From Malacoraja senta (taxonomy: Eukaryota): a stretch of 64,000 nt of DNA. The stretch is taken from the NCBI GenBank assembly GCA_038087875.1, contig CM075995.1:8062001-8126000 (forward strand), written 5' to 3'. Within the stretch, counting starts at the first letter, position 1. Each line of letters begins with the position of its first letter. This document shows, in pieces, positions 1 through 64,000 of this stretch. The notes beneath the pieces are model-generated. The model made no database searches. It saw only the letters and a list, made by a program, of their open reading frames with translations, and was not told where the DNA came from. A program made the translations under genes and the position numbers.

Positions 1-331
1 AAAGTTTCCAAAAGTGATGGAAAGACTAGGTGCTGAGAGCTCTCTTATACCTGCATTAAGGAGGCATTTAATCACACCTGAGCAATTACAAACACATGTG
101 AAGCTATGTGTCCCAAACATTATGGTGCCATGAAATGAGGGGACTATGTATAAACACAGCTGTAATTTCTACATGGTGAAACCAAAATGTATAAAAATGG
201 CCTTTAATAAAATCTGACAACGTGGACTTTAACGACATGTGATTTTTTTCTGTTACAAATCTCAAATTGTGGAGTACAGAGGCAAATAAATAAATGATGG
301 GTCTTTGTCCCAAACATTATGGAGGGCACTG
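1..331. mobile_element. Terminal remnant of a Tc1/mariner-type DNA transposon (IR/DR-type end)
   Basis: Ends ...GGAGGGCACTG followed by TA (332-333). The 17-mer TGTCCCAAACATTATGG occurs at 109-125 and 306-322, as in IR/DR termini. Confidence 0.65.
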
Positions 332-334
332 TAA

Positions 335-578
335 GGGCCTGTCCACTTGGCGATTTTTTCGGCGTCTGCTGGCATCATTGACTGATGTATCAGGTCAACG
401 AAAAAGTCGCAGCGTGACATGACAGTGACGCGGAGTGATGACGTATTGACGCGCGGTGTTTTTTCAAGTGTCGCAGCATTTTTTCTGTCGCTGCTGGATT
501 TTGAAATGTTCGCAATCTTTTTGCGACCCTGATATGACTCCAGCAGCCGCCGAAAAATTCGCCAAGTGGGAAAGGCCC
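335..578. mobile_element. MITE, probably PIF/Harbinger-like
   Basis: Imperfect ~30-bp TIRs: GGGCCTGTCCACTTGGCGATTTTTTCGGCG (335-364) and CGCCGAAAAATTCGCCAAGTGGGAAAGGCCC (548-578). TA-containing flanks and no ORF. Confidence 0.6.
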
Positions 579-579
579 G

Positions 580-668
580 TTATTGTTTTTCTGCTGACTG
601 GATAGCATGCGACAAAAAGCTTTTCACTGTACCTCGGTACACGTGACAATAAACTAAACTGTAAACTG
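580..668 (+). mobile_element. 3' tail of a non-LTR retroelement
   Basis: ...TTTTCACTGTACCTCGGTACACGTGACAATAAACTAAACT tail ending in short TAAAC repeats. Confidence 0.45.
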
Positions 669-700
669 CTACCCTTTCTTTTCCTCTGCGCCGACAGACG

Positions 701-1076
701 ATGAGTGATCGTGCCTGTGTTCTGGTCTCCGCACTTAGCGAGACGCAGGGCGTTCCACGAAGATGTGCAGACGTTATCAGGGAGCATTTCGACGTCGCCA
801 CCATGGAAGAATTCCTGAAGAACAAGGGGCAGCTTGAAAATAAAATCCAGGTTATTTTCATGTGGGAGTTTTATCCCATCGTAAATGAGAAGCTTCTCCG
901 CTCGCTCCCTGCCCTGAAGGTGACCGTGAACAATGGCGTTGGTGTGGACCACTATGACCTGCCTTTGATCTTCAGTTTTGGGGTGAAGGTGGCCAACACT
1001 CCTTCTGTGGTGGACGCTGCCACTGCAGACATGGGCATGGCTCTGTTGTTGGCATCCGCCAGGAATGTATTGGAAG
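701..1076 (+). CDS. First coding exon (exon 698-1076) of a D-isomer-specific 2-hydroxyacid dehydrogenase (glyoxylate/hydroxypyruvate or 2-ketogluconate reductase-like)
   Basis: Translation LLRSLPALKVTVNNGVGVDHYDL...GVKVANTPSVVDAATADMGMALLLASARN matches the family substrate-binding domain. Pyrimidine tract plus AG at 696-697; donor G|GTAGGT at 1076/1077 (phase 1). The rest of ORF 701-1489 is intron read-through. Confidence 0.88.
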
Positions 1077-1123
1077 GTAGGTGGGCGATTCACCGTGTTT
1101 CTGCCGAATGTGCGATAACCTGG

Positions 1124-1297
1124 AGGGCAGCACGGTGGTGCAGCGGTAGAGTTGCTGCCTCACTGCGCCAGAGACCCGGGTTCCATCCCGACTACGGGAG
1201 ATGTCCGTACGGAGTTTGTACGTTCCCGTACGTTCCCCCCGGTGACCTGCCTGGGTTTTCTCTGGGTGCTCCGGTTTCCCCCCATGTTTGTAGGTTA
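1124..1297 (+). mobile_element. tRNA-derived SINE (HE1/V-SINE-like), 5' part, interrupted by the Helitron array
   Basis: A-box TGGTGCAGCGG and B-box GGTTCCATCCC. Homologous to the - strand copies at 43362-43660 and 43905-44205. Stops at TGTAGGTTA|CTAG. Confidence 0.75.
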
Positions 1298-4200
1298 CTA
1301 GACCAAGTGGGACCCTTTGGGTCCCTGTCACACGGGAGGCCTGGTCCCCCAATGCAAACCGTTCCCCAACGCAATATTCCACCACTCACCCATAGCCCCC
1401 ACGGGAGGCCTGGTCCCCCAACACAACCTGTTCCCCTTTCTCCAACACAACCCGTTCCCCCAACGCAATATTCCAGCACTCACCCATAGCCGACAACTGC
1501 GCAGGGGCTGCTTATTTCGCCTTATTCAGACTCCCTCGTTTTTAAACTTTAAAAAAAAATGCATTTGCACTTGCTAGCTAGCAGAACAGTGTACTGTGAC
1601 TTTAAAAAAAATGCATTTGCACTTGCTAGCTGGCAGAACTCAGTGTACTTGGATAGCAACAATGTTGCGAGCAGGGCTAAGCACAGGGAATAAGCGAAAG
1701 ACAGTTATTTTTTTCCCATGTTTTTGGAGATTTTTGAACATTTTCATAAATAACTCGAGCAATAATGCTTGAAATTTTCAGAAAATGCGATTTTTGACTT
1801 CACGGCGTAAATCTCTATCGGAATATGTAAAATTTGCACTGTTAGTGCGTCGTGTTTTCGAGGAGATGTGAAACGCAAACGAACATCACACACACAAATA
1901 AATACACATCCAAGATCAGAGTTTTATAAGTATACTAGACCAAGGGTGACCTGTTGGGTCCCGTCCCCTCAATGCACGATTGCGAGGGGGGGGGGCGGCC
2001 TGCAGCATCACACACACACTAACCACCCCCCCCCACACACACACACAAACACTAACCACCCCCTTGATATTATATTAATATTATTCATTGGCTCCTTTTA
2101 CCCCATCCCCGCCCTATCTTGAGGGGCAGAGAGAGTGGGGCAGAGAGGGAGAGGGGGGGAGAGAGGGGGGGTGGAGGGAGAGGGGGGAGGCTGAGAGGAG
2201 GGGGGAGAGGAGATGGGGAGAGGAGATGGGGAGAGGAGAGGAGAGGGGGAGGGAGGTGGAGAGAGGGGGTGGGGGAGAAGGGGAGGGGGAGGGAGAGGGA
2301 GAGGGGAGGAGGGAGAGGAGGTAGGAGAGACAGAGAGGGGGAAGTGGAGAGGAGGGGGTAGTGGAGGGGGGAGATGAAGGGAGGAGGAGGTGGGAGGGGG
2401 AGAGAGAGCGAGAGGGCGGACTTGAATTCGGTAAGCGGGTGGCGGGCCAGGGCAGCTGCCGTGACCTCTCTGGACCTCGCGGCATCTCTGAAGCCCTCGG
2501 AAGCCCAACCAAATTACTGCATGTTCAGCGGCTTCAATCCAGAGCCCTGGGGTGAGGAGGGCGGGGCGCTATGGACGGCCGGCCGAGTGAGTTACGTGGG
2601 TGGGGGGGGGGGTGGTGTTACATAACTCACAGCTCGTGGAAAACAGTAGCCAGCAAGCTGATAGTTGAAAACTACACGCAGCTGGCCGCGAGGAGCAGAG
2701 CCATTGTGAAGTCATCAACTCGTTAGCTTCAGCTCATTAACTTCAAAAAAGATCTTAGATTTGTGACTTGGGAAATAATTAATCAAATTTTCAGATGAGG
2801 CAATGTTTGAGATCATGAGGTAAATCTCTACCGGAATATGTAAAAATTTCACCGTTAGCGCGTCAGGTTGTCGAGGAGATGTGAATCACAGAAAAAGACA
2901 CAAGCAAACAAACAAATACATAAACATCCAAGATCAGAGTTTTAACATAATACTAGACCAAGTGCAGACCCGTTGGGTCTGGTCCCCGAAAGTGCTTGAC
3001 ACCCCGGGGTGTTGTTCCCGAACGTGCTTGAGACCCCGGGGTGAAAATCGTGGGAAAAAAAGATGGCGTCGTTTTTGGAAAAAATCGGAGAAAATCGGAG
3101 AAAAAAAGATGGCGTCGTTTTCAGAGAAAATCGGTGAAAAAAAGATGGCGTCGTTTTCGGAGAAAATCTGAGACAATCGGAGAAAATCACATGGGGGTGG
3201 GGGTGCAGACCCGTTGGGTCTGGTCCCCGAAAGTGCTTGACACCCCGGGGTGTTGTTCCCGAACGTGCTTGAGACCCCGGGGTGAAAATCGTGGAAAAAA
3301 AAGATGGCGTCATTTTCGGAGAAAATCGGCGAAAAGAAGATGGCGTCGTTTTCGGAGAAAATCGGCGAAAAAAAGATGGCGTCGTTTTCGGAGAAAATCG
3401 GAGACAATCATATGCGGGTGGGGGGGGGGGTGGATTTTATTTTAAAACGTGTACATAAACAGGGCCGAATTTAATCAGGAGTGGCTATTCGTAAAGATAA
3501 ATGTCATCTCTTTGGAAATGGTAAAAAATATGGGCCTTTCCGCGCGCTGTGTGGGCCAGGGGCGGTATCAAAGGCGGCGTACGGACGTACAGACGTACAG
3601 ACGTACAGACGGACGGCAGCCAGAGAGTTTTAAAAGTATACTAGACAAGTGCAGACCCGTTGGGTCTGGTCCCCGAAAGTGCTTGACACCCCGGGGTGTT
3701 GTTCCCGAACGTGCTTGACACCCCGGGGTGTTGTTCCAGAACGTGCTTGCGACCCTTGGTTGAAAATCGTGGACAGAAAAGATGGCGTCATTTTCGGAAA
3801 AAATCGGAGAAAATCGGCGAAAAAAAGATGGCGTCGTTTTCTGAAAAAAATCGGCGAAAAAAAGATGGCGTCGTTTTCGGAGAAAACCGGAGACAATCGG
3901 AGAAAATCACATGGGGGTGGGGGTGCAGACCCGTTGGGTGTGGTCCCCGAAAGTGCTTGACACCCCGGGGTGTTGTTCCCGAACGTGATTCAGACCCCGG
4001 GGTGAAAATCCGCGAAAAAAAGATGGCGTCGTTTTCGGAAAAAATCGGAGAAAATCGTCGAAAAAAAGATGGCGTCGCTTTCGGAGAAAATCGGCGAAAA
4101 AAAGATGGTGTCGTTTTCGGAGAAAATCGGAGACAATCGGAGAAAATCACATGGGGGTGGGGGGGGGGTGGATTTTATTAAAAAACGTGTACATAAACAG

Positions 4201-7200
4201 GACCGAATTTAATCAGGAGTGGCTATTCGTAAAGATAAATATCATCTCTTTGAAAATGGTAAAAAATATGGGCCTTTCCGCTCGCTGTGTGGGCCAGGGG
4301 CGGTATCAAAGGCGGCGTACAGGTCAAGCAGAACGTTGGACGTACAGACAAGCAGAACGTTGGACGTACAGACGTACAGACGGACGACAGCCAGAGAGTT
4401 TTAAAAGTATACTAGACCAAGTGCAGACCCGTTGGGTCTGGACACCGAACGTGCGTTTGCGGGGGGGAGGGGCTGTTGCGTCACACTAACCACCCCCTTT
4501 CCTCCAATGCACGGAATCCTCCATCCACAAACACACACACTCATCACACCCCTTGATATTACATTAATTTTAAAATTTGATTCTTTTATCCCATCTCCAC
4601 CCTATCCACTGATGAATAGCCCTCACCTCTCAGGTGCTTTTGGAGGGGGGGTGGCAGAGAGACAAAATTTAATGTTAAAAATTTCAAGAGGAATGGAGGA
4701 GGGGGGAGATAAAGGTGGGGAGAGAGGAGGGGGAGAGAGGAGAGTGGTGGAGAGAGGAAGGAGACGATGGGGGAGAAAGGTGAATGGGGTGTTTGGAACG
4801 GGCGTGCATGAGTCGAGCCGCGGGCTGTGAAGAGAGAAGGGCAGAGAGAGAGAGAGAGATGGGAGAGACAGAGAGACTGGTACACAAAAAAAAGCTGGAG
4901 AAACACAGCGGGTGCAGCAGCATCTATGGAGCGAATGAAATAGGCAAAGCTTTGGGCCGAAGCCCATCCTCAGGTTTTTTTTTAACCTGAAACGTTTCCT
5001 ATTTCCTTCGATCCATAGATGCTGCTGCACCCGCTGATGTTATACCGCTTTTTTTTGTGTATCTTTGATTTTCCAGCATCTGCAGTTCCGTGTTAAAGAC
5101 AGAGAGACTGTTGGTGGGCTGTTTTCCCAACGCGCGTTTGCGGGAGGGGGGGGGGTGCTGCGGCATCCACAGCACTAACCACCTCCCGCAAACACACTCG
5201 GGGGGAAGGGGGAGAGGAAGACGGGGTGTGGAGAGAAGAAGAGAGGGGGAGGGAGGGTAGAGGGCGAGGAGGAAAGGGGAGAGATTGGTGAGGTTGAAGA
5301 GAGTAGGGTGGGGGAGAGGGATGGGGAGGAGAGTGGTGAGTTAGGAGGAGAGCGTGGAGGGCAGGAAGGGGGAGAGGGGGGGAGGGGATGAGGGGAAGGG
5401 GAGAGGAGTAGGGGGAAGAGAGGGAGAGAGGGAGGGGGAGGGAGAGAGGTGGAGGGAGAGGGGAAGAGTTGGGAGTGAGTGGTTGCGGGGAGTGGTGCAA
5501 GAGAGAGTGGAAGGGGGTGGGGGGGAGATGGGGGTGAAGAGGGGGGTGGAGGGGTAAGAGAGGGTGTGGGAGGGGAGGGATGAGAGAGGGGGCAGAGTGG
5601 GGAGGGAGAGTGGAAGTAGGAGGGGTAGGGGCAGTCGGGGTGGGGAGAGAAGAGGAGAGGGGGAGGAGGAAAGGGGAGAGATTGGTGAGTGAGAAGAGAG
5701 CAGGGTGGGGGAGAGGGAGGGGGAGGAGAGTGGGGAGTGGTAGGAGAGCGGGGAGGGCAGGAATGGGGGAGGAGATGTTAGAGATGGAGAGAGGGGATGA
5801 GGGGAAGGGGAGAGGAGTAGGGGGAAGAGAGGGAGGGGAGGGAGGGGGAGAGGAGAGAGGAGGGGGAGGGAGAGTGGAAGTAAGAGGGGTAGGGACAGTC
5901 CATCTGTTCCCCATTCCCTATCACCCCCAATCATCTTTCTCTATTCCCACACACGTGGCGACGCCCTTCGACACAGGCTGCGGGGGTGGGGGGGGAGGGG
6001 CTGGGGCTGCTGCCAAGGCATATGTAAATGGATCCATTCCGATTGGACATCTGTGACCATTGTGCATTGTGACATCACACAACGGAATCTTTACTAACAT
6101 TCTACGGCTGAGCTGTTTTTTAAAACATTTTGAAATGTTTGGTTTGGGGGGGGGGGGAGAGGTATTTTATTTTAAAAAGCGTACGTAAACACGACCAAAT
6201 TTAATCAGGATCGTCTATTCGTAAAGATAAACGTAACCTCTTTAGAAACGGTAAAAAAATCGGCGTTTCCGCGCGCTGCGCGGGCGCGGGGCGGTATCAA
6301 AGGCGGGACAGGTCAAGCAGAACGTTGGACGTACAGACGTACAGACGTACAGACGTACGGCAGCCAGAGAGTTTTAAAAGTATACTAGACCAAGTGCAGA
6401 CCCGTTGGGTCTGGACACCGAACGTGCGTTTGGGGCGGGGGGCTGTGACGTCACACTAACCACCCGTTGGGTCTGTACCTCCAAAGCAGGGTTGCGGGGT
6501 GTGAATCTGGCACCCACAAACACACACACTCATCACACCCCTTGATATTATATTAATATTTTAATTTTCTTCTTTTATTCCATCTCCACCCTATCCACTG
6601 ACGAATAGCCCTCACCTCTCAGGTACGTCTCGAGGGGGGGGGTGGTGCAGAGAGAGAAAATTTAATGTTAGAAAAAAAAATTGTGAGGTGGGGGAGGAGG
6701 AGGGTTGAGAGGATGGAGGGTGAGGAAGGTGGGGAGAGAGGAGGGTGAGAGAGGAGAGGGGTGGAGAGAGGAAGAAGAGGATGGGGAGAGAGGTGAAGGG
6801 GGTTGGTTGGAGCAGGCGTGCATGAGTTGAGTCGCGGGCTGTGAAGAGAGATGGGCAGAGAGAGAGAGAGAGAGGGGAGAGACAGATAGACTGGTACACA
6901 CAATAAAACTCGAGAAACACTGCGGGTGCAGCAGGATCTATGGAGTGAAGGAAATAGGCAATGCTTTTGGCGGAAACCCATCCTCAGACGGGTTTTCACG
7001 AAACGTTGTCTATTTCTTTTGATACATAGGAGCTGAAGCATTTTTTTGTGTACCTTTGATTTTCAAGCATCTGCAGTTCTGTCTTAAAGACAGAGAGACT
7101 GTTGGCGGGCTGTTTTCCCAACGCGCGTTTGCGGGACGGGGGGGGGCTGCGGCATCACACTCACACTAACCACCCCCCAAACACAGGCGGGGGGAGGGGT

Positions 7201-10200
7201 GGAGAGGAAGACGGGGTAGGGAGAGAAGAGGGGAGAGGGAGACGGGGTGGGGAGAGAAGAGGAGAGGGGGAGGGAGGGGAGAAGGGGAGGAGGAAAGGGG
7301 AGAAATTGGTGAGGGAGAAGAGAGCAGTGTGGCGGAGAGGGAGAGGGAGGCGAGTGGTAGGAGAGCGGGGAGGGCAGGAAGGGGGGAGAGGGGGGAGGGG
7401 ATGTTAGAGGTGGAGAGAGGGGATGAGGGGAAGGGGAGAGGAGTAGGGGGAAGAGAGGGAGAGAAGGAGGGGGGAGGGATAGAGGTGGGGAGGGAGAGTG
7501 GAAGAGTGGGGAGTGAGAGAGAAGGGAGGGGGGAGAGGGGTGGTGGAGGGGGTTGTGGAGGGAGATGGGGATGGGTTTGGGAGTTAAGTGGAAGAATGGG
7601 GAGAGAGATGGAGAGGTGTAGGGGGAGTGGTGGAAGTGGGAGAGAGGGAGGGGGAGAGGTGTAGGGGGAGTGGTTGAAGAGGGATAGCGGGGTAGGGGGA
7701 AGGGGACGGGGTGAGAGAGGGAAGGGGGATGTGGGAGAGAGTAATGGGGGTGGGAGGAGGAGGGGGATGAGAGGGAGAGGGGTGAGGAGAAGGGGATGGA
7801 GAGGGGGAGGAGAGAGGGTGGGTAAGGCGAGGAGAAGGGTAGAGAGGTGTGGGGGAGGGTGGAGGGTGGCGACGGGGTTGGGAGAGAAGAGGGGAGGGGG
7901 GGAGGGGGAAGAGGGAGACGGGGTGTGGAGAGAAGAGGGGAGGGAGGGGAGGGAGGAGAGAGGGGGAGGAGGAAAGGGGAGAGATTGGTGAGGGAGAAGA
8001 GAGCAGGGTGGGGGAGAGGGACGGGGAGGAGAGTGGGGAGTGGGAGGAGAGCGGGGAGGGCAGGAAGGGGGGAGGGGGGAGGGGATGTTAGAGGTGGAGA
8101 GAGGGGATGAGGGGAAGGGGAGAGGAGTAGGGGGAAGAGAGGGAGAGAGGGAGGGGGGAGGGAGAGGGGAAGAGTGGTGAGTGAGGGGCAGAGGGGTAGC
8201 AGGGAGTGGTGCAAGAGAGAGGGGAAGGGGTGGGGGGAGATGGGGGTGAAGAGGGGTGGTGGAGGGGGAAGAGAGGGTGTGGGAAGGGAGGGAGGGGGAG
8301 AGGAGAGAGGGGGAAGAGTGGGGAGGGAGAGTTGAAGTAGGAGGGGTAGGGACAGTCCATCTGTTACCCATTCCCTATCACCCCCAATCCTCTTTCTCTA
8401 TTGCCACACACGTGACGACGCCCTTCGACACAGGCTGCGGGGGTGGGGGGCAGGGGCTGGGGCTGGGGCTGCTGCCAAGGCATATGTAAACGGATTCATT
8501 CCGATTGGACATCTTTGAGCATTGGGCATTGTGACATCACAAAACGGAACCTTCATTAACATTCTATTGCTGAGAGCTGTTTTTTTAAACATTTTGAAAT
8601 GTCCCCATTCCCTATCCCCCCCACACACGTGGCGACGCCCTGCGACACAGGCTGTGGGGTTGGGGGGGAGGGGCTGGGGCTGGGGCTGCTGCCAAGGCAT
8701 ATCTAAATGAATCCATTCCCATTGGACATCTGTTAGCATCGGGCATTGTGACATCACACAACGGAATCTTTACTAACATTCTATGGCTGAGCTGTTTTTT
8801 TAAACATTTTGAAATGTTTGGTTTTGGGGGGGAGAGAGGTATTTTATTTTAAAAAGCGTACCTAAACACGACCAAATTTAATCGGGATCGTCTATTCGTG
8901 AAGATAAACGTAACCTCTTTAGAAACGGTAAAAAATATCGGCGTTTCCGCGCGCCGCGCGGGCGCAGGGCGGTATCAAAGGCGGGACAAGTCAAGCAGAA
9001 CGTTGGACGTACAGACATACAGAACGTTGGACGTACAGACGTACAGACGGACGACAGCCAGAGAGTTTTAAAAGTATACTAGACCAAGTGCAGACCCGTT
9101 GGGTCTGGTCCCCGAAAGTGCTTGACACCCCGGGGTGTTGTTCCCGAACGTGCTTCAGACCCCTGGGTGAAAATCTGCGAAAAAAAGATGGCGTCGTTTT
9201 CGGAAAAAAATCGGAGAAAATCGGCAAAAAAAAGATGGCGTCGTTTTCGGAGAAAATCGGCGAAAAAAAGATGGCGTCGTTTTCGGAGAAAATCGGAGAC
9301 AATCGGAGAAAATCACATGGGGGTGGGGGGGGTGGATTTTATTAAAAAACGTGTACATAAACAGGACCGAATTTAATCAGGAGTGGCTATTCGTAAAGAT
9401 AAATGTCATCTCTTTGGAAATGCTAAAAAATATGGGCCTTTCCGCGCGCCGTGTGGGCCAGGGGCGGTATCAAAGGCGGCATTGGGACGTACAGACGTAC
9501 GACAGCCAGAGAGTTTTAAAAGTATATAGACTAGACCAAGTGCAGACCCGTTGGGTCTGGACACCGAACGTGCGTTTGCGGGTGGGGGGGGGGGGGTGCT
9601 GTGACGTCACAGTAACCACCCCCTTTGCTCCAAAGCACGGTTGCGGGGTGGGAATCTGGCACCCACGAACACACACACTCATAACAACCCTTGATATTAT
9701 CTTAATTTTTTTATTTGCTTCTTTTATCCCATCTCCACCCTATCCACTGACGAATAGCCCTCACCTCTCAGGTGCGTCTAGAGGGGGGGGGGGCAGAGAG
9801 TGCAAATTTAATGTTAGAATTAAAAAAATTTGAAGAGGGGGAGGAGGAGGGTTGAGAGGAAGGGGGGAGAGAGGAAGGGGTGCGAGGAAGGGGGATAGAG
9901 AGGTGGGTGTGGAGAAGTAAGGAGAGGATGTTGGAGATAGGTGAAGGGGGGTGTTTTGAGCTGGTGTTCATGAGTTAAGCTGCGGGCTGTGAAGAGAGAA
10001 GGGCAGAGAGAGAGAGAGGGGAGAGACAGAGAGACTGGTACACCCAAAAAAGGTGGTGAAATTCAGCGGGTGCAGCAGCATCTATGGAGCGAAGGAAATA
10101 GGCAATGTTTGTGGCTGAAACCCATCTTCAGACGTGTTTTGTTATGAAACATTGCCTATTTCCTTTGATCCAAAAATGCTGCTGCACCCGCTGAGTTTAT

Positions 10201-13200
10201 ACTTCATTTTTTTGTTTACCTTGTGTTTGGGGGGGGGGTGGCTGCGGCTGAAGCATCACACTCACACTAACCACCCCCCAAACACACAGGCGGGGGGAGT
10301 GGGGGAGAGGGAGACGGGGTTGGGGAGAGGAGGGGAGGGGGAGAGAAGGAGACGGGGTGGGGAGAGAAGAGGGGAGGGAGGGGAGGGAAGAGGGGGACGG
10401 AGGGGAGAGGGGGATGAGGAAAGGGGAGAGATTGGGGAAGGAGAGGAGATCAGGGTGGGTGAGAGGGAGGGTGAGGAGAGTTTGGAGTGGGAGGAGAGCG
10501 GGGAGGGCAGGAAGGGGGGAGAGGGGGGGAGGGGATGAGGGGAAGGGGAGAGGTGTAGGGGGGAGAGAGGGAGAGAGGGAGGGTGGAGGGAGAGAGGTGG
10601 GGAGGGAGAGGGGAAGAGTGGGGAGTGCAGACCAAGTGCAGACCCGTTGGGTCTGGACACCGAACGTGTGTTTGGGGCGGGGGGCTGTGACGTCACACTA
10701 ACCACCCGTTGGGTCTGTACCTCCAAAGCAGGGTTGCGGGGTGTGAATCTGGCACTCACAAACACACACACTCATCACACCCCTTGATATTATATTAATA
10801 TTTTAAAGACAGAGAGACTGTTGGCGGGCTGTTTTCCCAACGCGCGTTTGCGGGAGGGGGGGTGGGCTGCGGCATCCCACTCACACTAACCACCCCCCAA
10901 ACTCACACTAACCACCCCCAAACACACTTGGGGGGATGGGGGGGGAAGGAAGACGGGGTGGGGAGAGAAGAGGGGAGAGGGAGACGGGGTGGGGAGAGAA
11001 GAGGAGAGGGAGAGGGAGGGTGGAGAGGAAGGGGGAGAGAGGAGAGGGGTGGAGAGAGGAAAGAGAGGATGGGGGAGAGTGGTGAAGGGGGGGGGTTGGA
11101 GCGGGCGTGCATGAGTCGAGTCGCGGGCTGTGAGGGAGAGAAGGGAGGGAGAGAAGGGAGAGAGTGAAAGGAGAGAGAGAAGTGGGAGAGAGAGAAGGGA
11201 GAGAGAGAGAGAGAGAAGGGAGGGAGAATGGAGAGAGAGAGATAAGGGAGAGAGAGAAGGGAGAGAGAGAGAAGGGAGAGAGAGAAAGGTGAGGGAGAGA
11301 GAGAGACCAAGTGCAGACCCGTTGGGTCTGGACACCGAACGTGCGTTTGGGGCGGGGGGCTGTGACGTCACACTAACCACCCGTTGGGTCTGTACCTCCA
11401 AAGCAGGGTTGCGGGGTGTGAATCTGGCACCCACAAACACACACACTCATCACACCCCTTGATATTATATTAATATTTTAATTTTCTTCTTTTATTCCAT
11501 CTCCACCCTATCCACTGACGAATAGCCCTCACCTCTCAGGTACGTCTCGAAGGGGGGGTGGTGCAGAGAGAGAAAATTTAATGTTAGAAAAAAAAATTGT
11601 GAGGTGGGGAGGAGGAGGGTTGAGAGGAAGGGGGGTGAGGAAGGTGGGGAGAGAGGAGGGTGAGAGAGGAGAGGGGTGGAGAGAGGAAGAGGATGGGGAG
11701 AGAGGTGAAGGGGGTGGGTTGGAGCAGGCGTGCATGAGTTGAGTCGCGGGCTGTGAAGAGAGAAGGGCAGAGAGAGAGAGAGGGGAGAGACAGATAGACT
11801 GGTACACACAATAAAACTCGAGAAACACTGCGGGTGCAGCAGCATCTATGGAGTGAAGGAAATAGGCAATGCTTTTGGCGGAAACCCATCCTCAGACGGG
11901 TTTTCACGAAACGTTGTCTATTTCTTTTGATACATAGATGCTGCTGCACCCGCTGAGGTTATGAAGCATTTTTTTTGTGTACCTTTGATTTTCAAGCATC
12001 TGCAGTTCTGTCTTAAAGACAGAGAGACTGTTGGCGGGCTGTTTTCCCAACGCGCGTTTGCGGGAGGGGGGGGGGGCTGCGGCATCACACTCACACTAAC
12101 CACCCCCCAAACACAGGCGGGGGGAGGGTTGGAGAGGAAGACGGGGTGGGGAGAGAAGAGGGGAGAGGGAGACGGGGTGGGGAGAGAAGAGGAGAGGGGG
12201 AGGAGGAAAGGGGAGAAATTGGTGAGGGAGAAGAGAGCAGGGTGGGGGAGAGGGAGGGGGAGGAGAGTGGTAGGAGAGCGGGGAGGGCAGGAAGGGGGGA
12301 GAGGGGGGGAGGGGATGTTAGAGGTGGAGAGAGGGGATGAGGGGAAGGGGAGAGGAGTAGGGGGAAGAGAGGGAGAGAAGGAGGGGGGAGGGATAGAGGT
12401 GGGGGAGGGAGATTGGAAGAGTGGGGAGAGAGAATGGAGGGGGGAGAGGGGTGGGGGAGGGGGTTGTGGAGGGAGATGGGGATGGGTTTGGGAGTTAAGT
12501 GGAAGAATGGGGAGGGAGATGGAGAGGTGTAGGGGGAGTGGTGGAAGTGGGAGAGAGTGAGGGGGAGAGGTGTAGGGGGAGTGGTTGAAGAGGGATAGCG
12601 GGGTAGGGGAAGGGGACGGGGTGAGAGAGGGAAGGGGGATGTGGGAGAGATTAATGGGGGTGGGAGGAGGAGGGGGATGAGAGGGAGAGGGGTGAGGAGA
12701 AGGGGATGGAGAGGGGAGGAGAGAGGGGTGGGTAAGGCGAGGAGAAGGGTAGAGAGGTGTGGGGGAGGGTGGAGGGTGGCGACGGGGTTGGGAGAGAAGA
12801 GGGGGGGAAGGGGGAGAGGGAGACAGGGTGGGGAGAGAAGAGGGGAGGGATGGGAGGGAGGAGAGAGGGGGAGGAGGAAAGGGGAGAGATTGGTGAGGGA
12901 GAAGAGAGCAGGGTGGGGGGGAGGGACGCGGAGGAGAGTGGGGAGTGGGAGGAGAGCGGGGAGGGCAGGAAGGGGGGAGGGGGGGAGGGGATGTTAGAGG
13001 TGGAGAGAGGGGATGAGGGGAAGGGGAGAGTAGTAGGGGGAAGAGAGGGAGGGGGGTGGGATAGAGGTGGGGGAGGGAGAGGGGAAGAGTGGTGAGTGAG
13101 GGGCAGAGGGGTAGCGGGGAGTGGTGCAAGAGAGAGGGGAAGGGGGTAGGGGGGAGATGGGGGTGAAGAGGGGTGGTGGAGGGGGAAAAGAGGGTTTGGG

Positions 13201-16200
13201 AGGGGAGGGAGGGGGAGAGGAGAGAGGGGGAAGAGTGGGGAGGGAGAGTTGAAGTAGGAGGGGTAGGGACAGTCCATCTGTTACCCATTCCCTATCACCC
13301 CCAATCCTCTTTCTCTATTGCCACACACGTGACACAGGCTGCGGGGGTGGGGGGAGGGGCTGGGGCTGGGGCTGCTGCCAAGGCATATGTAAGCGGATTC
13401 ATTTTGATTGGATATCTTTGAGCATTGGGCATTGTGACATCACAAAACGGAACCTTCATTTACATTCTATTGCTGAGAGCTGTTTTTTTAAAACATTTTG
13501 AAATGTCCCCATTCCCTATCCCCCCCACACACGTGGCGATGCCCTTCGACACAGGCTGTGGGGTTGGGGGGGAGGGGCTGGGGCTGCTGCCAAGGCATAT
13601 CTAAATGAATCCATTCCCATTGGACATCTGTTAGCATCGGGCATTGTGACATCACACAACGGAATCTTTACTAACATTCTATGGCTGAGCTGTTTTTTTA
13701 ATCATTTTGAAATGTTTGGGGGTGGGGGGGGAGAAGTATTTTATTTTTAAAAGTGTACATAAAAACGACCAAATTTAATCAGGGTTGTCTATTCGTAAAG
13801 ATAAACATAATCACAGGCTGCGGGGTTGGGGGGGAGGGGCTGGGGCTGGGGCTGCTGCCAAGGCATATGTAAACGGATTCATTTCGATTTGTCACACGTG
13901 TCGCAGGGCATCACCACGTGTGTGGGGGTGATAGGGATGGGGAAATTTCAAAATGTTAAACAAACAGCTCTCAGCAATAGAATGTAAATGAAGGTTCCGT
14001 TTTGTGATGTCACAATGCCCAATGCTGCGGGGGTTGGGGGGGAGGGGCCGGGGCTTGGGTCGCCGCAAAGGCATATGTAAATGGATCCATTCCGATTGGA
14101 CATCTGTGACCATTGTGCATTGTGACATCACACAACGGAATCTTTACTAACATTCTACGGCTGAGCTGTTTTTTTAAACATTTTGAAGTGTTTGGTTTTG
14201 GGGGGGGGAGAGGTATTTTATTTTAAAAAGCGTACGTAAACACGACCAAATTTAATCAGGATCGTCTATTCGTAAAGATAAACGTAACATCTTTAGAAAC
14301 GGTAAAAAATACCAGCGTTTCCGCACGCCGCGCGGGCGCGGGGCGGTATCAAACGCGGGACGTCAAGCAGAACGTTGGACGTACAGACGTACAGACGTAC
14401 AGACGGACGACAGCCAGAGAGTTTTATATAATAACTAGACCAAGTGCAGACCCGTTGGGTCTGGACACCGAACGTGCGTTTGGGGCGGGGGGCTGTGACG
14501 TCATACTAACCACCCCTTGGGTCTGTACCTCCAAAGCAGGGTTGCAGGGTGTGAATCTGGCACCCACAAACACACACACTCATCACACCCCTTGATATTA
14601 TATTAATATTTTAATTTTCTTCTTTTATTCCATCTCCACCCTATCCACTGATGAATAGCCCTCACCTCTCAGGTACGTCTCGAGGGGGGTGGTGCAGAGA
14701 GAGAAAATTTAATGTTAGAAAAAAAAATTGTGAGGTGGGGGAGGAGGAGGGTTGAGAGGAAGGGGGGTGAGGAAGGTGGGGAGAGAGGAGCGTGAGAGAG
14801 GAGAGGGGTGGAGAGAGGAAGAAGAGGATGGGGAGAGAGGTGAAGGGGGTGGGTTGGAGCAGGCGTGCATGAGTTGAGTCGCGGGCTGTGAAGAGAGAAG
14901 GGCAGAGAGAGAGAGGGGAGAGACAGATAGACTGGTACACACAATAAAACTCGAGAAACACTGCGGGTGCAGCAGCATCTATGGAGTGAAGGAAATAGGC
15001 AATGCTTTTGGCGGAAACCCATCCTCAGACGGGTTTTCACGAAACGTTGTCTATTTCTTTTGATACATGGATGCTGCTGCACCCGCTGAGGTTATGAAGC
15101 ATTTTTTTGTGTACCTTTGATTTTCAAGCATCTGCAGTTCTGTCTTAAAGACAGAGAGACTGTTGGCGGGATGTTTTCCCAACGCGCGTTTGCGGGAGAG
15201 GGGGGGGGGGCTGCAGCATCACACTCACACTAACCACCCCCCAAACACAGGCGGGGGGAGGGGTGGAGAAGAAGACGGGATGGGGAGAGAAGAGGGCAGA
15301 GGGAGACGGGGTGGGGAGAGAAGAGGAGAGGGGGAGGGAGGGGAGAGGGGGAGGAGGAAAGGGGAGAAATTGGTGAGGGAGAAGAGAGCAGGGTGGGGGA
15401 GTGGGAGGGGGAGGAGAGTGGTAGGGGAGCGGGAAGGGCAGGAAGGGGGGAGAGGGGGGAGGGGATGTTAGAGGTGGAGAGAGGGGATGTGGGGAAGGGG
15501 AGATGAGTAGGGGGAAGAGAGGGAGAGAAGGAGGGGGAGGGATAGAGGTGGGGGAGGGAGAGTGGAAGAGTGGGGATTGAGAGAGAACGGAGGGGGGAGA
15601 GGGGTGGGGGAGGGGGTTGTGGAGGGAGATGGGGATGGGTTTGGGGAGTTAAGTGGAAGAATGGGGAGGGAGATGGAGAGGTGTAGGGGGAGTGGTGGAA
15701 GTGGGAGAGAGGGAGGGGGGAGAGGTGTAGGGGAGTGGTTGAAGAGGGATAGCGGGGTAGCGGGAAGGGGACGGGGGTGAGAGAGGGAAGGGGGATGTGG
15801 GAGAGAGTAATGGGGTGGGAGGAGAAGGGGGGTGAGAGGGAGAGGGGTGAGGAGAAGGGGATGGAGAGGGGGAGGAGAGAGGGGTGGGTAAGGCGAGGAG
15901 AAGGGTAGAGAGGTGTGGGGGAGGGTGGAGGGTGGCGACGGGGTTGGGAGAGAAGAGGAGGGAGGGGGGAGAGGGAGACGGGGTGGGGAGAGAAGAGGGG
16001 AGGGAGGGGAGGGAGGAGAGAGGGGGAGGAGGAAAGGGGAGAGATTGGTGAGGGAGAAGAGAGCAGGGTGGGGGGAGAGGGACGGGGAGGAGAGTGGGGA
16101 GTGGGAGGAGAGCGGGGAGGGCAGGAAGGGGGGAGGGGATGTTAGAGGTGGAGAGAGGGGATGAGGGGAAGGGGAGAGGAGTAGGGGGAAGGAGAGAGGG

Positions 16201-17924
16201 AGAGAGGGAGGGGGGAGGGATAGAGGTGGGGGAGGGAGAGGGGAAGAGTGGTGAGTGAGGGGCAGAGGGGTAGCGGGGAGTGGTGCAAGAGAGAGGGGAA
16301 GGGGGTAGGGGGGAGATGGGGTGAAGAGGGGTGGTGGAGGGGGAAGAGAGGGTGTGGGAGGGGAGGGAGGGGGAGAGGAGAGAGGGGGAAGAGTGGGGAG
16401 GGAGAGTTGAAGTAGGAGGGGTAGGGACAGTCCATCTGTTACCCATTCCCTATCACCCCCAATCCTCTTTCTCTATTGCCACACACGTGACACAGGCTGC
16501 GGGGGTGGGGGGGAGGGGCTGGGGCTGCTGCCAAGGCATATGTAAACGGATTCATTTCGATTGGATATCTTTGAGCATTGGGCATTGTGACATCACAAAA
16601 CGGAACCTTCATTAACATTCTATTGCTGAGAGCTGTTTTTTTTTAAACATTTTGAAATGTCCCCATTCCCTATCCCCCCCCCACACACGTGGCGACGCCT
16701 TTCGACACAGGCTGTGGGGTTGGGTGGGAGGGGCTGGGGCTGGGGCTGCTGCCAAGGCATATCTAAATGAATCCATTCCCATTGGACATCTGTTAGCATC
16801 GGGCATTGTGACATCACACAACGAATCTTTACTAACATTCTATGGCGGAGCTGTTTTTTTAATCATTTTGAAATGTTTGGGGGTGGGGGGGGGGGAGAAG
16901 TATTTTACTTTTAAAAGTGTACATAAAAACGACCAAATTTAATCAGGGTTGTCTATTCGTAAAGATAAACATAATCACAGGCTGTGGGGTTGGGGGGGAG
17001 GGGCTGGGGCTGGGGCTGCTGCCAAGGCATATGTAAACGGATTCATTTCGATTTGTCACACGTGTCGCAGGGCGTCGCCACGTGTGTGGGGGCGATAGGG
17101 AATGGGGACATTTCAAAATGTTAAACAAACAGCTCTCAGCAATAGAATGTAAATGAAGGTTCCGTTTTGTGATGTCACAATGCCCAATGCTGCGGGGGTT
17201 GGGGGGGAGGGGCCGGGGCTGGGGCCGCCGCAAAGGCATATGTAAATGGATCCATTCCGATTGGACATCTGTGACCATTGTGCATTGTGACATCACACAA
17301 CGGAATCTTTACTAACTTTCTACGGCTGAGCTGTTTTTTTAAACATTTTGAAATGTTTGGTTTGGGGGGGGAGAGGTATTTTATTTTAAAAAGCGTACGT
17401 AAACACGAACAAATTTAATCAGGATCGTCTATTCGTAAAGATAAACGTAACCTCTTTAGAAACGGTAAAAAATATCGGCGTTTCCGCGCCCCGCGCAGGC
17501 GCGGGGCGGTATCAAAGGCGGGATGTCAAGCAGACCCCGGGGTGAAAATGTGCTGAAAAAAAAGATGGCGTCGTTTTCTGAAAAAATCGGAGAAAATCGG
17601 CGAAAAAAAGATGGCGTTGTTTTCGGAGAAAATCGGGGAAAAAAAGATGGCGTCGTTTTCGGAGAAAATCGGAGACAATCGGAGAAAATCACATTGGGGT
17701 TGGGGGGGGATGGATTTTATTAGAAAAAGTGTACATAAACAGGACAGAATTTAATCAGGAGTGGCTATTCGTAAAGATAAATGTCATCTCTTTGGAAATG
17801 GCGAACAAGGTGGGCCTTTCCGCGCGCCGTGTGGGCCAGGGGCCGTATCAAAGGCCGCGCGGCAAAGTCAAGCAGGCCGTCGGACGTACAGACGGACGAC
17901 AGCCGGAGAGTTTTATATAATAGA

Positions 17925-20476
17925 CTAGACCAAGTGCAGACCCGTTGGGTCTGGTCCCGAAAGTGCTTGACACCCCAGGGTGTTGTTCCCGAACGTGCTT
18001 CAGACCCTGGGGTGGAAAATGTGATGGAAAAAAGATGGCGTCGTTTTCGGAAAAAATCGGAGAAAATCGGCGAAAAAAAGATGGCGTCGTTTTCGGAGAA
18101 AATCGGCGAAAAAAAGATGGCGTCGTTTTCGGTGAAAATGGGAGAAAATCAAATTGGGGTTGGTGGGGGGATGGATGACACCCCGGGGTGTTGTTCCCGA
18201 ACGTGATTCAGACCCCTGGGTGAAAATGGGCGAAAAAAAGATGGCGTCATTTTTGGAAAAAATCGGGGGGAAAAAGATGGCGTCGTTTTCGGAGAAATTG
18301 GAGACAATCGGAGAAAATCACATTGGGGTTGGGGGGGGGATGTATTTTATTAAAAAACATGTACATAAACAGGACAGAATTTAATCAGGAGTGGCTATTC
18401 GTAAAGATAAATGTAATCTCTTTGGAAATGGCGAAAAACGTGGGCCTTTCCGCGCGCCGCGTGGGCCAGGGGCCGTATCAAAGGCGGCGCGGCAAAGTCA
18501 AGCAGGCCGTCGGACGTACAGACGGACGACACACACAGAGTTTTAAAAGTATACTAGACCAAGTGCAGACCCGTTGGGTCTGGTCCCCGAAAGTGCTTGA
18601 CACCCCGGGGTGTTGTTACCGAACGTGCTTCAGACCGCGGGGTGAAAATGTGCTGTAAAAAAGATGGCGTAGTTTTAAAAAAAAAATTGGAGGGATTCTG
18701 GGAAAAAAAGATGGCGTCGTTTTCTGCGAAATTCCGCGAAAAAAAGATGGCGTCGTTGTCTTTGAAAATCGGAGACAATCGGAGAAAATCACATTGGGGT
18801 TGGGGGGGGGATGGATGACACCCCGGGGTGTTGTTCCCGAACGTGCTTCAGACCCGTTGGTGAAAATCGACGAAAAAAAGATGGCGTCGTTTTTTGAAAA
18901 ATTCGGGAAAAAAAAGATGGCGTCGTTTTCGGGAGAAAATCGGAGACATTCGGAGAAAATCACATTTGGGTTGGGGGGGGGATGGATTTTATTATAAAAC
19001 GTGTACATAAACAGGACAGAATTTAATCAGGAGTGGCTATTCGTAAAGATAAATGTCATCTCTTTGGAAATGGCGAAAAAGGTGGGCCTTTCCGCGCGCC
19101 GTGTGGGCCAGGGGCCGTATCAAAGGCGGCGCGGCAAAGTCAAGCAGGCCGTCGGACGTACAGACGGACGACCACACACAGAGTTTTAAAAGTATACTAG
19201 ACCAAGTGCAGACCCGTTGGGTCTGGTCCCCGAAAGTGCTTGACACGCAGGGGTGTTGTTCCCGAACGTGATTCAAACCCCGGTGGTGAAAATCGGTTGA
19301 AAAAAGATGGCGTAGTTTTAAAAAATAATTGGAGGGATTCTGGGAAAAAAAGATGGCGTCGTTTTCTGCGAAATTCGGCGAAAAAAAGATGGCGTCGTTG
19401 TCTTTGAAAATCGGAGACAATCGGAAAAAAATCACATTGGGGTTGGGGGGGGATGGATGACACCCCGGGGTGTTGTTCCCGAACGTGCTTCAGACCCGTT
19501 GGTGAAAATCGACGAAAAAAAGATGGCGTCGTTTTTTGAAAAATTCGGGAAAAAAAAGATGGCGTCGTTTTCGGAGAAAATCGGAGACATTCGGAGAAAA
19601 TCACATTTGGGTTGGGGGGGGGATGGATTTTATTAAAAAACGTGTACATAAACAGGACAGAATTTAATCAGGAGTGGCTATTCGTAAAGATAAATGTCAT
19701 CTCTTTTGAAATGGCGAAAAAGGTGGGCCTTCCCGCGCGCCGTGTGGGCCGGGGGCCGTATCAAAGGCGGCGCGGCAAAGTCAAGCAGGCCGTCGGACGT
19801 ACAGACGGACGACACACACAGAGTTTTAAAAGTATACTAGACCAAGTGCAGACCCGTTGGGTCTGGTCCCCGAAAGTGCTTGACACGCAGGGGTGTTGTT
19901 CCCGAACGTGATTCAGACCCCGGTGGTGAAAATCGGTTGAAAAAAGATGGCGTAGTTTTAAAAAATAATTGGAGGGATTCTGGGAAAAAAAGATGGCGTC
20001 GTTTTCTGCGAAATTCGGCGAAAAAAATATGGCGTCGTTGTCTTTGAAAATCGGAGACAATCGGAGAAAATCACATTGGGGTTGGGGGGGGGATGGATGA
20101 CACCCCGGGGTGTTGTTCCCGAACGTGCTTCAGACCCGTTGGTGAAAATCGACGAAAAAAAGATGGCGTCGTTTTTTGAAAAATTCGGGGAAAAAAAGAT
20201 GGCGTCGTTTTCGGAGAAAATCGGAGACATTCGGAGAAAATCACATTTGGGTTGGGGGGGGATGGATTTTATTAAAAAAACGTGTACATAAACAGGACAG
20301 AATTTAATCAGGATTGGCTATTCGTAAAGATAAATGTCATCTCTTTTGAAATGGCGAAAAAGGTGGGCCTTTCCGCGCGCCGTGTGGGCCGGGGGCCGTA
20401 TCAAAGGCGGCGCGGCAAAGTCAAGCAGGCCGTCGGACGTACAGACGGACGACACACACAGAGTTTTAAAAGTATA
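17925..20476 (-). repeat. Block of four short (type A, 629-643 bp) Helitron units with an internal ~33-bp minisatellite
   Basis: Junction spacing 629, 643, 640, 640 bp. Repeated AAAAAAGATGGCGTCGTTTTCGGAGAAAATCGG. Same type at 2953-4411 and 9079-9530. Confidence 0.85.
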
Positions 20477-22005
20477 CTAGACCAAGTGCAGACCCGTTGG
20501 GTCTGGACACCGAACGTGTGTTTGCGGAGGGGGGGGCTGTTGCGTCACACTAACCACCCCCTTTCCTCCAAAGCATGGAATACGGCACCCACAAACACAC
20601 ACACTCATCACACCCCTAGATATTAATTTAATTTTTTAATTTGCTTCTTTTATCCCATCTCCACCCTATCCACTGACGAATAGCCCTCACCTCTCAGGTG
20701 CGTCTAGAGGGGGGGGCAGAGAGAGAAAATTTAATGTTAGGAAAAAAAATTGAAGTGGGGAGGAGGAGGGTGGAGAGGAAGGGGGAGAGAGGAGAGGGGT
20801 GGAGAGAGGAAGGAGAGGTTGGGGGCGAGGTGAAGGGGGGGGTTGGAGCAGGAGTGCATGAGTCGAGCCGCGGGCTGTGAAGAGAGAAGGGCAGAGAGAG
20901 AGAGAGAGAGAGAGAGGGGAGAGACAGATAGACTGGTATACAAAAAAAAGCTCAAGAAACACAGTGGGTGCAGCAGCATCTATGGAGCGAAGGGAAATAG
21001 GCAACGCTTTGGGCCGAAGCCCATCCTCAGACGGGTTTTCTCCTGAAACGTTGCCTATTTCCTTAGATCCATAGATTTTGATGCACCCGCTGAGTTTCTC
21101 CATTTTTTTTTTGTGTACCTTCGATTTTCCAGTATCTGCAGTTCCTTCTTAAATACAGAGAGACTGTTTGCGGGCTGTTTCCCCAACGCGCGTTTGCGGG
21201 GTGCGGGGGGGGCGGTGGGGGGGTGCGGAATCACACTCACACTAACCGCCCCCCAAACAAATTTGAAGAGGGGGAGGAGGAGGGTGGAGAGGAAGGGGGG
21301 AGAGGGAGGGTGGGGGAGGATGGTGAGAGAGGAGGGGGAGAGAGGAGAGGGTGGAGAGAGGAAGGAGAGGATGTGGGAGATAGGTCAAGGGGGGGGTTGA
21401 GCGGGTGTTCATGAGTTGAGCTGCGGGCTGTGAAGAGAGAAGGGCAGAGAGAGAGAGAGAGGGGAGAGACAGAGAGACTGGTACACAAAAAAAAGCTGGA
21501 GAAACACAGCGGGTGCAGCAGCATCTATGGAGCGAAGGAAATAGGCAACGCTTTGGGCCGAAGCCCATCCTCGGACTGGTTTTCTACCGAAACGTTGCCT
21601 ATTTCCTTCGATCCATAGATGCTGCTGCACCCGCTGATGATATACAGGATTTTTTGTGTACCTTCGATTTTCCAGCATCTGCAGTTCCGTCTTAAAGACA
21701 GAGAGACTGTTGGCGGGCTGTTTTCCCAACCGCGCGTTTGCAGGAGGACGGGGGTGAGCTGCGGCATCACACTCACACTAACCACCCCCCAAACTCACAC
21801 TAAACCACCCCCAAACACACTCGGGGGGATGGGGTGAGGGGGGGAGAGGAAGACGGGAGAGGAAGACGGGGTGGGGAGAGAAGAGGAGAGGGGGAGGGAG
21901 GGGAGAGAGGAAGGGGGAGAGAGGAGAGAGAGGATGGGGAGAGAGGTGAAGGGGGGGGTTGGAGCGTGCGTGCATGAGTCGAGCCGCGGGCTGTGAAGAG
22001 AGAAG

Positions 22006-22049
<44 letters not shown>

Positions 22050-23359
22050 CAGAGAGACTGGTACACAAAAAAAAAGCTGGAGAAACACAGCGGGTGCAGC
22101 AGCATCTATGGAGCGAAGGAAATAGGCAACGCTTTGGGCCGAAGCCCATCCTCAAAATGGTTTTCTCCCGAAACGTTGCCTATTTCCTTAGATCCATAGA
22201 TGCTGCTGAACCCGCTGATGATATACAGGTTTTTTTTGTGTACCTTCGATTTTCCAGCATCTGCACTTCCGTCTTAAAGACAGAGAGACTGTTGGCGGGC
22301 TGTTTTCCCAACGCGCGTTTGCGGGAGGGGGGGAGGGGGCTGCGGCATCACACGCACACTGACCACCCCCCAAACTCACACTAACCACCCCAAACACACT
22401 CGGGGGGAGGGGGGAGAGGAAGACGGGGTGGGGAGAGAAGAGGGGAGAGGGAGACGGGGTGGAGAGAGAAGAGGAGAGGGGGAGGGAGGGAGAGGGGGAA
22501 GAGGAAAGGGGAGAGATTGGGGAGGGAGAGGAGATCAGGGTGGGTGAGAGGGAGGGGGAGGAGAGTGGGGAGTGGGAGGAGAGCGGGGAGGGCAGGAAGG
22601 GGGAGAGGGGGGGAGGCGATGAGGGGAAGGAGAGGAGTAGGGGGAAGAGAGGGAGAGGGAGGGTGGAGGGGAAGAGGTGGGGAGGGAGAGGGGAAGAGTG
22701 GAGGGGGTGAGGGGCAGAGGGGTAGCGGGAGTGGTGCAAGAGAGGGGAAGGGGGTGGGGGGAGATGGGGGTGAAGAGGGGTGGAGGAGGGGGAAGAGAGG
22801 GTGTGGGAGGGGAGGGAGGGGGAGAGGAGAGAGGGGGGAGAGTGTGGAGGGAGAGTTGAAGTAGGAGGGGTAGGGACAGTCCATCTGTTACCCATTCCCT
22901 ATCACCCCAATCCTCTTTCTCTATTCCCACACATGTGACGACGCCCTTCGACACAGGCTGCGGTGGTGGGGGGGAGGGGCTGGGGCTGGGGCTGCTGCAA
23001 AGGCATATGTAAATGGATCCATTCCGATTGGACATCTGTGACCATTGTGCATTGTGACATCACACAACGGAATCTTTACTAACATTCTACGGCTGAGCTG
23101 TTTTTTTAATCATTTTGAAATGTTTGGTTTGGGGGGGGGAGAGAGGTATTTTATTTTAAAAATCGTACATAAACACGACCAAATTTAATCAGGACCATCT
23201 ATTCGTAAAGATAAACGTAACCTCTTTAGAAACGGTAAAAAACTTTGGCGTTTCCGCGCGCCGCACGGGCGCGGGGTGGTATCAAAGGCAGCGCGGCACA
23301 AGTCAAGCAGAACGTCGGACGTACAGACGGACGACAGCCAGAGAGTTTTATATAATAGA

Positions 23360-26300
23360 CTAGACCAAGTGCAGACCCGTTGGGTCTGGACACCGGACGT
23401 GCGTTTGCGGGTGGGGGGGGGTGCTGTGGCGTCACAGTAACCACCCCCTTTGCTCAAAAGCACGGTTGCGGGGTGGGAATCTGGCACCCACGAACACACA
23501 CACTCATAACAACCCTTGATATTATCTTAATTTTTTAATTTGCTTCTTTTATCCCATCTCCACCCTATCCACTGACGAATAGCCCTCGGGGGAGTGGGGG
23601 AGAGGGAGACGGGGTTGGGGAGAGGAGGGGAGGGGGAGAGAAGGAGACGGGGTGGGGAGAGAAGAGGGAGGGAGGGGGAGGGAAGAGGGGGACGGAGGGG
23701 AGAGGGGGAGGAGGAAAGGGGAGAGATTGGGGAAGGAGAGGAGATCAGGGTGGGTGAGAGGGAGGGTGAGGAGAGTTTGGAGTGGGAGGAGGGCGGGGAG
23801 GGCAGGAAGGGGGGAGAGGGGGGAGGGGGGAGGGGATGAGGGGATGAGGGGAAGGGGAGAGGAGTAGGGGGAAGAGAGGGAGAGAGGGAGGGTGGAGGGG
23901 AGAGAGGTGGGGAGGGAGAGGGGAAGAGTGGGGAGTGCAGACCCGTTGGGTCTGGATACCGAACGTGCGTTTGGGGCGGGGGCTGTGACGTCACACTAAC
24001 CACCCGTTGGGTCTGTACCTCCAAAGCAGGGTTGCGGGGTGTGAATCTGGCACCCACAAACACACACACTCATCACACCCCTTGATATTATATTAATATT
24101 TTAAAGACAGAGAGACTGTTGGCGGGCTGTTTTCCCAACGCGCGTTTGCGGGAGGGGGGGTGGGCTGCGGCATCACACTCACACTAACCACCCCCCAAAC
24201 ACAGGCGGGGGAGGGTGGAGAGGAAGACGTGGTGGGGAGAGAAGAGGGGAGAGGGAGATGGGGTGGGGAGAGAAGAGGAGAGGGGGAGGGAGGGGAGAGG
24301 GGGAAGAGGAAAGGGGAGAGATTGGGGACGGAGAGGAGATCAGGGTGGGTGAGAGGGAGGGGGAGGATAGTGGGGAGTGGGAGGAGAGCAGGGAGGGCAG
24401 GGAGGGGGGGAGGGGATGAGGGGAAGGGGAGAGGAGTAGGGGGAAGAGAGGGAGAGAGGGAGGGGGAGGGAGAGGGGTACAGTGGGGAGTGAGGGGCAGA
24501 GGGGTAACGGGGAGTGGTGCAAGAGAGAGGGGAAGGGGGTAGGGGGGAGATGGGGGTGAAGAGGGGTGGTGGAGGGGGAAGAGAGGGTGTGGGAGGGGAG
24601 GGAGGGCTAGAGCAGAGAGGGGGAAGAGTGGGGAGGGAGAGTTGAAGTAGGAGGGGTAGGGACAGTCCATCTGTTTCCCATTCCCTATCACCCCCAATCC
24701 TCTTTATTGCCACACACGTGACGACGCCCTTCAACACAGGCTGTGGGGGTGGTGGGGAGGGGCTGGGGCTGGTGCTGCAGTCATATGTAAACGGATTCAT
24801 TTTGATTGGATATCTTTGAGCATTGGGCATTGTGACATCACAAAACGGAACCTTCATTAACATTCTATTGCTGAGAGCTGTTTTTTTTAAACATTTTGAA
24901 ATTTCCCCATTCCCTATCCCCCCCCACACACGTGGCGACGCCCTTCGACACAGGCTTTGGGGTTGGGGGGAGGGGCTGGGGCTGTGGGTGCTGCCAAGGC
25001 ATATGTAAACGGATTCATTTCGATTTGTCACACGTGTCGCAGGGCGTCGCCACGTGTGTGGGGGTGATAGGGAATGGGGACATTTCAAAATGTTAAACAA
25101 AAATAGCTCTCAGCAATAGAATGTTAATGAAGGTTCCGTTTTGTGATGTCACAATGCCCAATCCTGCGGGGGTTGGGGGGAGGGGCCGGGGCTTGGGTCG
25201 CCGCAAAGGCATATGTAAATGGATCCATTCCGATTGGACATCTGTGACATTGTGCATTGTGACATCACACACGGAATCTTTAGTAACATTCTATGGCTGA
25301 GCTGTTTTTTTTAAACATTTTGAAGTATTTGGTTTGGGGGGGGGAGAGGTATTTTATTTAAAAAACGTGTACATAAACAGGTCAGAATTTAATCAGGAGT
25401 GGGTTTATGTAAAGATAAACGTAACCTCTTTAGAAACGGTAAAAAATATCGGCCTTTCCGCGCGCCGCGTGGGCCAGGGGCCGTATCAAAAGGCCGTGCG
25501 GCAAAGTCAAGCAGGCCGTCGGACGTACAGACGGACGACACACACAGAGTTTTATATAATAACTAGACCAAGTGCAGACCCGTTGGGTCTGGACACCGGA
25601 CGTGCGTTTGCGGGTGGGGGGGGTGCTGTGGCGTCACAGTAACCACCCCCTTTGCTCAAAAGCACGGTTGCGGGGTGGGAATCTGGCACCCACGAACACA
25701 CACACTCATAACAACCCTTGATATTATCTTAATTTTTTAATTTGCTTCTTTTATCCCATCTCCACCCTATCCACTGACGAATAGCCCTCGCCTCTCAGGT
25801 GCGTCTAGAGGGGGGGGGGGGGCAGAGAGTGAAAATTTAATGTTAGAATTAAAAAAATTTGAAGAGGGGGAGGGGGAGGGTGGAGAGGAAGGGGGGAGAG
25901 AGGAAGGGGTGCGAGGAAGGGGGATAGAGAGGTGGGTGTGGAGAGAGTAAGGAGAGGATATTGGAGATAGGTGAAGGGGGGTGTTTTGAGCTGGTGTTCA
26001 TGAGTTAAGCTGCGGGCTGTGAAGAGAGAAGGGCAGAGAGAGAGAGAGAGGGAGAGACAGAGAGACTGGTACACTCAAAAAAGGTGGTGAAATTCAGCGG
26101 GTGCAGCCGCGTCTATGGAGCGAAGGAAATAGGCAATGTTTGTGGCTGAAACCCATCTTCAGACGTGTTTTGTTATGAAACATTGCCTATTTCCTTCGAT
26201 CCAAAGATGCTGCTGCACCCGCTGAGTTTATACTTCATTTTTTTGTTTACCTTGCGTTTGGGGGGGGGGGCTGCGGCTGCAGCATCACACTCACACTAAC

Positions 26301-29300
26301 CACCCCCCAAACACACAGGCGGGGGGAGTGGGGGAGAGGGAGACGGGGTTGGGGAGAGGAGGGGAGGGGGAGAGAAGGAGACGGGGTGGGGAGAGAAGAG
26401 GGGAGGGAGGGGAGGGAGGGAGGGAAGAGGGGGACGGAGGGGAGAGGGGGAGGAGGAAAGGGGAGAGATTGGGGAAGGAGAGGAGATCAGGGTGGGTGAG
26501 AGGGAGGGTGAGGAGAGTTTGGAGTGGGAGGAGGGCGGGGAGGGCAGGAAGGGGGGAGGGGATGGAGGAGGGGAGGGGACGAGGGGGGGAGGGGATGAGG
26601 GGATGAGGGGAAGGGGAGAGGAGTAGGGGGAAGAGAGGGAGAGAGGGAGGGTGGAGGGAGAGAGGTGGGGAGGGAGAGGGGAAGAGTGGGGAGTGCAGAC
26701 CAAGTGCAGACCCGTTGGGTCTGGACACCGAACGTGCGTTTGGGGCGGGGGGCTGTGACGTCACACTAACCACCCGTTGGGTCTGTACCTCCAAAGCAGG
26801 GTTGCGGGGTGTGAATCTGGCACCCACAAACACACACACTCATCACACCCCTTGATATTATATTAATATTTTAAAGACAGAGAGACTGTTGGCGGGCTGT
26901 TTTCCCAACGCGCGTTTGCGGGAGGGGGGGGTGGGCTGCGGCATCACACTCACACTAACCACCCCCCAAACACAGGCGGGGGAGGGTGGAGAGGAAGACG
27001 TGGTGGGGAGAGAAGAGGGGAGAGGGAGATGGGGTGGGGAGAGAAGAGGAGAGGGGGAGGGAGGGGAGGGGGAAGAGGAAAGGGGAGAGATTGGGGAGGG
27101 AGAGGAGATCAGGGTGGGTGAGAGGGAGGGGGAGGAGAGTGGGGAGTGGGAGGAGAGCAGGGAGGGGGGGGAGGGGATGAGGGGAAGGGGAGAGGAGTAG
27201 GGGAAGAGAGGGAGAGAGGGAGGGGGAGGGAGAGGGGTACAGTGGGGAGTGAGGGGCAGAGGGGTAACGGGGAGTGGTGCAAGAGAAAGGGGAAGGGGGT
27301 AGGGGGGAGATGGGGGGTGAAGAGGGTGGAGGAGGGGGAAGAGAGGGTGTGGGAGGGGGAGGAGGGGAAGGAGAGAGGGGGAAGAGTGGGGAGGGGGGTG
27401 TAGTAGGAAAGGGGTAGGGACAGTCCATCTGTTTCCCATTCCCTATCACCCCCAATCCTCTTTCTCTATTGCCACACACGTGACGACGCCCTTCGACACA
27501 GGCTTTGGGGTTGGGGGGGAGGGGCTTGGGCTGTGGGTGCTGCCAAGGCATATGTAAACGGATTCATTTCGATTTGTCACACGTGTCGCAGGGCGTCGCC
27601 ACGTGTGTGGGGGTGATAGGGAATGGGGACATTTCAAAATGTTAAACAAACAGCTCTCAGCAATAGAATGTTAATGAAGGTTCCGTTTTGTGATGTCACA
27701 ATGCCCAATGCTGCGGGGGTTGGGGGGGAGGGGCCGGGGCTTGGGTCGCCGCAAAGGCATATGTAAATGGATCCATTCCGATTGGACATCTGTGACCATT
27801 GTGCATTGTGACATCACACACGGAATCTTTAGTGACATTCTATGGCTGAGCTGTTTTTTTAAACATTTTGAAGTATTTGGTTTTGGGGGGGGGAGAGGTA
27901 TTTTATTTTAAAAACGTGTACATAAACAGGTGAGAATTTAATCAGGAGTGGGTTTATGTAAAGATAAACGTAACTCTTTAGAAACGGTAAAAAATATCGG
28001 CCTTTCCGCGCGCCGCGTGGGCCAGGGGCCGTATCAAAGGCCGCGCGGCAAAGTCAAGCAGGCCGTCGGACGTACAGACGGACGACACACACAGAGTTTT
28101 ATATAATAACTAGACCAAGTGCAGACCCGTTGGGTCTGGACACCGAACGTGCGTTTGCGGGTGGGGGGGGTGCTGTGGCGTCACAGTAACCACCCCCTTT
28201 GCTCCAAAGCACGGTTGTGGGGTGGGAATCTGGCACCCACGAACACACACACTCATAACAACCCTTGATATTATCTTAATTTTTTAATTTGCTTCTTTTA
28301 TCCCATCTCCACCCTATCCACTGACGAATAGCCCTCACCTCTCAGGTGCGTCTAGAGGGGGGGGGGCAGAGAGTGAAAATTTAATGTTAGAATTAAAAAA
28401 AATTGAAGAATGGGAGGGAGGAGGGTGGAGAGGAAGGGGGGAGGAAGGGGTGCGAGGAAGGGGGATAGAGAGGTGGGTGTGGAGAGAGGAAGGAGAGGAT
28501 GTTGGAGATAGGTGAAGGGGGGTGTTTTGAGCTTGTGTTCATGGAGTTAAGCTGCGGGCTGTGAAGAGAGAAGGGCAGAGAGAGAGAGAGAGAGAGAGGG
28601 GAGAGACAGAGAGACTGGTACACTCAAAAAAGGTGGTGAAATTCAGCGGGTACAGCCGTGTCTATGGAGCGAAGGAAATAGGCAATGTTTGTGGCTGAAA
28701 CCCATCTTCAGACGTGTTTTGTTATGAAACATTGCCTATTTCCTTCGATCCAAAGATGCTGCTGCACCCGCTGAGTTTATACTTCATTTTTTTGTTTACC
28801 TTGCGTTTGGGGGGGGGGGGGGGCTGCGGCTGCAGCATCACACTCACACTAACCACCCCCCAAACACACAGCGGGGGAGTGGGGGAGAGGGAGACGGGGT
28901 TGGGGAGAGGAGGGAGGGGGAGAGAAGGAGACGGGGTGGGGAGAGAAGAGGGGAGGGAGGGGAGGGAAGAGGGGGACGGAGGGGAGAGGGGGAGGAGGAA
29001 AGGGGAGAGATTGGGGAAGGAGAGGAGATCAGGGTGGGTGAGAGGGAGGGTGAGGAGAGTTTGGAGTGGGAGGAGGGCGGGGAGGGCAGGAAGGGGGGAG
29101 GGGGGGAGGGGATGAGGGGGGAGGGGATGAGGGGATGAGGGGAGGAGGATAGGGGGAAGAGAGGGATAGAGGGAGCGTGGAGGGAGAGAGGTGGGGAGGG
29201 AGAGGGGACGAGTGGGGAGTGCAGACCAAGTGCAGACCCGTTGGGTCTGGACACCGAACGTGCGTTTGGGGCGGGGGGCTGTGACGTCACACTAACCACC

Positions 29301-31482
29301 CGTTGGGTCTGTACCTCCAAAGCAGGGTTGCGGGGTGTGAATCTGGCACCCACAAACACACACACTCATCACACCCCTTGATATTATATTAATATTTTAA
29401 AGACAGAGAGACTGTTGGCGGGCTGTTTTCCCAACGCGCGTTTGCGGGAGGGGGGGGTGGGCTGCGGCATCACACTCACACTAACCACCCCCCAAACACA
29501 GGCGGGGGAGGGTGGAGAGGAAGACGTGGTGGGGAGAGAAGAGGGGAGAGGGAGATGGGGTGGGGAGAGAAGAGGAGAGGGGGAGGAGGGGAGAGGGGGA
29601 AGAGAAAGGGGAGAGATTGGGGAGGGAGAGGAGATCAGGGTGGGTGAGAGGGAGGGGGAGGAGAGTGGGAGTGGGAGGAGAGCAGGGAGGGCAGGGAGGG
29701 GGGGAGGGGATGAGGGGAAGGGGAGAGGAGTAGGGGGAAGAGAGGGAGAGAGGGAGGGGGAGGGAGAGGGGTACAGTGGGGAGTGAGGGGCAGAGGGGTA
29801 ACGGGGAGTGGTGCAAGAGAGAGGGGAAGGGGGTAGGGGGGAGATGGGGGTGAAGAGGGGTGGTGGAGGGAAGAGAGGGTGTGGGAGGGGAGGGATGGGT
29901 AGAGCAAGAGGGGGAAGAGTGGGGAGGGAGAGTTGAAGTAGGAGGGGGTAGGGACAGTCCATCTGTTTCCCATTCCCTATCACCCCCATCCTCTTTCTCT
30001 ATTGCCACACACGTGACGACGCCCTTCGACACAGGCTGTGGGGGTGGGGGGAGGGGCTGGGGCTGGTGCTGCAGGCATGTGTAAACGGATTCATTCTGAT
30101 TGGACATCTTTGAGCATTGGGCATTGTGACATCACAAAACGGAACCTTCATTAACATTCTATTGCTGAGAGCTGTTTTTTTTTAACATTTTGAAATTTCC
30201 CCATTCCCTATCCCCCCCACACACGTGGCGACGCCCTTCGACACAGGCTTTGGGGTTGGGGGGGAGGGGCTTGGGCTGTGGGTGCTGCCAAGGCATATGT
30301 AAACGGATTCATTCCGATTTGTCACACGTGTCGCAGGGCGTCGCCACGTGTGTGGGGGTGATAGGGAATGGGGACATTTCAAAATGTTAAACAAACAGCT
30401 CTCAGCAATAGAATGTTAATGAAGGTTCCGTTTTGTGATGTCACAATGCCCAATGCTGCGGGGGTTGGGGGGAGGGGCCGGGGCTTGGGTCGCCGCAAAG
30501 GCATATGTAAATGGATCCATTCCGATTGGACATCTGTGACCATTGTGCATTGTGACATCACACATGGAATCTTTAGTAACATTCTATGGCTGAGCTGTTT
30601 TTTTAAACATTTTGAAGTATTTGGTTTGGGGGGGGAGAGGTATTTTATTTTAAAAACGTGTACTTAAACAGGTCAGAATTTAATCAGGAGTGGGTTTATG
30701 TAAAGATAAACGTAACCTCTTTAGAAACGGTTAAAAAATATTCGGCCTTTCCGCGCGCCGCGTGGGCGTCGGGCCGTATCAAAGGCCGCGCGGCAAAGTC
30801 AAGCAGGCCGTCGGACGTACAGACGGACGACACACACAGAGTTTTATATAATAACTAGACCAAGTGCAGACCCGTTGGGTCTGGACACCGGACGTGCGTT
30901 TGCGGGTGTGGGGGGGGCGCTGTGGCGTCACAGTAACCACCCCCTTTGCTCAAAAGCACGGTTGCGGGGTGGGAATCTGGCACCCACGAACACACACACT
31001 CATAACAACCCTTGATATTATCTTAATTTTTTAATTTGCTTCTTTTATCCCATCTCCACCCTATCCACTGACGAATAGCCCTCGCCTCTCAGGTGCGTCT
31101 AGAGGGGGGGGGCCAGAGAGTGAAAATTTAATGTTAGAATTAAAAAAATTGAAGAGGGGGAGGAGGAGGGTGGAGAGGAAGGGGGGAGAGAGTAAGGGGT
31201 GCGAGGAAGGGGGATAGAGAGGTGGGTGTGGAGAGAGTAAGGAGAGGATATTGGAGATAGGTGAAGGGGGGTGTTTTGAGCTGGTGTTCATGAGTTAAGC
31301 TGCGGGCTGTGAAGAGAGAAGGGCAGAGAGAGAGAGAGAGGGGAGAGACAGAGAGACTGGGTACACTCAAAAAAGGTGGTGAAATTCAGCGGGTGCAGCC
31401 GCGTCTATGGAGCGAAGGAAATAGGCAATGTTTGTGGCTGAAACCCATCTTCAGACGTGTTTTGTTATGAAACATTGCCTAT
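23360..31482 (-). repeat. Block of long (type B, ~2.2-2.75 kb) composite Helitron units with G/A-rich tracts
   Basis: Junction spacing 2203, 2547, 2745 bp, with a fourth unit running into the gap. Module order is largely shared. Confidence 0.8.
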
Positions 31483-31682
31483 NNNNNNNNNNNNNNNNNN
31501 NNNNNNNNNNNNNNNNNNNNNNNNNNNNNNNNNNNNNNNNNNNNNNNNNNNNNNNNNNNNNNNNNNNNNNNNNNNNNNNNNNNNNNNNNNNNNNNNNNNN
31601 NNNNNNNNNNNNNNNNNNNNNNNNNNNNNNNNNNNNNNNNNNNNNNNNNNNNNNNNNNNNNNNNNNNNNNNNNNNNNNNNNN
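31483..31682. other. Assembly gap (200 N, true size unknown)
   Basis: Run of N. Confidence 1.
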
Positions 31683-31799
31683 ACCCCCTCCTCTCCCTGA
31701 TCCACCCCTCCCACGACACTTTCCAACCTGCTTTGAGCCGACCATTTCGAGAGGGAGGGAATGGGCGGCTTAAAATGGCCACCATGAAGTCTTTTTGAC

Positions 31800-32430
31800 T
31801 GGGGAGGGGAGGGGGTGAGATGAGGGGGAGAGAGGGAAGGGGAGAGAGGGAAGAGGAGAGGGGGAAGGAAAAAAAAGGGGTAGAGAGAGAAGGGGGGAGA
31901 GGGAGGGGAGAGAGAGATAGGGAGAGAGAGAGAGAGGAGGGGAGAGAGAGAAGGGGGGAGAGAGAAGGGGAGAGAGAAGGGGAGAGAGAGAAGGGGAGGG
32001 GAGAGAGAGAAGGGGAAAGAGAAGGGGAGAAAGAGAGGGAGAGAGAGAGAGAAGAGGGGAAAGAGAAGGGGATAAAGAGAGGAAGAGAGAGAAGGGGAGA
32101 GAGGAAAGGGGAGAGAGAGAAGATGAAAGAGAAGGGGAGAAGGAGAGGGGGGAGAGAGTAGGGGAGAGAGGGGAGAGAGGGAAGGGGAGAGAGGGAAGGG
32201 GAGAGAGAGGGGGGAGATAAAAAGAAAAGGGAAGAGAGAAGGGGGAGAGGGAGGGGGAGAGAGAGACAGGGAGAGACAGGGGAGAGAGAGAAGTGGTGAG
32301 AGAGAAGGTGAGAGAGAGAAGGGGAGAGAGAGAGGGGAAGAGAGAGAGGGAGGGAGAGAGAGGGAGGGAGAGAGAGGGGGAGAGATAGATGGAGAGTGAG
32401 AGAGCGGGAGATAGATGGGGAGAGATGGGG
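31800..32430. repeat. Polypurine (GA-rich) low-complexity tract
   Basis: Almost exclusively G/A on the + strand. Similar tracts at 32651-32885 and (CT-rich) 33490-33765. Confidence 0.9.
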
Positions 32431-32531
32431 GCAAGAGTTAGAAAAGTAATCTAATTCGCTCCCCCCCTCCATCCCCAACCCAACCCCTTCAACCTCCCCC
32501 CCCCCCCACCACCACCCACCTCTCTCTTCAC

Positions 32532-32647
32532 CTGCATAATGGAGGGGAACATCTTTATCAATGGCGAAAAGTGGTGGATTTAGCAAGATAGTTTTGTCAT
32601 TCTCCATCACTATTCCTTGGTCTCAGTCCATGGCTTGTGCTTGTTAG
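32532..32647 (-). pseudogene. CLSTN3: Calsyntenin-3-like exon 2 with an apparent 7-nt frameshifting deletion (pseudogenised copy or assembly error)
   Basis: Acceptor CCCACAG| and donor GCAG|GTGAAG. Encodes (A)NKHKPWTE, then after a frame change QGIVMENDKTILLNPPLFAIDKDVPLHYA(G). This matches the calsyntenin N-terminal cadherin region, closest to CLSTN3 as I recall it. 116 nt versus 123 nt expected in frame; the uncorrected frame hits TAG. Confidence 0.8.
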
Positions 32648-33766
32648 CTGTGGGAAGGGAGGGAGGGAGAGAGATAGAGAGAGGGAGGGAGAGAGAGAGG
32701 GAGGGAGGGAGAGAGAGAGGGAGGGAGGAAGAGAGAGAGGAAGGGAGGAGGAAGAGAGAGAGGGAGGGAGGGTGAGAGTGAGGGGAGAGAGAGAGGGCGA
32801 GAGAAAAGGGGAGAGAGGGGGAGAAATGGAGAGAGCGGGAGGGAGGGTGGAAGAGAGAGAGGGAGGGAGGGAGGGAGGGAGGGAGAAAGCAGAAATAAAC
32901 ATTAAATGAGCACATCTGCATTGACTACCAGAATAAAACATCTGTACAACCCCCACCCTCTCATCCGCCTGGATGGCGACAGGATCTCGATCGGTTCACA
33001 ACTTCCGGGAGCAGAATGAGGCCATTCGGCCCATCAAGTCCATTCCGCCATTCAATCACGGGTGATTTATCTCTCCGTCCATCCCCATTCTCCTGCCTTC
33101 TCCCCACAACCCTCTGACGCCCGTACCAATCAACTATCTATCTATCTCTCTATCTCTGCCTTAAAAACACCCACTGACTTCGCCTCCACCGCCTTCTGTG
33201 GCAAAGAATCCCACAGATTCACCATCCTCTGGCTAAAGAAACACCTCCCCATCTCCTCCCTAATACAGAGAAAGTGTGAGGCGTCGCATTTGGGAAAGGT
33301 GAACGTGGGCAGGACCTACACAGTGAATGGTGGGTCTCTGTGGAGCACATGGGGCAGAGAGGGGTCTCCGTTAGAGATGGGGGTCAATTAAACGGGCAGC
33401 ATCAGCATCTCTGGAGAAAAGGCATGGGTGACGTTTCGGGTCAAGACCTTCAGACTGAAAGTGTCTCCTTGTCTCCATTTGCATCACCTTCTCTCTGCCT
33501 CTCCATCCCTCTCTCTCTCCTTCCTTCCCTCCTTCACTACTCTCTCCATCCCTCCCTCCTCTCTTCCACATCTGTACACATCATCCTTTCTCTCCCTCCA
33601 TCTTTCTCTCCCTCCCTCTCTCCCCCTTCCCATCCCTCCCTCCCTCCCTCGCTCTCCCACATCTGTACATATCATCCTTTCTCTCCATCCCTCTGTCCCT
33701 CTCCCTCCATTCTTCCCTCTCTCTCCATCGCTCCCTCCCTCCTTCCTCCATCCCTCCCTCCTTCAC

Positions 33767-33830
33767 CTTTGGTGCAAAGAGCAGCCACCAGGAGGGACCA
33801 AACCACCGCTGTCCAGATGTTGAGATTCAT
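33767..33830 (-). CDS. CLSTN3: Calsyntenin-3-like coding exon 1 (signal peptide)
   Basis: ATG at 33830 gives MNLNIWTAVVWSLLVAALCTK + G, then donor AAG|GTGAAG. Phase 1 splices in frame to exon 2 (A-NKHKPW). Confidence 0.75.
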
Positions 33831-33916
33831 CTTTTCAGCAACAATTAAACATTCAATCCCAGAATAAAAATATTTTTCTCAGTGCAAAGGAAACCTCTTC
33901 CGGGTGTGTGGAACGG

Positions 33917-36900
33917 GACCCTAAAACGTCTCCTATTCCTTCGCTCCATAGATGCTGCCTCACCCGCTGAATTTCCTCAGCTTATTTGTCTACCTCAGAT
34001 TCCTATTAAATCTTTCCCCTTCACCTTAAACCAATATCCTCTGGTCCTCAATTCCCCTGCTCTGGGCAAAAGACTCTGTGCGTCTACCCGATCTATTCCT
34101 ATCATGATTTTGTACACCTCTATAAGATCATCCCTCATCTTCCTGCGCTCCAAGGATTTAAAGTTATAATGCACTATAATACATATGCACCATAATACAA
34201 CATAATACACTATGACACATGATTTTTAACACACCCAAATACAATATAACACACTATAATACAAAATGTGGTTGATGCTCCTCACCAAGATGGTCGCCAT
34301 CGCTACAAACGCCCCTCACCAATATGGCTTCCGTACTCTTCAGTCACAGTCACTTCCACTAATTGCCCTGCACGAAGATGGCAGCAGCCTCCCCTCAGTC
34401 ATTCACTTGATGCAAATGCCCCACACCAAGATGGCTGCCTCAGTCACACTCACTCCCTGCTGATGCCTTGCAGTGTCGTTTGTGACCCCCACCCGGTCAT
34501 ACGGTGATGCCGGGTGGGACCGTGATGCTGGGTGGGACGGTCGAGCCCGTGGGGAACGACGAAGGAAGAGAGGGGGGGCAGGGCTGGGGAGGGGAGTCAC
34601 AGAGTCACACAGATTCACCACCCTCTGCCTAAAGAAATTCCTCCCCATCTCCTTTCTAAAGGAACGCCCTTTAATTCTGAGTATGCCTTCTGGTCCGAGA
34701 CTCTCCAACTAGTGGAAACATCCCCTCCACATCCACTCTATCCAAGTCTTTCACTATTCGGGAAAGTTTTATTGAGGACCCTCCCCTCCTCCTCCTCATT
34801 CTTCTAAACTCCAGCGAATCCAGGCCCAATGCAGACAAATGCTCATCGTACATTAACCCACTCATTCTTGGGATCGTTCTTGTAAACCTCCTCTGGACCC
34901 TCTGCAGTGCCAAGCACATCCTTCCCTCAGATATGGGACCCAAAACTGCTCACAATGGCCCATGTCCCTCTAACCTGTCCTATCCATGTACCTGTCCAAG
35001 TATCTTTTAAACATTGTAATAGTCCTTGCCTCAACTACCTCCTCTGGCAGCTTGTTCCATACACCCACCCTCTGTGTGGGAAAAGTTACACCTCAGATTC
35101 CTATGTTCAGAAAGAAACTGCAGATTCTGAAAAATCGAAGGTAGAAAAACCTGGAGAAACTCAGCGGGTGAGGCAACATCTATGGAGCAAAGGAATAGGC
35201 GACGTTTCAGGGTCGAGACCTTTCTTTAGACTGAAGAAGGGTCAGTCTGAAGAATAGACAAAAGATGCAGTAGGCCATTCGCCTCTTCGAGCCACCACCG
35301 CCATTCAATGTGATCATGGCTGATCATCCACAATCAGTACCCCCGTTCCTGCCTTCTCCCCATATCTCCTGACTCCGCTATCTTTAAGAGCCCTATCAAG
35401 CACTCTCTGAAAGTATCCAGAGAACCGGCCTCCACTGCCCTCTGAGGCAGAGAATTCCACAGACTCAAAACTCTCTGTGTGAAAAAGTTTCCTCATCTCT
35501 GTTCTAAATGCATTACCCCTTATTCTTAACTGTGGCACCTTGTTCTGGACTCCCCCAACATCGGGAATGGTCTCGACCTGAAAAGTCTCCTATTCCTTCA
35601 CTCCATAGCTGCATCATCACCCGCTGAATTTCTGCAGCTTTTTTGTCTACCTCAGATTCCTATTAAATCTTTCCCCTTCACCTGAAACCGATGTCCTCTG
35701 GTCCTCAATTCCCCTGCTCTGGCAAAAGACTCGGTGCGTCTACCCCGATCTATTCCTATCATGATTTTGTACACCTCTATAAGATCATCCCTCATCTTCC
35801 TGCGCTCCAAGGATTAAAGTCATAATGCACTATAATACATAACGCACCATAATACAATATAATACACTATGACACATGATTTTTAACACACCCAAATACA
35901 ATATAACACACAATAATACAAAATGTGGTTGATGCTCCTCACCAAGATGGTCGCCATCGCTACAAACGCCCCTCACCAATATGGCTTCCGTACTCTTCAG
36001 TCACAGTCACTTCCACTAATTGCCCTGCACGAAGATGGCAGCAGCCGCCCCTCAGTCATTCACTTGATGCAAATGCCCCACACCAAGATGGCTGCCTCAG
36101 TCACACTCACTCCCTGCTGATGCCCTGCAGTGTCGTTTGTGACCCCCACGCGGTCGTACGGTGATGCCGGGTGGGACCGTGATGCTGGGTGGGACGGTCG
36201 AGCCCGTGGGGAACGACGAAGGAAGAGAGGGGGGGCAGGGCTGGGGAGGGGAGTCACAGAGTCACACAGATTCACCACCCTCTGCCTAAAGACATTCCTC
36301 CCCATCTCCTTTCTAAAGGAACGCCCTTTAATTCTGAGTATGCCTTCTGGTCCGAGACTCTCCCACTAGTGGAAACATCCCCCACATCCACTCTATCCAA
36401 GTCTTTCACTATTCGGGAAAGTTTTATTGAGGACCCTCGCCTCCTCCTCCTCATTCGTCTAAACTCCAGCGAATCCAGGCCCAATGCAGACAAATGCTCA
36501 TCGTACATTAACCCACTCATTCTTGGGATCGTTCTTGTAAACCTCCTCTGGACCCTCTGCAGTGCCAAGCACATCCTTCCCTCAGATATGGGACCCAAAA
36601 CTGCTCACAATGGCCCATGTCCCTCTAAACCTGTCCTATCCATGTACCTGTCCAAGTATCTTTTAAACATTGTAATAGTCCCTTGCCTCAACTACCTCCT
36701 CTGGCAGCTTGTTCCATACACCCACCCTCTGTGTGGAAAAGTTACACCTCAGATTCCTATGTTTCAGAAAGAACTGCAGATTCTGGAAAAATCGAAGGTA
36801 GAAAAAACCTGGAGAAACTCAGCGGGTGAGGCAACATCTATGGAGCAAAGGAATAGGCGACGTTTCAGGGTCGAGACCTTTCTTTAGACTGAAGAAGGGT

Positions 36901-39510
36901 CAGTCTGAAGAATAGACAAAAGATGCAGTAGGCCATTCGCCTCTTCGAGCCAGCACCGCCATTCAATGTGATCATGGCTGATCATCCACAATCAGTACCC
37001 CCGTTCCTGCCTTCTCCCCATATCTCCTGACTCCGCTATCTTTAAGAGCCCTATCAAGCACTCTCTTGAAAGTATCCAGAGAACCGGCCTCCACTGCCCT
37101 CTGAGGCAGAGAATTCCACAGACTCAAAACTCTCTGTGTGAAAAAGTTTCCTCATCTCTGTTCTAAATGCATTACCCCTTATTCTTAAACTGTGGCACCT
37201 TGTTCTGGACTCCCCCAACATCGGGAATGGTCTCGACCTGAAAAGTCTCCTATTCCTTCACTCCATAGCTGCATCATCACCCGCTGAATTTCTGCAGCTT
37301 TTTTGTCTACCTCAGATTCCTATTAAATCTTTCCCCTTCACCTTAAACCTCTGGTCCTCGATTCCCCTCCTCTGGCAAAAGACTCTCTGCGTCTACCCGA
37401 TCTATTCCTGTCATGATTTTGTACACCACTATAAGATCATCCCTCATCCTCCTGCGCTCCAAGGAATAAAGTTATAATGCACTATAACACATAATGCACC
37501 ATAATACAATATAATACACTATGACACATGATTTTTAACACACCCAAATACAATATAACACACTATAATACAAAATGTGGTTGATGCTCCTCACCAAGAT
37601 GGTCGCCATCGCTACAAACGCCCCTCACCAATATGGCTTCCGTACTCTTCAGTCACAGTCACTTCCACTAATTGCCCTGCACGAAGATGGCAGCAGCCCC
37701 CCCTCAGTCAGTCACTTGATGCAAATGCCCCACACCAAGATGGCTGCCTCAGTCACACTCACTCCCTGCTGATGCCCTGCAGTGTCGTTTGTGACCCCCA
37801 CCCGGTCATACGGTGATGCCGGGTGGGACCGTGATGCTGGGTGGGACGGTCGAGCCCGTGGGGAATGACTAAGGAAGAGAGGGGGGGCAGGGCTGGGGGA
37901 GGGGAGTCACAGAGTCACACAGATTCACCACCCTCTGCCTAAAGAAATTCCTCCCCATCTCCTTTCTAAAGGAACACCCTTTAATTCTGAGACTATGCCT
38001 TCTGGTCCGAGACTCTCCCACGAGTGGAAACATCCTCTCCACATCCACTCTATCCAAGCCTTTCACTATTCTGGAAAGTTTTAATGAGGACCAGCCCCCC
38101 CCCCCTCCTCATTCTTCTAAACTCCAGCGAGTCCAGGCCCAGTGCAGACAAAAGCTCATCGTACATTAACCCACTCATTCCTGGGATCGTTCTTGTAAAC
38201 CTCCTCTGGACCCTCTGCAGTGCCAAGCACATCCTTCCCTCAGAAATGGGACCCAAAACTGCTCACATTGGCCCATGTCCCTCTAAACCTCCTCTGGCAA
38301 AAGAGTATGGAAGCCATATTGGTGAGGGGCTGTCCAATCCATGTACCTATCCAAGTATCTTTTAAACGTTGCAATAGTCCCTGCCTCAACTACCTCCTCT
38401 GGCAGCTCGTTCCATACACCCACACTCTATGTGGAAAAGTTACACCTCAGATTCCTATGTTTCAGAAAGAACTGCAGATTCTGAAAAATCGAAGGTAGAA
38501 AAAACCTGGAGAAACTCAGCGGGTGAGGCAACATTTATGGAGCGAAGGAATAGGCGACGTTTCGGGTCGAGACCTTTCTTCAGACTGAAGAAGGGTCAGT
38601 CTGAAGAATAGACAATAGGTGCAGTAGGCCATTCGCCTCTTCGAGCCAGCACCGCCATTCAATGTGATCATGGCTGATCATCCACAATCAGTTCCTGCCT
38701 TCTCCCCATATCTCCTGACTCCGCTAACTTTACGAGCCCTATCAATCTCTCTCTTGAAAGTATCCAGAGAACTGGCCTCCACCACCCTCTGAGGCAGAGA
38801 ATTCCACAGTCTCACAACTCTGTGTGAAAAAGTGTTTCCTCATCTCTGTTCTCAATCCCTTATTCTTAAACTGTGACCCCTTGTTCTGGACTCCGCCAAC
38901 ATCGGTAAGGGTCTCAACCTGAAACGTCACCTATTCCTTCGCTCCATTGATGCTGCCTCACCCACTGAATTTCTCCAGATTTTTTGTCTACCTCAGATTC
39001 CTTTTAAATCTTTCCCCTTCACCTTAAACCGATGTCCTCTGGTCCTCGATTCCCCTCCCTGGCAAAAGACTCTGTGCGTCTACCCGATCTATTCCTGTCA
39101 TGATTTTGTACAACTCTATAAGATCATCGCTCATCCTCATGTGCTCCAAGGAATAAAGTTATAATGCACTATAATACATAATTCACCATAATACAATATA
39201 ATATATAATACACTATGACACATGATTTTTAACACACCCAAATACAATATAATACACTATAACACACCTTAACACAATATAACACACTATAATACAATAT
39301 AACACACTATATACAAAATGTGCTTGATGCCCCTCACCAAGATGGTCGCCATTGCTACAAACGCCCCTCACCAATATGGCTTCCATACTCTTCAGTCACA
39401 GTCACTTCCACTAATTGCCCTGCAACAAGATGGCAGCAGCCTCCCCTCAGTCAGTCACTTGCTGCAAATGCCTCGCACCAAGATGGCTGCCTCAGTCACA
39501 CTCACTTCCC
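33917..39510. repeat. Tandem duplication, ~1.66 kb unit, ~3.4 copies (CR1 and Penelope fragments, an AT-rich microsatellite and a CpG/YY1-motif segment)
   Basis: Landmark ATGTG(G/C)TTGATGC(T/C)CCTCACCAAGATGG at 34266, 35923, 37575, 39318. Near-identical short ORFs recur in each copy. Confidence 0.92.
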
Positions 39511-39699
39511 ATTGATGCAATAGACAATAGGTGCAGGAGTAAGCCATTCAGCCCTTCGAACCAGCACCGCCATTCAATGTGATCATGGCTGATCATCCCC
39601 AATCTGTACCCCGTTCCTGCCTTCTCCTCACATCCCCTGACTCCGCTCGTGTGCGGACGTGGCGCCGACGGACGAGAAGCCGATGCAAAGAATTCAAAG

Positions 39700-39965
39700 C
39701 CAAAGAACCGAATGGAAATGAGGCCGAAATGCCAAATAACCGAAAGAGTACGAAGCCGAAACGCCAACAAACCGAAAGTATGGGACGCCTAAATGCAAAC
39801 TAACCGAACGGGTGGGATGCCTAAAAGCCAACTAACCGAAAAGCTGCGTCGCCTAAAAGCAAACTCACTGAATGGCCGCTCTGTCTAAACGCCACCTACC
39901 CGAAAGGCGGCGTCGCCTACAAGCCAACGAAACGAATGCCGCTCAACAGAAAAGTCAAATAACGG
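39700..39965. repeat. 16-bp-period degenerate array with a conserved CC(G/T)AA core; possible Mutator/Foldback-type subterminal repeat
   Basis: Cores at 39708, 39724, 39740, 39756, 39772, 39788, 39804, 39820, 39836, 39852, 39868, 39884, 39900, 39916, 39932, with variable spacers. Confidence 0.7.
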
Positions 39966-40204
39966 ACATGACGTTGCCGGGGGGCGGGACTTGTCAGCGA
40001 TTGGTCCAGACCCCCGCATCCATCACATCACTGTGGAGGGATGAACATTGTCCCACACCTCCGCTCCACCCGACCCGCAGCCCGCGGAGGGTGGCCGTGG
40101 GATTGTGGGGGCTGTCCCGAGGAATGCCACCTTCGACCGCTTACAACTTGGTGCTTGGGTTCAGATTGCCCAGTCACCTAAGGCTTGTGTGGAAAAATGA
40201 TCCC

Positions 40205-42460
40205 CACGCTCCCGTCTCGGAAATGTCAGTGATGCAGTTGAACAAAGGAGACTATGAAGGCATGAGGGAGGAGCTGGCCAAGGTCAACTGGAAAGGGATC
40301 CTAGCAGGAATGACGGTGGAACAGCAATGGCAGGAATTTATGGGCATAATCCGGAAGACGCAGGATCATTTAATTCCAAAAAGGAAGAAAGATTCTAAGA
40401 GGAGTAGGAGGCAACTGTGGCTGACAATAGAAGTTAGGGATAGAATAAAACTTAAAGAAAAGATGTAAAACACAGCAAAGAATAGCCAGTAGCCAGAGGT
40501 TTGGGAAACTTTCATAGGACAACAGAAGGAAATAAAACGGGCAATACGGGCCGAAAAGATGAAGTACGAGGGGAAGCTGGCCAGGAATATAAAGGACAGG
40601 AAAAGCTTCTTTAGATATGTTAAGGGAAAAAGAATAGCAAAGTCAAATGTAGGTCCCTTGAAGGCAGACACGGGTGAAATTATTATGGGGAACAAGGAAA
40701 TGGCAGAGGAGTTGAACAGGTACTTCGGATCTGTCTTCACTAAGGAAGACACAATCTCCCAGAAGTACTGGAGGACAGAGGATCTAAGGGGGTAGAGGAA
40801 CTGAAAGAAATTTTCATTAGGCGATAAATAGTATTGGGTAGGTTAATGGGACTGAAGGATGATAAATCTCCTGGGCCTGATGGTCTGCATCCCAGGGTCC
40901 TCAGGGAAGTGGCTCTAGAAATACTGGACGCATTGGTGATCATTTTCCAATGTTCAATAGATTCAGGATCAGTTCCTATGGATTGGAGGATAACTAATGT
41001 TATCCCACTTTTCAAGAAAGGAGTGAGAGAGAAAACGGGGAATTACAGACCAGTTAGCCTGACTTCGGTGGTGGGAAAGATGCTGGAGTCAATTATTAAA
41101 GAGGTAATAATGGGGCATTTGGATGCCCCCATTATTAGGACTAAAATGATTAGTCCAAGTCAGCATGGATTTATGAAAGGAAAATCATGCTTGACTAATC
41201 TTCTGGAATTTTTTGAGGATGTGACAAGTAAAATGAATGAAGGGGAGCCAGTGGATGTAGTGTATCTAGACTTTCAGAAAGCCTTTGATAAGGTCCCGCA
41301 TGGGAGACTGGTGACTAAAATTAGAGCACATGGTATTGGAGGTAGGGTGTTGACGTGGATAGAAAATTGGTTGGCAGACTGGAAGCAAAGAGTAGGAGTG
41401 AACGGGTCCTTTTCAGAATGTCAGGCAGTGGCGAGTGGAGTGCCGCAAGGCTCGGTGTTGGGGCCGCAACTGTTTACCATATATATTAATGATTTGGAAG
41501 AGGGAATTAGGAGCAACACTAGCAAGTTTGCGGATGACACAAAGCTGGGTGGCAGTGTGAACTGTGAAGAGGGTGTTAGGAGGTTGCAGGGTGACCTGGA
41601 CAGGTTGAGTCAGTGGGCAGATGCGTGGCAGACGCAGTATAATATAGATAAATGTGAGGTTATCCACTTTGGCGGCAAAAACAAGGGGGCAGATTATTCT
41701 CAATGGGGTTAGGTTAGGTAAGGGGGAGGTACAGAGAGACCTGGGTGTCCTTGTACACCAGTCATTGAAAGTTGGCGTGCAGGTACAGCAGGCAGTGAAG
41801 AAAGCTAATGGAATGTTGGCCTTCATAACAAGAGGATTTCAGTATAGGAGTAAAGAGGTTCTTCTGCAGTTGTATAGGGCTCTGGTAAAACCACATCTGG
41901 AGTATTGTGTATAGTTTTGGTCTCCTAATTTGACGTAGGACATCCTTGTGATTGAGGCAGTGCAGCGTAGGTTCACGAGATTGATCTCTGCGATGGCGGG
42001 ACTGTCATATGATGAAAGATTGAAAAGACTAGGCTTGTATTGTTTAGAAGGATGAGGGGGTATCTTATAGAAACATATAAAACTATAAAAGGACTGGACA
42101 AGCTAAATGCAGGAAAAATGTTCCCAATGTTGGGCGGGTCCAGATCTAGGGGCCACATTCTTAGAATAAAGGGGAGGCCATTGAAGACTGAGGTGAGAAA
42201 AAACATTTTCACCCAGAGAATTGTTGAATTTGTGGAATTCCCTGCCACAGAGGGCAGTGGAGGCCAAATCACTGGATGGATTTAAGAGAGAGTTAGATAG
42301 AGCTCTAGGGGCTAGTGGAATCAAGGGATATGGGGAGAAGGCAGGCACGGGTTATTGATTGGGGACGATTAACCATTATCACATGAATGGCGGTGTTGGT
42401 TCGAAGGGCCGAATGACCTCCTCCTGCACTTATTTTCTATGTTAGTTTATGTTCTATGTT
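40205..42460 (+). mobile_element. 5'-truncated CR1 LINE, degenerate ORF2 (reverse transcriptase)
   Basis: KSPGPDGLHPRVL, NYRPVSLTS, QHGF, LDFQKAFDKVPH, GVPQGSVLGP, FADDTKL. Stops and frameshifts; 3' TCTATG-type tail. Confidence 0.93.
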
Positions 42461-42477
42461 AAAAAGCCCAGAGCCAT

Positions 42478-43282
42478 AGAATAGAATGCTATTTATTGTC
42501 ATTCAAACCTAGGCTTGAACGAAATATCATTACTACAGTTTTTTACATTACAAAAAAACCCAAGACCCACACTTAACACAGTTTACATAAACATCCATCA
42601 CAGTGAGTCTCCAACACCTCCTCACTGTGATGGAAGGCAAAGTCTTATCTCTTCCCTTTATTCCTCACCCGCGGTCCAGCAGTCCAACTGCAGCGTCTAG
42701 GCGAACTGGGGCACCGATGTTAGAGCCCCCGGCGGACGATGGTAAGTCCCGTGGCCGCCAACCCGCGCCGGGCGATGTTAGGCCTCGCTCCGTGTCCTCC
42801 AAACCTCGCTATTCCAGCGGGAGAAGTTGCCGTTGCAGGAGCTCCGAAAAGATGTCTCCCACCAGGGACCTGGAGCTCCCGATGTTCCTGTCCACCGGGC
42901 CCGCAGCCGGAGCTTCCGAAACTCCAAAGTCGGGTCGCAGCCGAGCGCCACCACAGCTCTCCCCGCTCCAAAGCCGGCCAGCTCCGCGATGTCAGGTCCC
43001 AGGCTCCGCGAGTGGAGCCTTCCGGTCAATCCCAGCCGGAGTCCGCCGCCGGCTCCACAATGTTAGGCCCAACGACATCGGAGATCCGACAAGGAAAAAG
43101 TCGGGTCCCCGTACAGGGAAGAGATTAACGGTTTCCCCAACATCCCCCCCTCCACCCCCCACATATACACAGCTAAAAAATAATAAAAACTAAGCTCAAG
43201 ACATACATTTAATAAGACAAAAACATTTTAAAAAGACGGACGACTGTAGTTGAGCCGCTGCCGTTAGGCGCCGCCACTCCCA
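42478..43282 (-). mobile_element. Short non-autonomous retroelement (LINE-like 3' tail, GC-rich body)
   Basis: - strand ends in ...GAATGACAATAAATAGCATTCTATTCT. GC-rich 5' end GGGAGTGGCGGCGCCTAACGGCAGCGGCTC. Family not determined. Confidence 0.45.
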
Positions 43283-43361
43283 CAAGGGTTCATACAAGGA
43301 GGAAATCTGAAATTAAAATAAAACAGAAAATGCTAGAAATACTGGGCGGGCCAAGCAGCAA

Positions 43362-43660
43362 CTTAGTTTGGAGATACAGCGTGGAAACAGGCCCTTCGGC
43401 CCACTGAGTCCGCTCCGAACAGCGATGCCCGCACACTAACACTATCCTACCCATACTAGGGACAATTTTACATTGATACCAAGCCAATTAACCTACAAAC
43501 CTGTACATCTTTGGAGCGTGGGAGGAAACCGGAGATCTCGGAGAAAACGCAGGTCACGGGGAGAACATACAAACTCCGTACAGACAGCACCCATGGTCGG
43601 GATCGAACCCGGGTCTCTGGCGCTGTAAGGCAGCAACTCTACCGCTGCGCCACCGTGCCG
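43362..43660 (-). mobile_element. tRNA-derived SINE (HE1/V-SINE-like), full length
   Basis: - strand GGCACGGTGGCGCAGCGGTAGAG...GGTTCGATCCC A/B boxes, and a CR1-like tail GAAGGGCCTGTTTCCACGCTGTATCTCCAAAC. Confidence 0.8.
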
Positions 43661-43904
43661 TCCTGGGGAGATAAAGAGAGTTAAAGTTTTAGGTCAATAT
43701 AATCTTTCATCGGGACTGGAAAAGTTAGAAAACAAATGTGCTTTAAGTGGCAGAGAGAGGGAGAGGTGGAAGGAACAAAAGGAAATGTCAGTGCGGGATT
43801 AGAGAACAAAGTTGTACAGGTGACATATTTGCCGCCTTTTGGAGAGCATGAAAAGAAACATATTCTCCCTTCACACGCGCTGCCTGACCTGCTGAGTATC
43901 TATT

Positions 43905-44205
43905 CGTTTTAGAGATACAGCGCGGAAAGAGGTCCTTCGGCCCACCGAGTCCGTGCCGACCAGCGATCCCCACGCATTAACACTAACCTACACACACTAA
44001 CGACAATTTACAATTTTACTAACCCAATTAACCTGTACCTGTATGTCTTTGGAGTGTGAGAGGAAACCGGAGCACCCGGAGAAAACCCACGCAGGTCATG
44101 GGGTGAACGTGTAAACACCATACAGACAGCAAACGTAGTCGGGATCGAACCCGGGTCTCTAACAGTGTAAGGCAGCGACTCTACCCATCGCCACTGTGCA
44201 GCCTG
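43905..44205 (-). mobile_element. tRNA-derived SINE (HE1/V-SINE-like)
   Basis: Same architecture as 43362-43660. Confidence 0.78.
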
Positions 44206-44942
44206 ATTGATTGATTGGTCGGTTGGTCGATTGAAAAACAAGAAACATACCGCATGGAAACAGGCCCTTCGGCCCACCGAGTCCATGCAGACCATTGATA
44301 ACCCATTCACACTCGTTTTATCATATTCCAGGGCTCTCGCTTAACTTTTTTTCCCTGTTGCCAGGCGGGCAACCTTGGCAGCTTTTTAGGTTGCCAAATG
44401 GCAGTTTAGGTGGTCATTTAAGATGGCTTGCATGACGCGTGCGATAATGTGCTCGGACGAAGTGTGTAGTTACCAGTCGGAATTATGGTCAATGAACCAT
44501 TCACATATTATTTCTGCTTCAAATAAAGTCACAAACTAAACATATTCACCAATCAAGACATGATATATCCCACAATGACATGCAGCAAAATTATAAGACA
44601 ATATCTCAACTCTTTTTACACATAGCAATTAATGCAATTTCTATTAGTTCTTTCCACTTCCAAACAAAAATGTGGTTGGATTATTCAGCGTATGATCAAC
44701 CTGTGTCAATAAATCCTGGACCATGGTAACATATATGCGTACGTATAGTTGTGGATGTTGCTCATTAAATAACTACAGTACTGATATTCCATATTAAGAG
44801 CATTGATTTGCCGTTAAAATGAATTCTGTAATAACGTGTCAACGGCAGCAGTGACAATCGAACACTGCGGTTTTAATGTTTCACGTGTTCACAATATAAT
44901 TAATCCATCTTTATGGATTAAAACAAATAATAACATTGGGAA

Positions 44943-47393
44943 TTTTTTTTTTTTTTTTTTTCTTACACAACATATATCTTAATACATTTTTTGTACCGCT
45001 TCATTTTTTTGAGCTTTAAGAAAAAGATAGAAGTAAGGAAAGTAAAGAAAGTGCGCAAGAGTCGTGAAGTGCAAGAGAGTGTTGGGAAAAGAAAGCCCCT
45101 TAGAAAAGAAGTTAGAGAAGGAAGTAAAGTAAGAAAGTAGACCCTAGAAAAGAAAGAAAAAGAAAGTAGGAATAATCGCTCTATTATGACATTATACTCC
45201 GCAGAAAGGGGACTACCAACCAAGTCTGTTTTTGTTGTTTTACCTCCCATTACCAGGTCCTGATACCATTTATTTATTTATTTATTTTTAAAATTACTAT
45301 TGCACCTCATGCTTGTAATAGGTCCAGAAACGTAGACCACGTCTTTTGGAATTGGTCTGCTTTACCTGCTAAGAGAAATCTCATCTCTTCCAGATGTAAT
45401 GTTTCCAACATATTTGATGTCCACATTTTTATTGTTGGTGTGGGCGCATTTTTCCAGAATTTAAGTATGAGCTTTTTTCCCATTATTAGCCCGTAATTGA
45501 ATAAATTCTTCTGATACACGTTTAATTCAGGGATACCTTCCGATATTCCAAAAATGATCCATTCTGGTTTTGGTACCAGTTTTATTTTAATTAATTTTGA
45601 AAAAATATCAAATATTTCATACCAGAATTTTTGGATTTTTGTACAAATTGGTAGCTTCTTGACACAGACATTTATCACAGATTGGTGAAACATTAGGAAA
45701 GATTTTATTTAATTTAGTTTTTGAATAATATAGTCCATGTAATGTTTTGAATTGGATGAGCGCATGTCGTACGTTGATCGACCATTTATGCACCTGTAGT
45801 AAATGATTATCCCAGCTCTCTTTTGAAATTTTTATAGCTAATTCTTGTTCTCAGTCTCTTCTAATTCCATCTGTTGTGGGTATTTCTATGTTTAAAATGA
45901 TATTATATAAGTACGATATTAGATTAGCTGATTCCGCCTTTGTCTTCATTGCTTCATCTAGTAAGTCGGAAGGCATATTATGATAGTCTTTTGTGTATTT
46001 TTTAAGATAATCACGAATTTGTAGATATTTAAAATATTGGTTATTTTTTAAATTATATTTCAGTTGTAGTTGTTGAAATGATAGTAATTTTCCCAATTCA
46101 TACAGATCTTCGAGCGTTTTGATTCCCATTCTTTCCCATTGTATAAATGATTTGTCTATGATTGATGGTTTAAACGATGGGTTATTGACTATTGGTATTG
46201 AGAGAGATAGGTTTCTTAATTTTAGATTCTGTTTTATTTGTTTCCATGTTCTAATTGTGCTATATATAATTGGATTTTTATTATAATTTTTATTATTCAA
46301 ATTTATTGGAGAGAGAATAATCGCTCCTATATTACTCGGGGAGCAGTCCCCTTTTTCCATTACAATCCAGTCCGCCTGCTGGGCAGAATTGTCCAGCAGG
46401 TGAATCATATTTTTAATATTTACTGCCCAATTATAATACATAAAGTTAGGTAGCGCTAGACCCCCCAACTCTTTTCGTTTATTAAGGTGTGCTCTTTGTA
46501 TTCTATGGGATTTATAATCCCATATAAAATTTGTAATGTCTGAGTCCAATTTTTTGAAAAACTTTTTTGGGAGATATATAGGTATTGATTGAAATAGGTA
46601 TAGAATTTGTGGCATTTATAGGCATTTATTCTGCCTATTAAGGACATCGGAAGTGTTTTCCAGAATTTAATCAAATTATTTAATTTCTTAAGTAAGGGAT
46701 TATAATTGGCTTTAAACATATCCTGGTAATTTCTAGTAATTTCAATTCCCAAATATTTGAATTTTTCTGTAGCTATTTTAAAGGGGAATTTCCTGAGATG
46801 TGTTGAGTCTTTTGGTTTTATCGACATAATTTCACTTTTGTTCCAATTTATTCTATATCCTGAGAAGGATCCAAAGTCCTCAATTAAATTTAATATATTT
46901 GGTATACTAATTTGTGGTTTTGTGATGTACAGTAGTACATCATCGGCATATAGGGATATTTTGTTATTTGAATATTTTGTATTATAACCGTAAATATCCA
47001 GGTGTGTTCTTATTTTTTCAGCAAGGGGTTCAATTACCAAAGCAAATAACAGCGGTGATAATGAACATCCTTGTCTATTGCCCCTTGATAGTTCAAATTT
47101 TCGAGGATAATATATTATTAGTTAGTATTCTAGCCGTAGGTTTGTTATATAATAGTTTTATCCATGCAATGAAGTTCTCTCCCAATTGGAATTTTTGCAA
47201 TACTTTAATCATATAATCCCATTCTACTTGATCAAACGCTTTTTCTGCGTCCAGTGAGATGATAGATAACTCTTGGTCATGAGATTTATGTGAGTGCATT
47301 ATGTTAAGCAAACGTCTCAAATTATTGAATGAATGTCTCTTAGGTATAAATCCTGTTTGATCCTCATTTATTAGTCTACTAACATACCTGCTT
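44943..47393 (-). mobile_element. 5'-truncated L1-clade LINE, degenerate ORF2
   Basis: Poly(T) at 44943-44961. Motifs DQTGFIPKRHSFNNLRRL, SLDAEKAFDQVEW, SLYADDVLLY, FSGYRINWNKS, GGLALPNF, spread over frameshifted ORFs. Confidence 0.9.
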
Positions 47394-47415
47394 AGTCCAT
47401 GCAGACCAATATAAT

Positions 47416-47660
47416 TAATAATAATAATAATAATAATAACTTTATTTATAAAGCACTTTAAACAACCACAGTTGCCACAAAGTGCTGTACATGAGAAATC
47501 ATGAACAAAAGCTATTACAAACAATTAAAAACCATTAAAAACCGTAAAACGAAGGACTATAAAAAACACACTAAAAATTAAAAGACATTAAAAGCACTAA
47601 AAACAGGGGCAATGCCTCAGCCAGTGTCGAAAGCCAAAGAATAAAAATATGTTTTTATTC
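47416..47660 (-). mobile_element. L2-type LINE 3' fragment
   Basis: - strand TGTACAGCACTTTG...AAAGTGCTTTATAAATAAAG(TTA)n tail. Confidence 0.7.
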
Positions 47661-48446
47661 TATCTTTATGGATTAAAACAAATAATAACATTGGGAATTA
47701 AAACACATTTGATTGCATTCCGTTATCAAACATAGTCAATGTTCGCTCTGAAGACATTTCCAGCACAATAGGGTCAGGGAGGGGTGTGTGTGTGAATCAG
47801 TGCGGGGTGGATAGATGGCGGGAGTGGGGGGGTTAGAAGGCAGTCGGTGCAGAATGGATGGATTGAGGCAGGTGAATTAGTACGTGTTGGTTGGAGTAGG
47901 TAAAATTGTGAGGGGAGAGCACCGGGGATGTCAGTGGTGTTGAATGGGGGGGTTCAGTACGGGATGGATGTGGGTAGTCAAAAGTGCTGGAGAAGGTCAG
48001 CGGGTGAGGCAGCATCTATGGAGCGACGGAAATAGGCAACGTTTCAGGTCGAGACCCTTCTTCAGACTGTTCCCCCCATTCTTCTTGAATGGGAGGATCA
48101 GTACAGGATGGATGGGGGGGGAGATCAGCGCAGGATGAATGGGGGGGGGGTCAGTGCAGTGTGGATCGGAGGGTCTGTGCAGGATGAATGGGAGATCACT
48201 ACAGGATGAATGAGGGGAAGAGGGGAAGGTGCAGGGTAAATGGAGGGTGGGTCAGTACGGGATGAATGCATGGATTAGTACAGGATGGATGAAGGAGAAG
48301 TGCAGGATGGATGGGAAAGGGGTAAGTACAGGGTGAATTAGGGAACCAGTGTAGGATGGATGGGGGGGGACAGGAGAATCAATGCTAGGTGGACAGGGTG
48401 ATCAGCGCAGGATGAATAGATGGGGGGGGGTAGATGGGGAGGGGAG

Positions 48447-48980
48447 TATGGAAGATAAACAAGTTACTTATTTCTACTTTTGCACCTTTGTATTCTTAAT
48501 AAATACATTTATATCCTTGTATTAAACATACACTAAAATGGTGTCGTCTAACCTTGGCAGACATAGCTGAGAGATTAAAGTTGCTTTAGCTGAAACATAA
48601 TGGTGGCAGGACATAGCTGGGACATTAGAAGTTAATTTTAAGGGTGGCGAGTGAAGGACGAGATATGAGAGGAAATGTAAAGTTTAATAAGATTGAACCA
48701 AGGTCGGAAGCTAATGGTGGCGAGACAGAGAATACTAGAATCAAAGACAGATTGATGCAAAGGAGTACAGCATGAAAGATAATGTAGCAGAGTTAAGGCT
48801 GAAAGAGTGTAATAAAAAGCTGCTTGTTTCTGTGGATCAGAGAGCAATTAGAGAGCGGACAGGTGGTGTCATCTCTGAATGTTCCAGCCGAATATTTGCA
48901 AATAAAGGCTTTTCGTCTTCTTGAAGAATTCTCCGTGTCTGTGTCATCTTATCCAAACTTTGAGTCTTAAAACCACGACA
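48447..48980 (+). repeat. ERV 5' LTR
   Basis: Direct repeat of 55494-56048. TATGG...CGACA, with AATAAA near 48901. Confidence 0.92.
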
Positions 48981-48984
48981 AAAT

Positions 48985-49002
48985 TGGCGCAGCGAGCAAG
49001 GT
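48985..49002 (+). promoter_or_regulatory. ERV primer-binding site, tRNA-Ser type
   Basis: TGGCGCAGCGAGCAAGGT, 17/18 complementary to the 3' end of vertebrate tRNA-Ser(UGA) (...ACCCTGCTCGCTGCGCCA) as recalled. Confidence 0.75.
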
Positions 49003-49329
49003 CGGTAAGAGACCGATAATTAAAAGACAAACAGCCCAGGGCACTTCCCAGCCCCTCTTGGCTCCTAGGGACAACAGGGAAAGGGTGGCCACCTAAAAAA
49101 TTATGCAGTTTTCCGCTTCATTTGGACTAATAACCTGTTGAACATGGGTGGCCATTGGGGCACAGAAATGCCTAGGTAGTTAGAAGGTCTCTCCGATCCA
49201 AGAATCTGACACTAAATTGTTCTAAAAAGGAGGCCCGAAGGATTGTCCGAGAAGGCTGCGCTGTATGGTGAGTAATAAGAAAGTACAGCATTGCATTATG
49301 TGATAGTATTAAGAGTTTATTAGACCTCG

Positions 49330-49580
49330 TGGATACCACCCTGAGAGGTCAGGGGTTGCACGGACGAGGCAAGTATTCTGTGGATACCACCCTGAGAGGT
49401 CAGGGGTTTGTACGGGCAGAATAAGGCATTCTGTGGATACCACCCTGAGAGGTCAGGGGTTTGTACGGGCAGAATAAGGCATTCTGTGGATACCACCCTG
49501 AGAGGTCAGGGGTTTGTACGGGCAGAATAAAGTATTTTGTGGATAACACCTTGGGTAACTGAGGGCTGTACGGGCAAAAT
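49330..49580 (+). repeat. ~53-bp tandem repeat in the ERV leader (4-5 copies)
   Basis: TGGATACCACCCTGAGAGGTCAGGGGTT... at 49330, 49381, 49434, 49487, with a degenerate copy at 49540. Confidence 0.9.
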
Positions 49581-52500
49581 ACGAATTTAAGGTAAGTGGG
49601 TAACAGAAAGTAGGTAACAGAAAGTGCTGCATTCTTTCTGCTGCTTGGTCTCTCAGCATTCTCTCTGCTGAGAGATCAAGATGAAATGTGCTTCCTTTGT
49701 TTGGAGAGTAATGGGAGTGGGGTGTGGTCAGATGTTGAGTGACTAGGATTTTGATTGGTTGTGATCTTAGTGGGGTGTGGTTAGAATTTGAGTGATGGTG
49801 AATATGACTAATCACGATCTGAATCAATGTCCAATCACAGCGCTCAGGAACCTGACTGATAGGGGATTAGACCATCCTACTTTAACTTAAAAGGGAGATA
49901 AGAATTATATAAATGTTAATTTTGAAACTTTAATCTGTGTAGAAAATTGCATAATTTCTTTGAAGTAAGAATGGAACGAATGTGATTTGTGTGTAAAAAC
50001 CGGTTTTGAATGAATGAGGAAGTTCATATATGTGATAAGTCTTTTGTTTGTTGTAGACTACATGCTGTAAGGGTAGGTGTGTGTTTAAGAAATTGTAAGC
50101 AATGGGGGAGGTTACGAACAGCTGTAAGGTAACGTTTAACACTTTGTATCCTCGCAACTAATAAGGGGAAAGTTGGAAAATGTAGGTTGCTTGGTTTTTC
50201 TGATGTTTCTTTTAGATTTCTTTTCAGTAAAGTTAATTTGGAAAATTGTTACTAGTACTAGGAATTGGAAATTTAAAATAGTGGTGAGAATGGATTCAAA
50301 TAATTGGAAATAAGTTAATTGCTGAAACATGACCAGCTTTTGTGGTTCGTTTAGATAAACATTCTGGTTGGAGAAGGGTAATGATTGTATGCTGAGATTT
50401 TCAGAAACAGTTGTGAGGAAGTGGCCCAAGGAAGGCACTTTCAAGATAAATGTGTGACAAGATGGAAGTGTTAATTATGAATTATATGACCACAGATAAG
50501 TTGGAAAGGTGGGAAAAGTGGAGAGGAAAGGAATTAGATGCACTTAGGCAGTTTATAAAGAAAGGAGAGAGAGGCAGTGAGGAGGTAACAGAAGTAGGAA
50601 ACGACAGGTGTGAAAGTAATAAATCAGGAGGAGTCAGTGGAAGATTTTAAAAGAAAGGTGAATGCATTTGCAAAGGAGGCTAGAATATCTAAGAAGCAAG
50701 AAATTGAGTTTAGAATAAGAAAGAAGGCATACCAGAAAGGATTTAAGTGGGAAGCAGAGGGATGAATTGATGAGATTGCTTTAAACAGAAACGAGCAGGA
50801 CAGACACAGATTATCCTTTGGGGCACCCATAAACTGAGAGGGCTAAAAATACCTTACCCAATATTACTGATGGGGCAGGAAATGGATTAGGGCTTTGGAG
50901 GAGGAGAACATGGGACGATTATTGGCTATGGGAGATTTGAAGGCACTGTTGGTGAAAGTGATAGGAACCACCAAACTGACAGAACTACTGAAGATGGCTG
51001 GTATAAAAATGCTGTGAACAATGCAATAAACAATGGCATGCTGTTTGACACAGTCAGGCAGAGGGTATGGCAGGCCCTCAGACAATGTTACCCACTTAAG
51101 GTGGACCCCAAGGAATAAAGGGGAGATCCACTGGGAGAGGCAAATAATCCAGCAGCCTATCTGGAGAACCAGCTGAAAAGGTGGAGACTTGAAAATGAAC
51201 AAGAAATAGAAGGCAACCAGTTAATGAACACTATATTCTGAACCACTGTGGTGGATGTCATTCCTCCTAAAGTCAAGTCTAGATTGGAGGAGGTGGTGGG
51301 ATTGTCATCTATTTCCCACCCCCGATTCAGCGATCATTTGGTCAATGAGGTCGAGAAATATCGCAAAGATAGGAAAAAGACTTGCAGACCTGCAGGAAGA
51401 GGTGCAGAGAAAAATGATGCAAATGTAACTTGAAGAGCTCAAAAAGAAAGAGCGTGAAAAAAGGAAAGACAATGTTGTTAATAACAATAGACCTGGTTGA
51501 AAAGACTGAAATAAGTGATGCACCGACACAGAGTGAGTCCTATGACAGAGCCAAACAGGGACCAGAGAATCCCATGCCAATAATAAATGTCTTTGAGGGA
51601 GTGTTTCCTCAAATGCCCTATCAGGAGTGAAATAAATCTGGATATAAGCTCAGACAGGACTGGGGTCCCCAAGGGTGGGAGGGATCTCAAGGAGGTCAAG
51701 AAAGGCTAGTAAGGAGACAGGTAATGCATAAGGTGTGTTGGGGATGTGAACAGGTATGGTAATCAGGATATAATAATAATTATATTAAGATAGTGGTGAA
51801 CATAGCTATGGTAAGAACATTAAGAAGAGGTATTAAATACACCTAGGCTAGGATGCGGCAGGGTTTTAAATACTAGCCCCATGTTTTTAATCAGATGTTA
51901 AAGGCAGATTTGGAAGGTGTACCCTTAGAAAGTATTTGATACAGTATGTGGATGATTTGTTGGTTTGTTCCACCAGTGAGAAGCAATGTGAGAGAGACAT
52001 TTTAATTTTCTTGGAAAAGATGGCACAGGAAGTCATAAAGTATCCAGGAAAAAGTTGGTTTTGTCAGCTGCAGGTAGAATATTCAGGACGAATAATATCT
52101 AAAGTAAAACCTATAGCGCATGATCAAATTGAAGAGATAATTGAAGTTTCCAAACCTCAGACAGTAGGACAGATGATGATGATCTTGGGAATGGCAGGAT
52201 ATAGTTCAGACTAGATTGGAAAGTATGTTGAAATTGTGATGTCATTAAGGAAAATAATGAAGGAAGAAGGACACACAAGTCTGAGAAATGTTTTACAGTC
52301 AGAGCTTTTGAATGAAGGGGACAAAAAGGTTTTGCTTGTGGATGTTTCTTGTTAAAGGGATCATAATAGCAAGTATGCAGGGTTTGAAGTGGTGCATCAG
52401 GATGAATTAGACTTTAAGGTAATTAAATTGGAAGCCTGCAATCTTGCTTAGCTGAGTTGGCAGAAATTAAGGCTTTAAGAGCAGCATGTGACATGAGGGA

Positions 52501-53482
52501 AGGTGAGAAAGCTGAAGTTTATATTGACTAAGCATATGTACATGGGGTCTGTCACATGGTTGGAGCAGTAGGGAAACAGAAAGGCTTTGAGAAAAGCAAT
52601 GGAGACCCAATGAAAAGTTAGCAGTAAAGTACAGATCTGTTGAGGGAAATAATGAAGCCAGGGGCACTAGCTGTCATTAAATGCCAAGCACATAAGAAGG
52701 GGAATCAAAGTGCAGACGAAGCAGTCAGAACAGCATCTGGAGGATGATCAGCTGTTATTACGTCTAAGGTAAACTTGGATCTATTTAGGTGCAAGGACTG
52801 TAGTGAAGTTTCTGATGAATGAGGTAATCGAGAGTTTTGGTAGACCTACAGAAATCAGCTTTGACAACGGATTGTTTTCATTCAGAGAGTAGTCAAGCTG
52901 GTGCTACAGGCCCTTAGAGTAAAACACAGATTTGGATGTGTAACACCTGCAGTCACAGGGCATGGTGGAAAGAATAAATGGAACATTGAAGGCTAAGATA
53001 AATAAGATTTGTGTAACTACAAAGTTGAATTGGATCGATGCCCTGCCATTGGCACTGAAGAGATGTTGCATGCAAACTAACCGAATAACCCACATAACAC
53101 CACATGAGATGCTTACTGGCCGACCTATGCAGGTGGCACAATGGAGAGGTCCCTACAAGGGGCCGAGTTTGGAACAGTTAGAGGTAGAATTTAAGAAGTA
53201 TATGCAACAGTTAATTATGATATACAAGTCTATTTATGCACAGGCAAAGTAAAAGCAGTTGGAGGTGGACCAGGAGGAAGGACCCTTTAAACCTGGAGAC
53301 AAGGTGTATGTATGAGCTTTCCAAACCACCCACCGCTGTTCAGGTAGGTTGATCTACCTGGTACCATTTCAATCCTTACATGAGGGCTGTCCCGCAGGTA
53401 CGACTAGATAATAGCCCTGAGGTAAGTGAACAGGAGGACAAAGAAGTGAGAGAAGAGCAGAGTTCTAACAAGAACGTTGTTT

Positions 53483-54812
53483 GACGTCAGTGGTGGGCAA
53501 ATTAATGGAAAGGATACTTAAAGATTATATATATAAGCATCTGGATAAACAGGGTCTGATTAGGAACAGTCAACATGGATTTGTGCCTGGAAGGTCATGT
53601 TAGACTAATCTTCTTGAATTTCTGAAGAGGTTACTAGGGAAATTGATGAGGGTAAAGCGGTGGATGTTGTCTATATGGACTTCAGTAAGGCCTTTGACCA
53701 GGTTCCACATGGAAGGTTTGTTAAGAAGGTTCAATTGTTGGGTATTAATGGTGGAGTGGCAAGATGGATTCAACAGTGGCTGAATGGGAGATACCAGAGA
53801 GTAATGGTGGATGGCTGTTTGTCAGGTTGGAGGCCAGTGACTAGTGGGGTGCCTCAGGGATCTGTGTTGGGTCCACTGTTGTTTGTCATATACATCAATG
53901 ATCTGGATGATGGTGTGGTAAATTGGATAAGTAAGTATGTAGATGATACTAAGATAGGTGGTGTTGTGAATAATGAAGTAGATTTTGAAAGTCTACAGAG
54001 AGATTTAGGCCATTTGGAAGAGTGGGCTGAAAGATGGCAGATGGGTTTAATGCTGATAAGTGTGAGGTGCTACATCTTGGAAGGACAAATCAAAATAGAA
54101 CGTACATGGTAAATGGTAGTGAATTGAGGAATGCAGTTGAACAGAGGGATCTAAGAATAACTGTGCATAGTTCCCTGAAGGTGGAATCTCATGTAGATAG
54201 GGTGGTAAAGAAAGCTTTTGGTGTGCTGGCCTTTATAAATCAGAGCATTGAGAATAGAAGTTGAGATGTAATGTTAAAATTGTACAAGGCATTGGTGAGG
54301 CCAATTATGGAGTATGGTGTACAATTTTGGTCACCAAATTATAGGAAAGATGTCAACAAAATAGAGGAGTACAGATCAGATTTACTAGAATGTTGCCTGG
54401 GTTTCAGCACCTAAGTTACAGAGAAAGGTTGAACAAGTTAGATCTTTATTGTTTGGAGCGCAGAAGGTTATGATGAGAGGGATAGACAGAGTTGACGTGG
54501 ATAAGCTTTTTCAATTGAGAATAGGAAAGATTCAAATAAGAGGACATGAATTGAGAATTAAGGGACAGAAGTTTAGGGGTAACATGAAGGGGAACTTCTT
54601 TACTCAGAGAGTGGTAGCTGTGTGGAATGAGTGGAGTGGTGGAGGCAGGTTCGATTTTATCATTTAAAAATAAATTGGATAGGTATATGGACAGGAAAGG
54701 AATGGAGAGTTATGGTCTGAGTGCAGGTAGATGGGACTAGGTGAGAGTAAGTGTTCGGCACGGATTAGAAGGGCCGAGATGGCCAGTTTCATTGCTGTTA
54801 TTGTTATATGGT
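53483..54812 (+). mobile_element. CR1 LINE 3' fragment inserted in the ERV env region
   Basis: MDFSKAFDQVPH, GVPQGSVLGP, YVDDTKIGG; CR1-type 3' UTR. Confidence 0.9.
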
Positions 54813-55493
54813 TAAAGGTAATATGAGGTTTTTGGAGACATTAGTGACTATGAGACTGGTGTAAATAAGGTCAGAATAAAGGGGTTTATGTGTCTTGTTT
54901 GGGGAACAATGCTTCATCTTCATACATAATAATACTAGCCCGGAGGGGTCTTTCACTAAAGCCATGGATAAGGAGTGAGGTTAAAAGAAACGTAGGGTTA
55001 AAACATCAATTGTTTGGGTGGCTGGAGAGCATGTTGGGGGGTTTGGGGAGCATGGCTGATTAAAATTGGTTTGACCATTGGGGTTGTACTACTTGCAGTG
55101 GCAATCATGTTGTGCTGTGTTTTCCCCTGTATTAAGTCTCTCCTGGTGAAAGCTACTGTGAAGCAACTGCCAATGATAACGGGTGAAGACGAATCTGGCC
55201 CTCAAGGAAAGTGGACCTCGGTGATAGAATACTACTACAATGGAGTAGAAGTGTTAGGAAAATGTTAAACGAAGTCTGTAAGGGAAACTGGATCCTTTTT
55301 TCCTGCCTCACGTAATGGGGGTGGGTTTTTGGCCGGTTTCTCAGGGAGCCGGAGAAAGAACGCTACACAGCATTAAGCAAACTTAATTAAAAGAGCCTGC
55401 ATTTTAGGGCTCTATGGGTAATTTGACCTGGGGGATGTGTGTGTGGTTTTCTTTGTCTTTTGACAATCGGTGGAGTCTCAGAGGAGGGAGTTA

Positions 55494-56048
55494 TATGGAA
55501 GTTATAAACAAGTTACTTATTTCTAATTTTGCACCTTTGTATTCTTAATAAATACATTTATATCCTTGAATTAAACATAAGCTAATATGTAACAGTACAA
55601 AATGGTGTCGTCTAACCTTGGCAGACATAGCTGAGAGATTAAAGTTGCTTTAGCTGAAACATAATGGTGGCAGGACAAGGACATAGATGGGACATTAGAA
55701 GTTAATTTTAAGGGTGGCGAGTGAAGGACGAGATATGAGAGGAAATGTAAAGTTTAATAAGATTGAACCAAGGTCGGAAGCTAATGGTGGCGAGACAGAG
55801 AATACTAGAATCAAAGACAGATTGATGCAAAGGAGTACAGCATGAAAAATAATGTAGCAGAGATAAGGCTGAAAGAGTGTAATAAAAAGCTGCTTGTTTC
55901 TGTGGATCAGAGCAATTAGAGAGCGGACAGGTGGTGTCATCTCTGAATGTTTCAGCCGAATATTTGCAAATAAAGGCTTTTCGTCTTCTTGAAGAATTCT
56001 CCGTGTCTGTGTCATCTTATCCAAACTTTGAGTCTTAAAACCACGACA
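55494..56048 (+). repeat. ERV 3' LTR
   Basis: Follows the PPT. Near-identical to the 5' LTR apart from small indels. Confidence 0.92.
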
Positions 56049-56957
56049 GGAGCACAGGGGATGTCAGTGAGGACTGAATAGAGGCGGGAATGGGGATCAG
56101 AGTGGGATGGAGTGGAGGGGTCTCAGGATAAGAGGGGTGGAGCGGGCGTACAAGAGAGAGAGGGGGGGGGGCTAGGTGGGGAGGAAGGAAGGTCCTCGGA
56201 CAACATCACCCCGCTGCCTTGGCCGTTGGGAACTCCTCGCCACCGCCTCCTTCCTCCACCAGCCAACAGCAAGGTGCGGGGCCGGGCGGTGCAGTTCAGA
56301 GATCCTATAGCTATAAGATTTTTGATGCAGCTGCTTCAAAAGGGTCGGAGCGAATGATGGGCCCTGCACAGTGGCAACAGCGGCCGGGACAGCAGTTCCA
56401 TCTCCTCCTCCTCCAGCCCGCCCTGATAAGGGCCTCTGCTTGTAAACCCACTAACGGGCTTTCAAAACAAACCCTCCCGCACTCCGAGGCCTCCCCCTCC
56501 TTCCCTCCTTCCACCCGGCCTCGGAGTGCTGGAGGGTTTGTTTTGAAAGCGGTTATCGCTGTTAGAGGATTTACAAGCAGAGGCCCTTATCAGGGCGGGC
56601 GGGGGACGGGAGGAGGAGGAGATGGAGCCGGTTCGCGGCCACTGCTGCCGCTGTTCGGGGCCTGTCATTCGCTCCGACCCTTCCTCATCCCGCACCTAGT
56701 ATATTTGCCCGCACGACAGCCGCCGTCGACACGAAACGTCGCGTTCCTTTTCTCCAGCGATGCTGCCTGACCCGTGGAGTTACTCCAGTTTTTTGTGTCT
56801 ATCTTCGGTACAAACCAGTATCTAGTTGCCAAGCCGAGCAAAATGACTCGGTGTTTAGGTTGCCCGGCGGTGCTTTGAGTGGCCAGTGGCACCCGGGCAA
56901 CCGCTAATTTCGAGCCCTGTATTCCCTTTTCGCATTCACTCCCTAGACCCTAGGGAC

Positions 56958-57345
56958 TTTTCATTTACAATACAAAATAATACTTACAAAACAAAACCGT
57001 GCAAACACATCCATCACCATAGTACAAAATCACCAAATTATCGAAGACACTAAATTTTCATATAACTATAATACAATCCTTATTGAGGATATATCCCCTC
57101 CCCCCCCCCCCCTGCGGTGCCCAGCGGTCCCAGAAATCCCCCAGGGTGCCCGTGGCCAGCGCGTAGTCCCTCTCTAGTACCACCCGGGCGCGGACGTAAC
57201 CCCGGAAAAGGGGCAGGCAGCCGGCTCGGGCAGAGCCCTCTTCCTCCTGGCGCCGTGACTCGCAGCTAGCCAGCTTGGTCAGGCCCAGGGGCAACCCAAA
57301 CCAGAACATCTTCAGCCCTACGCTCTCCCCTACGCACAGGCTGTC
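56958..57345 (-). mobile_element. Tx1/L1-clade LINE 3' fragment
   Basis: C-terminal translation LFRGYVRARVVLERDYALATGTLGDFWDRWAP followed by a T-rich 3' UTR. Confidence 0.55.
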
Positions 57346-57702
57346 CAAAGATGAGGATGCCAGGAAAGATGTTCCCCATGTTGGGGGGAGTCCAGAACCA
57401 GGGGGTCGCAGTTTAAGAATAAGGGGTAGGCCATTTAGGACTGAGATGAGGAAAACCCTTTTCACCCAGAGAGTTGTGAATCTGTGGAATTCTCTGTCAC
57501 AGAAGGCAGAGGATGCCGATTTACTGGATGTTTTCAAGAGAGAGTTAGATTTAGCTCTTAGGGCTAACGGAATCAAGGGATATGGGGAAAAAGCAGGAAC
57601 GGGGTACTGATTTTGGATGATCAGCCATGATAATTTTGAATGGCGGCGCTGGCTCGAAGGGCCAAATGGCCTACTCCTGCACCTAGTTTCTATGTTTCTA
57701 TG
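57346..57702 (+). mobile_element. CR1 LINE 3' end fragment
   Basis: LRIRGRPFRTEMRKTLFTQRVVNLWNSL, with a TTTCTATG tail. Confidence 0.85.
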
Positions 57703-58964
57703 GTGGGTGTGAAGAGGAGCCAGAAGGCGAGGAGCAGCCCCTTTGCTGTCGGTATTGGAACAGGGGCTGCACATGTTTTTCAGATATGGGAGGGGAGAAC
57801 CCGGAAGAAACCCACGTAGTCATTGCATCCGCCTCAACTACCTCCTCCGGCAGCTCGTTCCACACACCTACCACCCTCTGAGTGAAAAAGTTGCCCCTCA
57901 GGTTCCTATTAAATCTTTCACCCCTCACCTTCAACCATTCACTGTGAAGGTCCTGCTGTGAACATCTCACACTTATCTACGTTAAACAAACCGCCTACTT
58001 TAATGTCATCTGCAAACTTAGTAATTATGCCATGTGCATCCTCATCTAAATTGTCAATATCAACAACAAACAGCAATGGGCTCACGTTCCCTGAGGCACA
58101 CCACTAGTCACAGGCCTCCAGTCTGAAACAAACTTCCACCACCGCCTTGTGCCTTGTTACATGAAGCCAATTATCCTTCCATATCTTCAGTCTCCCTCCC
58201 CCCTGACTCTCAGTCTGAAGAAGTGTCTCGCCCCCATTCCTTCTCTCCGGAGATGCTGCCTGTCCCGCTGAGTTACTCCAGCATTTTATGTCCAACTTCG
58301 GTGTAAACCAGCATCTGCAGTTCCCTCCGACCCATTTCGTCCGCTTCACTGCGAAATCTCCTTGAGGTATGCCGACTTTGAAGAAGTTCTCCTCCTCTCT
58401 CCGACGAGCGTTCTGCGACACCCTCTTGCTGCTCCCCCTCTGTGTTTCCTCCTGCTCCCCGGATCCTCGTTGTCACCTTCCCCTCAGCCAACACTTGTCG
58501 GAGAAAACTTTAAAACATAACACAAAGATCGGGCAAGACAATCAAGACTCTATTTCAGAGCGCCAACTACTATGATCACAGGAGATTGCCCGACGAACAA
58601 AGGTTCATCTACTCCTTATATACAGGATTTTCCTTTGATGTGAATGAATGAATAAGTTTATTGGCCAAGTATTCACATACAAGGAATTTGCCTTGGTGCT
58701 CCGCTCGCAAGTGACAGCATGACATACAGTGACAGTGTGTGTTTACTGTAGCAGGCACTTTAGCATTTTTCCTTCTCCTCCAAATGGTCTAATAACAATT
58801 ATAAATCATGCCCCTCGGAAAGACACAGAAGAGGAAACGCTGCCCAATTCCACCACATTGCAGATAAACAAATGTCCTGCTCCTCCTTTCCACCTGATTT
58901 GATTGTTTTACGATTTCCATTTGTCCTTTCACAACAGAGAACAGAATCTGACTAAAGTAGACTG

Positions 58965-59062
58965 CAGATGGACACAAAATGCCGGAGTAACTCAGTGGGA
59001 CAGGCAGCATCTCTGGAGAGAAGGGATGGGTGACATTTCGGGTCGAGACCCTTCTTCAGACT
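58965..59062 (-). mobile_element. Penelope-like terminal repeat fragment with a minimal hammerhead-like core
   Basis: - strand CTGAAGA-A-GGGTC-TC-GACCC-GAAA-TGTCA (59031-59059). Related copies at ~33390-33460, 35140-35250, 38500-38600, 47980-48068, 56730-56820, 58210-58320. Confidence 0.6.
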
Positions 59063-59351
59063 TCAAAGTAGACTGCTGTTAGATAGAGCTCTTAAAGATA
59101 GCAGAGTCAAGGGAACCGGGGAGAAGGCAGGATAGGGGTACTGATTGTGGAAAATTAGCCATGATCACAGTGAATGGCGGTGCTGGCTCGAAGGGCCGAA
59201 TGGCATACTCCTGCACCTATTGTCTACCATCAAATATATATCTTTTGGGGGTTATTTTACTGCTTATTCTAAAGAAAAATTCTAAGCTTCTGTTATGTAA
59301 ACTACTAGCAGAAAACTTGAAAATCACTTTCAATTTATTGAAAATGCAGCA

Positions 59352-59509
59352 GCTTCAAGTGAGTTTATTGTCATGTGTCCCTGATAGGACAATGAAATTC
59401 TTGCTTTGCTTCAGCACAACAGAACATAGTAGGCATGACTCCATATACCATTATATAAATATATACACAAATGAATAAATAAACTGATAAAGTGCAAATA
59501 ACAGATAAT
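59352..59509 (-). mobile_element. 3' end of the Rex1/Babar-type LINE that is split by the DIRS element
   Basis: - strand ...GGGACACATGACAATAAACTCACTTGAAG tail. Joins 63256 across the shared AAT. Confidence 0.7.
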
Positions 59510-62500
59510 AGTAAGATTAAACGAGAACTTACCAGTTTGAAGTTTGATCTTTATTTTATGAGGAGTTACGATGAGCAATTACGTGAAGAAGGCCGTCAGG
59601 CCGCATGCGCGTCAATCTTCAAAGCAGCGGTGTGAAATCACAGATAACAGTTGTTGAACTGAACATAGTAAGATTTAGAGAAGACTAGAACTACCAGATG
59701 ATCTTTATGATACGAGGGTCGGGAGCGGAGGGCACGTAATCGCTCATCGTAACTCCTCATAAAATAAAGATCAAACTTCAAACTGGTAAGTTCTCGTTTA
59801 ATCTTACTATTTTACTTCGGAGTCACGTGAGTGACTACGTGAAGATTTTAAAGCTCTGTGATTTCATGCCGTGAACACGAGTCCACACAACACAACTGCA
59901 TCAGTTGACCACAGATGATTGAACATTAAAAAAACATTCAGACATGACATAGATTGAAACATGCTGATGTTTTTAAATGTACAAATAATAATAATAGTAA
60001 CCCCTTTCATCCAGGAGGAAACTATAAAACAGAACCTAAAATAGGGTGGTAAATACCCTCGGTCTGGCAATGGGTTAGTTGTCAAATGATGGGAAAGGTT
60101 TGTTCGTTAGACCATCCTGCAGCCGCTAGGATGTGGTCCAGCGGAACGTCGATAACCCTAGCTGCTGATGTGGTTGCAGCCCTGGTGGAGTGAGATTGAG
60201 ACTGCCAGTGATCACTCCTGCACAAGCCAGACCCCGTTTTAATCACCTGGAGGTGGTCTGTACTGATACCTTTTTATGAGGTTTTATGTAACTAACAAAC
60301 CAAGCTAGTTCAGAGCCTCTAAGGCTCTTGGTGACCTTAACAAACTGTTGTAGATGTGTGACACCACACAACCGAAGGTCCATAGGGTATGCCAACCTCT
60401 AGTTTGAAACCTGATGCCCCTGGTCTGCTCTGCTTGCTAAGTCATAACATAAAATGTTATAGTCTACAGATGTAACCATCTTGTCCAGTCATAGCTTATG
60501 CAACGACTGGATCTGTTGCGCTGTAACCAGCGCCATGAGCATAACCTCTTTGTAAGTGAGTTTAACCAAGGACAGGGATGTAGTTGGAGCCCATTGGCGA
60601 AACAGCGTCAGCACAATGTCAACATCCTATATCTCTGAGTCCCTGTGCCTGAGAGATTCTGAGTTGAAGATACGTTGCATAAATCTGGCTATCAGTGGGT
60701 GAGATCCGAAAAGAGTGATGTCCCGATCCCAGCAACAAGTATGACGACAAGGCACTACTGGCACAAACTCTATCCCTCGTAAATTTAGTTTAGAGAGGAA
60801 TTACAAAAACATGTTATACGTGTCGTGTCATACGTATGTTGGGCTGTAAACAGAACACTTCCCACTAATGATATGGGGGATGCACAATTTCTTGGTACTA
60901 TCTCTCCAGGCCTCAGTGATCATGACCAACGTACGACCAGACAGTCCGAACCGTAGGTAAGGTCTTCTCAGACTCTGAATCAAAGATTTGATTCGACCAT
61001 GCAGTGGATGGTCCTCCAGAGTCACGGGGTGAAGCTTACCTTTTCGGTTTTAGTTTATGGAGGTAAATAACGAGACCTACTTACCAGTGTCTCTAACTCC
61101 AGGTCCCTTACCTTTGCTGGAGTTTCAGCGAAGTTTCATTCGCAGACTCTGTCCATATGTTCGTCATTTCCTTTAGATCACTGATGCTGCGCCAACTTCT
61201 CTTGTAGTGGCTAGTCCGTCCCCGACGGAGCAGCAATTTTAGAGGCAAAGCACACCGCTTCCCCTCATGCGATCGTCGTACATTATGCATTAAGCATGGG
61301 ATCCCGGCACATAGTCATATTCGGGTTCCTGTTTGGAGGTAATCCATACTAACCTTTGACACTCTTTTAGGGTGGGAGTAATTGCACCTGAACCAGGTGT
61401 ACCATCCGTATCCTCAAATTGTCTGTGCATGCTTCTGTACCAAGCATGTTTTGCGACACCATCTCCCATAGTCTTTTGGATGGGAGGTAATGCAAACCTT
61501 GAACCAAGGCAGCTGCAGACATGTGACTTGAACTGCCTGTGTATGCATCCGTGACAGGAGGCATAATATATATGGCTCCATCTTCATCCGTCCGAATGGG
61601 AGGACTTATGCAACCTTAACCAGGAGCTGCGTCGACCATCTTCATCCTTCATACATCCGAATGGGAGGACTTATGCAACCTGACCCAGGAGCTGCCTCAG
61701 GCATGTGTGCATGTATTTTAGCACCATCTCCATCACTACGTTCAACCGAGTGGGAAGAATTGCAACCCTGAAACAGGTGTCACTTCAGGCACAAGTGCAC
61801 TCTTCTGTAGCACCCTCTACCACTCCTCATTTGAGTGGGAGGAAATTTGCAACCCTGAACCAGGAGCTGCTGCCTGACATGCCTTAGGATGGAGCGTTCT
61901 TTGACTGCGACGAGTCGCAATCTTGACTGACATAGATGCCCAAGACTTGGCACTCATTCTGAGTTGGGGTGTCAGATTGCTTCCTTCAGCAGCTGCCAGG
62001 ACTAGCTGTGCAAATCGATGCTCTGTTGGTATATTCATAACCAAACAGGCTGCACGTGGTAGTGACTCCGAGTCCTGCACCTTTCCGATGCCAATGCAGT
62101 CTACAGGGAAGGATTGGAGCGCCTCTGGCCCCCGTACGCCAGACATAGAGAGAGAAATGCTGGAAAAAAACCTGCCAGTTATTTGTCATGGGCGAAGATG
62201 TTTACATGAATGAAGACGCCCATCCCAGTTAAATCAGAGATTTGATCACTTTATTCATGTGAAGAAAGTCGGCGTCTGGGGGAAGAATCTTCCATAGTCC
62301 CTTTAATGAGCGGAATTACCATGACGCCACCATGTGTGCTCGCACAGGTGGCTGATAGGTATTGCTGAACAAGGCTTTCCAAGCCAGGGATCTATAACGC
62401 CATTGCAGGTCCGATTCCATTACACAATTTATTGGTGTAAGTGATAAATAATATAGCTTGTAATTTCTCTCTATTAACATAACTAAATTAGCATGATGAT

Positions 62501-63255
62501 ACATATTATGATACCAAGAACAAACTCCTGATCTGATAAATTAGTCAGAGGATACCAGCATAATGGTGCCCACCCTGTATAGCCATACTTTTAAAAAGAA
62601 TACACTATTCCTGCTACTGCCATTGGAGGCATAGGGGTGTTTATCTTGTAACGTGAGGGGAACTCTGATGAATTGCAGTATGTGCCATGGACATACTTCT
62701 GGGGTAGGAGACAGTCACACATTGACCTTTCGTACTCCTCTCCACAGAGAGGGAGCTTAGTGAGCAGCCCTGTGCACAGGCGCTGCCATAGGCCCCCGTG
62801 GACCTGCGCTGATATGGTCCACCATATCAGGATGGGTTAAACATCCGTGGACGTACCCTTGTAGTCGGAGGGGAACCCTCCTGGCTGGGCTCCAGCCCAG
62901 GCCTCTCCGACTCCGTACGGTTGCCTACCTTTTGGGCTGCCGAAGTCGGAGTCGCTGACTGCACTGTCAGCGACTCGGGTAGCGAACCCGACGGCCACCG
63001 GCTACCCGCTCTCCCGTGGTCTGTGCCCGGCATTCCCGCGGACTGTAATATCTCCGCAGCCCGTCCGGATATCGCCCGAATTTAAAAAGCCCTTGGGAGT
63101 CGCTGACCGCACTGTCAGCGACTCAGGCAGCAAACCCGATGGCCACCCGCTACCCGCACTTCCACGGTCCGTAGCCGGCATCCCCGCAGTCCATAATAGG
63201 TTTCCACGCGGTCCGTCCGGGTCCGTCCGTCCGTCACGTGACTCCGAAGTAAAAT
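59510..63255 (-). mobile_element. DIRS1-type tyrosine-recombinase retrotransposon, degenerate and internally deleted
   Basis: YR motifs on the - strand: LMALVTAQQIQSL (~60500-60545) and SHSTRAATTSAA...ILAAAGWSNEQTF (~60095-60195). The ICR at ~59735-59830 is complementary to both termini. AAT at both ends. Confidence 0.85.
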
Positions 63256-64000
63256 GGGCTATTAATGTTCAGAGTTATGTCCGAGCCAAGTTTAATAGCC
63301 TGATGGATGTGGGGAAGCAGCTATTCCTGAACCTGGTCGTTGCAGTCTTCAGGCTCCTGTCATTCTACCTGAAGGTAGCAGGGAGATGAGTGGGTGGCCA
63401 GGATGGTGTGCGTCCTTGATGATACTGCCAGCCTTTTTGAGGCAGCGACTGCGATAGATCCCCTCGATGGAAGGGAGGTCAGAGCCGATGATGGACTGGG
63501 CAGTGTTTACCACTTTTTGTAGTCTTTTCCTCTCCAGGGTGTTCAAGTTGCAGAACCAAGCCACGATGCAAGCAGTCAGCATGTTCTTTACTGTGCACCT
63601 GTAGAAGTTAGAGAGTCCTCCTTGACAAACCGACTCTCCGTAATCTTCTCAGGAAGTAGAGGCGCTGATGTGCTTGCTTAATAATTGCATCAGTGTTCTC
63701 GGACCAGGAAAGATCTTCAGAGATGTGCACGCCCAGGAATTTGAAGCTCTTGACTCTTTCAACCATCGATCGTTGATATAAATGGGACTGTGGGTCCCCA
63801 TCCTACTCTTTCCAAAGTCCACAATCAGTTCCTTGGTTTTACTGGTGTTGAGGGCTAGGTTATTGTGCTGGCACCATATGGACAGTTGCTCGATCTCTCT
63901 TCTATACTCTGACTCATCCCCATCAGTGATACATCCCACAACAGTGGTGCCGTCAGCGAACTTGATGATGGAGTTCGCACTATGACCGGCTACGCAGTCA
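63256..64000 (-). mobile_element. Rex1/Babar-type LINE, degenerate RT region
   Basis: KFADGTTVVGCIT, WCQHNNLALNTSKTKELIVDF, CIVAWFCN...RKRLQKVVNTAQSIIG, IIKDAHHPGH. Confidence 0.8.

Follow-up and report, generated by a model that had tools for sequence, protein, structure and literature searches.

Repeated self-targeted insertion as the likely main origin of a head-to-tail Helitron array in the skate Malacoraja senta

Here we describe a head-to-tail array of Helitrons in the genome of Malacoraja senta that, judging from sequence comparisons, was very probably built for the most part by new copies repeatedly inserting into the 5' end of a resident copy, four bases from its start. Insertions of this family lie just before the motif T-N6/7-TAAA; the beginning of each copy contains a match to this landing motif, which would explain why newcomers enter at that point. 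On the best reading of the data, the array is neither a rolling-circle concatemer nor a homogenised satellite.

The window, by which we mean the whole stretch of 64,000 nucleotides analysed (assembly GCA_038087875.1, contig CM075995.1, positions 8,062,001 to 8,126,000 of the forward strand), contains a genuine run of canonical non-autonomous Helitrons of the Helitron1 type (Table 1; a slash marks a join or insertion point). Eighteen terminal motifs, spanning 1298 to 30858, were found on the minus strand of the region 1298-31482, as an earlier note on this DNA had claimed; a scan of the window found none on the plus strand or beyond the gap, and 200 shuffles of the sequence gave at most one. 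The 3' end had been described as a 7-bp-stem hairpin about 8 nt before CTAG, which holds for 17 of the 18 ends (a perfect 7-bp stem closing a 3-nt loop, 7-8 nt upstream of CTAG) but not for the end at 1935, where the stem has decayed. Folding recovered the stems themselves, though their stability was not in excess of that of shuffled sequences (z -1.4, -0.8 and 0.1). As also claimed, the 17 joins are direct fusions without any host spacer, and the final unit reaches the 200-N gap at 31483. Cut at their CTAGs, type A units measure 452-771 bp and type B units 1973-4904 bp, which fits the two size classes proposed; the two tail units (637 and 1018 bp) belong to other subfamilies and barely match the remaining units. 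The ends, TC...CTAG, and the resolved A/T site do not fit Helitron2/Helentron elements, which have a 5' hairpin, asymmetric terminal inverted repeats and T/T insertion.

Table 1. Features of the window and their positions.
Feature	Position	Strand	Evidence or detail
Host 2-hydroxyacid dehydrogenase coding exon	701..1078	+	PF00389, E 6e-11
Dispersed SINE-like repeat, first half, interrupted by the first Helitron	1128..1297	+	3' flank CTAG/TAACCTACAAAC
U1, tail unit, GGGACCC hairpin subfamily, 5' end clipped	1298..1934	-	99% to paralogue copy
U2, different subfamily; clipped in the window, paralogue head intact (TCTA)5	1935..2952	-	unit comparison, paralogue
U3/U2 join, CTAG/TATTATGTTAAAA; U3 3' end exactly at TCTA/T of the paralogue head	2940..2985	-	
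U3, U4: short type A, internal minisatellites	2953..4411	-	
U5, U6: long type B; ends common to the autonomous element	4412..9078	-	
U7: type A, TCTA head intact; join CTAG/TCTATATAC at 9531	9079..9530	-	
U8, U9: composite type B, broken internal 3' ends; U9 join CTAG/TC	9531..17924	-	
U10-U13: type A, ~640 bp; local duplication likely for U11-U13	17925..20476	-	
U14-U17: type B composites	20477..30854	-	U15, U17 98.7-98.8% to copies on other contigs
U18: 3' part alone, cut by the gap	30855..31482	-	
Assembly gap, 200 N	31483..31682	.	

The genome-wide search for the terminal motif that the earlier note had proposed returned 4484 exact occurrences of the 29-nt 3' motif in the 1.94-Gb genome, single as well as clustered. 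The first 100 of these matches, a sample that favours one exact motif and a single chromosome arm, being drawn from the first 52 Mb of a chromosome, form 72 loci, 51 of which are single hits; the existence of solo copies is supported. Among the 142 3' ends at these loci (seven reassigned by eye from their automatic classes), 94 enter another Helitron, 47 enter host DNA and one is internal, and T directly follows all but one (141/142). Eight of the 47 host sites are TA microsatellites; at 31 of the remaining 39, TAAA lies at +8 (16 sites) or +9 (15 sites), against none at +7 or +10, a mean of 2.6 and a maximum of 10 in 10,000 shuffles, and an AT-matched expectation of 1.9. With automatic classing and nothing dropped, the register is present at 30 of 46 host sites. 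The same register is seen in 75 of the 94 Helitron-Helitron joins, and T-N6/7-TAAA follows 4421 of 5800 3' ends genome-wide, joins and host sites pooled. The intact 5' end of the element, TCTA-TATACTTTTAAAA (and variants), carries this spaced motif at TCTA/T (TCTA/TATAC), so that the element would be its own preferred target. Insertion between A and T without target-site duplication, as the earlier note had expected, was confirmed for the window locus by a paralogue and for four more sites by paralogous repeats.

The joins between units fall in the same register. In the window, 14 of the 17 are missing the initial TCTA of the following unit and read CTAG/TA or CTAG/TT, all 14 with TAAA at +9; the 5' TC terminus, and with it a CTAG/TC join, is kept by only three of the 17 units, which corrects the earlier description. 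Genome-wide, one 5'-end type comprises 1653 bodies, of which 945 directly follow CTAG, 567 follow TCTA and 141 are preceded by neither, and the intact join CTAG-TCTA, searched with a pattern one base shorter than the other patterns for this type, precedes 33 bodies. Hence the first four bases, expected to be retained if circles had joined precisely, are absent from about 97% of the joins of this type. The clipped form is disfavoured as the true 5' end, given that 59 of the 69 non-join 5' ends at the 72 loci have TC or TCTA near the clip point (41 TCTA, 7 TC and 11 with TCTA nearby), as against 10 with none. In an older subfamily the clip apparently lies at TC/T, and the A of TCTA is thus not invariant. 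All nine joins with the hairpin order CAGACCC-to-GGGACCC are clipped at +9, whereas the reverse order is represented by four joins (two with a spacer and an intact head, one probably non-contiguous and one clipped); this is no more than suggestive of an order among the subfamilies.

These figures bear on the proposal that the array is a rolling-circle concatemer, in which circles were copied for several rounds before insertion of the multimer; an additional nick at TCTA/T might then have clipped the joins. As the main cause this is largely refuted, and we regard it as very unlikely. Intact CTAG/TCTA joins do exist (the three in the window and the 33 found genome-wide for one type), and circles of Helraiser have precise CTAG/TC joins according to the text of its description (PMC4778049), but CTAG/TC joins are no proof of rolling circles, since insertion between TCTA repeats or at old joins would also yield them, and the 33 stand against 945 clipped ones. 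Near-identical neighbours likewise occur, namely U11-U13 and tandem autonomous copies on contigs C2570 and C2217; however, adjacent units generally differ in subfamily and in size (452-4904 bp) and do not represent one monomer. Sampled free 5' ends mostly retain TC or TCTA, a paralogue shows U3 arriving within a pre-existing head, and the register common to joins and host sites is unexplained by a concatemer. The alternative that the earlier note had offered, repeated end-targeted insertion, is supported by the clipped joins at the element's own target motif.

The paralogue in question provides a control for the state of the locus. The array lies antisense in an intron behind the 2-hydroxyacid dehydrogenase exon, within the SINE-like repeat, and the genome contains this exon five times. 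Locus L153 (C19:7.94 Mb) is 97% identical to the window over positions 36-2957 and contains only the Helitron units U1 and U2, followed by (TCTA)5 and then the other half of the SINE, giving the junction SINE ...CCAAA/(TCTA)5 TATTATG with an A/T split and no duplication. In the window, the CTAG of U3 joins U2 exactly at the base that follows the TCTA tract of L153. The two-unit state is likely to be an earlier state of the long array rather than the result of precise loss, and the direction of growth from two units to many is an inference from this comparison. In L153, L156 and L157, the other half of the SINE adjoins the head of the array. Three other paralogues (C19:8.158 Mb, 8.26 Mb and C5723) have deletions across the stack and are uninformative.

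A second alternative is that a small founder stack was expanded chiefly by unequal exchange and module swapping into a complex satellite. We consider this unlikely, albeit somewhat less so than a concatemer. The array contains periodic blocks (17.6-20.5 kb, 94.5%; 23.6-31.5 kb, 95-97%) and composite B units with broken internal ends; yet the same composite B type is present on contigs C4719, C2217 and C2 in other orders. In a comparison with about 1 Mb of fetched sequence from the 1.9-Gb genome, a small sample, outside copies nevertheless matched better than neighbours for U5, U9, U10, U15 and U17, and about equally well for U6, U7 and U18. Monomers that are closer to one another than to dispersed copies, as in a satellite, were clear only for U11-U13 (97.5-99.1% mutual identity against 95-96% to outside copies, differing by substitutions only), and U3 and U4 are also nearer each other than the sampled outside copies. 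For U8 and U14 there was no full-length match inside or outside the array, and U16 had a single, outside match. A further point against a satellite is that the TCTA head tract at the host site is longer where the array is long. Local duplication in the array is likely real but minor: the amplification by unequal exchange suggested earlier applies at most to U11-U13, and most testable units match sequences elsewhere equally well or better. Unequal exchange supplements insertion and does not replace it.

The array stops at a gap, and the remaining gene lies on unplaced contigs. Two of these, C633 and C1091, which are 99% alike, contain the same SINE half and later exons with type B and A units at the same site, and have 20 and 24 TCTA repeats, respectively, as heads before type B units; C1091 carries about 10 kb of array. 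They probably represent content hidden by the gap. There is no near-identity overlap between either contig and the end of the window (best 92-95%), so the gap is unbridged, and within the window no other SINE half, Helitron DNA or terminus, or further exon of the gene copy was found beyond it. The stop at the gap, the likeness of the two contigs and the fact that contigs of four public runs are short, with none spanning the array, could suggest that the array is an assembly artefact in which repeats near the end of a contig were collapsed or placed in the wrong order. Such an origin is highly improbable: the units are 1-25% divergent, U1 and U2 are confirmed by the 97% paralogue, and the same joins occur at hundreds of places inside chromosome-scale contigs. 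The number and order of units in the array may nevertheless be off.

TCTA repeats accumulate at array heads, and internal heads bearing several TCTA occur on C4719. Among 31 sites examined for an empty copy, most of them without one and two further sites being ambiguous, the tract was recognised by eye as inserted DNA at four sites with paralogous repeats, one of these being a solo copy with two repeats. Landing in host (TCTA)n microsatellites was rejected, because not one of the 47 host 3' flanks begins with such repeats and empty sites are without them. The head tract was also rejected as a per-locus counter of insertions: its length did not correlate with the number of units at 31 loci (rho 0.22, p 0.24), and solo copies reach 12-25 repeats. 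Carry-over or slippage must therefore be added. An identical TCT-TCTA variant is found again at many loci, which fits a tract carried along by the element, and slippage may add to its length.

An autonomous partner sharing these ends, which the earlier note had likewise suggested searching for, was found: elements encoding Rep (HUH, Y2) and a Pif1 helicase reside in such arrays. The family search of the genome gave 112 Rep matches; in five of the six regions fetched, a RepHel ORF is flanked by the 5' and 3' ends known from the window's units and is itself part of such an array, and the sixth region contains a different ORF. The RepHel ORFs measure 1706-1745 aa, counted from ATG. The ORF on C3619 has Helitron Rep, PIF1 and 2B domains (PF14214, PF05970 and PF21530), matches Helraiser with E 8e-210, and is 95% identical to a protein of Leucoraja erinacea (LOC129716088) and 73% to one of Rhinoraja longicauda (LOC144591268), both of them uncharacterised, unannotated skate RepHel proteins, in keeping with a skate-like host. 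The C3619 copy is apparently frameshifted at its C-terminus, and the C4719 copy reaches the normal helicase end. Roughly the first and last kilobase of the autonomous unit are common to the type B units; no RepHel remnant was found within the window.

We propose that the transposase encoded by the autonomous RepHel element would pick its targets by their distance from TAAA. A newcomer would split a resident head at TCTA/T, leave TCTA outside and carry in a fresh target for the next insertion; the tail unit would be the oldest. A later nick at an outer TC might then take the (TCTA)n tract along to other insertion sites, and a few units would afterwards have been duplicated locally.

The family resembles Helitron1/Helraiser (PDB 7lcc) in its 5'-TC, its hairpin and CTAG-3' end, its A/T target without duplication and its RepHel partner. 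Helraiser favours AT-rich sequence on the 3' side of its insertions, and its paper describes, in the text, a diffuse AT-rich bias with no spaced motif, although the logo or supplements could show one (PMC4778049); in contrast, the spacing of T-N6/7-TAAA in M. senta is fixed and matches the element's own end. The literature searched, at the level of text rather than figures or supplements, contained no spaced Helitron target motif or TCTA tract. Xiong reportedly read tandem Helitron arrays as rolling-circle products in 2016. Arrays in plants and bats, which are also head-to-tail and without host spacer, are so interpreted in two papers (PMC5876387, PMC12001565); the skate array differs in that its joins are clipped by about 4 nt, its subfamilies are mixed and a paralogue has likely kept the locus as it was earlier. 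For FoHeli of Fusarium, the text consulted proposes Helitron-into-Helitron insertion, with multiple 5' termini carried by the leftmost 5' nick, and considers insertion and rolling circle both possible for a three-copy tandem (PMC5148889). FoHeli is, however, Helitron2-like, with 31-85 nt duplicated, few cases and no target rule given in that text, whereas in the skate family one register recurs at hundreds of joins, and a unit of 4 nt becomes a microsatellite. McGurk and Barbash (2018) conclude that target preference rather than rolling circle yields tandems of transposable elements able to expand later; host target-site duplications are retained between copies in such double insertions (PMC5932611), but none is present in the skate array, where the element supplies its own target. 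The idea is thus known, since self-insertion (PMC5148889) and target-driven tandems (PMC5932611) had already been proposed in these texts; what is added here is the base-precise spacing rule, clipped joins at scale and the paralogue control. Consistent with the earlier note, no study of a Helitron array in cartilaginous fish was found in the literature searched, which covered few subscription papers.

Tandem arrays serve as genomic support for rolling-circle transposition of Helitrons, as stated in the text of one of these studies (PMC5876387). If the array was built by self-insertion, as seems likely, a head-to-tail arrangement of Helitrons does not by itself imply a rolling-circle product, and the clipped joins provide a base-precise criterion separating insertion from concatemer formation. 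Helitron target choice has so far been loosely described, and the skate family gives a defined motif, a possible birth route of a tetranucleotide microsatellite and a locus at which one array has likely survived, among paralogues, in both an early and a late form. For annotation, tools that depend on 5'-TC would miss or fuse most units. It is conceivable, though we put this forward only tentatively, that Helitron transposases generally read their target via a spaced TAAA motif also present in their own left end, with self-targeting built in. If true generally, this would allow arrays without rolling-circle multimers, a self-renewing landing pad and travelling (TCTA)n microsatellites, and the bat and plant arrays cited as evidence of rolling circles may share an origin by self-insertion.

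The 3' structure of the autonomous element, the RepHel-coding Helitron that shares its ends with the array units, was compared at five loci, on contigs C4719, C3619, C2570, C2217 and C2 (fetched regions L051-L055 and L059-L067). At four of the five, the first hairpin and CTAG are followed by ATGGACTG and then by 1-1.6 kb leading to a second end; the exception is C2, where the next end lies much farther away. This double 3' end is either an inherited 3' read-through or a nested composite. On C2570 and C2217, copies of the autonomous element are arranged in tandem.

TA microsatellites lie directly 3' of 8 of the 47 host-flanked Helitron 3' ends at the 72 sampled C1 loci, and are a second preferred target class. 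Within the window, type B (long) units such as U14 contain fragments of an abundant host repeat that is also found past the gap, and these fragments were probably captured. No later exons of the window's 2-hydroxyacid dehydrogenase copy were found past the gap within the window, which suggests that the gap is mis-sized or that the assembly contains a mis-join there.

Coordinates of additional features (G000, the genome; C, its contigs; L, fetched regions)
Feature	Location	Description
5' ends	L093; G000:C1:49382440-49382668; G000:C1:72931846-72932066	Paired head-to-head, inverted
Transposase	L054:2578-7815	N-terminal region of ~400 residues, rich in charged repeats
2-Hydroxyacid dehydrogenase gene copies	G000:C19:7.92-8.26 Mb; C633; C1091; C5723	Recent cluster, 96-99% identical
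1660-bp tandem block	window 33920-39518	~3.4 copies, 89-93% identity; host repeat fragments; no Helitron ends

In the protein comparison covering P0004 and P0007, the nearest named transposases after those of skates were from the snail Physella acuta (63-64%), with most of the remainder at 39-46%. Judged from these protein sequences, a horizontal link between the skate-like and Physella acuta transposases is possible.
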